Positions 1 to 41,570 of a stretch of DNA of 41,570 nucleotides are shown one piece after another. The stretch comes from an uncultured Methanomicrobia archaeon (GTDB taxonomy: Archaea > Halobacteriota > Bog-38 > Methanoflorentales > Methanoflorentaceae): contig CAYHCZ010000005.1 in assembly GCA_964355295.1 (NCBI GenBank), forward strand, positions 1 through 41,570, read 5' to 3'. Each line of letters starts with the position of its first letter. Position 1 is the first letter of the stretch. The translations under genes were made by a program, and so were the position numbers. The notes below the pieces were generated by a model. The model did not search any database. It was not told the DNA's origin and worked only from the letters and a program-made list of their open reading frames with translations.

Positions 1-5
1 GTTAG

Positions 6-515
6 GTGGCGGAAAGTATATATCACAAGGTCAGACACCTCGCTAGTATGCGGCGTAGGCTTCTTGCAGCGGTGTTCATTTGTGCGTTCATCGTCTTAGC
101 AGCGTATTACGACGTAAATGTCACATACCACCTTAATTACCCGCGTGAGAACGAGGTGAACCCTAACTACGAAGCGTACGTCGGACGCATGGTCACGATA
201 TCGGGCAGAGTCGTCTCAACGAGCGCTCAGTCGTTTGAGCTTGCATCGGATCAGAACACATACACGATCTTCTCACCGAAGGTAGTGCAGCCGGGAGACT
301 CCGTTGTCGTCATCGGCACGCTCGAGTCTGGACGCCAGCTACACCCGGCGTCTGTTTACAGATCACCATGGATCCTCCAAACCCTCGTCTACGTCCGGTC
401 GTTTGTTGCGCTGATCTTCGTGACCGTGCTCTTTTTAGTAAGCTGGCGATTTGACCGGCGAGGGTGGGTGATACGACCGCGGAAGCCGGTCACACAAAAG
501 CAGGGTGGTGCGTAG
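6..515 (+). CDS. Membrane protein with OB-fold-like extracytoplasmic domain (hypothetical)
   Basis: N- and C-terminal hydrophobic helices flank a beta-rich segment (YVGRMVTISGRVV...PGDSVVVIGTL) that resembles OB folds; start uncertain. Confidence 0.6.
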   Translation: MAESIYHKVRHLASMRRRLLAAVFICAFIVLAAYYDVNVTYHLNYPRENEVNPNYEAYVGRMVTISGRVVSTSAQSFELASDQNTYTIFSPKVVQPGDSVVVIGTLESGRQLHPASVYRSPWILQTLVYVRSFVALIFVTVLFLVSWRFDRRGWVIRPRKPVTQKQGGA

Positions 516-516
516 C

Positions 517-1023
517 ATGGACTGGATGGCACACGTTGCGTTTATCTTTATTCTCTGTTCGCTTCTCGCGCTCAAGTGGCCCGTGTTCGGCGGACGCAAC
601 ACGGTGCTCGTTATGATCGGTGCCCTGCTGCCGGACATCTTCAAGCTATATCTACCGTTGCAGCTCTTCGGGGTTCACGCTGGAGATGTACTAATGCTCT
701 TCCATATCCCGGTCGGCACCCTCCTCGTATGCGGGTTCGGTGCCCTCCTGTTCGAAGAGGGAACGCGTATCCGCGTGTTCCTGTTGCTCGCCTTCGGGAT
801 GGTCACGCATTACGCACTCGACGCACTGTTAATCAGTGTGACAGGGGGGCTCTTTTTAGCGTTTCCGCTAAGCTGGGAGACGTGGCAGCTTGATCTCGTA
901 CGGCCTGACAACTGGCTTGGGACGACGATTCTGGTCGCCGCTGCCGCTCTCGTGTGGCTTGCGTTGAAGGTCAAGAACCGCGCCGAGCAGCCGGTAACGG
1001 ATGAGCTGACCGGAGACGCTTAG
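517..1023 (+). CDS. Inner-membrane metal-dependent hydrolase (YdjM-like)
   Basis: MDWMAH start; GALLPDI, FH and HYALD motifs; several TM helices. Confidence 0.7.
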   Translation: MDWMAHVAFIFILCSLLALKWPVFGGRNTVLVMIGALLPDIFKLYLPLQLFGVHAGDVLMLFHIPVGTLLVCGFGALLFEEGTRIRVFLLLAFGMVTHYALDALLISVTGGLFLAFPLSWETWQLDLVRPDNWLGTTILVAAAALVWLALKVKNRAEQPVTDELTGDA

Positions 1024-1078
1024 GTCGTGTGCGTACCTAACCGATGTGTTACGCTTTCGCATGACCGCGCTCTAACCG

Positions 1079-1137
1079 TAACAAAACTTAACAAAAACTT
1101 AACCAAAGGTTAACCAAAAGTTAACCAAAACTTAACC
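1079..1137. repeat. Tandem ~11-bp repeats (consensus TTAACCAAAAC, ~5 copies), iteron-like
   Basis: Read directly: taacaaaact taacaaaaact taaccaaaggt taaccaaaagt taaccaaaact taacc; an AT-rich tract follows at ~1221-1270. Confidence 0.8.
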
Positions 1138-1468
1138 ATCTCCACGTCACCGATAGTATATCGTTACGCGCAGCAGGCACCCCCGGCGTGTCCTGCCGAC
1201 AACGATCGAAGCATTAGATGACTTATTATTATAAAGTTATATTTATAATTTTAATCAGATTTTATTTTGTCTGCACATCAGTAGGTTAACGAGGCCACCT
1301 CAGAAAGAGACTGTATGTCACGCTACACCGCGCGGTGACGCACACATTTGTCGAGCAGATGAGCGCGTGAGGTCGCCAGTTACGCATCAGTTAAAACAAG
1401 CGCATTCTGGGTATATCGATGGAAAAACCTTATATATGCTCAACATGAATTTTATGAAAGTGATTTGA

Positions 1469-2059
1469 ATGAACATAGTAGATGTCACCGATAAACTCCG
1501 CACGCTCGGCGTGACGATCCCCGCTGGGACGATCCGCCGGTGGTCAGCAGAAGGGCTTCTTCCTGCCCCCCAACGCGTGCAAAACCCGGCCGGGCGCGGG
1601 CGGCTGAGCGATTGGCCCGACGCCACCGTGGAAGAGGCGGCCGCGGTGTGGGCGCTGCGCCATCTGAACACTAAGGTCGCCGCACCGACGGTTGACGTCA
1701 TCGTGCAGGTCAAGCGGCTCGTTTCTTTGGTGTACGACGCTCCGTGGGAGCTGCGCACCTGGGCGGTCGCGCCTGATGGGAAGCGGGGCATCTACCTTGG
1801 CTCTCCGGCCCTCCATCCGCACCTCCTGCTCTGGGTTATCACCGTGGAGAAGGTGCGCCATTACTGGCCCATCGTGAAGCCGGCCCGCGTCACGATGGTC
1901 TGGACGCGGGAGGTTGCGCCTGACGGGACGCGAGCGATGCGGTTTGAGGGCATAACGCTTGCAGAGGCCGACGCGGACGGGTTTCGGATCACGCAGAAGG
2001 CTGGCACACGAACAGGTATGGAGTTGATACTTGATGAAAAAGAAGATGTTGAACAATAG
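1469..2059 (+). CDS. MerR-like helix-turn-helix protein
   Basis: GVTIPAGTIRRWSAEGLLPAP is a MerR/excisionase-type HTH signature; TATA-like CTTATATAT at ~1429-1437. Confidence 0.6.
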   Translation: MNIVDVTDKLRTLGVTIPAGTIRRWSAEGLLPAPQRVQNPAGRGRLSDWPDATVEEAAAVWALRHLNTKVAAPTVDVIVQVKRLVSLVYDAPWELRTWAVAPDGKRGIYLGSPALHPHLLLWVITVEKVRHYWPIVKPARVTMVWTREVAPDGTRAMRFEGITLAEADADGFRITQKAGTRTGMELILDEKEDVEQ

Positions 2060-2209
2060 AAAAGACGAATTGATTGACGAAAATAAAGAAGCGATGCCCA
2101 TGCGTGCGACGTTGCATGCGGTGGGCGGCGCTTCGTGTGGTATGTGCTCCACGGCGAGCGCCACACAGCTGCTGTACGTTAAACGCTCGTGTAGCGAAAG
2201 GGGTGCGAC

Positions 2210-2713
2210 ATGAAAGACCCCGATGTGCTATTTACATTTCTTAACGAGCGCGCAAAGGGAAGGTCACTCAGCTCGATTGCAAAAGAGGTCGGGGTGTCGC
2301 GACAAACGCTTGCTAACTGGGAACGAGAGCACGAAGAGGAGGTCCAGAACCTACGGGCGATGGAGCTCGATGCCCTCGCGGAAGCGTACTGGATGAAAAT
2401 GCAAGGGCGCATCAAGCTCATCGGCGAGTCACTTCGGCGCGTTGAGGAGGAGCTCGAACAGCGCGACCTGTCTAAAGTCCCGACGGCAAAGCTATTTGAG
2501 TTAGAGCTTAAGCTGGTCAACGAGTTGAGAAAAGAGCCTTCTACGGTCTCTATCCTAAGCGAGGAACAGATTGAACAAGCAATACTCCACAGAGACATGT
2601 ACGACTTCCCCAGCAGCGTTTATGATCCTAAGCCCAAGCGGCGTACGCCGTTGTTCCTATTGGAGGAGTACAACGAGGTCGAAAAGCAGCACGGCGGCGC
2701 AGATTCAAACTGA
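2210..2713 (+). CDS. HTH domain protein (small-terminase/mobile-element-like)
   Basis: GRSLSSIAKEVGVSRQTLANWE HTH followed by a coiled coil. Confidence 0.65.
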   Translation: MKDPDVLFTFLNERAKGRSLSSIAKEVGVSRQTLANWEREHEEEVQNLRAMELDALAEAYWMKMQGRIKLIGESLRRVEEELEQRDLSKVPTAKLFELELKLVNELRKEPSTVSILSEEQIEQAILHRDMYDFPSSVYDPKPKRRTPLFLLEEYNEVEKQHGGADSN

Positions 2714-2856
2714 TCGGCGCTCGCGTGTTATTTGGCGCGCGCGTCAGTTTTTGTGAGCGCAAGCGTCATAGATGGCACATCGCCCTTCTTCGGGGGAGCG
2801 CACGGCTTTTTCAGCACACCTGATTAATTGGGCGTTTAGATATCGTCGGTCAAACC

Positions 2857-3300
2857 TCACGTTCCCGCTGTTTCGCCCAATGTTGCAAGCGGAACATAGG
2901 GCTGCTCTGATTCTCCAATAACTACTTTCCCGTCACTTTCCAGCCACGCATGTGCTTCGAACCCCTTTACCTCCCCCTCAGGCTTGGTCACCCCTACGTG
3001 GACGATAGTAGGATACCCGTAATGCGCGAGGAAGACCTGTCCAGCGAGCGCTTGGGTTAAACACGTCGCGCGGGGAACGTAGCAGCTGGCGATGCGCACC
3101 TCACGGGCAAGCTGCGCTGTAGTAGGCGCAACAGTACGTTTGTCACGTGGCGATGCAGTAATCCGCGAAAGCAGTGCCTGAAAACGCGGGAATCGAATTA
3201 CCGAGAGTCCGATTCTTACTCCCGCAACGATACAAAAAGCGCGAAGGAATCGTCGTTGCTCAGCTGACGTCAAAGAAATGAAACGACGAAAGTTACTCAT
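2857..3300 (-). CDS. Lasso peptide biosynthesis B2 protein (transglutaminase-like leader peptidase)
   Basis: ATCLTQAL (catalytic Cys) and FEAHAWLE (His) motifs; ATG at 3300 (MSNFRRF) overlaps the B1 stop. Confidence 0.93.
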   Translation of the reverse strand: MSNFRRFISLTSAEQRRFLRAFCIVAGVRIGLSVIRFPRFQALLSRITASPRDKRTVAPTTAQLAREVRIASCYVPRATCLTQALAGQVFLAHYGYPTIVHVGVTKPEGEVKGFEAHAWLESDGKVVIGESEQPYVPLATLGETAGT

Positions 3301-3592
3301 TATCAACGATGTCGATGAGGTCGTTTTTGGCGAGCTGCTGGAGGAGGGCGATGAGATCCTTTTCGCAGCGGTCGACTTCCACGTCGTACTCCTCAAGGAG
3401 GGTGTCGCGGACCTCTCGCACCGTCCGCGGCGTTTCTATGAGCTTCCAGATTCGTGCGCCGACGGGGTCTAACCCATAGTAGACGCCATCTTTGAGGTTA
3501 AGGATTGCCGCTTCATCCCCGAGATCGGCGGAGGCTTGTTCCTTTGACACAACGACGGTATTATCAAGTGTAATTTTAGTGTTGGTAACCAT
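3293..3592 (-). CDS. Lasso peptide B1 protein / PqqD-family RiPP recognition element
   Basis: 99 aa; DLGDEAAILNLKDGVYYGLDPVGARIWKLI and EYDVEVDRCEKDL are classic PqqD/RRE; adjacent to B2. Confidence 0.95.
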   Translation of the reverse strand: MVTNTKITLDNTVVVSKEQASADLGDEAAILNLKDGVYYGLDPVGARIWKLIETPRTVREVRDTLLEEYDVEVDRCEKDLIALLQQLAKNDLIDIVDNE

Positions 3593-3984
3593 AGTGCATC
3601 TTATCCGTGTACGCTGAGGACACTTTTAAAACACTTACGTCCGTATAGTTCATTCCGCCCCTTCGTATAAGTCTTTCTCGTATGTCAGCACGCCGGGCTT
3701 CTGGGACAACTCGACCACGCCAACGGCCTTGTCCGTGTAGATGTTGTGCCAGGGATCGCAACGAGGCCAAGCTATATCCCGCCCTTGTGCTTCCACCAGT
3801 TTACCTTCTTATGTGGCGTGGCGTGCTATCCTACACATTTTATTGTACCAAACAAGGTAAGGTATCTTCTGATGCGTGGCGCAATTTGAACCAGCTTTAA
3901 AGAGCGGCGCGTCGTGAACGGGTCACGGCCGTTTTGTGCGAAAAATAGGCAGTATTTATATGCTGAAGCATACTTTCTCCATCT

Positions 3985-4305
3985 ATGCAACAGCTAAAAG
4001 TGGGCGCAAGTATTATCACCGTTGCTTTGTTGGTTGGTACGGTCCTCATAGCTGGATGCACGTCAAATACTTCCAGCCAAAATTCAAATCAGAGCGCTAC
4101 CACGGCGGCGCTCACTAATCACTCAGTCACTGCGAATGCGACGAAGGCAGCAACACAAAGCGCTGTGGCAACTGCCCATTCGACCGCTGTAACAACACAG
4201 ACAACGGTAAAAGCCACGCCGACCCCACAGATAACGGTAAAAGCCACGCCGACCCCCTCTCGAGGCACTATAGCTCCTTCTGAGTCTCCATTTATTTTCG
4301 AATGA
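3985..4305 (+). CDS. Thr/Ala-rich lipoprotein, possibly truncated
   Basis: Signal peptide with lipobox LIAGC; S/T-rich linker; internal duplication TVKATPTP x2 (~4203-4257); TTTATAT upstream. Confidence 0.65.
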   Translation: MQQLKVGASIITVALLVGTVLIAGCTSNTSSQNSNQSATTAALTNHSVTANATKAATQSAVATAHSTAVTTQTTVKATPTPQITVKATPTPSRGTIAPSESPFIFE

Positions 4306-4531
4306 GGCTACACAATAAGCTCAATAAGCTATCCGGCTGAGTACTCGCGGTGTCAACCGTCACAGCCTGATGCAGTGAACAACACGCAGACGATAGCGCG
4401 TTCTAACGTTGCAGCGCTTCGTCGTCGAAGCTTGGCAGTCTAAACCTTAGCAAATTCGTAGCTGATGAACGATCTCAAAACGTGCCGATTCCAATGCGAG
4501 AGATCCGTTCGCGCTGGTTGTACGAGGTCGC

Positions 4532-4660
4532 TCAGCTAAAATGATAAATTGATCCGCCCTGGACGTCATCCCCAGCAGGTCCCAAAGATCGCGTTATCTC
4601 AGCAGTGGAACCAATGACCGTAAGCGAAGGCGTTTGATACGTTTTTTTGCTCGACTTCAT
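4532..4660 (-). CDS. Lasso peptide precursor A1: MKSSKKTYQTPSLTVIGSTAEITR|SLGPAGDDVQGGSIYHFS
   Basis: Hand-translated 42-aa ORF; leader YxxPxL...G...T(-2); core Ser1 with Asp7/Asp8, aromatic tail and C-terminal Ser; directly downstream of cyclase C1. Confidence 0.92.
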   Translation of the reverse strand: MKSSKKTYQTPSLTVIGSTAEITRSLGPAGDDVQGGSIYHFS

Positions 4661-4726
4661 TGCTACACGCCCCACGACAGGCTACACAAGCTTTGGCATA
4701 GTAAGGAACGTCAGCATCATGATGCC

Positions 4727-6667
4727 CTAGTCGATTATATATCTTGCTTTTCTTGTACGCGCATCTGACGCACGAGCGAGCCAGCACCGTAGCAGTGCTG
4801 CTTTAAAGAGTACAAGCTCACCACTGTTACAGCCGTTGCAGCATTGCTCGTATAGCCCACACAACTTTGCTGTATCCACATAGTCGCTAATGAGTGGGGG
4901 ACTGTCTGCGCACGTATCCTCCATGACGGCTCGATCGAAGGCAAGCAGACTCCGCCGCAAGTTGGGGGCTAGGTTTGACTTATCGCGGCGCCATTGAACT
5001 TCGGGGGGAAGGCACCCGCCTAAGGCACGTCGCGTGATTGAACGGGTCCATCCGTTTCTAACCTTCTGCTCAGTGGGCAGCGCGAGACAGAATTCGACGA
5101 GGCGTCGATCGAAAAAAGGATGGCGGATCTCGAGCGAGAAAGCCGCAGCGGCCTTGTCAGCGATCTCAAAGGCAGTCTGAATCCACGTGAACCTGAGCTC
5201 CTTTTTGTGCCATTCCCGCGCCATCCGGGATATCTGAGAGATCGTTAACGTGAGCGGTTCGCCGACGTCATCCAGGTGAGCTTTCTTGGCAAAATCAGAT
5301 CGTATGTAGGCCCGGTCAGGCACGCGTTGTATGCGACGCACCTTTCTCAACACCGTCGCGACCCTCTCGAGCGCGGTGTCGTGGATCAATGGGAGGGCCA
5401 CGAATTCCCAGAGGACGCGACGCCGTGTGACGCGCTTACGTGCGGCAAATGCGTCTAATTCTCGTCTGACGGCAGGCCAGTTGCGGGCGCACAGCAGTTC
5501 AACGAGAAACCCTCTGCCGTGTGAGACGGTCGTATCACCATCCTCGCCGTCGAGAAGCACCCGGACGTTCGCCTGGTGCGCGGCTTCAAGTAACGCCCAT
5601 TTCACGAAGAGGTTCCCCGCTCCGAACGGTTCCTCTTCGTGCCAGAGCATCTCGTCGCTTTGCATGAAGGGACCGAATCGATCGGGATGGACGTAGTGGG
5701 GGGCACAGTCGCCTTGATCGATGACGGCGTTTATGAAGGTGCGCTCGTCACATTGCGGCACGCTATCAAAAAGCGCTGAGAACGTGTGGAGTGGCAGTGA
5801 CGGCACGCTTCCGCGCGTGCCATCGTGTCTTAAGAGATCGCGGGCGACACACGTTACCGACGAGGAATCCAGGCCGCCGCTGAGCTCGGAGCCGACGGCG
5901 TTGGCACTCCGGAGGCGACAACGGACGGCTTCGGTGAAGATAGTAAGGAAGGCACGTTCGTACTCCTCGTCGGTGTTGTAGTGGACTTCTCGAGCGACGT
6001 CGAGAGACCAGTAGGCACGCAGGTGCGCGCGGTCTGAAGTCACCGTAAGAGCATGGGCTGCGGGAAGGCGGAGGATGTCTTCGTAGAAGGTGCTGGCGCG
6101 GTCATCCTGAACAGAGGCGAGATAGCGGGCGATCTGCGCCTCGTTTGGCCGCCGTGGCACCTCGGGGAGGCAAAAAAGGCCCCTCATCTCTGAGGCGAAA
6201 ACAAAGAGCGCGTCAGAGCGATAGTAGTAGAAGGGCTTTACGCCCATGTGGTCTCTCGCACAAAAAAGCACGCGCCGTTCGTCGTCCCATATGGCAAAGG
6301 CGAAGTCGCCGAGGAGGTGTTCGGGACAGTGCTCGCCCCAGCGTTCATACGCGCTAAGAATAAGCTGACTATCGGTCAGGGGTGATCCAGCTGCTGTGAA
6401 ATGCAGTGCGGCGATGAGCTCGTCGCGGTTATCAATACGGGCATCGGCGGTGATGGTAAAGCGGGCGTCGTCGCTGGTGCACGGAAGGTGTTCGTGAAGG
6501 GATTCGGGAGTCGTCCAGAGCATGCGGTGGCCGAGGCCAACCTGGCCATGGCGCCAGGTGTCGGACCCGTCGGGGCCGCGATGGGCGAGGGCGTCGTTCA
6601 TCAGGCCAATGGCTGAGGGGTCGACTTTTCGGTCGTCGTGCACGTAGATGCCGGTGATCGCGCTCAC
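4727..6667 (-). CDS. Lasso peptide cyclase C1 (asparagine-synthetase-like isopeptide-bond-forming enzyme)
   Basis: Likely start GTG at 6667 (MSAITGIY, Ser in place of the glutaminase Cys); HRGPD, DARIDNR, SGGLDSSS, RHPFFDRR. Confidence 0.92.
   Translation of the reverse strand: MSAITGIYVHDDRKVDPSAIGLMNDALAHRGPDGSDTWRHGQVGLGHRMLWTTPESLHEHLPCTSDDARFTITADARIDNRDELIAALHFTAAGSPLTDSQLILSAYERWGEHCPEHLLGDFAFAIWDDERRVLFCARDHMGVKPFYYYRSDALFVFASEMRGLFCLPEVPRRPNEAQIARYLASVQDDRASTFYEDILRLPAAHALTVTSDRAHLRAYWSLDVAREVHYNTDEEYERAFLTIFTEAVRCRLRSANAVGSELSGGLDSSSVTCVARDLLRHDGTRGSVPSLPLHTFSALFDSVPQCDERTFINAVIDQGDCAPHYVHPDRFGPFMQSDEMLWHEEEPFGAGNLFVKWALLEAAHQANVRVLLDGEDGDTTVSHGRGFLVELLCARNWPAVRRELDAFAARKRVTRRRVLWEFVALPLIHDTALERVATVLRKVRRIQRVPDRAYIRSDFAKKAHLDDVGEPLTLTISQISRMAREWHKKELRFTWIQTAFEIADKAAAAFSLEIRHPFFDRRLVEFCLALPTEQKVRNGWTRSITRRALGGCLPPEVQWRRDKSNLAPNLRRSLLAFDRAVMEDTCADSPPLISDYVDTAKLCGLYEQCCNGCNSGELVLFKAALLRCWLARASDARTRKARYIID
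4735..4741 (-). promoter_or_regulatory. Putative TATA box for precursor A1
   Basis: Minus strand AAAAGCAAGA-TATATAA about 75 nt upstream of the ATG, inside the 3' end of C1. Confidence 0.4.
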
Positions 6668-6973
6668 GTCGTAGCTCCGGGTTCTGACCAAAGCAAACAA
6701 CCAGTCACGCGGTAGTACGCTCCGCGTGCGCGTCTCTGCCGAGATCCTTTTGGCAGCACGCTAACGTGGGTGGGCTTTAGCGTATGGCTCCCAGAAGAGG
6801 GGTGTTCGCTCAAGGTGCCATTCCACCACAAACCTTTGTTCATGTACGTATTAAAGCTTGATGCCGCGTGCGACGCGGCACTGTTCGATGGGCGTTTCGA
6901 CTCCTGCCACAACGCAGGAGAGGAGCGACCTGCATCAGTAGCGCGCACACGTTCGTCGAGGCGGTCGTACGGA

Positions 6974-7873
6974 TCACTCTTTGACGGTGTTCACTGCAGC
7001 CTCGACAAGCCGCACTGCCTGCGGAATCTCATCGAGGGAGGCCCCCGTGTGCAAGCGGCGGACGCTGGCGGTGCGGAGCACACTCGCGCACTGCACCATA
7101 TTCCGCACAGTGGCGTCCGGCGTGAACATCCTGTAGCAATACGAATGACTCACGAGTTGAATAAGGGCTTCGTGCGGCGTGAGCGTTTCGATAGAAGGGA
7201 TATTGCCCCGGCTGAGCACGAAGACGTGGTTTAGGGGTTGCCGTTCCGCGGAGAAACGGCCTGCCGCGTGAAATGCCCGCTTTTCAACGGTGGGCCCCAC
7301 CCGTTCGAGGCGTTGCGGATCGTACGAAAAGCGCTGCAGAGATTGCGGCCAGCAGTTGATTTGGGGGCACGCGGGAATGACGGTTGACGCGTGCGCGTCG
7401 ACCTCGATTGCAGTTACGTCATCAGCGATGACGTAACGCCCTCGGGCGTAGAACGCCAGCGCAACGGTCGATTTTCCCTGTGCGGAGGTCCCTACAAAAG
7501 CGACTCCCTCGCCGTTTATCGTCAACGCGCTCGCATGAAGCACAAGCCGCCCCCGTTGGTGAAGGAGGGCACCAAACCCTGCCCCCAGCACCACTGCCCG
7601 CAGGACAGGTACAGGGACTTCTTCTAGGGGATCGATGATGATTTCACGGCCGTCACGCATCATTAGCGTACCGACATCATCCCAGAAGCGGTAGATGCAC
7701 TGGTTAGTGACGCAGAAGTCTGGCCCAGAAACCGTTCCTTGACCACCTGTCGAAGGTATCTCGAGACGGCCTAGAGAGATGGTCACGTCGGCATTATCGC
7801 TGGCGCACGTCTCAAGAGTGGGAAAGGAAAGAGCTGAGCGCGTCCCTAGGCCGTATATCGTGTAGTGGAACAT
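6974..7873 (-). CDS. HPr-kinase-like lasso peptide kinase K1
   Basis: LHQRGRLVLHAS, Walker A GTSAQGKST, IADD; probable start MFHYTIYGL (the ORF extends to 7945). Confidence 0.88.
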   Translation of the reverse strand: MFHYTIYGLGTRSALSFPTLETCASDNADVTISLGRLEIPSTGGQGTVSGPDFCVTNQCIYRFWDDVGTLMMRDGREIIIDPLEEVPVPVLRAVVLGAGFGALLHQRGRLVLHASALTINGEGVAFVGTSAQGKSTVALAFYARGRYVIADDVTAIEVDAHASTVIPACPQINCWPQSLQRFSYDPQRLERVGPTVEKRAFHAAGRFSAERQPLNHVFVLSRGNIPSIETLTPHEALIQLVSHSYCYRMFTPDATVRNMVQCASVLRTASVRRLHTGASLDEIPQAVRLVEAAVNTVKE

Positions 7874-8658
7874 TCGAATTGGTGCGAGTCGAGAGTACTT
7901 TTTGAACGTTATTCCCGTCAGTCTCTTATCTAAAACTTCAGTCAATATCTTTTTGCCGGGAACGCCAGATGAATCCCCTGTGTTCTGCTGGCGGTGCTCC
8001 GAGCGCTTGAGAAGGCATACGTATCCACCGCATTAATCTTTTTTCTTGTCACCGTCTCATTATGCACTGCTTCCCCGCTGATTCTCCCTCTTTGCGGATG
8101 TCCGTGCCGTCCCTCAGGTAGTAGTAGATGCAAACAGATTCTGGCGCGACGAAGCAGGCCCTTTAAACTCTCGTTGGAGACGCTCACGGTGCCGATCACA
8201 GAGCTGATCGCAGGCATAACAGGTTCGCGCAGAAAGGCTTCGAGATATTCGAGTCGGTGAGCCAACGCTCGACAACCACTACCTTCCCGAGCATAAACTC
8301 TCCCGCGCGTCCCGCGGACGCGGTCGTCGTACCTGCCGCAGGCGCTGACGGTCGGAATAGGGGTCGATCGGCAAGGTGCTCGACGTGAGCACGCGTTCAA
8401 GCGCATCGCAATCGAAGGTGATAGGACCGTGCCGAAAATCGGAGAAAAGGTCGCCGTGTCTGTCCGCATTAATGATGTCCTAAAGGAATGCATCAAAAAC
8501 GCTTGAGCAACATCGTAGCACCGTTGTACGTTCACTTAAAGGTGAAGAAGAGTACGGTTGATGTTTCGCCTCGCGCCGCTTCAGTAAAGCCGCTGCCACT
8601 GTAGAAAAAGAGAAAGGAAATAAGGGGAGGGAGCACGGGCCCTACCCCACCATCACCG

Positions 8659-9948
8659 TTATTTAGTCTCCGTGACGATCACCGTGATCGTATCACTCAC
8701 GCTCTCCCCATATATACTCGTCCCGGCAAAGTGTGCCCGTATGGAGTAATACGGATTTTCTGCTGTATTTGCTACGGTAATGTACCCTCTGAAGCTGTAC
8801 TGCCCCTGCGGGCCGGTGACCTTGTCCAGGCTGATGCGGTACCAGTCACCGTTATACAATGCCTCGAGGTAGACGGGCTGCCCGGCGAGGGGCCCCGTAT
8901 CCGTGCTGTGTGTGCCGGAGATGGTGAACTTGCCGTTCTTCGTTTCGGTTGTTTGGTGATTGCCGTTTACAATAGCGGTGAGGGTTGTCGGTCCCTTTGC
9001 GGTGACCGTGACGGTATCAGGCGTACTTGATGCTCCATAATGGTCGGTCACGATCTGGGTAAAGACGTAGTAGCCTGCCTTGTCCGGCGTGAAAGTGGGA
9101 TACTGTGCCGTCGTGTCGATGATGATGGCGCTTCCGGCCGGTTTCTTATCTACGGTCCACGCGAAGCTGAGCGGGTAGTGGTCGCCGGGGTCATACACGC
9201 CGCCGCCTAACGTTACGAGCGTGTTGACGGTGACTGTCTGATCTTGTAACGCGTTTGGGACGGGTGGCGCGTTCGTTGCCGTTATCGTGACGCTGTCTGG
9301 CGTGCTCGAAAGGCCGAGGTTGTCCGTCACGGTGAGGGTAAAGACGTAGTCGCCCACTTTGTCCGGCGTAAATGAGGGGCGCGAGTCAGTCGGGTTAGCG
9401 AGCGTGATGGAGCTTCCGGCCGGTTTCTTATCTACGGTCCACAAGTAGGTGATCGGAAGGTGGTTGTCAGTTTCATGGCTCAAGTCTCCGACTAACGTCT
9501 TGCTGTGGTAGATCTCCAGCGATGAATCGGGTCCAGCCTCTGCGACGGGCGGTATGTTCGTTGCCGTTATCGTGACGCTGTCTGTGTCACTTAACCCGCC
9601 AGTATCGGTCACGATCTGGGTAAAGACGTAGTTGCCCACCTTGTCCGGCGTGAAAGTGGGATATTGTGCCGTAAAGCTCGAGAGGGTAATGGTGCTTCCG
9701 GCCGGTACGTTATCTATGGTCCACATGATGGAGAGCTGCCAGGGCCAATCTTCGATGTCCGAGATCCCCCCGCCTAACGTCACGGGGGTGTTGACGACGG
9801 TGACTTCCCGACTATCTCCCGCTTCTGCGTGGGGTGACTCGTTCGCCGCTGCAGTTATCGTAGATCCCACAAAGATCGAGAGCATCATCATCACTACAAC
9901 TGCCGCGCCCAGTGCTCTCGTCAACCTTTTTTTGCGCGTTTTATTCAT
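8659..9948 (-). CDS. Secreted PKD/Ig-like repeat surface protein
   Basis: Signal peptide; three PKD-like repeats (W...PAGS...TFTPDKxGxYVFT...D.VT.TA); C-terminal Big-like domain; pyrimidine-rich terminator-like tract at ~8604-8627. Confidence 0.85.
   Translation of the reverse strand: MNKTRKKRLTRALGAAVVVMMMLSIFVGSTITAAANESPHAEAGDSREVTVVNTPVTLGGGISDIEDWPWQLSIMWTIDNVPAGSTITLSSFTAQYPTFTPDKVGNYVFTQIVTDTGGLSDTDSVTITATNIPPVAEAGPDSSLEIYHSKTLVGDLSHETDNHLPITYLWTVDKKPAGSSITLANPTDSRPSFTPDKVGDYVFTLTVTDNLGLSSTPDSVTITATNAPPVPNALQDQTVTVNTLVTLGGGVYDPGDHYPLSFAWTVDKKPAGSAIIIDTTAQYPTFTPDKAGYYVFTQIVTDHYGASSTPDTVTVTAKGPTTLTAIVNGNHQTTETKNGKFTISGTHSTDTGPLAGQPVYLEALYNGDWYRISLDKVTGPQGQYSFRGYITVANTAENPYYSIRAHFAGTSIYGESVSDTITVIVTETK
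8678..8968. repeat. Domain-encoding repeat, copy 1 (copy 2 at 11615..11890)
   Basis: High nucleotide identity by eye; copy 1 carries 15 extra nt. Confidence 0.85.
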
Positions 9949-10285
9949 CTTTCTCTCTCGGAATTTTAGTCAAGCGTTCGCCGTTGCGCCTTGTTCAATG
10001 TTAACAAGTAGCATACGTGTAACGGCAAATGTAATTAATGTGAAATTGACGCAAACAGCGAATCTAAATTGTATAATGTGTCGTTATTGCCGTTAAAGTT
10101 TGCTATCAATTACGTGTAGCAGCGTTGTGTCACAACGATGATAACAACGTGAGGCCGTAAATCGTGTGCTACATCGCCAGGCTCAAGACGAGGTTGATGG
10201 GAGGAAAGGATCAGGTCGGTGGTCTCATGATGGTGCCCTCGCGTTTCTAGTCGTGCCTAAGGGATTAAATGGTCATAAAAGCGAT

Positions 10286-10688
10286 TTAGATACTGACGTC
10301 AAAAAACCGAGCTTTGACATGGCGGAGGTCGCCGGTCCGAATCCGGCCGAGCCCATTAGAATCGCCCTCCTTCTTATTTTTGTGAAGTTTATTGCGTTCG
10401 TTTAAAAGAAGAAATGATTTTAACTCACTGATCTGTGATTCAAGCGCTTCAAAGTGTCGGTCATAGGCTGTTTCATCGTCTGGTTTTAACTATCTCGCTG
10501 GGTTGTAAAACCATGTCATAGTTTAGCACTTGCTGGTTAGTAACAAGTAGAGAAGGCCTTTTTCCATTTCGTTCGGTTTCAAAAACGTCCGCTATTTCAC
10601 CGACAGTATCAGCAAGATGTGGGGGTAGCCGAATTTGAGGGTAATCTTCTGACAAACGCAGCTCACCAAACCCAAAACAATGTCGCAA
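10286..10688 (-). pseudogene. Frameshifted N-terminal fragment of an SSV-type tyrosine integrase (intN)
   Basis: ORF 10473..10688 continues after a frameshift as LKPDDETAYDRHFEALESQISELKSFLLLNERNKLHKNKKEGDSNGLGRIRTGDLRHVK, reading through the antisense tRNA fragment as split archaeal integrases do. Confidence 0.55.
10314..10355 (+). tRNA. 3' half of tRNA-Val(GAC): partial, attachment-site remnant
   Basis: TTGACAT GGCGG AGGTC GCCGG TCCGAAT CCGGC CGAGCCCA = anticodon loop, T-arm (TTC mutated to TCC) and acceptor 3' strand; no 5' half upstream. Confidence 0.8.
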
Positions 10689-10985
10689 CTAGTTGCGACT
10701 ATTCGCCTTGTGGTTCAACGCCGCGCGAGCGGGCAATGATGGAAAGTGTCGAAACGTGGCGCGAGAAATGAATAAACCAAAGCGACTGGTTAGCTGGTCC
10801 TCTGTTTGGCGTGTCTCGTTAGCACGTCTACAAATAACTCCCGGGCCCAAACAGCACGTTTACAGATGCGCGCTTTTACATTGCTCCGACGAAATAAGCT
10901 CCGCTGCGTGTGGTTGCCGAAAAAATAAGGAAGGGGGGCGCCCCCCGCGGACGGTTCACCACGGTCTACGACGAGGTGCGGTACG

Positions 10986-12012
10986 TCAGGGGGGGATAGG
11001 AGCGGTTATATCGCTCTCTGAAGCCGCATAGGTCGAATCTCCTGCAAATCTCGCTTGATAGAAGTTGCCGGCCGGTACCATTTCAACGAAATTCGACAAT
11101 GTACTATCAGTGGTGGTTACGTCAACCTTTGAATTGAGTGTCGTTGGGGTCGGCCCATAGTATATACTTACTGTTAGACCAGCGAGAGGATTACCGCCCA
11201 GGTCCCTTAGATACCCCTCGAACCAATAGGGTACATCTGGTGAGGCCGAGGCCCAAACGGCAAAATCTCCGATCTGCGTCAAGGTCTTGTAAGTATGGTC
11301 GTACGGTGCAATGAGCGTTTGCGTCTCTACACTCAGTTGATTGCCTAAAGCGTCAAAGGTCTTGAGCGTCACCACCACTGGTACGCTCGCGCTTACGTCG
11401 GGGTATCCATATGTGTCTACAAAGGGTTGTGGTGATGTGACAGAATAGCTCCACCCCCGCCCCGCATACGAGCCGCTGGAACTTATTTCATACAATGCAA
11501 TGTTGCTTGGGGGGGTATTCACCTGCTATGATCATCCAGTTCGCATGCCACATAGAGTAGTAAGAATCGTACGTCCAGCCCTGAAAAGTCGCGGTCATCA
11601 GTGAAGTTTTGACTATCACCGTGATCGTATCACTCACGCTCGCCCCATACGCGCTCGTCCCGGCAAAGTGCGCCCGTATGGAGTACGTTCCTACTACGGT
11701 AATGTACCCTTTGAAGCTGTACTGCCCCTGATTACCGGTGACCTTGTCCAAGCTGATACGCTGCCAACTCCCCTCATACAATGCCTCGAGGTAGACGGGC
11801 TTCCCGGCGAGGGCTCCGGTATCCGTGCTGAGTGTGCCGGTGATGGTGAACTTCCCGTTCTTTGTTACGTCTATGTTGTGGTTGCCGTTTGTGGTCGCGG
11901 TGAGCGTTGTTGGTGCTGCACCGTTCGCGCTAGTTTTTACAGCAGCTGTTGCGACAAACAAAGATAACAACATCAGAGCCACTAAAGATAACGATAACAC
12001 TTTTTTCATCAT
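10986..12012 (-). pseudogene. Secreted Ig-like surface protein split by a 1-nt frameshift (ORFs 11488..12012 and 10986..11522)
   Basis: Signal peptide plus Big-like domains; removing one G from the G7 run at 11509-11515 joins IIAGEYPP to SNIALYE. Confidence 0.7.
11615..11890. repeat. Domain-encoding repeat, copy 2
   Basis: Matches 8678..8968. Confidence 0.85.
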
Positions 12013-12788
12013 GATACGACCTCACTCCTTGTAAGGGTGGGTCCTAAAAGCGCATCGCCCACCCGTATTCGTTCCTGTGTTCTTTCCATTCACCGGGGCT
12101 CCACCCGTGTAGCCGATAGGTGTTTCCCTCGGCCGCACCGCGCCACACCGCACGCCCTGCCCGATACCACGGTGAGGGCCATGAGTGTGACAAGCGCGAT
12201 AGAAAGTCGTTGCATTATTTTCAAATAATTAATCTCCTTTTCGGTCAGCGGCTGCTTTCCAGCTACCGATTTGAAGAGTTAAGTTAAATAACGCGCTTTA
12301 GTAATAAAATTGCGTGACTTGAACGCGTTGCTGCAAGGAACTAAGAATCACAGTCTAACGCGACACGGTATATGTTTTCATCCGCATTATCGGTCAGCAT
12401 ATACCGTTACATGCTCACCGTAGGTCCGCCCTACGCCATCTAGACGTCAAAGATGTGCTCCGGCGGGGGTGTCGATAATTATTCCACTCTACTCCCCGGA
12501 CGCCGTTCGTCAGAATATAGCGCGGTTCGATTCATTCCATCCGATACTGTCACCCTGCTTGGCAAACTTACACAGATCGCTAAGGAAATGACCCTTAACA
12601 TGCTGGTTATCACTTTAGGTTTCATCAGTTAGCTACGACCTAATTAACGAATTGGCTTCGCTGGCTTTTTTTATCTTTCGAGACGGCAAGTGTCGCTTTG
12701 AAGCGGAAGATACTAGACACTTTCCCACACTAAAAAACGATCCAGCCAAGCGAACGGGATCGATATAACTTAGTGTCGCAACAAAAAC

Positions 12789-14660
12789 TTACTGTCTTGG
12801 GTTGCTTCGCGCAACTCCTTGTACCTGACACAGCTCGTTAAAACGTCCGTTTTCCTTTCTGGAAAGCGTCGCCCAGTCTCCAGATTCAATGATTCGGCCG
12901 TCTTCGAGCACATAGATGATATCCGCGTTTCGTATTGTCGAGAGACGATGCGTTATGATGACAATGGTCATGTCGCCGTGCAGGGCGTCGATCGCGTCCT
13001 GGATCCGCCGCTCGTTTTCCGAGTCCAGGCTGCTCGTTGCTTCGTCGAGCAGCAACACGGCCGGCTGACGTAACAACGCGCGTGCTAAGGCCAACCGTTG
13101 GCGCTCACCTCCCGATAACCGTACGCCGCGGTCACCGAGCACCGTCTCTATACCACTGGGAAGCTGCGACACAAAGTCCTCTGCAGCTGCCGTGCGTAGA
13201 GCGGCAGTAATCTCCGCGTCGCTCGCCGTGGGATACGCCCATAAGAGGTTCGCGCGCACGGTATCGTTAAAGAGGAAGGTGTCCTGTGCGACGTAACCGA
13301 TGTGACGGCGCCACGCGTAAAGACGTTCGGCATTCAGCGGCACGTCGTCGATGAGAACTTGCCCTTCACGCGGCAGGATAAGCCCCATGATGAGGTCGGC
13401 AAGTGTGCTCTTTCCCGCACCAGAACTGCCGACGATTGCGGTCGTTTCCGCTGCGTTGACGACGAAGTTGATGTTGTTGACAGCCGCCTGCCCATCATCA
13501 GTATATGCGAAGGAAACGTCTCGGAACTCGATACATTGTTGCAGATTTACCTCTTGCGGGTCGTCGATCTCACGTTCAGCCGCTGCTTCGCATCGCGTCT
13601 GGATCGCCATGATGTTGGCAAACGAGGGCAGCATGTTGATGAAGTACTGGTAGGTCTGCTGAATCGACGAAAATTTAGGGATAATGCGGTAGAATAGAAA
13701 CAGCAGGAGCAGCGCAACGGCCCCCGGAATGTGCAAAATCTCGATTAAAACAACAAGAGACGCGCCGAGGATAAGCACCGATCCGATGTCAAACAAGCTA
13801 CGCGTACCGCTCCAATTCCGAATGTAACCGACGTTTGCACCCTTAATCTGCTCATTGAACTTTGAAAAGAGCGCAGCGTTCTGTTCCTGAGCACCGTAAC
13901 TCTTGATGGCCTTCATCCCATTGAGGTGCTCGGTTATGGCGCCAAAAAGCTCCCGCGTATCTGCGGATAAAGCCGTGCCCTTTGCCCGCGCAAGGGAAAC
14001 CTTGCGCCTGAGAGTAAGAAGGAGGATTATCCCGCACACGACGACAGCGCCTGTCACTACCGCCGAGAGTTGCCACGCAATAAATAGATAGACCAACACA
14101 ACCATTACGCTCACCGCCAGTTGCAGCACCTGTTGCGTGCCAGCGCCGACGCGTTCGATCTCTGCGGTTAACGCATGTATAAACGTCGAGGCCCGCTGGC
14201 GTGAAAAGAAGAGCCAAGTGGTGTTGATGATCGCGTTGTACAGTCGTTGCCTGAGAAGCGATTCGAGCTCGTAGGTGATCGTAAAGCTCGTGTTGTTTTG
14301 CCAGCGGTTCAAGAGCGCGTAGAGGCTCATAATCACGACGTAGACGGCGAGCACCGAAACAAGGGTTATCGGGAATCCGACAAGCGTGAAAAACGACGCG
14401 ACATAGTAGGTGATACTTCCCGTTGTGCCCTGCCCCGTGTTGAAACCTACGAGCTGTAACAGCGGTAGCAAGAGCAGAAGTCCCACCCCTTCGGTTAGAG
14501 CGAGCGCTACCGTGAGCGTTACGGCAAGCGCCACCTGACCGGGCATGGTGCCCCACAGGAGAGAAGCGTATTGCCCCGCTTTGCTGTGTTGTACCCAAGA
14601 GGACGCAGACGCGCGCAGTCTTCTGCTTATAGACGGTGCCTCGTGTGCTTCGGTGGCCAA
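12789..14660 (-). CDS. ABC transporter, fused permease/ATPase (lasso exporter D)
   Basis: N-terminal TM domain; GSSGAGKST, LSGGERQR, LLLDEATSSLD, H-loop. Confidence 0.92.
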   Translation of the reverse strand: MATEAHEAPSISRRLRASASSWVQHSKAGQYASLLWGTMPGQVALAVTLTVALALTEGVGLLLLLPLLQLVGFNTGQGTTGSITYYVASFFTLVGFPITLVSVLAVYVVIMSLYALLNRWQNNTSFTITYELESLLRQRLYNAIINTTWLFFSRQRASTFIHALTAEIERVGAGTQQVLQLAVSVMVVLVYLFIAWQLSAVVTGAVVVCGIILLLTLRRKVSLARAKGTALSADTRELFGAITEHLNGMKAIKSYGAQEQNAALFSKFNEQIKGANVGYIRNWSGTRSLFDIGSVLILGASLVVLIEILHIPGAVALLLLFLFYRIIPKFSSIQQTYQYFINMLPSFANIMAIQTRCEAAAEREIDDPQEVNLQQCIEFRDVSFAYTDDGQAAVNNINFVVNAAETTAIVGSSGAGKSTLADLIMGLILPREGQVLIDDVPLNAERLYAWRRHIGYVAQDTFLFNDTVRANLLWAYPTASDAEITAALRTAAAEDFVSQLPSGIETVLGDRGVRLSGGERQRLALARALLRQPAVLLLDEATSSLDSENERRIQDAIDALHGDMTIVIITHRLSTIRNADIIYVLEDGRIIESGDWATLSRKENGRFNELCQVQGVARSNPRQ

Positions 14661-14779
14661 AATTTCGACCTCATCGCAATTTGTATAGACCGCGTCACGT
14701 TATAAAGCTTGACGACGGCAAGAAACGTAAGGGGGCTCGCCCGCGCGGCACCGAAGATGCACAAGTGAGGTCCCAAGCA

Positions 14780-16705
14780 CTAAGAGCGCTTCAGGATCGT
14801 GCGCTTCAGCCAAAGTCCAAGGATCAGCGCGTTCCACACAAACGTAGCGTTTTTCCTTTCACAAGAGAATGCAATATATAAACGTTTCAACATATCACGG
14901 TCGATGTAGCGTTCGAGCTGGTGTGAGTTGATCAAGAAAGTGTCTTCAAGCCGATCACGCTCAAAACGTAAGAGGGCCTCGCTAACAAGCGGCGCGAAGT
15001 CTGTTTTACTAGTCCGCTGTCGGATTTCGAGGGGCAGACACGTGGCTAAGGCGCGCCTTACGATAGCCCGCGTATAGCCATCGCGAACCTTCTGTTCAGG
15101 GGGCAAGGCCAAACAGTACTCAACAACTCGACGATCATAGAAGGGATGGCGGAGTTCCAAAGAAAACGCTGCGGCTGCCTTATCGAGCGTTTCTAGATCG
15201 TATTGATCCCTCCCCCCTATAAGATTGTCGTGGTGGAACGCCCGCGAGGTGCGAAGCTCCCAGTCCTTTCTTCGATCCTCTTCAATGAGCTCCCGAACAC
15301 CTGAACGTTGAAAAAGCATTGGTTTCACGAACGGCTGTGCGATCAACAAGCGAGAGGGTCTATGCAGCGTTCGCCATATGCGGCCCACTGCGTTTGGCGT
15401 AAGAGTTCGGACCACCGGGAAGAAGATCAGATTTTTCAAAGCGAGATGCAACGGGATGTCGTAGTTCCTAGCCGCCCTTTTTCCCTCTTTCAACATTGTC
15501 ACCCATTGACCTCTTAAAAAGAAATCCGCCCAGACGTGAAATCCATAGGAGACTACCGCATCACCCGATTCGCCATCCAACAGGACCCGGGTGCAAGCCG
15601 CTTGCGCACTGCTGTGAACGGCCCAATGATAGAATATAACCTGGTCGTGGACCGGCTCATCCTCGTGCCATAGTATATGCTCTATGTCTGCAAGCGGGCT
15701 CTGCTCGTCGAGGTGGACGTAATGGGGTAGGAGGTCGCCTTGGGCAACGATTACCTCGATGTACCGTCGCTCGTCGTACATCGGATCTTCAAAAACTGCA
15801 GAAAAACAATGGAGAGGTCGAGAATGACTAAGAGATCCATCGCGGCGAAGAATATCTCGAGCGATACAGGCGACGGAGGACGAATCAAGACCCCCACTTA
15901 GCTTGATGCCGACAGCATATGCGCTACGGAGGCGGCAGCGGACAGCTTCGGTGAAGACCTTACGGAATGCCTGTTCGTATTCTTCGTCAGAATCGAAGTG
16001 GAGTTCGAAGGTGGGATCGGGCGCCCAGTAGCGATAAAGACGCTGGCCGCCTTCGGTTATGACGACTACGTGCGCAGCGGGTAAGCGAAGGATATTATGA
16101 AATGAAGTGATCTGCGGATCGTAGTATAACGCGTTATAGGAATGCCCCTCTTTAACTAAATGTCGTGCGATTTGCACTTCGTTGAGCTCCCGATGCACCT
16201 CAGGGAGACAAAAGAGGGCTTTGATCTCAGAGGCGAACGCGAAGAACACCTCAGAACGGTAATAATAGAAAGGCTTGATGCCCATGTGGTCGCGCGCGCA
16301 GAAGAGGGACTGACGGGGACCGTCCCAGAGAGCAAACGCGAAGTCGCCGAGGAGGTGGTCGACGCAGTCTTCCCCCCAGTGCTCATAAGCGTAGACGATG
16401 AGCTGGCTATCGGTGATCTGCTCAGGAGGTTGAGTTAGACCAAGGGCAGTGATGAGCTCGTCGCGGTTATCGATACGAGCATCGGCGGTGACGGTGAAGC
16501 GGGCGTCGTCGCTGGTGTAGGGGAGGTGCTCGTGGAGGGACTCTGGGGTTGTCCAGAGCATGCGATGCCCGAGGGCGACAGGACCGTCATGCCATATTTC
16601 GGAGGCGTCGGACCCGCGGTGTGCGAGGATATCGGTCATCTGGCGTATGAACGCAGCTCCGACAGCGTTGCCATTTAAGCTGTAAATGCCAGCAATGCCG
16701 CTCAT
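14780..16705 (-). CDS. Lasso peptide cyclase C2
   Basis: MSGIAGIY, DARIDNR, SGGLDSSS, RHPFYDRR. Confidence 0.92.
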   Translation of the reverse strand: MSGIAGIYSLNGNAVGAAFIRQMTDILAHRGSDASEIWHDGPVALGHRMLWTTPESLHEHLPYTSDDARFTVTADARIDNRDELITALGLTQPPEQITDSQLIVYAYEHWGEDCVDHLLGDFAFALWDGPRQSLFCARDHMGIKPFYYYRSEVFFAFASEIKALFCLPEVHRELNEVQIARHLVKEGHSYNALYYDPQITSFHNILRLPAAHVVVITEGGQRLYRYWAPDPTFELHFDSDEEYEQAFRKVFTEAVRCRLRSAYAVGIKLSGGLDSSSVACIARDILRRDGSLSHSRPLHCFSAVFEDPMYDERRYIEVIVAQGDLLPHYVHLDEQSPLADIEHILWHEDEPVHDQVIFYHWAVHSSAQAACTRVLLDGESGDAVVSYGFHVWADFFLRGQWVTMLKEGKRAARNYDIPLHLALKNLIFFPVVRTLTPNAVGRIWRTLHRPSRLLIAQPFVKPMLFQRSGVRELIEEDRRKDWELRTSRAFHHDNLIGGRDQYDLETLDKAAAAFSLELRHPFYDRRVVEYCLALPPEQKVRDGYTRAIVRRALATCLPLEIRQRTSKTDFAPLVSEALLRFERDRLEDTFLINSHQLERYIDRDMLKRLYIAFSCERKNATFVWNALILGLWLKRTILKRS

Positions 16706-17446
16706 AGACTCTTCTGAAATCAGTTAGCTAACTGTAACGGTTAAGCTTTCCCATTGTGGCATACGTATCATCAAGCTTCAAACCAAGAGGTAATGATACT
16801 GATAACCGGCCCCTCTGCTAGTGAGACAACTGCCTTGCGTACAAGTGATTACGTCTGCGAAAGAATCTCGCTAAACAAAAGTTGCTGCCAGATTCATAGC
16901 CTGCGATAACCGTGCTCATCTGCTCGGATGAGGTAAGTGAGCTAATACATGTAGTTTCTTTCAAGAGACGCGATTACGAGATACTGTAGATCCGATAGCT
17001 TTAGTGAGTGCTCGTTTTATCGTTGGTTTACTTGTTGAAGCTGTGTCTCGGACTATTGGCTAGCCTGCAAGTATGGCTGCCGTTTCTGCTAGCTTCTGAA
17101 TCGCTTTGCTAAACTGCGTGAAGCATGGTACTCTCGCTTGAGGGGTCCCTTAGGTTTCAGCTCCGATGTTCTCCTTGTGACAACTTATAGGGGTTTTATG
17201 AGGACGCATTTTTCAAGAGCATTGCAAACTTTGCAGCACGATAGATAACTACTTGCAACACTGTCACAGAATCTCACAGAGGCTGGCAGGTCTAGTTCTT
17301 GCTTGCGGGGGTGATTCAGCGGCCATAAACGAATGCGTTATTACCTCCAATCGGGTCTGTAAACGCTTCCAGTTAGACGAAGCGAAGCGCTTCGAGGGGG
17401 GCAGCGGCACGAGGTTTCAACTGCTGCTGCTAACATCGAGGGGTTA

Positions 17447-18424
17447 TTACCACCTGATCTTGACTGCATCTTCTATCAGATGTACGAGCGCCGGAAGCGA
17501 CTCGAGAGAGCGACACGTTCTGGCACGAAGGGTTGTTGTCGACGCAGCGACGCGTGCGCAGCGCGATAGGTGCGTGACGATCTCCTCTTCAGCTAGCAGC
17601 CTAAAGCAATAGGAGTTATCGAGAAGCGCGGCGAGGCTTTCTCGGCGCGAAAGTCTTTTCAGAGCACTTTCAGCAGCTGGATCGAGAACGCATAAGTACT
17701 TAAGGGGAACATCGGCGTCGGGAAATTGCTGTCGCACTGGAAAAGCGCGCTTCACCGAGTAGGGGGTGCACGTGCTCAACGTCGCTGGGTCGTGCGAGAG
17801 TGCCGCCAATGTATCGGGCCAGAGGTTTATTTCGGGATACGCAGGCGGAACGACTGGCGATGGCCCGTCGAGCTTGACGGCGACAACGTCGTCGGCCACT
17901 AGCTGGTGTCCGCGGGCGTGGAGCGCGAGGGCGAGGGTCGATTTTCCTCGTCCTGATTTCCCAAGAAAAATAACTGCTTCACCATCGATCGCAGCGGCGC
18001 TTGCGTGAAGAGTAAGGAAACCCCGCTGGTGGAGGAGCGCTGCAAATACGTCTGTAAGAATCATCTTGCGAAGTACTCTCTCATCTGCGCCGGGCGACGG
18101 ATTGACGGTGATCTCTCGTCCGTTTTGCACCAAAAACGTCCCAATGCCTTCCCAGAACAGGAGTATACCTCGCGAAGCAACGCGATAGTTCGCGCCAGCT
18201 GCAGTGATTTCGTCTGACGCCGGTAATGAGCTTACACGGCCGTAGCGGACTACAACGTCGACTTTTGTTGGGGCGCTCACGGGAGCGCTGAAAAAAGGGA
18301 TGACAGAAGCAACGCTTAGTCCGTATAACGTACAAAAGTACGATCCATTTGTCACTGGCGCTTGCTTCAAAACATCTGTTGTCACTAACGCGTGGTCTTT
18401 TTTAATGCAATCTGCAGAAACCAC
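17447..18424 (-). CDS. HPr-kinase-like lasso peptide kinase K2
   Basis: LHQRGFLTLHAS, GKSGRGKST, VADD; start uncertain. Confidence 0.88.
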   Translation of the reverse strand: MVSADCIKKDHALVTTDVLKQAPVTNGSYFCTLYGLSVASVIPFFSAPVSAPTKVDVVVRYGRVSSLPASDEITAAGANYRVASRGILLFWEGIGTFLVQNGREITVNPSPGADERVLRKMILTDVFAALLHQRGFLTLHASAAAIDGEAVIFLGKSGRGKSTLALALHARGHQLVADDVVAVKLDGPSPVVPPAYPEINLWPDTLAALSHDPATLSTCTPYSVKRAFPVRQQFPDADVPLKYLCVLDPAAESALKRLSRRESLAALLDNSYCFRLLAEEEIVTHLSRCARVAASTTTLRARTCRSLESLPALVHLIEDAVKIRW

Positions 18425-18471
18425 GCCACCGCTCAGACTTTGTCGATTTCAACGTAAAAGGTCGAATATTA

Positions 18472-18536
18472 AGGATCTCGCTCGGGATCCGCCCCGAGAT
18501 CCTACGGTTTTGGCGAAACCTGACTTTCGTCAGGTT
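18472..18536 (-). terminator. Two stem-loops at the 3' end of precursor A2
   Basis: AACCTGAC-GAAA-GTCAGGTT (18517-18536, perfect 8-bp stem over the stop codon) and AGGATCTCG...CGAGATCCT (18472-18503). Confidence 0.55.
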
Positions 18537-18670
18537 CCTTGAGTTTTCGCTCGGGGGGCTGGAGAGCCGTCGCCTGAGCCCGTCCCTCGCAGCGTATATT
18601 CCCTCAAGGATCCGATACAAGTCAACTTTGGCTGTGAGTAATTCCTTTTTGTGCGGTCTTCTATGTTCAT
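18530..18670 (-). CDS. Lasso peptide precursor A2: MNIEDRTKRNYSQPKLTCIGSLREYTL|RGTGSGDGSPAPRAKTQGT
   Basis: Hand-translated 46-aa ORF; YSQPKL...IG...T(-2) aligns without gaps to the A1 leader; core has Asp7; lies between C3 and K2. Confidence 0.9.
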   Translation of the reverse strand: MNIEDRTKRNYSQPKLTCIGSLREYTLRGTGSGDGSPAPRAKTQGT

Positions 18671-18713
18671 TTTGATACCCTACACTTAACAAATGTGATA
18701 GATTATCGTTTGC

Positions 18714-18720
18714 TTATATA
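18714..18720 (-). promoter_or_regulatory. Putative TATA box for precursor A2
   Basis: Minus strand AAG-TATATAA-GC about 45 nt upstream of the ATG. Confidence 0.5.
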
Positions 18721-18833
18721 CTTAACATCCCACGAGGACTTAATTGTTCCTATTTGTCGCGCTCGCACAAACGCGTGCTAGAGCTACACCGCGAAAGCGG
18801 TGTAAGAGCCTTGAGGTCACCGATCCTCATAAT

Positions 18834-20747
18834 TCACTCGACAAAGCTAGCGTTGCGTTCTTTCTCCTTTTGTAGCCAAAGTTCTAGAACAACAACTTGC
18901 CACACTGCGTACCCTCCCCGAGTATCCCCTTTGGTCACCAAGTCAAACGCTTTGCGGGCTTGAGAGATCTCAACGTAATTATCGACCAGGCGATGCTCCT
19001 TTGACAAGACTTCCTGCACAAGCGCCTTGTCAAACGTACGTAAACCACGATAGAAGACTGCCGCATTGCTCGATTTGTCAACTCGACATCGTATTGCGCG
19101 CGGAAGACAATTAACCAATGCACGCCGCGCCACTACCCTGTTAAACCCTGCGCTTAGCTTTTGCTCTGCTGGGAGGGCTAAGCAGAACTCGACCAACCGC
19201 CGGTCGTAAAACGGATGTCGGCCCTCCATTGAAAAATCTGCAAAAATCTGATCCATCACTTCTAGGTCAAATTGCACTTTCGGCGCCGTAAGGTCTTTGT
19301 AGTGCCTCTCGCGCGCCGTCCGGGTCGTCGATCGAGCACGGTCGACGATGTCCACTTGCGGCTCGAGCTTAATGCGCTCAGCAAAGTCTCGTTTAATCAA
19401 CAGTTCTGGGGCTGCTGGCTGCACTACCTGTGGCACTGCCCTACGCAACGTTCTACGAACGATGTTAGGCGCTGATGCGACCAACATAGGTAACAAAATG
19501 TCACGTCGTGATCTATGAGTACGCTTAGAGAGCGCGTTGATCTCCCGTAGCAGGGTGCGCAGTTTCAGGTTGCGCGCCAGTTCAAAGAAACGGCCGTCGC
19601 CATGCGATACGACACTATCACCGTCCTCGCCGTCTAAGATCACACGAATCCGAGCATTTCGGGCGGCTGCCAGCAATGCCAGCCCAATTTGATCGCCGGC
19701 CGAGTGATAAAGCTGATCGAGTTGCCGCACAATCTCCTGAACGTCATCAAAAGGGTCTCGCTCATCAGCCGGCACTAAATGGGACTCAAGATCGCCTTGG
19801 GCAACGATCGCGTTGATGAAGTAACGCTCGTCACTCTCCGGCACATTGTCGTAGAAAGCGGAGAACGTTTGGAGCCGCTGTGATGGTAAACGCCCGTTTA
19901 GATCTTGCTTCCTCAGCAGCTCACGCGCTACGCACACGACCGAAGATGAGTCAAGTCCGCCGCTAAGCAGTGACCCGACAGGATAAGCGCTGCGGAGGCG
20001 ACAACGAACGGCTTGTGTGAAGAGGTCACGATAAGCACGCGCATACTCCTCATCTGAAGCAAGGTGGATTTCACGCGTAGGATCAAGGAACCAATACCGA
20101 CGGAGTTCGACACGTCGATCGCTGATAAGCAACGTATGAGCGGCAGGCAACCGCACGATGTCGGCGTAGAAAGTGATTTCCCGGTCCTCAAAGTTGCTTT
20201 TCAAATAATGCATTATTTGCACCTCGTTGACCTTCCGGGGAACGTCCGGGACAGTGAAGAGGGCTTTGATTTCGGAAGCGAAGGCAAAAAGGTGATTTTG
20301 AGCGTGATAGTAATAGAATGGCTTGACCCCCATGTGGTCTCGGGCACAGAAGAGCTGCTGCTGAGAGCCGTCCCATATAGCAAACGCGAAGTCGCCGAGG
20401 AGGTGTTCGGGACAGTGCCGGCCCCAGCGGTCGTATGCACGAACGATGAGCTCGCTGTCGGCGATCTCGTCAGGTGATGCAGTTAAGCCAAAAACTGAGA
20501 TGAGCTCATCACGATTATCGATACGAGCATCACTCGTCACGGTGAGTGGGGCAAGGGTGAACGGCAATCGTTCGTAAAGGGATTCCGGAGTCGTCCAGAG
20601 CATTCGGTGGCCGAGCCCGACGGAGCTTTCTTGCCACGTGCCCGCAGCGTCGGGACCGCGTCGCGCGAGGCTATCGGTCATGTGCTCAAGTAGGCTAGGG
20701 TCAAGACTCTTGTCATCAAGGCGATAAATTCCGAGAATGCCGCTCAT
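18834..20747 (-). CDS. Lasso peptide cyclase C3
   Basis: MSGILGIY, RRGPD, DARIDNR, SGGLDSSS, RHPFYDRR. Confidence 0.92.
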   Translation of the reverse strand: MSGILGIYRLDDKSLDPSLLEHMTDSLARRGPDAAGTWQESSVGLGHRMLWTTPESLYERLPFTLAPLTVTSDARIDNRDELISVFGLTASPDEIADSELIVRAYDRWGRHCPEHLLGDFAFAIWDGSQQQLFCARDHMGVKPFYYYHAQNHLFAFASEIKALFTVPDVPRKVNEVQIMHYLKSNFEDREITFYADIVRLPAAHTLLISDRRVELRRYWFLDPTREIHLASDEEYARAYRDLFTQAVRCRLRSAYPVGSLLSGGLDSSSVVCVARELLRKQDLNGRLPSQRLQTFSAFYDNVPESDERYFINAIVAQGDLESHLVPADERDPFDDVQEIVRQLDQLYHSAGDQIGLALLAAARNARIRVILDGEDGDSVVSHGDGRFFELARNLKLRTLLREINALSKRTHRSRRDILLPMLVASAPNIVRRTLRRAVPQVVQPAAPELLIKRDFAERIKLEPQVDIVDRARSTTRTARERHYKDLTAPKVQFDLEVMDQIFADFSMEGRHPFYDRRLVEFCLALPAEQKLSAGFNRVVARRALVNCLPRAIRCRVDKSSNAAVFYRGLRTFDKALVQEVLSKEHRLVDNYVEISQARKAFDLVTKGDTRGGYAVWQVVVLELWLQKEKERNASFVE

Positions 20748-20798
20748 TGGGGGGTTCCATCAACTGCGCTGGTGTCTTCGCGCCATCCGTTGTTTAGG

Positions 20799-21812
20799 TT
20801 AGGTGCTCGAAGTTGATATACGCTTAAAGCGTTCCCGTGCCGCCCCCAGGGTGTACAGAATGTCAACTGCGATCGTGGCCCCTGCGAGTGCGGTGATTTG
20901 ACCTGGGTTATCGTACGGCGGCGAGAGCTCCACAACATCTCCACCCACGATGTTCAATCCTTCAACGCTCCATAGAATTGCGCGGGATTTAAACGTGTCC
21001 GGCCCGCCAATCACGGGGGTGCCGGTTCCGGGCGCAAAAGCAGGGTCAATGAAATCGATGTCAAATGTCAGATAGACGGGGCTTTCACCGACGATCTTTC
21101 TGACTTCATTACCGATCTGCGCTGCCGTGTGCTCATTCACGAAGAGCCCATCAAGAACGCTAAAGCCTTTACCCGTCGATCGATCGTATGGCGAGCGGAC
21201 GCCGATGTGCACAGAGCGCCGCGGATCGACCAGACCTTCCTGAACGGCACGATAGAACTGGGCACCGTGATTGTACTCTTCTGAGTCGAGGTCATCGGTG
21301 TGGGCATCAAAGTGAACGAGTGACAGAGGACCATAACGTTTGGCATAAGCGCGAAGAATAGGGTACGTAGCGAAATGGTCGCCTCCGAGCATTAAGATTG
21401 ACGCACCAACGCTTAGAATGAGCCCGGCCATTAACTCTGTGTTCTTGATCATCTTCTCAGGATGGCCTGGCGGACACCGCACGTCGCCGAAGTCTCGGGT
21501 CTTATACCTCTCTTTGACATCATAGTCTCTCGGCCACGCACGTCCACGTCCGTGCAGGCCGGTATACTGCGAGAGATCACGAAGGGCGCGAGGTCCAAAG
21601 CGTGCCCCTGGCCGGTAAGAAGTGCCGAGATCGAACGGGATTCCGAGAATGGCTAGCTCGGTGTCAGCTTGGTCAGTAGGAAACGGCGCATTCATAAAAG
21701 AGGTATCAAGGCCGACTAGAGCTTGGTGCCCCTCTCTGTTAATGAGGTCTTCTAACTTTCCATCCGCGTCAGGATTCTTTCGCACAGTCGCTCCCAATTT
21801 TGCTATATCCAT
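20799..21812 (-). CDS. speB: Agmatinase/arginase-family (ureohydrolase) protein
   Basis: GIPFDLGTSYRPGARFGP, GGDH, DAHTD, DIDFIDPAFAPGTGTP; Mn ligands intact; substrate not established. Confidence 0.88.
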   Translation of the reverse strand: MDIAKLGATVRKNPDADGKLEDLINREGHQALVGLDTSFMNAPFPTDQADTELAILGIPFDLGTSYRPGARFGPRALRDLSQYTGLHGRGRAWPRDYDVKERYKTRDFGDVRCPPGHPEKMIKNTELMAGLILSVGASILMLGGDHFATYPILRAYAKRYGPLSLVHFDAHTDDLDSEEYNHGAQFYRAVQEGLVDPRRSVHIGVRSPYDRSTGKGFSVLDGLFVNEHTAAQIGNEVRKIVGESPVYLTFDIDFIDPAFAPGTGTPVIGGPDTFKSRAILWSVEGLNIVGGDVVELSPPYDNPGQITALAGATIAVDILYTLGAARERFKRISTSST

Positions 21813-22009
21813 TTTCTAATCGAACACATATAAACTCTCACCGTTCTGCGACTTTTTGTGTCAGCGGTTCTCTTTCTTTATTGGGATTATCGAATTAAGT
21901 AATCAATAGTCTATAATCCGAATATTAGGGGGCGCTGCTGTGGAAAACTTTAAGAGACCTTTCGAATTGGCGCGCTCGAGAGGAAAGGTTAACTAAGGAT
22001 CGGTCAATA

Positions 22010-22435
22010 TCGCCACGTCCTCAACCTGCTTGTTGATGCGCTTAATGAGAACAAAAGAGCACTAAACGACTCAAAAATTGCCGTTCTTGGAATTGCTTAC
22101 AAGGAAAACTTGGGAGATTATCGCGAGAGCCCGACGGAACGGTTGATCGAAGGACTCAAAAAGGGGAGAGCAAGGATCCATCTTGTTGATCTACACGTGG
22201 ACCAGGACATCTTGCGTACATTTGCAACACCTGAGGCGACCGTTTACGACACTCTAAATTCTGCGGATGCTCTCGTCCTCATGACTGCACATAGCGATTT
22301 TGCGGACTTGACCTATCAAAAATAAAGGATATAATGCGCACTCCAATAATCGTAGATGGACGAAGGATGTTCGACCCTGGAGCAACTGCTGAAATTGGAT
22401 TCACCTATAAAGGTGTAGGAGCTGTAAACAAATGA
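22010..22435 (+). pseudogene. C-terminal remnant of a UDP-sugar dehydrogenase (WecC/WbpA-like)
   Basis: KIAVLGIAYKENLGDYRESP...ADALVLMTAHSDF, frameshift near 22320, then IMRTPIIVDGRRMFD...YKGVG; N-terminal domains absent. Confidence 0.8.
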
Positions 22436-22788
22436 CGCATCAAGAAATTTAGCTCGTCGGGCTTCTGGGCCGGCCCGACCCGGCAACTTCCCCCTTTGCT
22501 CTGAAAATATGCACCGCCCAGAGAATGGATTAAGCGCTTAAACAGAAGCGTGTTTGTCTTTCATTGTCGAAAGCCAAGATTTTCAAGAACCCCTTCATAC
22601 TGTCTAAAAAGGCTTTCGAAATAGAGCTGCGGAAACGTCGGTACCTTGTCACTGTCACCGTTTTCCGTCTGCAATCGAAGTGCTACCGGATGATCATGCG
22701 GGAAATACGGTGGGTTGCAGGCGCTTCGTTTTAGCAATATCATGTGCTCCTCGTATAGATAGAAGTCTGGAAGCTCTGCGCTTCATAG

Positions 22789-23958
22789 CTAGAGTCGGGG
22801 TTGCAACAGTGAAACGACAAATTCCACCGTCACGCGAAGAGGGTGGTAAAAGTAGTAAAAAGGCGTCAATGACGCCGGCAAGGACATAAGGCGAAAATCG
22901 TTTGCTGTAGGTACGAAAACATAAAAAAAGAGGATATGCACACGGTCTCTCAAGCTCTCTTTGGTCGCCAGCCGGTCAAAAACACTATCAAACTTTGAGC
23001 GGCGCTTAGGTTCTTTAAAAAGCGCATCTCTTGCATGCTCAGCAAGCTTTCGCGCTCCAGCATCGCGCTTAGCAGCAGCCAAAACCTCTTCAGGCACTGG
23101 TATATTGAAGAGATCGCACACCAAGAGGAGGCTTACAAAAAGCGCTCGTTGACCCTTCGTCTTTTGCACCTGCTCCCAAAGAAGGTCCCAATTGAGGCGA
23201 GGATACCGGTAGATGATCTCCGCCACGTCACTTATTACATCAAGAGAGAGCCAAAGATGACTCGCCGCGTGAATGCATGAAACGAACAGCAGATCCTCTG
23301 CGGATAGGATGCACACATTTTCGCCGAGCAAGCATATATCGGACGAGTTATTCACGAGATCCGGCACGATTGACACACGTAGATATGCAGCAGACATGAT
23401 ATCCCAATGCAGGTCGACCTCGGCCTCACCGAAAGCCGCGCTCTCAAACTGACGCTCAAAGCCACACTTGAGAAGAAGGCGCTCTTGGACGCTGTTGCAG
23501 CGAATCCGAGGTTCATACTCGGCTGAACGAAGTAGTACCTGCACGCGTGCAAAATCTTCTTTGAGTATCAAGATGTCAAGATCCTCACTACGCCGAATGC
23601 CAACATCCTGGTATATTAGTTGTGAGAAAACGGGCCCTCGTAAGGGAATCAAAAGGATGCCGTTATCTTTAAACAAACGAATGAGGCGACGGAGCTCTCC
23701 AATCAAGCCTAGGTTCCTTAGCACGTTCTTCTCAAAATTACAACGCAGGTCATCCATTACTATTAACGGCACGCGATCAAACGCCAAGTCGTTAAGATGC
23801 TTGTAAAGGCGGGCCACTACCAAGTGCCGCTCCGCGAGCGCAACAAGGCGGTTCCAGTCAACGTCCTCCTCCAGCAACGCGTGAGCGCGCTCCGCGGCAG
23901 GGCCGTCGAGGTGTGCCCGCGCACATAACAACAATAACTCTTCTTCGGGCGTGCTCAT
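22789..23958 (-). CDS. Nucleotidyltransferase family protein (NTP_transf_5, lasso-associated type)
   Basis: DWNRLVALAERHLV, PLRGP (usually LKG), RRSEDLDILI, VDLHW, CIHAASH. Confidence 0.85.
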   Translation of the reverse strand: MSTPEEELLLLCARAHLDGPAAERAHALLEEDVDWNRLVALAERHLVVARLYKHLNDLAFDRVPLIVMDDLRCNFEKNVLRNLGLIGELRRLIRLFKDNGILLIPLRGPVFSQLIYQDVGIRRSEDLDILILKEDFARVQVLLRSAEYEPRIRCNSVQERLLLKCGFERQFESAAFGEAEVDLHWDIMSAAYLRVSIVPDLVNNSSDICLLGENVCILSAEDLLFVSCIHAASHLWLSLDVISDVAEIIYRYPRLNWDLLWEQVQKTKGQRALFVSLLLVCDLFNIPVPEEVLAAAKRDAGARKLAEHARDALFKEPKRRSKFDSVFDRLATKESLRDRVHILFFYVFVPTANDFRLMSLPASLTPFYYFYHPLRVTVEFVVSLLQPRL

Positions 23959-24811
23959 GTTAAGCGTGGTGTGCCTGCGTTCTTATTTGAGTTTGTTATA
24001 GTGTGACCTTTGTAACGACCAGACTTAACAGCATTACGCTCATCGTGCTGGGCCGTACCTGCGCTTTGTCATCATCTACGAATTCGTGTTTGCTTAAACG
24101 ATTGTTGTCAACAAGACGTTTTCTGTTCGCTAAGATATACAGTCCACTTTATGGGGGGGCCACAAGGCATCAGCTCGTAAATCTCAAAGTGGCCGGAGCG
24201 AGTGAATTAGTAGGGTAACTTGCACACTTTAGCTTTACTGGTTCGGGTAAGGCTATATCATTTCGGCTCTATTCTTGTAGTAGTTGGCAAGCGGCGTGAA
24301 GAGGCACACGAAACACGAAACGTAAGTTGTGCGACTTACTTTTTAGTTGCGCGGCAGCGAATGAGTGATGCAGGATCCCTGTGCTCTCGCCAACCGTATC
24401 AAGTATAGCCAGTCCAAGTTGTTTTGAAGCAACGCTTTCAGCTGCGTTCTGGTTTCTTCCTCGAGGTGCTTCCTTGCACAGCAAAGGAGCGATTCCTATC
24501 CAGCGCGAGATGTCACCTTGATTGTTTGTGTGGCTTAGTTCCTTTTTGCGTATAGATATGTCGATGACAGATTCGTTTTCACTGGCCAAAACGCAGGAAT
24601 CAAATAAGCTTCATTTTATGTAGACTTCTCACTACGTTTCTTGATGCAACTAATTGATGACGCGGCGGACGACTGGAAAAAGGTTGAGTGACCTTTCAAA
24701 AAGAAAGTGGCCGTTGCTCAGAAACATGGCGGAAGCAAAAAGTCCTATGATAGAGGCGATCAGTTGCACTTACGTCTTATTCATTCATCTTTTTCGCCTT
24801 CAGACGGACCA

Positions 24812-26146
24812 CTAACATAAATCCTGTCCCACACCAACTGCGAGAAACGTGAGGCGAGTCCCAAACTCGTGTGGATCAAAGATGCGCCGAGCGTCTATTA
24901 CCACTGGTTTCACCATGGGATAAATGAAATCATCCGGCGTCAGCTTCTTGAACTCCTCCCACTCCGTCAAAACTATACAACAGTGAGCGCCTGCAAGGCA
25001 TTCTGAAATTGAGGGCGGAAAATCAAGCCCTTCAAAGCCAGGCTGATTTACTCGCTTAACCACGGGGTCGAACGCGCTGACGTGCGCGCCCGCCTTTAGG
25101 AGTTCGCGGGCAACTTTAAGGGATGGCGCCTCGCGCAAGTCATCGGTATCGGGCTTGAAAGAGAGGCCGAGGAGGGCCACTTTTTTGTTCCGTGGTTCCC
25201 CGAGCGTTGAGAGAGCGAGCTGAGCGACATGGGAGGCTTGCGTTTGATTTACCGCTAGCGTGGCCCTCAGCAAAGGCGCTGGATACCCATTTGCCTCAGC
25301 GAACTTACATAACGCTTTTGTATCCTTGGGTAGGCATGAGCCCCCAAAACCCGCGCCGGCATTGAGGAATCTGGGGTTAATCCTCTCGTCCAGTCCCACA
25401 CCTGCCATCACCTTAGACACATCGACGCCTGGAACCCGTTCACAAATACGCGCCATTTCGTTCGCATAGGAGATCTTCATCGCAAGAAAGGTGTTGCTCG
25501 CGTATTTGACCATCTCTGCTGATTCGAGACTCATCCTGAGTAAGGGAGTTTCCGGCCCATAAAAATCCTCAAGCAGATCTGCAAGCAGTTGGCCCGACCG
25601 CTTGTCATATTCTCCAATTACCACACGATCGGGGCTCAACGTATCCCGAATTGCCGATCCTTGCCGGAGGAATTCTGGATTCATGCACAGGCCAAAATCA
25701 CGCCCTGCAACGAGTCCCGATGCTTCTTCGAGAGCGGCCTTGACAGGGCCCCGCACCGTCCCAGGCGTTACGGTGCTTTTGACCACAACGAGGTGGTAGG
25801 CCTTCTTCTGTTGTAGTGCACGCCCGATGTCCTCGCTCGCACTGATGACATAACGCAGGTCGATCGTCCCGTCAGCTTTTTCCGGCGTGCCTACGGTGAG
25901 AAATGTGACCTCAGTTTGACGCACGGCTTCCGAACGGTCAATCTCGGCGCGTAAGTGTCCCGACTCAATGCCTGTTCGCACCGCTTCATCCAGTCCTGGT
26001 TCATGAAAGGGGGCCCGCTTGGCATTGATGATGCGCACCTTATCTTGGTTGCGCGTGGAGGCGATTACATCGTAGCCCCTCGACGCAAAGCATGCGGCGG
26101 TGCTTAAGCCAACGTACCCGGTTCCGACGATTGATATGCGCTGCAC
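24812..26146 (-). CDS. ugd: UDP-glucose/GDP-mannose 6-dehydrogenase
   Basis: GTGYVG, KSTVTPG, NPEFLRQG, GFGGSCLPKD, FKPDTDDLREAP. Confidence 0.92.
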   Translation of the reverse strand: MQRISIVGTGYVGLSTAACFASRGYDVIASTRNQDKVRIINAKRAPFHEPGLDEAVRTGIESGHLRAEIDRSEAVRQTEVTFLTVGTPEKADGTIDLRYVISASEDIGRALQQKKAYHLVVVKSTVTPGTVRGPVKAALEEASGLVAGRDFGLCMNPEFLRQGSAIRDTLSPDRVVIGEYDKRSGQLLADLLEDFYGPETPLLRMSLESAEMVKYASNTFLAMKISYANEMARICERVPGVDVSKVMAGVGLDERINPRFLNAGAGFGGSCLPKDTKALCKFAEANGYPAPLLRATLAVNQTQASHVAQLALSTLGEPRNKKVALLGLSFKPDTDDLREAPSLKVARELLKAGAHVSAFDPVVKRVNQPGFEGLDFPPSISECLAGAHCCIVLTEWEEFKKLTPDDFIYPMVKPVVIDARRIFDPHEFGTRLTFLAVGVGQDLC

Positions 26147-26682
26147 TGCGTTTTCGTGTGGCTGTCATTCATTTAAAAGTTGTGTTTGCGCGACGCCAGG
26201 TTTCCTTTGAAGAAGAAAGAGCCATCGCCGATGCACGCGCGGTAGGTGTCCCCCTAGAGTTGACATAAGAGAAGCACTATGCGATAAGAGTTGCCTCGTT
26301 TTTCTGCACACATCGCTTATTCTTGTTCTTGAGGGCCCTGGTATTCGGCAAGACGATTAGCGCCACAAGTCGTGATGTTGGTCCTCCCAAGTAGAGTGTC
26401 AAACTTTTATCGCAGCTGGTTGCAGAACAATCAAAAAATCTTTAACGGAGTCATCCTAAGTAGTTCACACCAAAGAGCGAAGCCGCGTGTCATTAAAAGG
26501 CTTTCTTATAGTTGCTCCTTGAGTGCTATGGCGCGCGAGCAGTAAAACAAGTTAGAGGTACTTGATGATTTGCCCGAGAGAAGAATTCAAACCGTATCTC
26601 GCAACCTTCAGACCGCGAGCGAGGTATTCCCCCTTCAGACGATCAGCAATTGCAGCAACATCCTCCGATGAGAAAGGGGAAA

Positions 26683-27564
26683 ATGATTAAAAAAGCAGTC
26701 ATACCCGCAGCGGGGTTAGGCACGCGCTTTCTTCCTGTGACGAAAGTGCAGCCAAAAGAGATGCTGCCGATTGTGGATAAGCCCGTCATACAGTTTGTCG
26801 TCGAAGAGGCGATATCATCGGGCATAGACGATATCATCATCATTACCGGACGAGGCAAGCGGACGATAGAGGATTACTTCGATTTCTCTCCAGAGCTTGA
26901 AAACCACTTAGCTCAGAACGAAAAGCGTGATGAGCTTGAAGAAATAAGGGCAATCTCCTCTTTGGCTGACATCCATTATATTCGGCAAAAAGAGCCAAAA
27001 GGGCTTGGAGATGCTGTCTTAAAGGCAGAGAAACACGTTGGAGCCGAACCCTTTGCCGTATTGCTCGGCGATGACATCATTAAGTCAAACGTTCCGTGCA
27101 TCAGGCAACTCGCAAACCTCTTTGTAACGTGCAAGTGCCCGTTGATTGCCGTTGAGAATGTCTCAAAAGAGAGAGTGCCTCAATACGGCATCATAAAAGG
27201 GGTAAAAGTCACAGATTCACTCTACCGCGTGAGCGACCTGGTTGAGAAGCCTAAACTCGGAGAAGCCCCTTCTCGCTTGGGCATCGTCGGACGGTACCTA
27301 ATGACCCCAGATCTCTTTGATTGCATCAAGCAGGTTTCTCGTTCAGCACAAGGTGAGGTACAACTCACGGATGCGATAAGACTGCTGCTGCAAGAGCGCG
27401 ACGTCTATGCCCACGTGATCGAAGGAAAAAGATACGACACGGGGGACAAGATCGGCTACATAAAAGCAGTTATAGATTTCGCACTGGAAAGGGAAGACTT
27501 AAGCAGTGAAATAGGCCAGTACCTACTCGAGAAAGTCTCAGGATCAACAGAGGATATGGGATAA
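26683..27564 (+). CDS. galU: UTP-glucose-1-phosphate uridylyltransferase
   Basis: KAVIPAAGLGTRFLP, PKEMLP, RQKEPKGLGDA, VEKP, EVQLTDA. Confidence 0.95.
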   Translation: MIKKAVIPAAGLGTRFLPVTKVQPKEMLPIVDKPVIQFVVEEAISSGIDDIIIITGRGKRTIEDYFDFSPELENHLAQNEKRDELEEIRAISSLADIHYIRQKEPKGLGDAVLKAEKHVGAEPFAVLLGDDIIKSNVPCIRQLANLFVTCKCPLIAVENVSKERVPQYGIIKGVKVTDSLYRVSDLVEKPKLGEAPSRLGIVGRYLMTPDLFDCIKQVSRSAQGEVQLTDAIRLLLQERDVYAHVIEGKRYDTGDKIGYIKAVIDFALEREDLSSEIGQYLLEKVSGSTEDMG

Positions 27565-27799
27565 TGCTTCACTGTTGCAGCTTGTTGCAGTTCGTTTTTT
27601 CTTTGCCACGCTCTGAGTGCCTCGATGTTCTCGCAGCGTCGATAATGAACGATCGTAGAAAAGGCAGGCGCCGGTTCGAAAGGCCTCCGGTTTTTAGAAG
27701 CGAGACTAGCGATGGTGCGATTGCACCGAGAGTTATCCACAATATGTTATCAAAATAAAAAGATAGTTAGACCTCTTCTCAATAACTATCAGGTCGACC

Positions 27800-28216
27800 A
27801 TGTTAGAAAAGTTCTATGACGAAAACGATGAACTGCTCGCACTCGTTATCGGCTCGCGTTACGAAAAGGATGGGGTCGAATTCTTCACGCCAGGTAATTT
27901 CTCCCAGCAGCTTGGGTATATGTACCACCAAAAAGGCAAGGTCATTCCGCCCCACATACACAACCGCGTCAATCGCGAAATTCAACTTACTCAAGAGGTG
28001 CTCTTCGTCCGAAAAGGCAGGGTCAAGGTTGACTTCTATAACACGAAGCAGACATTTGTCGCCAGTACGGTACTGGAAACGGGCGATGTGATTCTTTTGG
28101 CATCGGGGGGGCACGGTTTTACCATGCTCGAACCGACAGAGATGATAGAAGTAAAACAGGGCCCCTATTTGGGGGACCGCGATAAGACGAGGTTTTCGCC
28201 TTTGGTTGACGGTTAA
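27800..28216 (+). CDS. Cupin-fold protein (WbuC-like) of sugar loci
   Basis: PPHIH, QEVL, GGHGF, EVKQGPY. Confidence 0.75.
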   Translation: MLEKFYDENDELLALVIGSRYEKDGVEFFTPGNFSQQLGYMYHQKGKVIPPHIHNRVNREIQLTQEVLFVRKGRVKVDFYNTKQTFVASTVLETGDVILLASGGHGFTMLEPTEMIEVKQGPYLGDRDKTRFSPLVDG

Positions 28217-29387
28217 GCGGGGTCACGATGGAGGGCAATTGATTCCAGTTTACGAACCGCTGCTGAAAGATCGTGAGAAGCAACTTCTTGCCGAGTGCAT
28301 CGATAGCGGCTGGGTCTCGTCCGAGGGGCCGTTTGTCAGAGAATTTGAGGAGCAGTTCTCGCACTACATAGGAGCCCAACACGGTGTGGCCGTATGCAAT
28401 GGCACCGCAGCACTTGAGACGGCCCTATACGGGATTGGTGTACGAAAAGGCGATGAGATCATTATGCCCTCGTTTACCATCATCTCGTGTGCGCTTGCCG
28501 CCTTACGCTTGGGAGCACGGCCGGTACTCGTCGACATCGATCCGGATACGTGGAACATGGACACCACGCAAATCGAGTCTAAGATTACGCCGAGAACGAG
28601 GGCAATTATGCCCGTGCACATCTATGGGCTCCCCGTTGATATGGATCCTATCGTTGATCTTGCTGCCCAATACGATCTCAAGATCGTGGAAGACGCAGCA
28701 GAAGCCCACGGTGCAGAATATTTTAGCAGGGGAGGGGGAAACCGCTGGATAAAATGCGGCAATATGAGCGACGTCAGCTGTTTCTCCTTCTATGCTAATA
28801 AAATCGTCACAACAGGCGAGGGTGGGATGGTGGTGACCAACGATACCTCCGTTGCCGCACGGGCGGAGTCGTACCGGAACCTCTGTTTTCACGCAGAGAG
28901 GCGGTTCTTTCACACTGAACTTTGCTATAACTTTCGTATGACCAATCTCCAAGCCGCGGTTGGGATCGCGCAGCTCGAACGAATAGAGGAGACTATTGCG
29001 CTACGAAGGACACTTGCAACATACTACAAGCAACGTATGGCAGACGTGCTTGACGTGCGTTTTCAGGCCGAACCCTCCTACGGAAAGTCAGTATACTGGA
29101 TGTACGCGGTTCAGCTCGACGAAGCGCTGGGCGTGGATGCAGAATCGATGATGCGGCAGCTCAAAGACAAGGGCATCGGCACTCGTCCGTTTTTCCTCGG
29201 ACTGCACGCGCAGCCCGTTCTTTGGGAACACGGCTACGTTGTAGAGGAACAGTTCCCGCATACTGACCGAGCGCATAAACAGGGATTTTATCTGCCGTCA
29301 GGTCTCACGCTTACGAGGTCGCAAATCGACGTGGTGTGTGAAGCCGTCCATGAAATCGTTCAGGGGGGCAGGAATGGGAGTATTTGA
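28206..29387 (+). CDS. DegT/DnrJ/EryC1/StrS aminotransferase (perosamine-synthase-like)
   Basis: NGTAAL, PVHIYG, EDAAEAHG, SFYANKIVTTGEGG, NFRMTNLQAA. Confidence 0.92.
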   Translation: MTVKRGHDGGQLIPVYEPLLKDREKQLLAECIDSGWVSSEGPFVREFEEQFSHYIGAQHGVAVCNGTAALETALYGIGVRKGDEIIMPSFTIISCALAALRLGARPVLVDIDPDTWNMDTTQIESKITPRTRAIMPVHIYGLPVDMDPIVDLAAQYDLKIVEDAAEAHGAEYFSRGGGNRWIKCGNMSDVSCFSFYANKIVTTGEGGMVVTNDTSVAARAESYRNLCFHAERRFFHTELCYNFRMTNLQAAVGIAQLERIEETIALRRTLATYYKQRMADVLDVRFQAEPSYGKSVYWMYAVQLDEALGVDAESMMRQLKDKGIGTRPFFLGLHAQPVLWEHGYVVEEQFPHTDRAHKQGFYLPSGLTLTRSQIDVVCEAVHEIVQGGRNGSI

Positions 29388-30141
29388 CCGGTATGCACAG
29401 TACTACGACCTTTTTTACCGCCAAAAGAATTATGCAGGAGAGGTCGATTATGTGGATACCCTGATCAAGAAATACGCTCTGGGCGAGACAAAGACGATCC
29501 TTGATCTGGGATGTGGAACCGGTGGACACGCCGTTTTGCTCGCACAAAAGGGGTACCACGTCACTGGGGTAGATCGTTCAAACACGATGCTCGCCATCGC
29601 TGAAGAAAAAATGAGACGTAAGGCGGTCTTAGTGAAATTGCAGAAGGGCGATATCTGCACTATTGACCTCCGCAAGCGCTTTGACGTCGCTATCGCCATG
29701 TTCGCCGTGGTGGGCTACCAGACAACAAATGAGGCCCTCGAGAGCGCGTTGCTTAATGCTGCGAAACATCTTAACCCAGACGGGCTCCTCATTTTTGACG
29801 CGTGGTTTGGACCCACCGTGATCGCTCTCAAGCCGCAAGACAAGATACTCGTGACTGACCTCAGAGGGGGGAAAGTTCTGCGTTTCACTCGGCGCGCTCT
29901 CGACATACTGACGCACACCATCAAGGACACTCACGATGTGCTGCATATCGAGAATGCTGCGCTTCTTGATCACTTTCAGGAGACGCACGAAGTGCGCTTC
30001 TTTTTCACTCAGGAACTGAAGTTTATGCTCGCAAAAACTGGATATCAGGCTGTCGGAATGCACCCATTTATGGAACTTGAGAGAGCGCTAACTGAAAACG
30101 ACTGGAACATGGCAGTCATAGCGAGGAAAGCCCCTGTTTAA
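29374..30141 (+). CDS. Class I SAM-dependent methyltransferase
   Basis: YAQYYDLFY, ILDLGCGTG; overlaps the aminotransferase. Confidence 0.9.
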   Translation: MGVFDRYAQYYDLFYRQKNYAGEVDYVDTLIKKYALGETKTILDLGCGTGGHAVLLAQKGYHVTGVDRSNTMLAIAEEKMRRKAVLVKLQKGDICTIDLRKRFDVAIAMFAVVGYQTTNEALESALLNAAKHLNPDGLLIFDAWFGPTVIALKPQDKILVTDLRGGKVLRFTRRALDILTHTIKDTHDVLHIENAALLDHFQETHEVRFFFTQELKFMLAKTGYQAVGMHPFMELERALTENDWNMAVIARKAPV

Positions 30142-30149
30142 CAATGCTT

Positions 30150-30440
30150 TACCGTACGTACTCGTTATGACCGCGTAGCGTTTTTGGTTTTACATCAAGT
30201 AGAGCGGTTGCTGGAGGGCCCCTAGCGTTATCGGAATCGACTGCATTACAGACTATTATCGCTAAAGCGCGCCAATATTGCGTGTGCCGTAGCTCAGTAT
30301 CGCAGATAAGAACGCTGAAGTGAGTCATGTCGTGAAACAGAAAGGAGACGTGATGAGCATAGGTAAATATAAGCACGGATAGGAGCTATGTAGGCTAGAA
30401 CTCGCTGGGACGTTGAGACAAGACTGGAAGTATGTGCGCC
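30150..30440 (+). pseudogene. Heavily decayed NAD-dependent epimerase remnant (tentative)
   Basis: Broken fragments resembling ERLLEG-SVIGIDCITDYY and KQKGDV match epimerase N- and C-terminal motifs. Confidence 0.35.
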
Positions 30441-30696
30441 GGCCGCCTGAGTGAGCACTTGTGGTGAGTGCTAGGTGGAGCTATAAGGACGGACGAAACT
30501 AGCGACGTTCAAGCTCCCCCTATTATCGTCACGAAACAATGTGTGCCTAACTAAAGTGCGCGATGTCAAACTACAGGTGGGAAACTCAGATTGGCTTAAA
30601 CAGCCGCTATGCTGGAGATAGCTACGCGAGACCACCCGTACGAAAGAAAACGGCAAATTTGGTGAAGAATATAAATGCACAATCTATGGGGCTTCC

Positions 30697-31935
30697 GTGA
30701 CAGAACCTTTGCACCCGAAAATAACTCTTTTTGTTAGCTCTCTTTCTGTTGCTGGAGGGGCTGAGCGATTATTACTTGAGGAGGCCGCGCATTTCAGTCG
30801 AAATTCTGCTTCGGTGAATATACTAACTTTTAAGTTTGCAGTCGAAACCCTTTTTGACGGGGCATATGACGTCAACGTTGAGCAAATAAAGCTAGAAGCA
30901 AGCCCATCGAACACGTTTAAAAAGACAATAGCTCGCATAAAAAGTGCATTTCTCCTGAAAAAAAGAATACGTGAACTAGAGCCAGATATTATTTTGGCCT
31001 CAAGTGCGTGGGATTGCATCCCTCTATATCTTGCCACATTATTCACTCCGTTTATTTATGCCACACATATCCACAGCACGGTGTTTTGGTTTGAGGATAA
31101 TCTCTCAAAGTACTCGTTTATCTATAGAGGTATCTTTAAAGAGATAAGAGAATCTCTTATAGGACACCAGCAATTTATACCAATCGATCCTCCCGGGTCG
31201 AACCTAATGTTTCGGATTCTAATGGAGTTTGTAGCTATAGCAATGTATTTAGGCGTTAGAAAAGCCAAAAAAGTGTTCGTTTTATCAAACCATATGCAAT
31301 GGGAGGTAAACAAGTTATACGGCAAACAAGCTGTTGTAGCAAAAGGAGGCGTATCCAGAGCGATTTTCAGTTATGAACTAAGGACAAATCCTAGAGAGCG
31401 CCTAGGAATAACAGCTGAACAGAAGTTAATATTAAACGTCAATAGGTTAGACCCAAGAAAAAGAATTGACATGTTGCTTCAAGCATTCAAGCTGCTTTGT
31501 AACAAACGTGATGATATATTTTTATGTATTGGGGGGACTGGCCCTGACGAAGATAAGCTGCGGCAACTAACCGAGCGTTTGGGCCTAGGGGACAAAGTTA
31601 AGTTTCTCGGCTATATCAAGGAGGAGGATTTGTGGGATTGGATCATGTCTTGTGACTTGTTTGTTCATCCCAACTGGGCTGATTTTGCCATTGCGGCTTA
31701 TGAGCCATTGGCATTGCAAAAAAAAGTAGTTTGGTCTACTGAGATGGAGATCGATTCCCAGCTCGTTGGAAACAAACACATATTTAGCGCATATCCTACA
31801 GCGGAGAATTTTGCAGCGGTTATGGAGCAAGCGCTCGATACAAAAATAGAAGAAACAAACGACATGTCAATGTTCAGCTGGGATATTTACTGCGACAAGA
31901 TACTAAATGAGTTGAAAGATTATATCAGTCACTGA
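30697..31935 (+). CDS. Glycosyltransferase family 4
   Basis: GGAERL, NVNRLDPRKRID, GGTGPD, FLGYI, DLFVHP. Confidence 0.88.
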   Translation: MTEPLHPKITLFVSSLSVAGGAERLLLEEAAHFSRNSASVNILTFKFAVETLFDGAYDVNVEQIKLEASPSNTFKKTIARIKSAFLLKKRIRELEPDIILASSAWDCIPLYLATLFTPFIYATHIHSTVFWFEDNLSKYSFIYRGIFKEIRESLIGHQQFIPIDPPGSNLMFRILMEFVAIAMYLGVRKAKKVFVLSNHMQWEVNKLYGKQAVVAKGGVSRAIFSYELRTNPRERLGITAEQKLILNVNRLDPRKRIDMLLQAFKLLCNKRDDIFLCIGGTGPDEDKLRQLTERLGLGDKVKFLGYIKEEDLWDWIMSCDLFVHPNWADFAIAAYEPLALQKKVVWSTEMEIDSQLVGNKHIFSAYPTAENFAAVMEQALDTKIEETNDMSMFSWDIYCDKILNELKDYISH

Positions 31936-32322
31936 TAGTAGGCTCTTGCAAAAACTGGACAAAACAGGTCGGTTACGATCCATATTTTCGTCATTAATTT
32001 AGGAACAATGACATCACTCTTAATAACAAGGCAAAAAAACCGCAAAACAAGTTTTAACTTAAATAGTTACTAGTTAATTAAGCTGTCAGAACATCGCTAG
32101 CTTGATCCTTTGAATCGATTCTACCCACCTAAAGTTCAGCATTTCTAAAAAGGTCTTTTTTGTTGAACGAATGTAGAAAATGTGGAAGTACCTTTGATCA
32201 ATAAAGAGGGAAAGTAATTCAACTTACATGTATCGCTGCATTTAGTTTACACGATGGCCGTTAGCACCCAGTCAAACTAAGAAATCGGCATTTTGATTAC
32301 TAATCAAACGACTTGACGAGCA

Positions 32323-33813
32323 ATGGATATAAAGACAAAAGCCGTTAAAGGCGTCGGTTGGATGGCACTTTCGCAAATAACGCAAATGGTGCTGCAATTT
32401 GTCATCATCGCCATTTTAGCTCATCTGCTCACTCCCAGTGATTTTGGACTTATCGCTATGATTGTCGTATTTACGAATTTCGCCTCATTATTCTCAAACC
32501 TAGGATTGACTTACGCAATTATACAAAAAAAAGACGCAAGTGCGTTGCTACTGTCGTCAACTTTTTGGGTCAATTTAGGCGTCGGTCTTCTGTTGACCGT
32601 AGCTTTTGCTGCTTTTTCACCTTTGATTGCAGCTTTTTACGAACAATCGGCACTAATCCCTTTAATCGCTGTGTTGTCCCTTACTTTTTTAATATCCTCG
32701 TTGGGTGGCATCCAAAGCGCATTATTTGCAAAAGAATTGAATTTTCGGATACTTGCGATAATCAACATGTGCTCATTAGCAGCCGGTGGGTTAGCAGCAA
32801 TCATTCTGGCATTCGATGGATTTGGCGTGTGGGCGCTCGTTTGGTTTACTCTTACCATCACCATCATCAAAACTGCTTTGTTGTGCGTTTGTTCAAAATG
32901 GCGGCCCTCACTTACCTTCTCCTGGAGTGAGGAGCGGAAGATTATCAAGTACGGTCTGAACCTCACCGGCTTTAATTTCGTCCACTATTTTGCTCGAAAT
33001 CTCGACAACCTCCTTATCGGTCGTTTTTTAGGATCCGCGCCCTTGGGCTTCTACGATAGGGCGTACCAGTTAATGCTTTTTCCGTTAACCAACATATCCG
33101 CGGTGCTGGGACAAGTCGCATTTCCTTCACTGTCAATCATACAACACGATAAGAAGCGAGTGCGCGAGGCATATATTGAAGCTACGCGCTTAATAGCGGC
33201 TATAACATTTCCTTTAGCGACCGGCTTGTTGGTACTGGCCCGGCCTTTTATCCTAACAGTCTTCGGGCCTCAGTGGACCACGTCGATTCTTCTGGTGCAG
33301 GTGTTATCTGTAGCTTCACTTATTCAGTCGGTAGAAACAACAGTCGGATGGATTTACCTTTCGCAAGCGCGTACGGACGTGATGTTTCGCATAGGAGTTC
33401 TTGGAATGGTAGTGGTGGCCATTTCGTTTTTTGTCGGCCTTAAGCTTGGCGGGTTGCTAGGACTGACGATCTCGTACACTGTCGCCACCTATCTCATAGC
33501 GTATGTCGACCTTTCAATTGCTTTCAGACAGATCAATTTGCGCGTTTCGTATTTTTTTAAAAAACTTCAATTGATAATCATTGCCACTTTTCTTTTTGGA
33601 AGCGCCACGTTCATAATTCGTATTCTATTGGATGAAGTAGCGGGCGCAAACAACTTATTTGTGTTAGCGGTGGCATCGACACTCGGAGTCTTCATCTACT
33701 ATATGCTCTTAAGGGCCTTAGACAAACAGGTGCTCCTTCTATTAACAGAATCGATCCGCACCACTTTGTCAGGCGTTAAGAAACCAACCGGTGAGAACCA
33801 GCTTGATGAATAG
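32323..33813 (+). CDS. wzx: Polysaccharide/oligosaccharide flippase (MOP family)
   Basis: LAHLLTPSDFGL, NLDNLLIGRFLG...LGFYDRA; many TM helices. Confidence 0.9.
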   Translation: MDIKTKAVKGVGWMALSQITQMVLQFVIIAILAHLLTPSDFGLIAMIVVFTNFASLFSNLGLTYAIIQKKDASALLLSSTFWVNLGVGLLLTVAFAAFSPLIAAFYEQSALIPLIAVLSLTFLISSLGGIQSALFAKELNFRILAIINMCSLAAGGLAAIILAFDGFGVWALVWFTLTITIIKTALLCVCSKWRPSLTFSWSEERKIIKYGLNLTGFNFVHYFARNLDNLLIGRFLGSAPLGFYDRAYQLMLFPLTNISAVLGQVAFPSLSIIQHDKKRVREAYIEATRLIAAITFPLATGLLVLARPFILTVFGPQWTTSILLVQVLSVASLIQSVETTVGWIYLSQARTDVMFRIGVLGMVVVAISFFVGLKLGGLLGLTISYTVATYLIAYVDLSIAFRQINLRVSYFFKKLQLIIIATFLFGSATFIIRILLDEVAGANNLFVLAVASTLGVFIYYMLLRALDKQVLLLLTESIRTTLSGVKKPTGENQLDE

Positions 33814-33959
33814 TAAGGGTCTATATCGTTGCGAATCTAACACACTATGAAGGTGAATTGATCATCTAGAGACTGCTACGCATCTTAGCGCGGTCTATGC
33901 GTGACTGTGTTCGTTGACAAACTTGCTACACGAGAACAAATGCAAAGCTGTCTGCGTAT

Positions 33960-34181
33960 GTTGGAGGCAGTTGGCACATACCGGTAGATACTGGCTGAGG
34001 ACTTATAGGCAATGGCCATCCGATTGGGGCAACTGGCTTAGCACAGATTTATGAAGTTGTCCAGCAGATCCGGAGAGAGGCTCACGGTCGGCAGGTCGAC
34101 AATGCTTATGTGGGGATGGTTCATAACGTTGGAGGCGTTGGAGGATCCACCGCAGTCACAATCCTCAGAGGGGTCAAATGA
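33960..34181 (+). pseudogene. Thiolase C-terminal remnant
   Basis: IPVDTG*GLIGNGHPIGATGLAQIYEVVQQIR...HNVGGVGG; internal stop, 5' part missing. Confidence 0.8.
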
Positions 34182-34993
34182 GCCACTACTGCGCCGTCTG
34201 TCAGAAGTACTGGAATTACAGAGTTTAAAAAATGTATCTTTTGTGGAGCTGATCTTCACGCAAGAGCTGCGGCGACGCATACAGTAGTTGGCTTCACAGA
34301 GGTTAACATCCCATCAGTTCATAATGAAGTTGTTCCCTATTTCGCGTACGTGCTCGTAGATGAGAACAAGAACAAGACTATTTGGAAATCCTTTCAAAAA
34401 TATGATGTTGGCGATGCCGTTAATGTTGAGCGTAACGCTGGCGAGGGACACATCGTGGGCATAGTGGGAACCGGACTACTTGGATTGGGTATTGCTGCTT
34501 ATATCATACAAAGTGGTTTCAGAGTCATTGCAAAAACAAGATCGGACCAAGCAAAAGCGATTGCAGAGCAAAAGATCACGAATAAATTATTGAAAACGTA
34601 TACTCAAGAACAGACGCAGGACCTGTTAGATACCTTACACATAACAACGGATTTTGCAGATCTATATCCGTGCGACATTGTAATCGAAGCCGGACCTGAA
34701 GATTTGGCTAATAAAAAGGAAATTTTTCATGCTCTCTCGAGCGTTTGCCAAGAGGAGGCTATACTGGCAACTAATATTCCATCGCTTTCAATTTTTGAGA
34801 TTGCCGAAGCAACCGATAGACCCGACAAAGTAATAGGACTGCACTTCTTCAATCCAGTTTCAAAAATTAAACTCGTGGAAGTCATTACCGGAAAACAAAC
34901 CTCTAAGGACATAAATGAAACAAAACCAAATTTAGTAAGTATATAGGTAAAGAGCCTGTGCACGCAAGTGACAGCCTAGGCTTTCTTGTGAAC
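34178..34993 (+). pseudogene. Zn-ribbon/OB (DUF35-like) plus 3-hydroxyacyl-CoA dehydrogenase fusion, frameshifted and truncated
   Basis: CAVC...CIFC (frameshift ~34226), GTGLLGLG, IEAGPED, GLHFFNPV; second shift ~34940, then GKEPVHASDSLGFLVN cut by the repeat. Confidence 0.78.
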
Positions 34994-35331
34994 CCTCGCA
35001 GTGCCCGGAACGACCATGCTTTTGACCCCACCAGGTGATAAATTATTTTCCTTCTGAGGGTGCGACTGATTCGCGTGCTCGCTTCAACTGCAAAGCGCAA
35101 GTCCATCGACCCATTTTCGTAGAGGTACCAACAGTAAGAAAGATGACATCTGTTTAGATGGCCTCATCACAACTTTCAACGGCGCGCGGCGTTTAAGGAT
35201 TGGTTGGTCGCTGGCGTGGTGGGGGCTAGGTGCCGACGGTGAGTGAAAGGGTGGAGGAGGGGGAGGCGTTGTAGGCGGTGGCGTCGCCGGAGAAGTAGGC
35301 GAAGTTATGGTAGATGCCTAGGGGCTCGGTG
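34993..35331. repeat. ~339-bp direct repeat, copy 1
   Basis: Near-identical to 41231..41569 at a constant 6238-bp offset. Confidence 0.95.
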
Positions 35332-35525
35332 AGGATATTTCAGGCAACGCACAGCAGACTTACAAAGCCAACTAGTGGAATAAAGGAGTTCTGTCTAATC
35401 TCTCAGAATATACGAACGAGCCGATCCAAAGAATGGTTTATAGTCTTTTTTTTCAAACTGGATGAGTAATAAATATAGCCAAATATTTTCCTGATGAATA
35501 AATGATTGAGGCAGGATTCTTAATA

Positions 35526-36605
35526 TTAATCGGGTATTCGATAATTTTTCAACCCCAGCTCATTAATCATTTGCTTGCACTCTTCTTCTACATGATTTTG
35601 GATATACTCTTCGTCTTTGATTGCCTTCTCTTTATTAATCATCCCCCAGCGGAGCTGAGCAGATCGCACAAAGCCATCATGGGAAAGTCCAGCCTCTCTG
35701 ATCCAATGATAATTCAGAAAACAATTAACTCGGCAGTCAAAACGGGCGTCTTTACCCTCAGGAGATTTCCAGCCAACTTGTTCCTTGATAATGCTTATCG
35801 ATTTATAAGGGTTCCAAGGAACAAACTGATAAAAATGGACCACTTCGACTGTGTCTGTTGGCCAGTTGTACCACCTAACAAGCGGATTACATTCACGAAA
35901 TGGTAATCCCATTTCACGTTTCTGCAAAGTTGATCGGACAATATAGGGAAGAAAGTTATAAACGACTAGAGGGATAGCCTTCTTATTTTTCTTAAGGTTT
36001 GAAAGCAATATACGTGAACCCGTGCTTAGCGAGCTAACATTCTTTGCTATAGTAAAAGGATCGTCTCCATAGAGAATGAAAGGCACTTGGTACTCCATCG
36101 CCACGCTAACGGCGGAAGAACGTATGCCAATTTCACAATTGCCACAAGCGTCATAAAAAAAGCCATTCAAGGCTTCCGCTGCGCGTAATACCGAATGAAT
36201 CATTGCAATTTGTCTTTTATAATTTACAGTTTTGACCACTAAAGGTACGTCGAGGCGATCACATGCATTCCGCATGTTCTCTTTAGACAACTCAGCTTGT
36301 AGGCCTGAATCATAATTTACGGCAATAACACGTAGCTGGAGTGTCTTCTTTGCGTACCACAACATGTACGTACTGTCTTTACCACCGCTAAACGGTACAA
36401 CAACATCGTACGTTTCCCCGTGGCAGCTTTCAAGTAGTTTTTTAAGTTGATCCTCGCCTTTGGGAACAAAAGGTTCGTACTTGCGGCAAAAAGAACAAAG
36501 GTTATTTTGATCGATATCTGCGCTCGGAAAAGATTCTGGAAGTAAACATTTTGAACAGATATGTAAGTTTTTGTCAGTATGCATAACCCACCTCTTTTCG
36601 TTCAA
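35526..36605 (-). CDS. PP-loop ATPase, N-acetyl sugar amidotransferase (WbuX-like)
   Basis: CSKC...CSFC, YDVVVPFSGGKDS, CGNC, late DC motif; start uncertain. Confidence 0.75.
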   Translation of the reverse strand: MNEKRWVMHTDKNLHICSKCLLPESFPSADIDQNNLCSFCRKYEPFVPKGEDQLKKLLESCHGETYDVVVPFSGGKDSTYMLWYAKKTLQLRVIAVNYDSGLQAELSKENMRNACDRLDVPLVVKTVNYKRQIAMIHSVLRAAEALNGFFYDACGNCEIGIRSSAVSVAMEYQVPFILYGDDPFTIAKNVSSLSTGSRILLSNLKKNKKAIPLVVYNFLPYIVRSTLQKREMGLPFRECNPLVRWYNWPTDTVEVVHFYQFVPWNPYKSISIIKEQVGWKSPEGKDARFDCRVNCFLNYHWIREAGLSHDGFVRSAQLRWGMINKEKAIKDEEYIQNHVEEECKQMINELGLKNYRIPD

Positions 36606-37368
36606 TGTTTAATTGTAATCGAATTTCATTTTTCAAATTGACGCTTTAAACACGCTGTAACACGTTGTAAACGATCAGTTGATATATAGTTCCTTAGGTG
36701 AGGGTATATCTAAAATTTATTTGACTTGATTTTGGGTGGCTGACGCGGAATTGAATCACTGCATCTCAAGCCAGTCGTCGCCAGATCCTAAAAAGCCTTG
36801 GCGCGGATAGGCGAAGCACAGAGAGGTGCGCAAAAAAGCCGCTCTTTAACTACGCAAAGTGGCTGGATCATTTGATACGACTTTATCCTTACCATTTCAC
36901 GTTTCGTTTTAGCACGATATCGTCCTGCTCGATCGATACGCTATGATACTGGTTAGACTAACAGATTCGGGCAAGCGGGTTAACGATCTCCTTTTGTTTT
37001 TTTTATTATTTCGGTAGCCTCGATTTCTTTTTTTTATCCGTGTCCCTCTCGGAGTTGCGTTCAGGTGGAAGGATAATATCCCCTTAGTCAAGTTCCTGAG
37101 CCAAACCAAACAAAGAACCTCAAGCATATTCGCAAAGTACATAAAAGTGGAAGATGGGGTCTGGTTTATCCTTAATCGCACACTTTAGCTTTTCAATCGT
37201 AGCTTCGAACAGTCGACGGCCTCCCGGTACGCTTCTTCTTTCTCTTTTCAAAATGGGGCACGTTGAAAGGCAGTTAGAGAGACGCGATGAACTCCTTGTA
37301 ACTGCTTGAACATGTAAGCGTAATACGGCAATCACTATTTTCGTTATATACTTTCTGACGATCTTGCT

Positions 37369-37944
37369 TCATTTCTGCAAACGGATACTTGGTTTATGTT
37401 CGTTATCTAACGAATCATTTTTAAACTCTGATGCCCTGTCCGTGCGCAATTTCACACCTGTGTCAAAATCGATCGATTTAACAATTTTTGCGGGATTGCC
37501 GGCAATCAGTGTTCCGCCAGGAAATACACCTTTAACGACGCTTCCTGCACCAACGACACTGTCATCGCCGATAACAGACCCTGGAAGAATAATTGCATAA
37601 GAACCTAAAAAAACTCCTGCTCCTATAACAACAGGCTTCGTTGAAATCACTTGCTGCCTATCTAGACCTTTGTTATATACTGGATGATCCCCCGTCAGTA
37701 TTTTAACCCCCAAACCAAAGAAGGTGGCATCGCCAATTGTAATGTCCCCTGTCGAATCTAAAAATGCCTCGTTATCCAATCTGACATTGGCGCCGATATG
37801 CAACTTCGTATAGTCTTTAGGACGGATGGTAGCAGGTTCGACATAGCTATTGCGTTCTTTACAGCTTCGTAAAAAACGTCTTCGTGCCCCCCTCCACCTC
37901 AAAGCAGCCAAGGGAGTTGTGACGATAGCCTTTATGGAGTTCAT
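37369..37944 (-). CDS. Hexapeptide-repeat (LbH) sugar acyltransferase
   Basis: ITIGD, ILTGDH, IILPGSVIGDDSVVGAGSVV, IAGNPAK. Confidence 0.88.
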   Translation of the reverse strand: MNSIKAIVTTPLAALRWRGARRRFLRSCKERNSYVEPATIRPKDYTKLHIGANVRLDNEAFLDSTGDITIGDATFFGLGVKILTGDHPVYNKGLDRQQVISTKPVVIGAGVFLGSYAIILPGSVIGDDSVVGAGSVVKGVFPGGTLIAGNPAKIVKSIDFDTGVKLRTDRASEFKNDSLDNEHKPSIRLQK

Positions 37945-38073
37945 TGTGCCAGCCTAAGATATTGCGCTTATTTTAATCGCATAGTATTTAATTATCATGC
38001 GTGCTTAAGCCGCCGGACTCTATATTACGCGTCAGCACCTTAAAATATAAAGAGTTGAATAGAACCGCAGAGG

Positions 38074-40320
38074 ATGGGTGACTCGTCGATAGACACAACA
38101 CCAAAGGCGCAGGCACAAGACCGCGCTGAACGATTCTTGCGGACACTCTTTTGGACGCGAGATGATTTGACGTTTAGCCCAAAGAGCTGGTTCACATTCA
38201 TCTTAGCGATGCTCATTGTCGTTGACATCGTCGTCATTTTGGATATTCCGCTCGTGCGTCCTGTTCTTGCCTTCCTTTATTTCAGCCTGGTACCGGGACT
38301 TCTAATCCTTGATGTACTGAAGCTCAACTCTTTAGATAACGTCAAGAGGCTTCTCGTGGCCTTTGGGTTAAGCATAGCCTTTCTGACGCTTGTCGAAGCC
38401 TTTTTCAACGCTATATTCCTCGCCGCTGGTGTTGCGAATCCTGTCAGTACGCCGTACGTGCTAACCTCTTTGTCGATTTTCGTGGCCATTCTAACGGTTG
38501 CGGCGTTCTGGACAAACAGATCCGATCGGGAAAGAATCCGGATTCCCAGCCTTCGACACATCATCAGCCGAGAGACTAACATCCCGCTTCTCCTGTTCCC
38601 CATGTTGTTTCCCTTTCTCGCTATTTTCGGGACCTATTTGATGAACACGCGAGGAAACAACGTGGTTTTAATCGCTTTACTTATAATAATCCCTTTGTAC
38701 GTCGTCGTCCTGGTGGCCGCCCAGAGGCGACTGAACGTTGGACGGATGGTATACCCAATAGCGCTCCTCACGATAAGCCTCGCGCTTCTTCTCAGGGAGA
38801 GCCTAACAACAGGCTACCTTCTTGGGTCTGACGTACACGCGGAATATCTAGCCTATCAGACCGTGGTCAATAACCAGTATTGGAACGTGGCAGCCTACAA
38901 CAGCAAAATTACCGCCACCTTGAGCGTTTCCCTGCTTCCAGCCATATACCAGGTGCTCACCGGAATAAGCGGCTTTTATATGTTTAAGCTGGTTTTGCAA
39001 GTTGTTTTTTCCGTAACTCCGGTGGTTGTATACGTTATCGCGCGTAAGTACCTCAATGAAACTTATGCATTCCTCGCTGCAGTCCTCTTCATGGCGCAAT
39101 TAGGATTCATGGTGAATTTGCAAGGTGCAGTAAGAGAAGAGATCGCAATCTTATTCTTCGCTTTGGCGTGCTTAATATATCTTGACGATAACATTACATA
39201 CTCTCGGAAGGCAGCGCTTTTTATTCTATTCGCCTCTTGCACGGTCCTCACGCACTATAGCACATCTTTGGTACTCATTCTCGTAATGGTTCTAGCGTGG
39301 ATTATTACTATGCTCGCTCGCGGATATGCTCGGACACACATTCGCAAGCCCCGAGCTTCGCGCAATCAGATCGTCACCCTCTCAATGATTGTAATCGTTG
39401 CCGCGATTTTCTACTTTTGGTGGGGACAGATCGCCCCGAGCAGTGGCGTCGCTGACTTTGCCATTTCCGCTGTTCAGCGCTTCAGCGACATTTACGTCTT
39501 GGAAGCTCGAGGGCAAGGCATAAGTCAAGCAGTCACACCCGGAAGTTCAATAGCTGAACTTATCCGTTCTTACATGTATAGTTTACTAGCCGCGCTCAGT
39601 GTCATCGGCGTTCTGGGGATCTTCCTCAAAGGAGCCGCGAAACGATACAAAGATGGCTATCCGTTCACGGCACTTGCTTCGGTAATGCTCATCGTCATTT
39701 GGGTGGTGATTCCCCGTCTAGGGACGTATGCAATTACGCGGCTTTTCCAGATATTGCTTATTCTCCTTGCAGTCGCAATTATTATAGGCGTTTTCACTGT
39801 TCTTAAAACGGTGAGAATAAACAAACAGCGCTATTTTCTTTCAGCTGTGTTAGTGATCGTTCTTATCCAATTCGCATCGACTTCGTTCCTTATCGATCAG
39901 GCCGTTGGCTTACCGACTTCAGTGGCTTTGAACAAGGAGGGCTCGCAGTACGATTTCTTCTACGTTAGTCCGGGTGATGAGAACGCTGCGCAGTGGCTTG
40001 CCACTAACAAGGCTCAGAATGTCCAAGTAGGCACTGATGCTAGCGGTTCGAGGATATTGCTCGATGTGGGCTTGCAAGACTCGTTTGATACCTCTTATTT
40101 GGTGGGGGGGCAGAACAAGTCGTATGCGAGTGAGTTTTTCAATATTGTTAATAGTTCCTACGTTTACCTCCATACTGTGAACGTGCAAGGAACCGTCCGG
40201 GTACACGATTGGAGCGGAGGAATACTACATAAGAATTACGAGGAGTTAACAAGCTTCTCGTTATTGTACGACACAAAGAACAAAATCTATGACAACGGGC
40301 AAAGCATTATCTATCGGTAA
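38074..40320 (+). CDS. DUF2206-like multi-pass archaeal membrane protein
   Basis: GSDVHAEY, REEIA, THYST motifs; many TMs; C-terminal KIYDNG. Confidence 0.8.
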   Translation: MGDSSIDTTPKAQAQDRAERFLRTLFWTRDDLTFSPKSWFTFILAMLIVVDIVVILDIPLVRPVLAFLYFSLVPGLLILDVLKLNSLDNVKRLLVAFGLSIAFLTLVEAFFNAIFLAAGVANPVSTPYVLTSLSIFVAILTVAAFWTNRSDRERIRIPSLRHIISRETNIPLLLFPMLFPFLAIFGTYLMNTRGNNVVLIALLIIIPLYVVVLVAAQRRLNVGRMVYPIALLTISLALLLRESLTTGYLLGSDVHAEYLAYQTVVNNQYWNVAAYNSKITATLSVSLLPAIYQVLTGISGFYMFKLVLQVVFSVTPVVVYVIARKYLNETYAFLAAVLFMAQLGFMVNLQGAVREEIAILFFALACLIYLDDNITYSRKAALFILFASCTVLTHYSTSLVLILVMVLAWIITMLARGYARTHIRKPRASRNQIVTLSMIVIVAAIFYFWWGQIAPSSGVADFAISAVQRFSDIYVLEARGQGISQAVTPGSSIAELIRSYMYSLLAALSVIGVLGIFLKGAAKRYKDGYPFTALASVMLIVIWVVIPRLGTYAITRLFQILLILLAVAIIIGVFTVLKTVRINKQRYFLSAVLVIVLIQFASTSFLIDQAVGLPTSVALNKEGSQYDFFYVSPGDENAAQWLATNKAQNVQVGTDASGSRILLDVGLQDSFDTSYLVGGQNKSYASEFFNIVNSSYVYLHTVNVQGTVRVHDWSGGILHKNYEELTSFSLLYDTKNKIYDNGQSIIYR

Positions 40321-40625
40321 GTGACAACGATTCTACTTATTGATATATTAAGACTTGTGCGCAGATGTGTTTTGGGGTTTAAAGTAACACTCGTTGGATA
40401 GGGTGCCATATGTGGGCGCGCCTGCCATTTAGTCCAATTTTTGCCATCGTGCGAAAGGAATTTCTTTATGAAAAAACTGCCCTCGGTTGACTATCCAGTG
40501 AAGGAGTTAGGGATGCAGACAACGAGCTGGCGCCTCAAAAATTCAGGGTTTACAGTTGGCAGCCTGAAATTCCCGAGGGAGAATTATCTCAGCACCAGCA
40601 TGTGCGGCCTCAGAGGATCGTGAGG

Positions 40626-41130
40626 ATGCAGGTTGCGGTGATATCCGCTCCCTGGCCTAGTGGTGCGCCAAATAAGTCTATCTTCGCCCTTGCATTCATA
40701 TTGGATTCCAGAGCGACAAAGTGTTGATAATTGATGCAAATACGGAGAGGATTTCGTGCCTCTTAAAAAAATGTTAGTTGGTGGACATTGGGATTGGCTT
40801 ACACAACCTCGCGGATGAGAAGCCCACGACTTATTCAGCGGTTCCTTGGGTAGCTAAGACGCTTGTGCGCAAATAAAAACCAGCATCGAACTCATCAAGG
40901 CTAGTTCCGATACAGACGTGGTTCTCTTTTTTCAGCGTATCTACATTATCTCATATCACTTTGACCATAAAAGTTTTAAAAAAGAGGGCGGTTCAAATCA
41001 TAAATCGCAGTCCGCCCGTCACGCCGCTTTCGAAAGTGTTTTCACTACAGAGTGCTTTGATTTTTCGCCTGCTAGACGATATCTTCGCGCACTTGGCCAA
41101 TATCGTGAAAGTAACGAATCAAGCTCAAGG
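40626..41130 (+). pseudogene. Decayed glycosyltransferase (GT4-like) N-terminal region
   Basis: Frameshifted fragments MQVAVISAPWPSGAP, IIDANTERI, DIGIGLH, QIKTSIELIK...DVVLFF, TIKVLKKRAVQII. Confidence 0.45.
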
Positions 41131-41230
41131 GACCCCTTGCGCTTGTTATGGTTACTCTGAAACGCCCCAAGACCAGCAAATTGCAGGCAAAAGACGCTAT
41201 TTATTTTTAAACGGGCGGACCTAACCACAT

Positions 41231-41569
41231 CCCTCGCAGTGCCCGGAACGACCATGCTTTTGACCCCACCAGGTGATAAATTATTTTCCTTCTGAGGGTG
41301 CGACTGATTCGCGTGCTCGCTTCAACTGCAAAGCGCAAGTCCATCGACCCATTTTCGTAGAGGTACCAACAGTAAGAAAGATGACATCTGTTTAGATGGC
41401 CTCATCACAACTTTCAACGGCGCGCGGCGTTTAAGGATTGGTTGGCCGCTGGCGTGGTGGGGGCTAGGTGCCGACGGTGAGTGAAAGGGTGGAGGAGGAG
41501 GAGGCGTTGTAGGCGGTGGCGTCGCCGGAGAAGTAGGCGAAGTAGTGGTAGATGCCTAGGGACTCGGTG
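41231..41569. repeat. ~339-bp direct repeat, copy 2
   Basis: Matches 34993..35331. Confidence 0.95.
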
Positions 41570-41570
41570 C
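41464..41570 (-). CDS. C-terminal end of an Ig-like (Big) domain protein, probably continuing beyond the window
   Basis: TESLGIYHYFAYFSGDATAYNASSSSTLSLTVGT*, similar to the F.G...Y..S ends of the surface proteins at 8659 and 10986. Confidence 0.6.
   Translation of the reverse strand, partial: TESLGIYHYFAYFSGDATAYNASSSSTLSLTVGT

What the first reader, a model, noticed from the sequence alone, without database searches (positions are those of the whole stretch)
2857..23958. Multi-cyclase, multi-kinase lasso-peptide supercluster in a probable archaeon
Seen: one B1, one B2, three cyclases (Ser2, SGGLDS), two HPr-kinase-like genes, an ABC exporter, a nucleotidyltransferase, a ureohydrolase and two precursors, all on the minus strand. 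Established: typical lasso clusters have one cyclase; kinase plus nucleotidyltransferase is the paeninodin/pseudomycoidin architecture. Inference: one shared B1/B2 pair serves several precursor-cyclase-kinase modules. I know of no experimentally characterised archaeal lasso peptide or of a cluster with this composition.
Basis: partly seen in the sequence, partly recalled or inferred. Interest (0 to 1): 0.93.

Follow-up and report, generated by a model that had tools for sequence, protein, structure and literature searches.

The report
Three-cyclase lasso peptide island in an archaeon
This is a real lasso-peptide gene island of the known kinase-plus-nucleotidyltransferase type, sitting in an archaeal genome and unusual mainly for having three cyclases and two precursors but only one leader-processing pair.

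Summary
On the minus strand of 2857-23958 lie one B2 protease, one B1 (PqqD-type leader-recognition protein), three intact lasso cyclases, two HPr-kinase-like genes, an ABC exporter, an NTP_transf_5 nucleotidyltransferase, an agmatinase-type ureohydrolase and two precursor genes.

The contig is archaeal. The genome encodes TBP, and both flanks of the cluster match same-genus genomes.

The cluster belongs to a large, mostly cyanobacterial clade of B1-B2-C-A-K-N lasso clusters. These resemble paeninodin and pseudomycoidin clusters in their tailoring genes.

The novelty claim is overstated:
- Predicted Euryarchaeota lasso clusters are already in print.
- 10 of 79 related loci hold two cyclases.
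- Relatives in the same archaeal family also keep C-A-K modules away from B1/B2.

Three things remain unusual. There is a third, precursor-less cyclase. Both leaders depend on a single B1/B2 pair. The bacterial-type ureohydrolase occurs in none of the 23 other genomes of the family.

I found no paper describing an isolated archaeal lasso peptide. My verdict is a new variant of a known kind and a good expression target, not a new category.

The parts
2857..3300 (-). B2 leader peptidase (transglutaminase-like Cys protease), 147 aa from the ATG at 3300. The ORF is open to 3396.
   Evidence: Pfam PF13471 73.8 bits. NF033537 92.2 bits against a cut-off of 33. The start overlaps the B1 stop by 8 nt. 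Cys112 and His149 (ORF numbering) are conserved in at least 98% of 58 aligned B2 sequences.
3293..3592 (-). B1, a PqqD-type leader-recognition protein, 99 aa.
   Evidence: PF05402 72 bits. NF033536 lasso_PqqD_Bac 74.6 bits, under its cut-off of 80. It is the only PqqD match in the assembly. The complex model with precursor A2 scored 0.61 against a best control of 0.01.
4532..4660 (-). Precursor A1, 42 aa. The leader carries Y-x-x-P-x-L...G...T at position -2. The predicted 18-aa core starts with Ser, has Asp at positions 7 and 8, and ends in Ser.
   Evidence: Best hit of the foreign-leader HMM in the whole genome, E = 2.8e-5. NF033528 lasso_cyano 31.1 bits against a cut-off of 33.
4727..6667 (-). 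Lasso cyclase C1, with a GTG start at 6667. The ORF is open to 6700.
   Evidence: NF033535 777.4 bits against a cut-off of 525. Keeps 116 of 117 family-conserved positions. GTG confirmed.
6974..7945 (-). HPr-kinase-like peptide kinase K1.
   Evidence: PF07475 31.9 bits, under the gathering score of 33.3. 37% identical to K2, E = 5e-69. The sequence shows a P-loop and a DD motif.
8659..12012 (-). Intervening secreted PKD/Ig-like genes (8659-9948, 10986-11522, 11488-12012). Probably not part of the pathway.
   Evidence: PKD/Ig Pfam hits. Homologues in 0 of 79 related lasso loci. The two share a C-terminal domain that is 77% identical.
12789..14660 (-). ABC exporter (fused membrane and ATPase domains).
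   Evidence: ABC_tran 119 bits and ABC_membrane 43.5 bits. Homologues at 47-63% identity next to lasso genes in archaeal loci L010, L013 and L072.
14780..16705 (-). Lasso cyclase C2, with no adjacent precursor.
   Evidence: NF033535 710.4 bits. Keeps 111 of 117 conserved positions, and all deviations are conservative. Sister to one cyclase of L010 with support 99. No peptide gene in the flanking gaps.
17447..18424 (-). HPr-kinase-like peptide kinase K2.
   Evidence: PF07475 41.3 bits against a gathering score of 33.3. Best PDB matches are HPr kinases.
18530..18670 (-). Precursor A2, 46 aa. The predicted 19-aa core starts with Arg, has Asp at position 7, and ends in Thr.
   Evidence: Second-best hit of the foreign-leader HMM genome-wide, E = 1.7e-3. 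Residues 8-23 contact B1 in the complex model.
18834..20747 (-). Lasso cyclase C3.
   Evidence: NF033535 744.3 bits. Keeps 114 of 117 conserved positions.
20799..21812 (-). Agmatinase-type ureohydrolase, 51 nt upstream of C3. Its role in the pathway is unproven.
   Evidence: PF00491 256 bits. NF002564 agmatinase 337.9 bits against a cut-off of 302. Best PDB matches are chains named agmatinase, E = 1.6e-76. It is a second copy in this genome. No close homologue in the 23 other family genomes, where the best match is 33% identical.
22110..22325 (+). Remnant (71 aa) of the UDP-binding domain of a UDP-glucose/GDP-mannose dehydrogenase, inside the 976-bp gap.
   Evidence: PF03720 44.1 bits against a cut-off of 30. 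No significant similarity to the intact dehydrogenase at 24812-26146.
22789..23958 (-). NTP_transf_5 nucleotidyltransferase (N).
   Evidence: PF14907 166.7 bits. It is the only copy in the assembly. Homologues in 45 of 79 related lasso loci.

Best explanation
The region is a horizontally mobile lasso-peptide biosynthetic island in an archaeal genome. Its closest named relatives are MAGs titled Methanobacteriota, Euryarchaeota or Methanomicrobia archaeon. It is split into several same-strand transcription units: [N], [ureohydrolase-C3-A2-K2], [C2-ABC], [K1-C1-A1] and [B1-B2].

Inferred mechanism, by analogy with characterised paeninodin-like pathways:
1. The single B1 binds the shared Y-x-x-P-x-L leader motif of both precursors.
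2. B2 cuts after the residue that follows the conserved Thr.
3. The adjacent cyclase adenylates Asp7 (or Asp8 in A1) and closes a 7- or 8-residue macrolactam onto the new N-terminus (Ser1 in A1, Arg1 in A2), trapping the tail.
4. The HPr-kinase-like enzymes phosphorylate a Ser of the linear precursor. For A1 this is most likely its C-terminal Ser.
5. The NTP_transf_5 enzyme adds hexose to the phosphate.
6. The ABC transporter exports the product.

C2 is an intact paralogue without a precursor of its own. It most likely acts on A1 or A2, or on a precursor in the unassembled 40% of the genome.

What is shown: gene identities, intactness, copy numbers, archaeal context and kinship. What is inferred: all chemistry, the sharing of B1/B2, and the pairing of cyclases with precursors.
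For: Family membership:
- All three cyclases exceed the curated lasso-cyclase cut-off.
- They keep 111-116 of 117 positions conserved in 73 relatives. The genome's own AsnB keeps 66.

Context in 79 related loci: B1 in 70, B2 in 57, kinase in 68, NTP_transf_5 in 45.

Precursors: they are the only two significant hits of an independent leader HMM among 47,634 peptides. Each lies 66-163 nt downstream of a cyclase, as in relatives.

Shared B1/B2:
- The assembly has one PqqD, one Transglut_core3 and one NTP_transf_5 gene.
- B1 with A2 scored 0.61 against a best control of 0.01. That mark was reached by 58 of 80 solved complexes and 2 of 110 mismatched pairs. The runs agreed in at least 92% of contacts, and the partner's pLDDT was at least 57.
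- A C-A-K module without B1/B2 within 10 kb exists in L055. It lies on the same named closed chromosome as L013, which has a full cluster.

Archaeal host:
- TBP genes are present in the genome.
- Window 24583-30128 is 81-85% identical in DNA to three same-genus genomes, one of them a single contig.
- Window 5-1024 is 68-75% identical to copies in five same-genus genomes.
- The end of a second contig of the same assembly is collinear with both flanks and keeps a B2 remnant.

Chemistry by analogy:
- The kinase acts on the C-terminal Ser of the linear precursor, and the nucleotidyltransferase adds one or two hexoses (PMC8498205 passages; PMC6993621 passages).
Against: - Three cyclases have only two precursors and two kinases. 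No third leader-like peptide exists in the assembly.
- A2 ends in Thr, not Ser. In a related HprK-like system, S-to-T and S-to-Y variants were not phosphorylated (PMC13381572 passage).
- K1 is under Pfam's gathering score and B1 is under the lasso-specific NCBIfam cut-off.
- Several features fit a locus undergoing rearrangement or decay: unrelated surface-protein genes, a dehydrogenase remnant and five gaps of 700-1040 bp.
- The region is compositionally atypical. GC is 53.4% against 47.9% for the genome. Tetranucleotide correlation is 0.61, below the 5th percentile (0.747) of 23 other 20-kb pieces.
- The genome is only 60% complete, so further B1/B2 genes or precursors may exist.
- The complex pass may reflect likeness to solved leader-recognition complexes rather than this pair's own binding.
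Confidence: 0.72

Rival explanations
1. Two or three separate lasso clusters lie side by side after duplication and rearrangement, without working as one system. The B1/B2-less half (ABC-C2-K2-A2-C3-N) either matures its peptide without B proteins or is decaying.
For: Pseudomycoidin is made in vivo without its leader and without B1/B2, and a cyanobacterial cluster without B genes is noted (PMC6993621 title and passages). Unrelated genes, a gene remnant and long gaps split the region. C2 has no precursor. A deleted version with only a B2 remnant exists on another contig.
Against: All three cyclases keep 111-116 of 117 conserved positions and have open frames. The halves complement each other: one has B1/B2 only, the other has ABC and N only. 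B1 is predicted to bind the A2 leader.
Confidence: 0.17
2. The cluster is bacterial. The contig would be mis-binned or a chimera of bacterial lasso DNA and archaeal DNA.
For: The lasso region's composition departs from the rest of the bin. Most relatives of the cyclases are cyanobacterial. The ureohydrolase's best PDB matches are chains named agmatinase; that these are bacterial, and E. coli SpeB in particular, is my recall. The bin has 2% estimated contamination.
Against: Both sides of the cluster match same-genus archaeal genomes. A second contig joins the same two flanks. The nearest cyclases are in MAGs whose record titles name them as archaea, including a closed chromosome, and they form a clade with the window's (support 99 for 6 rows; 80 for 9 rows). 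5 of 24 genomes of the family carry such cyclases.
Confidence: 0.05
3. The three Asn-synthase-like genes are not lasso cyclases but other amidotransferases, and the small ORFs are chance.
For: They also exceed the generic TIGR01536 asparagine synthase cut-off: 273-287 bits against 267.
Against: Their scores on the lasso model are 2.5 times higher. Ser replaces the nucleophilic Cys2. The genome has a separate AsnB with Cys2. They are consistently linked to B1, B2 and kinase genes. The precursors are found by an independent HMM.
Confidence: 0.02

Closest known systems
Paeninodin cluster (Paenibacillus dendritiformis C454) and related kinase-bearing lasso clusters
   Same: Split B1/B2, an Asn-synthase-like cyclase, an HPr-kinase homologue and an ABC exporter. 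A1 ends in Ser like the paeninodin precursor. In that system the kinase acts on the linear precursor's C-terminal Ser (PMC8498205 passages).
   Different: The host here is an archaeon. There are three cyclases, two kinases and two precursors. The gene order is C-A-K. A2 ends in Thr. The predicted first core residues are Ser and Arg. I did not compare sequences with PadeK or PadeC directly, because none was available from a tool.
Pseudomycoidin cluster (Bacillus pseudomycoides DSM 12442)
   Same: Kinase plus an 'uncharacterised NTP transferase' that adds one or two hexoses to the phosphoserine. The kinase metal site is a DD pair, also present in K1 and K2. The nucleotidyltransferase has a D-x-D site, which appears here as D-L-D (PMC6993621 passages; sequences).
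   Different: Whether PsmN belongs to Pfam NTP_transf_5 is my recall and was not tested. That cluster has one cyclase and the order C-A-K-B1-B2-N-D. No ureohydrolase is mentioned in the passages I read.
The 'lass_lactam_cya' clade (NCBIfam NF033535): B1-B2-C-A-K-N clusters, mostly cyanobacterial
   Same: This is the sequence family of all three cyclases (40-55% identity). The module order is the same, with the precursor directly after the cyclase. Two-cyclase loci with a single B2 make up 10 of 79.
   Different: In 8 of those 10, B1 is duplicated; here it is not. No locus showed three cyclases within the 10-kb flanks. I found no characterised product from this clade in the papers searched (listing only).
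Lasso loci in MAGs of the same archaeal family (L010, L011, L013, L045, L055; record titles name them as archaea)
   Same: The cyclases form one clade. ABC and B1 are 54-69% identical. Modules are scattered, and some cyclases lack nearby B1/B2 or a precursor.
   Different: Identity is only 46-56%. No DNA-level synteny with the window exists beyond the genes themselves. None has the ureohydrolase.
Linear polyphosphorylated peptide (LPP) clusters of Bacillota
   Same: [quoted passage not shown] The window's island also abuts a nucleotide-sugar and polysaccharide locus.
   Different: The LPP family is defined by a SipW-like signal peptidase. None appears among the window's ORFs that I scanned.

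Membership tests
Lasso peptide biosynthetic gene cluster (split-B type) | Asn-synthetase-like macrolactam cyclase without the N-terminal Cys nucleophile | tested here: met
   NF033535 gives 777, 710 and 744 bits against a cut-off of 525. Ser2 and SGGLDS are present in all three. The genome's own AsnB has Cys2.
Lasso peptide biosynthetic gene cluster (split-B type) | B2 transglutaminase-like leader peptidase with catalytic Cys and His | tested here: met
   NF033537 gives 92.2 bits against a cut-off of 33. Cys112 and His149 are conserved in 58 aligned sequences. The third catalytic residue was not assigned.
Lasso peptide biosynthetic gene cluster (split-B type) | B1 PqqD-like leader-recognition protein | tested here: met
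   PF05402 gives 72 bits against a cut-off of 23.4. The lasso-specific NF033536 gives 74.6 bits, under its cut-off of 80. The gene is adjacent to B2 and overlaps it. The model of binding to the A2 leader scored 0.61 against 0.01.
Lasso peptide biosynthetic gene cluster (split-B type) | Precursor with a leader (Thr at -2) and a core with Asp or Glu at position 7-9 | tested here: met
   A1 and A2 have Y-x-x-P-x-L...T-x followed by Asp7 (A1 also has Asp8). The leader HMM gives E = 2.8e-5 and 1.7e-3 genome-wide. The curated precursor model NF033528 is under its cut-off: 31.1 and 15.7 bits against 33.
Lasso peptide biosynthetic gene cluster (split-B type) | Product is a threaded macrolactam | not testable with these tools
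   This needs expression, mass spectrometry and threading assays.
Paeninodin/pseudomycoidin-like (phosphorylated or phosphoglycosylated) lasso clusters | HPr-kinase homologue in the cluster | tested here: met
   K2 scores 41.3 bits against a gathering score of 33.3. K1 scores 31.9 bits, under that score, but is 37% identical to K2. Kinase homologues occur in 68 of 79 related loci.
Paeninodin/pseudomycoidin-like (phosphorylated or phosphoglycosylated) lasso clusters | Core peptide ends in Ser (the phosphorylation site) | tested here: inconclusive
   A1 ends in Ser and A2 ends in Thr. Among 61 regex-found peptides in related loci, which include false positives, 21 end in Ser.
Paeninodin/pseudomycoidin-like (phosphorylated or phosphoglycosylated) lasso clusters | Uncharacterised nucleotidyltransferase (PsmN-like) | tested here: inconclusive
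   PF14907 scores 166.7 bits, and homologues occur in 45 of 79 related loci.
Agmatinase (SpeB) subfamily of ureohydrolases | Score over the curated models and an intact Mn-binding site | tested here: met
   NF002564 gives 337.9 bits against 302, and TIGR01230 gives 206.2 against 174.3. The best PDB chains are named agmatinase. GGDH, DAHTD and D-I-D-x-x-DP are present in the sequence. The names of these motifs are recalled.
Peptide arginases (OspR-like, Arg to ornithine in ribosomal peptides) | Kinship with characterised peptide arginases | not tested
   No model or reference sequence was available from the tools. The family is recalled from memory only.

The most novel reading that the evidence does not exclude
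The island would be a combinatorial archaeal lasso system. One leader-recognition/protease pair feeds two precursors to three cyclases. The precursor-less C2 would give a second ring register or topology, for example Asp7 against Asp8 in A1. The island-specific bacterial-type ureohydrolase, 51 nt upstream of C3, would act on the peptide and convert Arg1 and/or Arg13 of A2 to ornithine. That tailoring step is not known for lasso peptides.
Probability: 0.08. Interest if true: 0.8.

Novelty: new variant of a known kind. Interest (0 to 1): 0.55.

Why it matters
In the papers I searched, lasso peptides from archaea exist only as predictions. [quoted passage not shown]

This island offers two short, well-defined cores and all the enzymes needed for a first reconstitution. 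It also offers a natural test of how far one B1/B2 pair and one leader motif can serve several cyclases. That question bears on lasso engineering and on the recent finding that leader-recognition proteins discriminate between co-located pathways (PMC13381572).

The island is patchy in its lineage: 7 of 401 genomes of the phylum sample, 5 of them in one family. Composition and a deleted copy also mark it as mobile accessory DNA. It is therefore relevant to gene flow between bacteria and archaea.

Tried and rejected
Third precursor:
- A six-frame regex, reading all three frames of every gap and a genome-wide leader HMM found none.
- A relaxed look for precursors beside the two cyclases of L010 also found none.

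X197 ORF (7942-8535): it has no family in Pfam or NCBIfam and no homologue in 79 loci. I treat it as probably non-coding.

Ureohydrolase as a conserved cluster member: rejected. It occurs in 2 of 79 loci at 23% identity and in none of the archaeal loci.

Dehydrogenase remnant as a copy of the neighbouring intact gene: rejected.

Markers: no archaeal 16S gene or mcrA was found in the 60%-complete assembly. This is uninformative.

PDB sequence searches: B2 gave nothing. The cyclase gave only asparagine synthetases and relatives.

Sequencing runs: one DNA run holds a small share (0.06) and no RNA holder is listed. I did not lay reads, so there is no evidence on expression or habitat.

Trees:
- The first tree (78 rows) used a motif filter that dropped several cyclases, including those of L011, L013, L045 and L072.
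- The second tree restored them but kept only every third cyanobacterial row, giving 51 of 94 rows.
- Loci L089-L093, L099-L102 and L105 were left out of both trees as re-fetches of places already held.
- Both trees are 'quick' LG+G4 trees with SH-aLRT support only. The direction of transfer between bacteria and archaea is not resolved.

Examples are those of the RODEO study and Supplementary Data 2 of PMC13381572. For papers I saw search listings and passages only. No whole text was read.

Full report
**What is there**

The window is one whole 41,570-base contig of a metagenome-assembled genome. The assembly has 2.08 Mb in 302 contigs and is 60% complete with 2% contamination.

In order of transcription, with gaps:
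- NTP_transf_5 nucleotidyltransferase N (22789-23958), then a 976-bp gap.
- Arginase-family gene (20799-21812), then 51 bp.
- Cyclase C3 (18834-20747), then 163 bp.
- Precursor A2 (18530-18670), then 105 bp.
- Kinase K2 (17447-18424), then 741 bp.
- Cyclase C2 (14780-16705), then 119 bp.
- ABC exporter (12789-14660).
- Three secreted PKD/Ig-like genes (8659-12012).
- Kinase K1 (6974-7945), then 306 bp.
- Cyclase C1 (4727-6667), then 66 bp.
- Precursor A1 (4532-4660), then 939 bp.
- B1 (3293-3592), which overlaps B2 (2857-3300) by 8 nt.

Domain calls come and family calls. B2's start was revised and C1's GTG start.

**Are these lasso genes?**

Yes, by several independent tests.
- The three cyclases score 777, 710 and 744 bits on NCBIfam NF033535 (lasso peptide isopeptide bond-forming cyclase), whose cut-off is 525.
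- All three have Ser where asparagine synthases carry the nucleophilic Cys2.
- The genome has a separate asparagine synthase on another contig with Cys2.
- Against 117 positions conserved in at least 95% of 73 related cyclases, C1 keeps 116, C2 keeps 111 and C3 keeps 114. All deviations are conservative. The genome's own AsnB keeps 66.
- B2 exceeds the lasso B2 model and keeps the conserved Cys and His.
- B1 is a clear PqqD protein but falls just under the lasso-specific NCBIfam cut-off (74.6 against 80).

The two precursors were tested genome-wide. An HMM built from 40 leader segments of other organisms' loci was run against 47,634 six-frame peptides of the assembly. It gave A1 (E = 2.8e-5) and A2 (E = 1.7e-3) as the two best hits; the next had E = 0.44. 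No third precursor exists in the assembled DNA.

**Is the host an archaeon?**

The assembly encodes TATA-binding protein. The same search hit only the four archaea among 14 control genomes. The contig itself is tied to that lineage on both sides of the cluster.
- Window 24583-30128 (UDP-glucose dehydrogenase to methyltransferase) is 85%, 82% and 81% identical in DNA to three same-genus genomes, one of them a single contig. None of them has lasso genes next to it.
- Window 5-1024 belongs to a multi-copy element. It is 68-75% identical to copies in five same-genus genomes.
- The end of contig C1 of the same assembly is collinear with the window at 1951-2531, 2866-3027 and 27809-30131. About 290 bp there replace the 24.8 kb in between. 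What is left is a B2 fragment, 84% identical in DNA and broken by a stop and a frame change.

The same two flanks therefore adjoin independently, which argues against a chimeric contig.

The island is compositionally foreign. Its GC is 53.4% against 47.9% for the genome. Its tetranucleotide correlation is 0.61, against a 5th percentile of 0.747 for 23 other 20-kb pieces. This fits accessory, horizontally moving DNA.

**Relatives**

A scan of one genome per species with the cyclase alignment gave 79 loci. The nearest carry record titles such as Methanobacteriota archaeon (L010 at 55%, L011), Euryarchaeota archaeon (L013 and L055, on one closed chromosome) and Methanomicrobia archaeon (L045). 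Nearly all others are cyanobacteria at 39-47%, with some Chloroflexota, Acidobacteriota, Nitrospirota and others.

Window proteins found in these 79 loci:

| Window protein | Loci with a homologue (of 79) |
|---|---|
| B1 | 70 |
| B2 | 57 |
| Kinase | 68 |
| NTP_transf_5 | 45 |
| ABC exporter | 9 |
| Ureohydrolase | 2 (23% identity only) |
| PKD/Ig genes | 0 |

The usual order is B1-B2-C-A-K-N, with the precursor directly after the cyclase.

Ten of the 79 loci hold two cyclases within the fetched flanks. B2 is never duplicated, and B1 is duplicated in 8 of those 10. L010 has two cyclases but one B1, one B2, one kinase and one ABC exporter. L055 is a C-A-K module with no B1/B2 within 10 kb, about 64 kb from the full cluster L013 on the same chromosome. 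Scattered modules that must rely on a distant B1/B2 are thus a trait of this archaeal family.

In the trees, the window's three cyclases fall in one clade with those of L010, L011, L013, L045 and L055. Support is 99 for 6 rows and 80 for 9 rows. C2 is sister to one cyclase of L010 (support 99). The clade sits in an unresolved bacterial radiation. The Methanobacteriaceae locus L072 is not in the clade.

By curated cut-off, such cyclases occur in 5 of 41 relatives and in 7 of 401 genomes sampled from the phylum, 5 of them in the window's family. One same-genus genome also has cyclase genes or fragments on three small contigs.

**How it most likely works**

The chemistry is inferred from characterised bacterial systems.
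- In paeninodin-type clusters, the HPr-kinase homologue phosphorylates the C-terminal Ser of the linear precursor, sometimes several times.
- In pseudomycoidin, an uncharacterised NTP transferase is needed to add one or two hexoses to that phosphate (PMC8498205; PMC6993621; passages only).

A1's predicted 18-residue core begins with Ser, has Asp7 and Asp8, carries bulky Tyr-His-Phe near the end and finishes with Ser. It fits this scheme well. A2's 19-residue core begins with Arg, has Asp7 and ends in Thr. In a related kinase system, Ser-to-Thr variants were not phosphorylated (PMC13381572). K2's site on A2 is therefore open; internal Ser5 or Ser9 are candidates.

First core residues other than Gly, Ala, Ser or Cys are common in the relatives' predicted precursors (Gln, Lys, Val, Asn).

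The single B1 is predicted to bind residues 8-23 of A2, the Y-x-x-P-x-L...G stretch:
- The score was 0.61 against a best control of 0.01.
- That mark was reached by 58 of 80 solved complexes and 2 of 110 mismatched pairs.
- The runs agreed in at least 92% of contacts, and the partner's pLDDT was at least 57.

Complexes of lasso leader-recognition proteins with their leaders have been solved (my recall). The pass may therefore show likeness only.

**Open points**

C2 is intact, has a counterpart in L010 that also lacks a precursor, and sits beside the exporter. Its substrate is unknown.

The ureohydrolase passes the agmatinase models and looks catalytically intact. It is nevertheless an extra copy:
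- The genome has its own archaeal-type gene on another contig.
- All 21 other family genomes with a match have only that type, at 28-33% identity. None of the 23 others has a close homologue.

It came with the island and is 51 nt from C3. It may be cargo, or it may have a role with the Arg-containing A2. I rate the latter as unlikely but not excluded.

**Comparison and verdict**

The island is a member of the known kinase/nucleotidyltransferase-bearing lasso family and of the NF033535 cyclase clade. Predicted Euryarchaeota lasso clusters are already in print. Searches for 'archaeal lasso' gave 0 papers. Searches for 'lasso peptide' with archaea, Euryarchaeota or methanogen (listings only) showed no paper on an isolated archaeal lasso peptide.

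What is new here:
- three intact cyclases;
- one B1/B2 pair for two leaders;
- a precursor-less cyclase;
- an island-specific ureohydrolase;
- a deleted copy of the island in the same assembly.

I rate it a new variant of a known kind with interest 0.55.

Noticed in passing
G000 contig C1, about 55375-59068 (compared with window 1951-3027 and 27809-30131): The end of another contig of the same assembly is collinear with both flanks of the lasso island. It lacks the 24.8 kb in between and keeps only a broken 3' fragment of B2 (84% DNA identity, with a stop and a frame change). It is either a paralogous locus that lost the island or a co-binned related strain.
   Followed up: partly
window 22110-22325 (+): A 71-aa remnant of the UDP-binding domain of a UDP-glucose/GDP-mannose dehydrogenase (PF03720, 44 bits) lies in the gap between the nucleotidyltransferase and the ureohydrolase. 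It shows no significant similarity to the intact dehydrogenase at 24812-26146.
   Followed up: yes
window 1-2005: The left end of the contig is 87% identical to another contig of the assembly (C249). Its first kilobase (two ORFs, one weakly YdjM-like) is a multi-copy element in same-genus genomes, with up to three copies in one of them.
   Followed up: partly
window 8659-12012 (-): The secreted PKD-domain protein and an Ig-like protein share a 106-aa C-terminal domain at 77% identity. The two Ig-like ORFs (11488-12012 and 10986-11522) overlap by 35 nt in different frames and may be one frameshifted gene.
   Followed up: partly
window 24812-40320: A nucleotide-sugar and polysaccharide locus adjoins the island. 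It holds a UDP-glucose dehydrogenase, a sugar nucleotidyltransferase, a DegT aminotransferase, a methyltransferase, a GT4 glycosyltransferase, a Polysacc_synt flippase, a hexapeptide acyltransferase and a DUF2206 membrane protein. GC drops to about 43-45% after 30.2 kb. Lasso clusters inside capsule loci were reported for Bacilli (PMC13381572).
   Followed up: no
window 3985-4305 (+): The only plus-strand ORF inside the cluster is a 106-aa Thr/Ala-rich protein with a signal-peptide and lipobox-like start. It contains a 30-nt tandem repeat (4196-4256).
   Followed up: no
window 41453-41570: The right end of the contig matches four places about 300 bp apart on contig C12 of the same assembly (74-100% identity). 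It is a repeat at which the assembly broke.
   Followed up: no
G000, contig not recorded (ARAGORN on the whole assembly): ARAGORN calls a tRNA-SeC (anticodon tca) and two irregular tRNAs in the assembly. These may be false calls and were not checked.
   Followed up: no
G245:C6:318578-322369: A genome of another family in the same phylum has two adjacent lasso-type cyclases on opposite strands. Both exceed the NF033535 cut-off when neighbouring matches in the same frame are summed.
   Followed up: no

Follow-up and report, generated by a model that had tools for sequence, protein, structure and literature searches.

An archaeal contig with a candidate Ser-terminal lasso peptide precursor next to a lasso cyclase and an HPr-kinase-like protein

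Phosphorylated lasso peptides have been described together with the kinases that modify them. In a review, PadeK, ThcoK and SyanK are described as acting on the linear precursor, where they phosphorylate the C-terminal Ser, in some cases more than once; the sequence-only reading of the DNA analysed here had stated the same target for paeninodin-type kinases. According to the pseudomycoidin paper, PsmK likewise phosphorylates the C-terminal Ser of its precursor, with Asp158 and Asp159 being essential; a His-Lys-Asp-Asp motif and the Asp-Asp metal site are reported as essential for PsmK in that paper and for ThcoK in the review. The pseudomycoidin paper further describes the nucleotidyltransferase-like PsmN, a member of an uncharacterised nucleotidyltransferase family, as needed to add a hexose to the phosphate, and suggests that a bulky C-terminal group helps to hold the thread. 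One paper gives 47 lasso structures in the PDB, derived from three bacterial phyla, and a passage citing Tietz et al. 2017 names the Euryarchaeota as a lasso source flagged by genome mining as underexplored; predicted euryarchaeal lasso structures are, by its description, included in LassoPred. In the literature searched on lasso peptides of archaea, Methanobacterium and Euryarchaeota we found no characterised archaeal lasso peptide, and supplementary tables of genome-mining studies may already list the cluster family described below.

The DNA analysed, which will be referred to as the window, comprises 41,570 bases and represents the whole contig C5 of a genome bin of 2.08 Mb (G000; 302 contigs, 60% complete). 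Every lasso-related gene of the window is located on the minus strand. The relevant features are, in the direction of transcription of these genes:

22789..23958, minus strand: N, uncharacterised nucleotidyltransferase (NTP_transf_5; PF14907, 166.7 bits)
20799..21812, minus strand: arginase-family gene (NF002564, agmatinase, 338 bits)
18834..20747, minus strand: C3, predicted lasso cyclase paired with A2 (NF033535, 744.3 bits)
18530..18670, minus strand: A2, putative second lasso precursor with the predicted core RGTGSGDGSPAPRAKTQGT (motif scan; leader HMM, E 1e-3)
17447..18355, minus strand: K2, second HPr-kinase-like kinase (PF07475, 41.3 bits, above the cut-off; alignment with K1 and relatives)
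14780..16705, minus strand: C2, third predicted lasso cyclase (NF033535, 710.4 bits)
12789..14546, minus strand: D, ABC exporter (PF00005 and PF00664; 46-64% identity to transporters of related lasso loci)
between D and K1: three genes for secreted Ig/PKD-domain proteins
6974..7873, minus strand: K1, HPr-kinase-like putative peptide kinase (PF07475, E 1.2e-7, 31.9 bits, cut-off 33.3)
4727..6667, minus strand: C1, predicted Asn-synthase-like lasso macrolactam cyclase (NF033535, 777.4 bits, cut-off 525; PF00733, E 9.9e-49)
4532..4660, minus strand: A1, putative lasso peptide precursor (NF033528, leader HMM and an ortholog in a second contig, see below)
3985..4305, plus strand: lipoprotein-like ORF between A1 and B1, on the opposite strand
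3293..3592, minus strand: B1, PqqD-type RiPP recognition element, a predicted leader-binding chaperone (PF05402, 72 bits; NF033536, 74.6 bits, below the cut-off of 80)
2857..3300, minus strand: B2, predicted transglutaminase-like leader peptidase (NF033537, 92.2 bits, cut-off 33; PF13471, 73.8 bits)

The start of C1 was taken as GTG 6667, which gives an N-terminus that aligns with the starts of C2 and C3, and the SGGLDS PP-loop is visible in its translation. K2 starts either at GTG 18355, as the alignment indicates, or at GTG 18424, and for B2 the upstream TTG 3396 is open as well as ATG 3300. Matches to NF033535 above its cut-off were obtained in the genome bin for C1, C2 and C3 only. B1 and B2 are each represented in the window by one homolog (for B1 by tblastn), 0.9-1.7 kb downstream of A1 and past the opposite-strand ORF, and D and N are 8-18 kb away. 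N is located on the same strand as A1, at a distance of 18 kb, and adjoins the A2 sub-cluster; in many related loci its homologs neighbour the kinase gene. Relatives show the canonical order B1-B2-C-A-K-N-D, compared to which the window is rearranged, with K1 preceding C1 and B1/B2 detached. The order C-A-K is seen at A2, which sits between C3 and K2. Overall, the two precursors of the window are accompanied by three cyclases, two kinases and one B1/B2 pair, and position therefore does not settle which enzyme acts on which substrate. Six-frame reading and the leader HMM revealed no third precursor beside C2, between K2 and C2 or upstream of K1. The ORFs 6664-6948 and 7942-8535 were rejected as genes, as they have neither a family match nor a leader motif. 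The arginase-family gene was also considered as a peptide arginase; it scores as an agmatinase, so this assignment stays speculation, and an agmatinase-like protein of the same contig is present in a collection of 5.8 billion protein clusters.

Concerning the host, mcrA was detected in all five searched relatives of the same genus or family, and a search of the 60%-complete bin itself for mcrA, archaeal SSU rRNA and the RNA polymerase Rpb1 domain gave no match. Of 41 related genomes, 7 (G000 included) carry a kinase homolog, which indicates that the cluster is patchily distributed in the lineage.

A1 is an intact ORF of 42 codons (4660..4532, minus strand) with an ATG start and a TGA stop at 4534..4532, and begins 66 nt downstream of C1; translation might alternatively begin at an in-frame GTG at 4675. 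The minus-strand translation, MKSSKKTYQTPSLTVIGSTAEITRSLGPAGDDVQGGSIYHFS, agrees with the sequence-only reading in its coordinates, its implicit strand and its core sequence, including Asp7/Asp8, the Tyr/His/Phe residues and the terminal Ser. It consists of a predicted leader of 24 residues (Met1-Arg24), in which YQTPSLTVIG matches the motif YxxPxLxxxG and Thr23 occupies position -2, and a predicted core of 18 residues (residues 25-42, Ser25-Ser42) carrying Ser1, Asp7, Asp8, Tyr15, His16, Phe17 and Ser18 in core numbering. With the NCBIfam model lasso_cyano (NF033528) A1 obtained E 1.7e-7 and 31.1 bits, just below the curated cut-off of 33, and is therefore treated as a relative of this subfamily and not filed within it.

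A leader HMM was built from 87 small ORFs with the leader motif taken from other loci, the window being excluded; two of the 87 were later judged spurious. The loci were collected around C1 relatives in species-representative genomes, of which the best 80 of 145 were kept, corresponding to 79 loci, and were supplemented with loci from genomes of the same family. By construction of this set, the leaders share YxxPxLxxxG.....T. Among the 1302 stop-to-stop ORFs of the window only A1 (E 6e-7) and A2 (E 1e-3) scored below E 0.01, the next match being at E 0.16, and both are located directly after a cyclase gene. In a word search, none of the proteins of 23-74 residues in the 5.8-billion-cluster collection shared three 5-residue words with A1, and A1 itself was absent, unlike the neighbouring agmatinase-like protein, consistent with its earlier designation as unannotated. 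Among sequencing runs, one DNA run was listed with a small fraction of the words searched, and no RNA run. Comparison of the 42-residue peptide with the genomes of 41 relatives yielded weak matches (E <= 1) in six of them, with a best foreign E of 0.0045, and led to the precursors of genome G005. The leader motif, Thr at -2, Asp at core positions 7 and 8, the position behind the cyclase, the nearby B1/B2 pair and the conservation of an ortholog strongly support the proposal already made from the letters of the sequence, and we conclude that A1 is very probably a lasso precursor.

This ortholog was detected in the metagenome contig L121, which was found with C1 as query. Its DNA is 85.3% identical over 3268 nt to window positions 7551..4307, and it retains the order K1-C1-A that had been reported for the window (K1 7873..6974, C1 6667..4727 and A1 4660..4532, all on the minus strand), with a K1 ortholog that is 84% identical over the 190 amino acids present and a C1 ortholog that is 84% identical over 625 amino acids. 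The synteny ends at the opposite-strand ORF 3985-4305. An intact precursor ORF follows the C1 ortholog and shows 56% identity to A1. In the leader part spanning Lys5-Arg24 (20 codons), the two genes are separated by four synonymous changes and three replacements. The cores have strongly diverged, comprising 18 residues in A1 and 17 in L121, and an indel of 3 nt keeps the reading frame. Common to both are Leu2, Gly6, Asp8, Gly11-Gly12 and the terminal Ser; L121 carries Ala at position 7 and Pro in place of Ser13 of A1. A conserved leader together with a fast-evolving core in which few positions are kept is the pattern expected of a RiPP precursor. The L121 precursor is the only close relative of the A1 core that was found, and it provides a natural variant that reveals which core positions are constrained.

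Cleavage is predicted after Arg24 on the basis of Thr at position -2. Counted from a Thr-x site, distinct short cores have Asp or Glu at positions 7-9 in 42 of 52 cases for genome loci and in 48 of 55 for metagenome loci, two sets that may overlap in a few records. Ser is uncommon as the first core residue (3/52 short cores). Asp8 recurs in cores from the same archaeal family, such as NIGPYLQD... (G005, L150), VKNPGPGD... (G018) and TKPPGSSD... (G005, L122), and Asp7 is found in A2 and in some Methanobacterium cores. Since L121 has Ala at position 7 and Asp8 recurs within the family, a Ser1-Asp8 ring is favoured, with Asp7 as a possible acceptor. We regard cleavage of A1 after Arg24 and Ser1-Asp8 cyclisation by C1 as probable. 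The calculated monoisotopic mass of the dehydrated A1 core is M 1787.8115 ([M+2H]2+ 894.913), and that of the core with one phosphate (+79.966) is M 1867.7778; a hexose would add a further 162.053.

Adjacency and the conserved K1-C1-A unit in L121 make C1 the natural candidate for the cyclase acting on A1, with C2, which has no precursor of its own, or C3 as alternatives. As only one B1/B2 pair is present in the window and the leaders of A1 and A2 are similar, this pair probably serves both precursors. Complex prediction for B1 and A1 yielded a score of 0.56, compared to 0.01 for the best of three controls; the runs agreed in at least 95% of contacts, and the pLDDT of the partner was at least 57. 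Of 80 solved complexes, 58 reached the mark passed by this pair, as did 2 of 110 mismatched pairs; only 7 of the 80 passed it with a score of 0.60 or below, the range in which both passing mismatches lay. PqqD-type proteins have been solved in complex with a lasso leader, and the result may reflect memory of, or likeness to, such structures. The prediction thus lends weak support to binding of the A1 leader by B1.

K1 and K2 share 37-38% identity along their entire length (E 5e-62). The best PDB sequence matches of K1 are HPr kinases (3tqf, E 0.0023), and the aligned region takes in the His, the P-loop (GxxGxGKS) and the Asp-Asp pair. When eight kinases of archaeal, acidobacterial and cyanobacterial origin are aligned, His113, Gly128, Gly133-Lys134-Ser135 and Asp151-Asp152 (K1 numbering) are invariant, and His113, Lys134 and Asp151-Asp152 correspond to the motif reported for ThcoK and PsmK, as judged by the published description of the motif. 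These intact catalytic residues and the K1-C1-A synteny in L121 support the earlier suggestion that A1 is the substrate of K1 and C1. With K1 as single query against the genome contigs, only two loci were recovered.

By analogy with paeninodin and pseudomycoidin we lean towards phosphorylation of Ser18 of A1 by K1 or K2. The analogy fits A1 in that the tail past Phe17 would consist of the single residue Ser18. A terminal Ser was found in 23 of 52 (genome loci) and 24 of 55 (metagenome loci) short cores, compared to 10.4% and 8.6% Ser elsewhere in the cores, an approximately 4-fold enrichment that is not a clean statistic because the loci are related. The inference is strengthened by L121, which keeps the terminal Ser although most of the core has changed; as the internal Ser13 is replaced by Pro there, Ser18 is favoured as the site. 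Moreover, the characterised lasso kinases all target a C-terminal Ser according to the published descriptions. These observations argue against the alternative that B1/B2 and a cyclase do turn A1 into a lasso peptide whose terminal Ser stays unphosphorylated, and that K1 and K2 act elsewhere (for instance on Ser13, which belongs to a Gly-Ser motif), have A2 as their sole substrate, or serve some other role. We consider this alternative unlikely. Many kinase-linked precursors of this cyclase/kinase family do not end in Ser, which weakens the case for phosphorylation. In a tree of 73 kinases obtained by a quick method, 19 had a nearest precursor ending in Ser and 44 one ending in another residue, and for 10 no precursor was detected; none of the starred clades held K1, the closest clade of K1 was mixed, and K1 and K2 grouped with kinases of the same genus, the partners of which were mixed or not found. 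A kinase in the cluster thus does not by itself predict a terminal phospho-Ser. Nearly all fetched loci contain a kinase homolog, and those without one are mostly short contigs, so that a clean contrast between kinase presence and terminal Ser is not available. Among the long Cys-rich cyanobacterial cores beside kinase homologs, merely 3 of 32 terminate in Ser, and A2, which directly adjoins K2 and has Asp7 in its core, ends in Thr. Ser occurs within the last four residues of 40 of the 52 short cores, and thus in 17 of the 29 that do not end in Ser, and many cores lacking a terminal Ser have one three to five residues before their end, frequently within Gly-Ser. Other residues may thus be targeted, and some family members may use such sites or be trimmed.

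Two further explanations question whether A1 yields a product at all. The locus might be a rearranged and partly decayed super-cluster in which A1 is a remnant that gives no mature product in the host, be it through the missing dedicated B1/B2 in the operon, redundant cyclases or lack of expression. The non-canonical gene order would fit this explanation, as would the opposite-strand ORF between A1 and B1 at the very point where synteny with L121 ends, and decay does occur in the lineage, as a locus of the same genus (L021, genome G006) has kept its kinase next to what is only a fragment of a cyclase. We nevertheless judge it improbable: the relevant ORFs of the window are all full length and free of stops, synonymous changes outnumber replacements in the leader and the frame is kept across the core indel, and a second population has kept the unit K1-C1-A. 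Least probable of all, and highly improbable, is that A1 represents a chance open frame in an intergenic region that encodes nothing. Such a frame might be suspected from the length of merely 42 codons, the lack of a word-search homolog and a family score below the curated cut-off; it is already contradicted by the NF033528 match, by the leader HMM, which picked two ORFs out of 1302 and both directly behind a cyclase, and by the intact L121 ortholog with its conserved leader.

A broader reading of the contig, which we put forward as rather doubtful, is that it represents a multi-product lasso factory. One B1/B2 pair would serve two precursors with similar leaders and three cyclases. The two diverged kinases would differ in the end that they recognise, with K1 acting on the C-terminal Ser of A1 and K2 on the terminal Thr of A2 or on another of its sites. 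The agmatinase-like enzyme beside C3, in this reading of bacterial type and gained by horizontal transfer, might modify Arg residues of A2. If this were true, the locus would provide the first chemically defined archaeal lasso peptides, with phospho-, possibly phospho-glycosyl or ornithine modifications.

Taken as a whole, we hold it likely, with appreciable room for doubt, that A1 is the precursor of a class-II-type lasso peptide made by an archaeon of a methanogen lineage and phosphorylated on Ser, a reading that leans on analogy with the bacterial systems. The pathway, which we infer in all its chemistry as well as in the kinase used and the size of the ring, would start with binding of the leader YQTPSLTVIG...T by the PqqD protein B1. 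With the leader still attached, K1, or possibly K2 as its substitute, would use ATP to place at least one phosphate on the side chain of Ser42, the C-terminal residue (core Ser18). B2 would then cleave after Arg24, and C1 would adenylate the side chain of Asp8 (less likely Asp7) and join it to the new amine of Ser1. The product would be an 8-membered macrolactam with a threaded tail, in which Tyr15, His16 and Phe17 as well as the modified Ser18 may act as plugs. Export would be carried out by the ABC transporter D, and the nucleotidyltransferase-like N may place a further group on the phosphate.

Among the best 80 of 145 C1 relatives, the best named ones are 'Methanobacteriota archaeon', 'Euryarchaeota archaeon' and 'Methanomicrobia archaeon', followed by Cyanobacteria and Methanobacterium, with the Methanobacteriota and Cyanobacteria at 36-53% identity. 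The cyanobacterial and Methanobacterium clusters covered by NF033535 and NF033528 exhibit the same gene set (B1-B2-C-A-K-N-D) as the window and are known as predictions. The A1 locus belongs to a large and chemically uncharacterised cyanobacterial-archaeal branch that NCBIfam already models; the literature searched contained no chemically characterised member of this branch.

Of the characterised systems, paeninodin from Paenibacillus dendritiformis C454 and the polyphosphorylated lasso peptides of ThcoK and SyanK have, as published, several traits in common with the window, namely the split B1/B2, the Asn-synthase-like cyclase, the ABC transporter, the HPr-kinase-like kinase, a Ser-terminal precursor and the His, Lys and Asp-Asp kinase residues, the kinases being likened by description. 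The window differs from these in its archaeal host, the relatives of which carry mcrA, in an unrelated core sequence with a predicted Ser1-Asp8 ring, in the order K-C-A with detached B1/B2, and in the set of genes that share a single contig (two kinases, three cyclases, two precursors). [quoted passage not shown] In pseudomycoidin the terminal Ser is reported to be (poly)phosphorylated on the precursor and then to receive a hexose, and in A1 the sole residue past Phe17 would be Ser18. The same report states that pseudomycoidin can form without B1/B2.

The A1 locus leaves the current picture of lasso biosynthesis unchanged. It offers a concrete and testable archaeal candidate with a defined precursor, a predicted cut site, a predicted Ser1-Asp8 ring, Ser18 as putative modification site and calculated masses, and the contig, on which two kinases occur together with two precursors that differ at their C-termini, could help to clarify what governs the substrate specificity of lasso kinases. 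Compared with the known systems, it is an archaeal case of a cluster type that has been described in bacteria, which is unsurprising to a specialist, and at the same time real and well defined.

A TATA-box-like element resembling ATATATAA was found upstream of A1, the lasso precursor with a core ending in Ser, within the 3' end of the cyclase gene C1:

4735-4745, minus strand, ATATATAA-like, TATA-box-like element in the 3' end of C1

The element lies ~75-80 nt upstream of the A1 ATG, and a similar TATA-box-like element is present at the equivalent place (~2805-2826) in L121, a metagenome contig carrying orthologs of the kinase K1, C1 and A1. It may represent an internal archaeal promoter for the A1 precursor. 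On the other side of A1, an ORF of 106 residues is located on the opposite strand:

3985-4305, plus strand, 106-residue ORF between A1 and the PqqD-type gene B1

The N-terminus of its product resembles a signal sequence and ends in Cys (…LIAGC…), the tail is rich in Thr and Ala, and family-profile searches gave no match. DNA similarity to L121 stops at window position 4307, the 3' end of this ORF.

In related loci, many of the short cores lacking a C-terminal Ser have a Ser, often as Gly-Ser, 3-5 residues before the C-terminus (L024, L055, L059, L066, L071, L083, L122, L150 and others), examples being ...GSRII, ...HSRGA, ...GSEVG and ...GSYLQ. Of the 29 short cores with a different last residue, 17 have a Ser within the last four positions, and this near-terminal Ser may be a further target of the kinase or mark a site where the peptide is trimmed. 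Some cyanobacterial precursors lack Asp/Glu at positions 7-9 if cleavage is assumed after the Thr-x site:

L029, 8003-8167, precursor without Asp/Glu 7-9
L035, 7992-8216, precursor without Asp/Glu 7-9
L042, 5768-5983, precursor without Asp/Glu 7-9

The L029 core contains SLGPGDD, which is close to SLGPAGDD of A1 but is preceded by six extra residues, which points to cleavage at another position or to a longer leader in L029.

In a same-genus genome, a further locus was examined:

L021, G006:C18:102000-121900, lasso locus of the same genus

Its kinase is full and shows 41-44% identity to the two window kinases K1 and K2; a B1 fragment is present and the cyclase is reduced to only ~100 residues, so that L021 looks like a decayed copy of the lasso cluster.

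Further features of the contig are listed here:

8659-9948 and 10986-12012, minus strand, secreted PKD/Ig-domain protein genes between the lasso sub-clusters
14780-16705, minus strand, C2, third lasso cyclase (NF033535, 710 bits)
18530-18670, minus strand, A2, second lasso precursor, MNIEDRTKRNYSQPKLTCIGSLREYTLRGTGSGDGSPAPRAKTQGT
20799-21812, minus strand, arginase-family gene (agmatinase NF002564, 338 bits)
24812-40320, rest of the contig, glycan or cell-envelope gene set: UDP-glucose dehydrogenase, sugar nucleotidyltransferase, DegT-type aminotransferase, methyltransferase, GT1 glycosyltransferase, Wzx-type flippase, hexapeptide acyltransferase, DUF2206 membrane protein

The translated products of 8659-9948 and 11488-12012 have a very similar stretch of ~100 residues in common (…NGNH…TKNGKFTI.GT.STDTG.LAG.PVYLEALY…). 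An ABC exporter gene directly follows C2 downstream, and neither flank of this cyclase gene was found to hold a precursor ORF.

The arginase-family gene is located upstream of the cyclase gene C3, separated by 52 nt. Its best matches in relatives' genomes reach only 29-33% identity, a separate copy on contig C49 of the same genome bin (G000) shows 30%, and the named matches at ~46-51% are bacterial; by these comparisons, the gene is not the lineage's own copy. No homolog was detected among the other lasso loci of the first-gathered set. The A2 core starts with Arg, carries Asp7 and ends in Thr instead of Ser, and a TATA-like AT-rich stretch is found ~45 nt upstream of the A2 ATG. Since this core contains two Arg residues, a peptide-arginase-like role for the putative agmatinase is conceivable. 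The arrangement C3-A2-K2 corresponds to the canonical C-A-K order.

Follow-up and report, generated by a model that had tools for sequence, protein, structure and literature searches.

The ureohydrolase gene and the lasso genes around it

The window, by which we mean the whole stretch of DNA analysed here (41,570 nt; GCA_964355295.1 CAYHCZ010000005.1:1-41570), comes from the assembled genome, about 60% complete, of an uncultured Methanomicrobia archaeon. On its minus strand lies a full-length, open frame for a SpeB-type ureohydrolase of 337 residues (P0002; 20799-21812, arginase family PF00491), followed on the same strand by the 637-residue lasso peptide cyclase C3 (18834-20747), which has Asn_synthase and GATase domains and scores 744.3 bits against NF033535 (cut-off 525); its closest homologues show 50-51% identity, with none higher among the matches listed. 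A preliminary description of this DNA had placed an agmatinase/arginase-family gene with intact Mn ligands 51 nt before C3. This holds up: all six ligands are present, a 51-nt spacer (20748-20798, minus strand) separates the stop codon at 20799-20801 from the C3 start at 20747, and the layout appears operon-like. Reading of the sequence and a motif scan show a TATA-like element, TTTATAT (21828-21834, minus strand), some 22 nt ahead of the ureohydrolase ATG, a putative archaeal promoter for a leaderless or short-leader mRNA; on the minus strand of the spacer, neither a TATA-like box nor a terminator-like site was found. The two genes would be co-transcribed in this layout, although a weak TATATC within the 3' end of the ureohydrolase gene, about 72 nt ahead of the start codon of C3, makes an internal C3 promoter conceivable. 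The GC and GC3 values of the ureohydrolase gene (0.545 and 0.556) match those of C3 (0.541 and 0.569) and of the kinase gene HprK2 (0.551 and 0.546).

Downstream of C3 lies precursor A2 (18530-18670, minus strand), which reads MNIEDRTKRNYSQPKLTCIGSLREYTL / RGTGSGDGSPAPRAKTQGT, with a 27-residue leader (18590-18670), a core (18533-18589) of RGTGSGDGSPAPRAKTQGT and a stop codon at 18530-18532. As had been described, this predicted core carries Arg1 and Arg13, and the core of the other precursor, A1, which is SLGPAGDDVQGGSIYHFS, has no Arg; the ring acceptor of A2 would be Asp7. Lasso precursors combine a conserved leader pattern, YxxPxLxxxGxxxxxTx, and Thr at -2 with an Asp/Glu acceptor at core position 7-9, and both precursors follow this: A2 has YSQPKLTCIGSLREYTL with Thr at position -2, then R1...D7, and A1 has YQTPSLTVIGSTAEITR, then S1...D7/D8. 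The A2 core ends in Thr and that of A1 in Ser, and the motif scan places the same element, TATATAA, upstream of each, about 50 nt before A2 (18714-18720, minus strand). The Arg content of A2 on its own says little, because at least one Arg in a 19-residue core is common by chance; nor is Arg1 a special signal in this lineage, since relatives have A, V, G, N, T, D or Q as the first residue of their predicted cores. The core of one related cluster (L117), GGSGHNPEIQRPPGSRII, has two Arg in a genome that lacks the ureohydrolase.

The remaining lasso genes in the window are spread over the same strand. HprK2, an HPr-kinase-like protein (17447-18424; Pfam Hpr_kinase_C, E 1.6e-10), lies below A2, and a nucleotidyltransferase of the NTP_transf_5 type (22789-23958; PF14907, E 9e-49) lies beyond the ureohydrolase; this type is found in kinase-type lasso clusters, including the related clusters L116 and L119. 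According to PMC9266682, HPr-kinase-like proteins phosphorylate the C-terminal Ser of precursors in paeninodin-type clusters, where that Ser is conserved. Further along are cyclase C2 (14780-16705), with no precursor found beside it, an ABC exporter of the lasso D type (12789-14660) with homologues in related clusters, and a first lasso unit (4532-7945) made up of kinase HprK1 (6974-7945), cyclase C1 (4727-6700) and precursor A1 (4532-4660). B1, the PqqD/RRE protein (3293-3592), and B2, the protease (2857-3396), together spanning 2857-3592, are the sole B1 and B2 in the assembled genome (PF05402 for B1, one hit in the whole genome at E 8.6e-20; NF033537 for B2, E 3.3e-26), and this single pair presumably serves both A1 and A2.

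On the plus strand, upstream of the ureohydrolase gene, is a truncated and frameshifted remnant of a UDP-sugar dehydrogenase gene (22110-22435) that retains the C-terminal domain only (PF03720, E 2.8e-11 for 22110-22325); its piece at 22334-22435 aligns with the C-terminal end of the intact gene, located at 24812-26146 (E 1e-5). With this remnant ends the rearranged or inserted block whose first gene is the ureohydrolase. The ureohydrolase gene thus stands at the very edge of the lasso cluster, adjoining a pseudogene remnant. Passenger genes are common at cluster edges next to pseudogenes.

One explanation of the locus, which we regard as a serious possibility and rank second, takes its lead from this position. 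It holds that the protein is a second, horizontally acquired agmatinase acting on free agmatine, for polyamine supply or on agmatine from outside, which came to lie at the border of a lasso island that had been rearranged, and whose transcription with C3 is due only to where it landed. The remnant next door agrees with this, while the tight same-strand spacing with C3, across a spacer that has no TATA-like box, speaks against it.

Active site and substrate pocket

The family assignment is clear from several searches, with Pfam Arginase (PF00491) matching at E 4.5e-76 and 256.4 bits (cut-off 22), and the NCBIfam agmatinase models NF002564 and TIGR01230 giving 337.9 bits (cut-off 302) and 206.2 bits (cut-off 174.3). 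A sequence search of solved structures returned E. coli SpeB as the best relative (E 1.6e-76, 43% identity), followed by guanidinopropionase, guanidinobutyrase and proclavaminate amidinohydrolase. The alignment to the 306-residue E. coli SpeB is collinear, with indels of 1-2 residues only, and it places the Mn ligands at H146, D169, H171, D173, D251 and D253, corresponding to H126, D149, H151, D153, D230 and D232, the six ligands of SpeB as described in PMC8125230. The catalytic residues H182 and E295 are likewise present, and match SpeB H163 and E274. Scores above the curated agmatinase cut-offs, SpeB as the best solved relative and a full set of catalytic residues are all what a second agmatinase acting on free agmatine would show.

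The predicted structure (mean pLDDT 81, pTM 0.85, 168 residues at or above 90) is confident in the catalytic core and of low confidence in the N-terminal 35 residues. Its top Foldseek matches, 7LBA, 7LOX and 4DZ4 (E about 1e-29), have the three-layer arginase fold, and TM scores on the 7LBA and 7LOX chains are 0.85-0.92. Searching for an extra or peptide-binding domain gave nothing, PF00491 being the sole Pfam match even at E 10, and the DxxDxxxPxxxxP stretch, which PMC8125230 ties to SpeB oligomerisation, is retained; a closed hexamer suited to small substrates is therefore likely. The protein is predicted to be an active binuclear-metal enzyme of the SpeB (agmatinase) lineage, which forms part of the explanation that we tentatively prefer as a whole. 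We consider it very improbable that it is an idle remnant, catalytically dead or with a structural or regulatory role only. The hints toward this are indirect, namely the pairing in one genome and the neighbouring pseudogene, and they are set against six intact metal ligands, an intact His/Glu catalytic pair, a full-length open frame, a confidently modeled core and a predominance of synonymous changes relative to a related strain (see below).

In contrast to the metal site, the loops around the active-site mouth have diverged. In the alignment, Asp174-Leu175 replace Thr154-Tyr155 of E. coli SpeB; the Trp68 loop, which in SpeB is contributed by the neighbouring subunit, is replaced by an HGRGR stretch one residue longer, reading LHGRGRAW, with His87 or Gly88 at the place of Trp68 depending on the aligner; and Ala-Gln follows the catalytic His where SpeB has Thr165-Met166. 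According to PMC8125230, Tyr155 and Trp68 form the pocket for the amino group of agmatine, a role that rests there on docking and dynamics and not on mutating the two. Among the homologues recovered from 160 fetched loci, 127 have Thr-Tyr or Thr-Trp at the pocket site, and no homologue has Asp plus an aliphatic residue. The changes speak for a substrate unlike agmatine at its far end, and the loss of a Thr-aromatic pair so widely kept, together with the rebuilt Trp68 loop, argues against an ordinary agmatinase, although Asp174 could conceivably take over from the lost aromatic pair in binding the agmatine amine.

The same observations bear on another, rather unlikely explanation, in which the enzyme belongs to the lasso pathway and does not act on peptide Arg: it might supply putrescine or another amine to be attached to the phosphorylated C-terminus that the kinase and nucleotidyltransferase produce, trim an agmatine-like group that has been added to the peptide, or act on a different small compound with a guanidino group. 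Small guanidino substrates would suit both the fold and the metal site, the solved relatives next after SpeB are guanidinopropionase, guanidinobutyrase and proclavaminate amidinohydrolase, and the altered pocket suggests a far end unlike that of agmatine; genes for a kinase and a nucleotidyltransferase are also part of the cluster, and in pseudomycoidin such enzymes decorate the C-terminal residue, as described in PMC9266682. However, no amine ligase or transferase was identified beside the ureohydrolase, and the proposal is purely inferential. To our knowledge, no such amine decoration of lasso peptides has been described (for reviews, see PMC9266682 and PMC13352647).

Second copy, distribution and recurrence

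A separate housekeeping speB, which the preliminary description had suggested looking for, is present. It encodes a 289-residue agmatinase, about 30% identical to the ureohydrolase, on another contig (C49), in a row of eIF5A, speB and deoxyhypusine synthase. Beside the ureohydrolase, polyamine gene context is absent within the window, including any arginine decarboxylase (speA). A housekeeping agmatinase already in the genome and a missing decarboxylase both count against a second enzyme for free agmatine.

Searches of 60 relatives, 17 from its own genus and 6 from its own family (hits at E <=1e-20), found no orthologue, all hits being at or below 33% identity except one of 40% from another family, and 400 other genomes of the phylum gave a best match of 41%. 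Seven of these 400 carry a bacterial-type SpeB-like gene at 39-41% identity without lasso genes, which is in keeping with a passenger agmatinase. Besides the window's own, only three sequences more than 55% identical were found among 5.8 billion protein clusters (70%, 72% and 77%, the last a partial sequence). In a quick tree, the four form a clade with support of 100 on a stem of 0.74 changes per site; the clade falls within bacterial SpeB-like proteins and is remote from the agmatinase of archaeal type that the genome also encodes. This long stem is less easily reconciled with an unchanged agmatinase role. Phylogeny against SpeB and OspR had been proposed as a check; the tree shows a diverged accessory paralogue among bacterial SpeB-like proteins, and the profile and motif searches described below show no kinship to PF12640/OspR. 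Judged by its sequence relationships, the ureohydrolase is an accessory, diverged, bacterial-type paralogue in an archaeal lineage. The Asp-aliphatic pair is common to all four sister sequences, so the pocket change predates any demonstrable lasso link.

The expectation that homologues would co-occur with lasso genes was not supported. We examined 10 kb around the ureohydrolase homologue at 80 metagenome and 80 genome loci (39-52% identity), and a lasso cyclase, HPr-kinase-like, NTP_transf_5 or B2 gene was found at 0 of 80 and 0 of 80, respectively, that is, at none of the 160. Conversely, the eight lasso loci examined in four related archaeal genomes contain no ureohydrolase homologue (0 of 8), and of the best 120 C3 homologues none is on a contig whose length equals one recorded for the three closest ureohydrolase homologues. 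In 38 of the 80 genome loci, which are bacterial, speA adjoins the homologue, and the wider group is therefore classical SpeB. The speA neighbours and a lasso pairing that does not recur both favour an agmatinase read with C3 by its landing place. On the other side, reads from a soil run include a relative with about 90% identity, whose contigs span the ureohydrolase, C3, HprK2 and the dehydrogenase remnant, and nine of the ten listed differences within the ureohydrolase frame are synonymous. A related strain with C3 and HprK2 has thus kept the coding sequence, which weighs against a mere passenger as well as against an idle gene.

Proposed role and known systems

The reading that we place first, tentatively, short of an even chance and only narrowly ahead of the passenger agmatinase, is that the ureohydrolase converts Arg to ornithine in A2. 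A second, diverged, bacterial-type copy that fronts C3 and the Arg-bearing A2 may for that reason make ornithine in the peptide, a reading built on one genome. The gene would have been acquired from bacteria by this archaeon or a close ancestor and then taken over for tailoring in the C3/A2 lasso pathway, transcribed with C3 from its own TATA-type promoter. In the A2-derived peptide, the enzyme would hydrolyse Arg1 and/or Arg13 at the guanidino group to give ornithine and urea, with a shift of -42.02 Da per site, by the chemistry of KgrD (PF00491) and not that of the OspR type. We infer a peptide as the substrate, and likewise which Arg would be modified and whether the enzyme would act before or after cyclisation. 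The second agmatinase in the genome, the accessory distribution, the long-branched clade, the changed pocket, the layout and block with C3, the synonymous changes and the Arg of A2 speak for this reading; the curated agmatinase scores, the single domain, the lack of recurrence, the two-Arg core of L117, the pocket change shared by all four sisters and the place at the cluster edge speak against it.

A bolder and rather improbable version is that a SpeB-lineage ureohydrolase now serves an archaeal lasso peptide as its peptide arginase. Without the aromatic lid (the equivalents of Tyr155 and Trp68), the agmatine pocket would be open to the N-terminal Arg of the A2 core once the leader is cleaved; the free alpha-amine of this Arg would mimic the amine of agmatine, and Orn1 would arise before or during cyclisation. 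If this were true, the product would be the first lasso peptide to contain ornithine and the first to begin with a basic residue, ring closure might proceed via the delta-amine instead of the alpha-amine, and RiPP arginases would have an origin independent of PF12640.

As a lasso cluster, the locus resembles those of the paeninodin/pseudomycoidin type, with the cyclase, B1, B2, ABC exporter, HPr-kinase-like and NTP_transf_5 genes all present. It differs from them in being multiplied, with three cyclases, two kinases and two precursors found for one B1/B2 pair, and in an A2 core that ends in Thr and not in the conserved Ser and has Arg as its predicted first residue. The compact order B1-B2-C-A-kinase-NTP-ABC of related archaeal genomes is scattered here, and the ureohydrolase occupies the place that B1-B2 hold in related lasso clusters. 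Compared with E. coli SpeB (PDB 7LBA, 7LOL and 7LOX), the enzyme retains the fold, the catalytic and metal residues and the oligomerisation stretch, but it has about 20 extra N-terminal residues, and its gene heads a lasso cyclase gene with no speA neighbour in a host already equipped with an agmatinase of archaeal type.

That lasso peptides can be tailored at an Arg side chain is known from the citrulassins, in which Arg is deiminated to citrulline by a PAD, with a mass shift of +0.98 Da; the PAD gene reportedly lies outside the cluster in the producers. Both the enzyme family and the product differ from those considered here. The OspR-type peptide arginases (OspR, PDB 8BRP; FlmR; OhkR; PbsE), which belong to PF12640 according to PMC12703449, share with our proposal the reaction (peptide Arg to Orn and urea), the binuclear Mn chemistry and the ureohydrolase superfamily (PMC10028609; PMC12703449), as well as the setting in a RiPP cluster, here directly upstream of C3 and an A2 with R1 and R13. 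OspR-type identity was itself considered and rejected, as PF12640 gave no match to the protein at E up to 10. A regex search found neither of the OspR-family motifs, the protein having only DAHTD at residue 169, and the collinear SpeB alignment leaves no inserted dimerisation domain like OspR Ser170-Ser234. The best 60 of 65 sequence matches and the fold matches listed to rank 48 do not include 8BRP, and PF12640 had no match in the approximately 60% complete genome, nor in the control genomes. By family and catalytic domain, the ureohydrolase is SpeB-type (PF00491) and stands apart from the OspR type (PF12640). The closest precedent for the mechanism, likened by family and description, is instead KgrD, a PF00491 arginase that converts peptide-bound Arg to ornithine in the RiPP enteropeptin, a sactipeptide, as described in PMC12703449. 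According to that account, KgrD needs a thiomorpholine-modified Arg and belongs to a Firmicute sactipeptide pathway, whereas the RiPP here is a lasso peptide and the host an archaeon; what the two have in common is a PF00491 enzyme within a RiPP cluster.

An acquired accessory paralogue

The SpeB-type arginase-family protein studied here (337 aa) is a horizontally acquired, fast-evolved accessory paralogue and not the cell's housekeeping agmatinase, a conclusion that follows from the presence of a separate housekeeping agmatinase, the rarity of the protein in relatives, and its long stem inside the bacterial SpeB-like proteins. The preliminary description had suggested looking for a separate housekeeping speB, and one is present: an archaeal-type agmatinase of 289 aa on contig C49, in the row eIF5A, agmatinase, deoxyhypusine synthase, which is about 30% identical to the enzyme. 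Among 60 related genomes, matches at E <= 1e-20 do not exceed 33% identity, save for one 40% match in another family, and at least two of the loci from these genomes (L005, L010) cluster with the housekeeping agmatinase in our tree. A further 400 genomes of the phylum give matches of up to 41%, limited to two other families. Across 5.8 billion protein clusters, just three sequences besides the window's own are more than 55% identical to the enzyme (P0003, 70%; P0004, 72%; P0011, 77%, partial). A quick maximum-likelihood tree of 44 rows (34 aligned homologue rows and 10 archaeal sequences from loci, with P0007-P0010 and many other matches left out for size) joins the enzyme and these three in one clade (support 100; stem length 0.74 changes per site). 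This clade lies inside the bacterial SpeB-like proteins, distant from the archaeal housekeeping group, with four sequences beside it, the one named being from an Acidimicrobiales MAG. As a redundant, accessory copy the enzyme could well have a dedicated role, which we tentatively read as Arg-to-Orn tailoring of the peptide from lasso precursor A2, a proposal of the preliminary description that we doubt slightly more than we believe.

Bacterial-type SpeB-like genes, 39-41% identical to the enzyme, are carried by 7 of the 400 other genomes of the phylum (G035, G081, G193, G245, G333, G353, and G393; loci L004 and L124-L129), six of the seven falling in one family. The copy in G035, which contains an internal TGA, was not included in the quick tree, where the L124-L129 sequences fall outside the clade of E. 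coli SpeB and bacterial homologues.

Against a dedicated role stands the fact that the enzyme is an agmatinase according to every profile. It matches the Pfam Arginase family (PF00491, E 4.5e-76), with no second family even at E 10, and exceeds the NCBIfam agmatinase cut-offs of NF002564 (337.9 bits; cut-off 302) and TIGR01230 (206.2; cut-off 174.3). Among solved structures, E. coli SpeB comes closest (E 1.6e-76, 43% identity), followed by a Burkholderia agmatinase, guanidinopropionase, guanidinobutyrase, and proclavaminate amidinohydrolase, and an AlphaFold2 model of the enzyme (pLDDT 81, pTM 0.85) superposes on SpeB chains with a target TM of 0.85-0.92. All six Mn ligands of E. coli SpeB and its catalytic His and Glu, as named in PMC8125230, are kept. 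The oligomerisation stretch of hexameric SpeB is kept as well, which speaks against a tailoring role, and a profile search to E 10 finds no added peptide-binding domain, so that a dedicated role also has to do without a peptide-binding feature. A complex prediction of the enzyme with A2 and two Mn, run without controls, gave a score of 0.00 and a mark of 0.32 and speaks neither for nor against binding.

Setting in the lasso region

Each element that the preliminary description reported around the gene is found in the sequence at the coordinates given. The window is contig C5 of an assembly of 2.08 Mb rated 60% complete, whose traits are archaeal: the eIF5A row on contig C49, and TATA-like boxes ahead of its genes. 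Reading down the minus strand, an NTP_transf_5 nucleotidyltransferase gene (22789-23958) is followed after a 977-nt gap by the arginase-family gene (20799-21812), and then, after a 51-nt spacer, by the lasso cyclase gene C3 (18834-20747), A2 (18530-18670), and the HPr-kinase-like gene HprK2 (17447-18424). A 740-nt gap separates HprK2 from a second cyclase gene, C2 (14780-16705), which has no precursor adjoining, and an ABC exporter gene follows (12789-14660). Toward lower coordinates lie a second HPr-kinase-like gene, HprK1, the cyclase gene C1 (4727-6700), precursor A1, and the assembly's only genes for B1 (PqqD/RRE) and B2 (protease). The lasso region as a whole (2857-23958, minus strand) is a patchwork. 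Its three cyclases are mutually 47-49% identical; HPr-kinase-like genes and recognisable precursors number just two each, and the nucleotidyltransferase, the ABC exporter, and the B1/B2 pair occur once. Four related genomes instead have compact lasso clusters, with the order B1-B2-C-A-kinase-NTP-ABC and no arginase-family gene in them; in the window's genome, the enzyme occupies the place held there by B1-B2.

Between the two lasso units lie secreted PKD/Ig-domain proteins (8659-9948 and 10986-12012, minus strand), which share, almost unchanged, a segment of about 65 residues, GNH...KNGKFTI.G...YLEALY...RISLDKVTG.QGQYSF.GYITV. Two genes of this stretch (10986-11522 and 11488-12012) overlap, suggesting a frameshifted or split gene. 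Beside B2 are two small ORFs (1469-2713, plus strand), one of which (2210-2713) has a helix-turn-helix-like N-terminus; they may be part of an integrated element. Farther off, GC drops from about 0.53 to 0.42-0.44 across 30000-38000, where a polysaccharide locus has its glycosyltransferase and flippase genes; the drop suggests a separately acquired segment.

The link between the enzyme and C3 is one of position. The two genes are on the same strand. A motif scan shows a TTTATAT box 22 nt ahead of the ATG of the enzyme, and the 51-nt spacer before C3 contains neither a TATA-like box nor a terminator-like site on the minus strand. The absence of the latter is the only result taken from a sigma-70 promoter and terminator scan, which is unsuited to archaea and gives counts near those of shuffled sequence. 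A dedicated role is favored by this closeness to a cyclase gene with no visible promoter of its own, though a weak TATATC within the 3' end of the enzyme gene leaves room for a possible promoter there. Each precursor is itself preceded by TATATAA, at 18714-18720 (minus strand), 50 nt before A2, and at about 4735-4741 (minus strand), 81 nt before A1; this shared element suggests strong separate promoters for A1 and A2.

On its other side, the gene borders what is left of a UDP-glucose/GDP-mannose dehydrogenase gene, a truncated and frameshifted C-terminal domain (22110-22435, plus strand; PF03720, E 2.8e-11). This remnant, with the nucleotidyltransferase gene on its far side, is directly upstream of the enzyme's promoter region and on the opposite strand; an intact paralogue of this dehydrogenase is found at 24812-26146. 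The enzyme is therefore at the extreme edge of a block that took the place of the remainder of the dehydrogenase gene, and such a position, beside a pseudogene, tells against a dedicated role. The alternative reading, that the enzyme is a passenger small-molecule agmatinase, is a serious one that we nevertheless judge rather doubtful. Base composition fails to separate the hypotheses, since the enzyme resembles its neighbors in codon use and GC, its GC and GC3 matching those of C3 and HprK2. A search for mobile-element repeats around the gene gave only the 5' ends of the paralogues C2 and C3, plus short, probably chance, repeats.

The pairing of the enzyme with lasso genes is a singleton, and this lack of recurrence weighs against a dedicated role. 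The expectation that homologues would co-occur with lasso genes was not borne out in any of 160 loci: among the matches listed, homologues 39-52% identical to the enzyme have no lasso cyclase, HPr-kinase-like gene, NTP_transf_5, or B2 within 10 kb in 80 metagenome loci or in 80 genome loci, and in 38 of the 80 genome loci the homologue adjoins speA. As a weak test, we also looked among the best 120 of 5618 C3 homologues for contigs of recorded lengths 7705, 1548, and 5016 (as for P0003, P0004, and P0011), and there were none.

The soil DNA run X1 (9% of words) contains a relative about 90% identical. Separate short contigs of the run cover HprK2, C3, the enzyme, and the remnant; no single contig spans both the enzyme and C3, and the uncovered parts carry no meaning. 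The enzyme ORF differs from this relative at 10 listed positions, nine of them synonymous and one Ile to Met, a pattern that fits purifying selection. Such conservation of the coding sequence in a related strain favors a dedicated role, and we consider it very improbable that the protein is idle.

Precursor cores and the substrate pocket

The sequence confirms Arg at positions 1 and 13 of the A2 core and the absence of Arg from the A1 core, both noted in the preliminary description. The A2 leader agrees with the conserved lasso leader pattern, and the core, with Thr at -2, reads RGTGSGDGSPAPRAKTQGT, with R1, D7 as acceptor, and R13; the A1 core reads SLGPAGDDVQGGSIYHFS. A word search for A2 homologues yielded no candidate with enough shared words, which is uninformative for a 46-residue peptide. 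Precursors from related genomes (L024 and L116-L121; G005, G006, G008, and G018), with cores predicted under the Thr(-2) rule, start on unusual residues: N in two of them, and A, V, G, T, D, and Q in one each. In the L116 precursor (12321-12470; core QKGPAPTTSPEQ...), no Asp or Glu falls at positions 7-9 unless cleavage is moved by two residues. Given such varied first residues across the predicted cores of the archaeal family, Arg1 of A2 is less special than it appears, and this weakens the case for tailoring, as does a related cluster with two Arg in its core in a genome without the enzyme. Asn as first residue received experimental confirmation only in 2025, according to PMC12670498. At the 3' ends of the precursor genes (18530-18532 for A2, 4532-4534 for A1), the last core residue is Thr in A2 and Ser in A1, and an HPr-kinase-like gene lies close to each of the two precursors; Ser is the residue reported as phosphorylated by lasso kinases in a review (PMC9266682).

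The pocket of the enzyme departs from that of SpeB. According to docking and dynamics in PMC8125230, Tyr155 and the neighboring subunit's Trp68 form the pocket that receives agmatine's amino end. In our alignment, E. coli Thr154-Tyr155 is replaced by Asp174-Leu175, the Trp68 loop reads HGRGR and is longer by one residue, and Thr165-Met166 behind the catalytic His is replaced by Ala-Gln. At the place of Thr154-Tyr155, 127 of 160 homologues have Thr-Tyr or Thr-Trp and none has Asp with an aliphatic residue (one plus-strand ORF with DxHxD and GG[DE]H from each of the 160 public metagenome and genome loci, classes summing to 160). In the AlphaFold2 model, confidence is lowest in the loops at the entrance (residues 63-66 and 86-91). 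The altered positions suggest that SpeB and this enzyme differ in how they recognise the far end of the substrate, although they do not give the identity of the substrate. The fast divergence with rebuilt entrance loops favors a dedicated role; that this role lies in serving the pathway through another guanidino substrate seems unlikely to us. The Asp-aliphatic pair is common to the four sister sequences of the enzyme and so is older than the documentable lasso link, and Asp174 could simply hold the agmatine amine in another manner.

Relation to known peptide arginases and lasso peptides

A full-text literature search, with subscription papers and supplements outside it, found neither an ornithine-containing lasso peptide nor a paper in which an arginase-family, agmatinase, ureohydrolase, or amidinohydrolase gene is connected with lasso peptides. 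To our knowledge, no lasso peptide from archaea has been characterised. If the enzyme acts on A2, ornithine would join the modifications known for lasso peptides, a tailored lasso pathway would be present in an archaeon, and ordinary agmatinases, besides members of PF12640, would be recruitable for peptide Arg-to-Orn conversion, offering a second, readily mined enzyme source for peptide engineering. If it is only an agmatinase, it is an ordinary second one, and a warning against taking each cluster-edge gene as a tailoring gene. The word "ornithine" is absent from two lasso reviews (PMC9266682, 2022; PMC13352647, 2026) in a word search. In other RiPPs, ornithine serves as an attachment point for acyl or methyl groups (PMC12703449).

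The peptide arginases cited in the preliminary description, OspR and its kin, turn out to be of a different Pfam family. As described in PMC12703449 and PMC10028609, they form PF12640, with motifs of their own and an inserted dimerisation domain. The enzyme, a PF00491 protein, has none of these features and is therefore not a member of PF12640; with regard to the phylogeny against SpeB and OspR proposed earlier, the clade lies within the bacterial SpeB-like proteins, and no match to PF12640 appears even at E 10. The closer comparison is with KgrD, a PF00491 arginase that makes ornithine in the sactipeptide enteropeptin, according to PMC12703449. This precedent fits the enzyme, and the employment of a PF00491 arginase in another RiPP pathway favors a dedicated role here. 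Conversion of Arg to Orn in RiPPs is thus already known, and what would be new, if the enzyme acts on A2, is its performance by an enzyme of the SpeB lineage, in a lasso pathway, and in an archaeon.

Follow-up and report, generated by a model that had tools for sequence, protein, structure and literature searches.

The 41,570-nucleotide stretch of archaeal DNA analysed here (the window) very probably encodes a lasso-peptide precursor, A2, in the canonical precursor slot of the kinase-associated lasso family. The gene lies on the minus strand at 18530..18670, ATG start and TGA stop included, and its 46 codons translate to MNIEDRTKRNYSQPKLTCIGSLREYTLRGTGSGDGSPAPRAKTQGT. An earlier note on this DNA had pointed to a precursor-like gene below the cut-off of the open reading frame (ORF) list; re-translation confirmed the 46-amino-acid ATG-to-TGA frame, and the ORF itself is real. 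That it is a genuine precursor gene we consider quite likely. Residues 1-27 are predicted to form the leader and residues 28-46 the core (Arg1...Asp7...Thr19). For genome annotation, the lesson is that precursor genes shorter than 50 amino acids escape both ORF cut-offs and protein catalogues. The lasting interest of the cluster lies in its archaeal host, its multi-cyclase layout and the combination, in the predicted A2 product, of a basic residue at position 1, a seven-residue ring and a threonine terminus.

The precursor gene and its surroundings

A2 sits between the genes of its presumed cognate lasso cyclase, C3 (18834..20747; 637 amino acids, with Asn_synthase and GATase_7 domains), and of an HPr-kinase-like lasso precursor kinase, K2 (17447..18424; 325 amino acids). 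The gaps are 163 nt from the end of C3 to A2 and 105 nt from A2 to K2, and all three genes are on the minus strand. A2 thus adjoins a cyclase gene, and the cluster also holds the B1 and B2 genes, some 15 kb distant on that strand. Two larger ORFs overlap A2 (96 amino acids on the minus strand and 80 on the plus strand), both without a Pfam match. No Rfam family was matched in 16600-18900.

A TATATAA element, a possible archaeal TATA box, was found on the minus strand at 18714..18720, 44-50 nt upstream of the A2 ATG. The identical heptamer is present on the coding strand 75-81 nt upstream of the ATG of the first precursor gene of the cluster, A1 (at 4735-4741). Both elements presumably resemble the archaeal TATA box consensus. 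Six TATATAA sites occur in the window versus 2.55 expected, and six or more were seen in 9 of 100 shuffles; the elements near the A1 and A2 starts are a hint of a promoter signal. Directly 3' of the stop codon, in the A2-K2 gap, are two stable hairpins (18473..18538, minus strand). The 121 nt that follow the stop have a folding energy of -45.4 kcal/mol (z -3.84), and none of 200 shuffles was equally stable. The hairpins are possible transcript-end or stabilising structures.

Also encoded on the minus strand are A1 itself (4535..4660), whose core starts with Ser, carries Asp7/Asp8 and ends in Ser, and the lasso cyclase C1 upstream of it (4727..6700). A third lasso cyclase, C2, is at 14780..16705. 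B1, a PqqD-type RRE (lasso PqqD chaperone) that we presume to be common to A1 and A2, is at 3293..3592, the leader peptidase B2 (Transglut_core3) at 2857..3396 and the ABC exporter D at 12789..14660, all on the same strand. Three secreted PKD-like repeat proteins, encoded on the minus strand between D and the second kinase-like gene K1 (8659-12012), split the lasso cluster into two halves. At 22789..23958, again on the minus strand, is a gene for an NTP_transf_5 nucleotidyltransferase of the PsmN/BsfN type; in excerpts of PMC8498205, such enzymes belong to phospho-glycosylated lasso clusters. An ORF of 106 amino acids at 24269-24589 (minus strand), without a Pfam match, resembles residues 7-42 of this enzyme (tblastn E 0.001) and may be a fragment or duplicate of its gene.

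Only 51 nt upstream of C3 is a SpeB-type gene of the agmatinase/arginase family (20799..21812, minus strand). Its product scores above the NCBIfam agmatinase cut-off, and the nearest proteins of solved structure are agmatinases of the E. coli type (260 bits). An identity as a peptide arginase was considered and is unsupported, as none of the chains among 58 matches (E up to 1e-10) bears that name; action on peptides that contain Arg is likewise unsupported. A second agmatinase copy, on contig C49, shares 30% identity with this gene and matches the type that 14 of 15 congeners carry, which is 29-33% identical to the gene at 20799-21812. The extra agmatinase, of the bacterial SpeB type, may have arrived with the lasso cluster.

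Leader signature, cleavage site and predicted core

The A2 leader carries the signature Y(-17)xxP(-14)xL(-12)...G(-8)...T(-2) with all five positions intact. The strict form of this motif, Y..P.L...G.....T., has two matches in the six frames of the window, A1 and A2, and residue frequencies over 83,136 positions predict 0.034. In mononucleotide shuffles of the window, one match appeared in 3 of 40. Residues 11-27 of A2 align with residues 8-24 of A1 without a gap, and this bears out the register of the earlier note, in which an ungapped alignment with A1 had placed the predicted cleavage before Arg28. In an alignment of eleven archaeal precursors (A2, A1 and nine found in five further archaeal genomes within the phylum), the invariant columns correspond to Y11, P14, G20 and T26 of A2.

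According to excerpts of PMC10368454, YxxPxL spans positions -17 to -12 in kinase-type (Bsf-type) lasso leaders. We place the end of the A2 leader at Leu27 because only then do Y11, P14 and L16 fall at -17, -14 and -12. T26, invariant in all eleven archaeal precursors, then lies at -2. Cleavage before Arg28, giving Arg1-Asp7, is the sole register that combines a ring of 7-9 residues with Thr at -2. One residue toward the C-terminus, the ring would have six residues, and we know of no lasso ring of that size; one residue toward the N-terminus, the pair would be Leu1-Asp8 but with Thr at -1. The T(-2) register is not absolute, because 10 of 60 precursors in the clade described below lack an acid at positions 7-9. 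Arg28 cleavage with an Arg1-Asp7 ring is therefore the best reading of the sequence, though not a certain one.

The tail after Leu27, GSPAPRAKTQGT, has 19 residues. Translation upheld the earlier claim that Asp7 is the only possible ring acid: it is the sole acidic residue, there is no Glu, Phe, Trp, Tyr or His, and the C-terminal residue is Thr. An acid thus stands within the 7-9 range usual for ring closure, and the predicted ring also holds Thr3 and Ser5. A small residue (G/A/S/C) at core position 1 is typical of class II, split-B lasso precursors, though not strictly defining, and A2 has Arg there; likewise, the C-terminal Ser that serves as phospho-acceptor in the paeninodin type is Thr in A2. 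The composition is rich in Gly, Ser, Pro and Ala without a bulky hydrophobic plug, and the larger side chains are those of Arg13, Lys15 and Gln17 only, the residues that the earlier note proposed as would-be steric plugs. The Arg1-Asp7 product has a calculated monoisotopic mass of 1781.877 Da (m/z about 891.946 for [M+2H]2+ and 594.966 for [M+3H]3+), and one phosphate would raise it to 1861.843 Da.

Precursors beside related cyclases

A profile scan of metagenome contigs with the alignment of C1-C3 gave 80 loci, with cyclases 41-50% identical to C3. Candidate precursors with the strict leader pattern were held by 61 of these loci (71 candidates, 60 of them unique). Most candidates (62/71) start at most 700 nt downstream of the cyclase on the same strand; the cyclase-to-precursor distance has a median of 164 nt in the clade and is 194 nt for A2. 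At kinase-bearing loci, 39 of 47 candidates are then followed by a kinase within 700 nt, and a precursor next to a kinase is also found at two loci of a related genome (G018). A2 occupies the family's usual cyclase-precursor-kinase slot.

The first residues of the 60 unique precursors are diverse: G in 20, A in 12, Q in 10, D and F in 3 each, I, L and V in 2 each, and E, K, N, S, T and W once each. Arg at position 1 was found in none of the 60. The other archaeal precursors of the eleven-member alignment are predicted to start with S, V, G, N, F, T or W. Since about 27-28 of the 60 start outside G/A/S/C, the kinase-associated cyclase clade is a source of candidate tolerant enzymes for peptide engineering. 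In the T(-2) register, 50 of the 60 carry an acid at core position 7, 8 or 9. One precursor, at L066, has an acid at position 7 alone, and it starts with Lys; one further precursor has acids at 6, 7 and 9. The rarer feature of A2 is the seven-residue ring rather than Arg1. At the C-terminus, Ser is present in 23 of the 60 and Thr in two, both from L084, a locus with a kinase and a nucleotidyltransferase.

The earlier note had presented Arg1 as rare, and this was overstated for the clade, which includes the Lys1 precursor with the D7-only ring. It had also held that known lasso cores mostly start with Gly, Ser, Ala or Cys, with Trp and Leu as exceptions. That list has since grown: excerpts of PMC12670498 describe an Asn1 lasso peptide, first reported in 2025, and excerpts of PMC13632552 describe, from 2026, lasso peptides that start with Phe or Glu as well as one cyclase that takes all first residues but Pro. 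The same excerpts of PMC13632552 give, for a large-scale analysis of predicted lasso precursors, every residue except Pro at position 1. Arg1 is absent among the natural verified lasso peptides in the parts of PMC12670498 and PMC13632552 available to us and would, by those parts, be new among verified peptides. Given the diversity of first residues in both the clade and the recent literature, it would nonetheless be unsurprising.

Some loci depart from the usual ring position. At L078, L088, L097, L100, L101, L104, L114, L117, L092 and L019, the first ring-competent acid is at core 10; examples are cores of the form xQNKxxGxSD and the three tandem precursors of L019, from the archaeal genome G242. 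An acid at this position implies rings of ten residues, or else a cut that comes one residue later and leaves Thr at -3. L022, L023 and L025 (genomes G365, G170 and G385) encode precursors of 32 amino acids with a canonical leader and a 12-residue core rich in Trp and Asp. Their acids are only at positions 3, 5 and 6 and fit no ring of 7-9 residues in the usual register.

Kinases and the predicted acceptor

K2 has the full motif H-x14-G-x2-G-x-GKS-x15-DD (regular-expression match at residue 140), which is the catalytic motif defined for lasso kinases in the excerpted text of PMC10368454, and an Hpr_kinase_C domain (Pfam PF07475, E 1.6e-10). The other HPr-kinase-like gene, K1 (6974..7945, minus strand), has Ala in place of one Gly of the motif. 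Firmicute and proteobacterial lasso kinases are specific for a C-terminal Ser, as given in part of PMC8498205; BsfK phosphorylates Ser3 of its core and accepts the S3T variant, as given in part of PMC10368454. The K2 acceptor on A2 is plausibly the terminal Thr, as the earlier note proposed; both of the Thr-ending clade precursors sit in a locus with a kinase. It could also be Thr3, in the manner of BsfK.

Contigs from soil metagenome run X1 differ from the window by compensating single-base indels at 17653/17655 and lack a single base at 18398 and another at 18858. The loss at 18398 points to a true K2 start downstream of the GTG at 18424.

Cyclases and the leader-binding protein

The earlier note had spoken of three cyclases, and C1, C2 and C3 are diverged, at 44-48% identity to one another. 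PqqD and Transglut_core3 have one match each in the assembly (2.08 Mb, 60% complete), and the C3-A2-K2 module is without a B1/B2 pair of its own. We found no precursor beside C2. The 740 nt that separate it from K2 (16706-17446) match no Rfam family and hold neither a convincing ORF nor, at E up to 10, a remnant of B1 or B2. Both the Asn_synthase and the GATase domain of C3 are complete. Over 198 conserved columns in 82 sequences, C3 deviates at 19, compared with 20 for C2, a median of 11 and a maximum of 23. By this measure C3 is no more deviant than its homologues and gives no sign of decay. With C3 alone as query, a search of the genome contigs gave one bacterial locus, 33% identical.

We also looked for acidic residues in C3 that would suit Arg1. 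D331, D352 and D504 stand in columns that are acidic in 0 of the 81 other cyclases, and the number of such uniquely acidic columns ranges from 0 to 4 across the family. Three C3 columns are uniquely basic too, and the cyclase associated with the Lys1 precursor (L066) shares none of D331, D352 and D504. The comparison thus offers no usable signal of charge complementarity, and the idea was rejected.

The complex of B1 with A2 was predicted with alignments of 36 sequences for B1 and 11 for A2, alongside three controls. The scores were 0.58, 0.59 and 0.58 for B1-A2 and 0.00 for all three controls; the runs share at least 91% of their contacts, and pLDDT for the partner is 57 or higher. When the method was calibrated, 58 of 80 solved complexes and 2 of 110 mismatches attained the pass mark, and scores of 0.60 or less were those of only 7 of the 80 solved complexes and of both passing mismatches. 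The prediction weakly suggests that B1 takes A2. As solved RRE-leader complexes exist, the score may mirror likeness to these rather than binding.

Homologues, related populations and host

A word-index search of 5.8 billion proteins gave no candidate for A2. With HMMER, 1.84 billion representatives gave no true homologue; the eight matches at E up to 0.001 were judged spurious, being proteins of 664-2767 amino acids with multiple short (repetitive) stretches. The earlier note had proposed tblastn for homologous precursors, and a tblastn-like search of 61 related genomes returned leader-level matches only, at E 0.01 or weaker. Beside the nearest K2 homologues in the congeners G005 and G006 (L016, L017 and L031; 40-45% identity), no A2-like ORF was found. 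One of these, L016 (G006:C18, 340-2385), encodes a kinase 44% identical to K2, two cut-down N-terminal cyclase fragments and a C-terminal PqqD fragment, and is a lasso cluster in decay.

Two metagenomic comparisons bear on the stability of the module. The metagenome contig L059 matches the window at 89% identity in D and 91% in B1, but its two cyclases are only 39-51% identical, and no kinase or precursor was found between them. This suggests that cyclase cassettes have been swapped around a stable B1/B2/D core, an exchange by which orphans could remain. In run X1, contigs are 88-96% like K2 and C3 (17400-20800) and the depth over the A2 bins is non-zero, which suggests that a related population keeps the module.

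The assembly encodes TATA-binding proteins, a family found among 14 control genomes in the 4 archaea only. McrA was not found in this incomplete (60%) assembly, but of 12 genomes searched from the same genus 10 have it. From the archaeal TATA-binding proteins and the McrA of the congeners, the host is an archaeon of a methanogen genus. Titles and abstracts found by a literature search describe no characterised archaeal lasso peptide.

Proposed pathway

On balance we lean toward a reading in which A2 is a separately promoted precursor, cyclised by C3 to an Arg1-Asp7 ring and modified by K2. This reading builds on the ORF, its in-register leader motif, its place in the gene order and the intact catalytic motifs of C3 and K2. 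From these, and by analogy to known systems, we infer the cleavage site, the ring, its threading, the phosphorylation site and the expression of A2. B1, the single PqqD-type protein, would bind the Y(-17)xxP(-14)xL(-12) leader, and K2 would phosphorylate a hydroxyl of linear A2, that of the C-terminal Thr19 or of the ring residue Thr3. B2 would cut A2 after Leu27, with Thr at -2, and C3 would link the Arg1 alpha-amine with the Asp7 side chain, closing a macrolactam of seven residues and leaving 12 for loop and tail. A sugar may then be attached to the phosphate of A2 by the NTP_transf_5 enzyme, and the ABC transporter D would export the modified product.

A bolder and more tentative proposal is that the cluster works as a modular factory, with one RRE/peptidase/exporter set serving three cyclase cassettes. 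In this factory C3, A2 and K2 would make the first natural Arg1 lasso, with a seven-residue Arg1-Asp7 ring, no aromatic residues, Arg/Lys plugs and a phosphorylated, perhaps glycosylated, Thr in place of Ser. If true, the modular arrangement would yield the first characterised archaeal lasso peptide and widen the rules for position 1 and for kinase acceptors. Were A2 processed in the predicted way, Arg would join the few first residues verified so far in lasso peptides and Thr the acceptors of lasso kinases, and a methanogen would yield a lasso peptide amenable to experiment.

Alternative explanations

It is unlikely, though worth weighing, that A2 is a relic whose leader was kept while its core drifted, so that no threaded lasso is made and C3 and K2 are idle or serve A1. 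Such a history would fit the orphan status of A2 in the searches, its low-complexity core without a bulky plug and the lack of B1/B2 in the module. The turnover of cassettes seen at L059, where D and B1 are conserved and the cyclases are not, and the congener G006, in which a truncated cyclase and PqqD fragments lie beside a kinase, would also fit. It accords poorly with a leader in which no signature position has been lost, with C3 and K2 of full length, intact motifs and ordinary conservation, with the promoter-like and hairpin elements that flank A2, and with the retention of K2 and C3 in a related population. That A2 is a chance ORF in an intergenic spacer we regard as highly improbable. 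The ORF is admittedly short and gave no homologue in the searches; however, a motif expected 0.034 times in the window is matched in the family's precursor slot of about 400 nt, in the correct orientation, and the frame has an ATG and a tail of 19 amino acids.

Two further possibilities accept A2 as a precursor and differ in its product. Processing in another register, with cleavage after Thr26 (Leu1-Asp8) or with a Thr1-Asp9 ring, seems improbable. The clade gives it some room, in that several of the ten precursors lacking an acid at 7-9 need a shift of one residue or a ten-residue ring, as do the three of L019, and some kinase-type systems tolerate Ile or Val at -2 (excerpts of PMC10368454). 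Against it, only cleavage before Arg brings Y(-17), P(-14), L(-12) and T(-2) together into the published register, as it appears in those excerpts. A C-terminal shift would meet the same obstacle of a six-residue ring, which as far as we are aware is no lasso ring size. Quite improbable, too, is that A2 is only phosphorylated or glycosylated, or is exported in linear or branched-cyclic form, and is never threaded. Its tail has no obvious steric plugs, which would be consistent with such a product. The intact cyclase directly upstream and the acid at a ring-competent position argue for ring closure, however, and small rings are said to need only small plugs. The kinase and nucleotidyltransferase of known systems do act on linear precursors (PMC8498205, in part), a point in favour of a non-threaded product.

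Comparison with known systems

The paeninodin type of Firmicutes and Proteobacteria likewise has, in C-A-K-B1-B2-D clusters, the order cyclase, precursor and HPr-kinase homologue, a split B1/B2 and an ABC exporter (in part from excerpts of PMC8498205), and its kinase acts on the linear precursor, as proposed for K2 (same excerpts). It differs in ending in Ser where A2 ends in Thr, and the predicted Arg1 and seven-residue ring of A2 set it apart as well. The paeninodin type is also bacterial, whereas the host of A2 is a methanogenic archaeon with three cyclases and two kinases per one set of B1, B2 and D.

BsfA/BsfK of Bradymonas sediminis shares with A2 and K2 the YxxPxL at -17 to -12, a kinase together with a nucleotidyltransferase, and an identical kinase motif (excerpts of PMC10368454). 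BsfA has Ile at -2, Gly1-Asp8 and a phosphorylated Ser3 in that account, compared with Thr at -2, a predicted Arg1-Asp7 and Thr3 in A2. Pseudomycoidin, from Bacillus pseudomycoides, resembles the A2 system in its kinase and NTP_transf_5-type enzyme, with a phospho-glycosylated C-terminal residue (excerpts of PMC8498205 and PMC6993621). Unlike the A2 system, it comes from a bacterium, ends in Ser and has just one cyclase. For ring size the nearest parallel is with the xanthomonins, reportedly lasso peptides with seven-residue rings in which small plugs suffice; these, too, have a seven-residue macrolactam but are said to be Gly1-Glu7 products of Xanthomonas with no kinase, unlike A2.

A non-canonical residue 1, as in A2, is found in metanodin (Asn1) and the palassoptides (Phe1 and Glu1; their cyclase PalC takes all residues but Pro), according to the available portions of PMC12670498 and PMC13632552. 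In these portions, residue 1 is set by Thr(-2) and ring size, like that of A2; theirs is verified and that of A2 is only predicted. A2 itself is very probably a kinase-associated lasso precursor of the paeninodin/pseudomycoidin/Bsf type.
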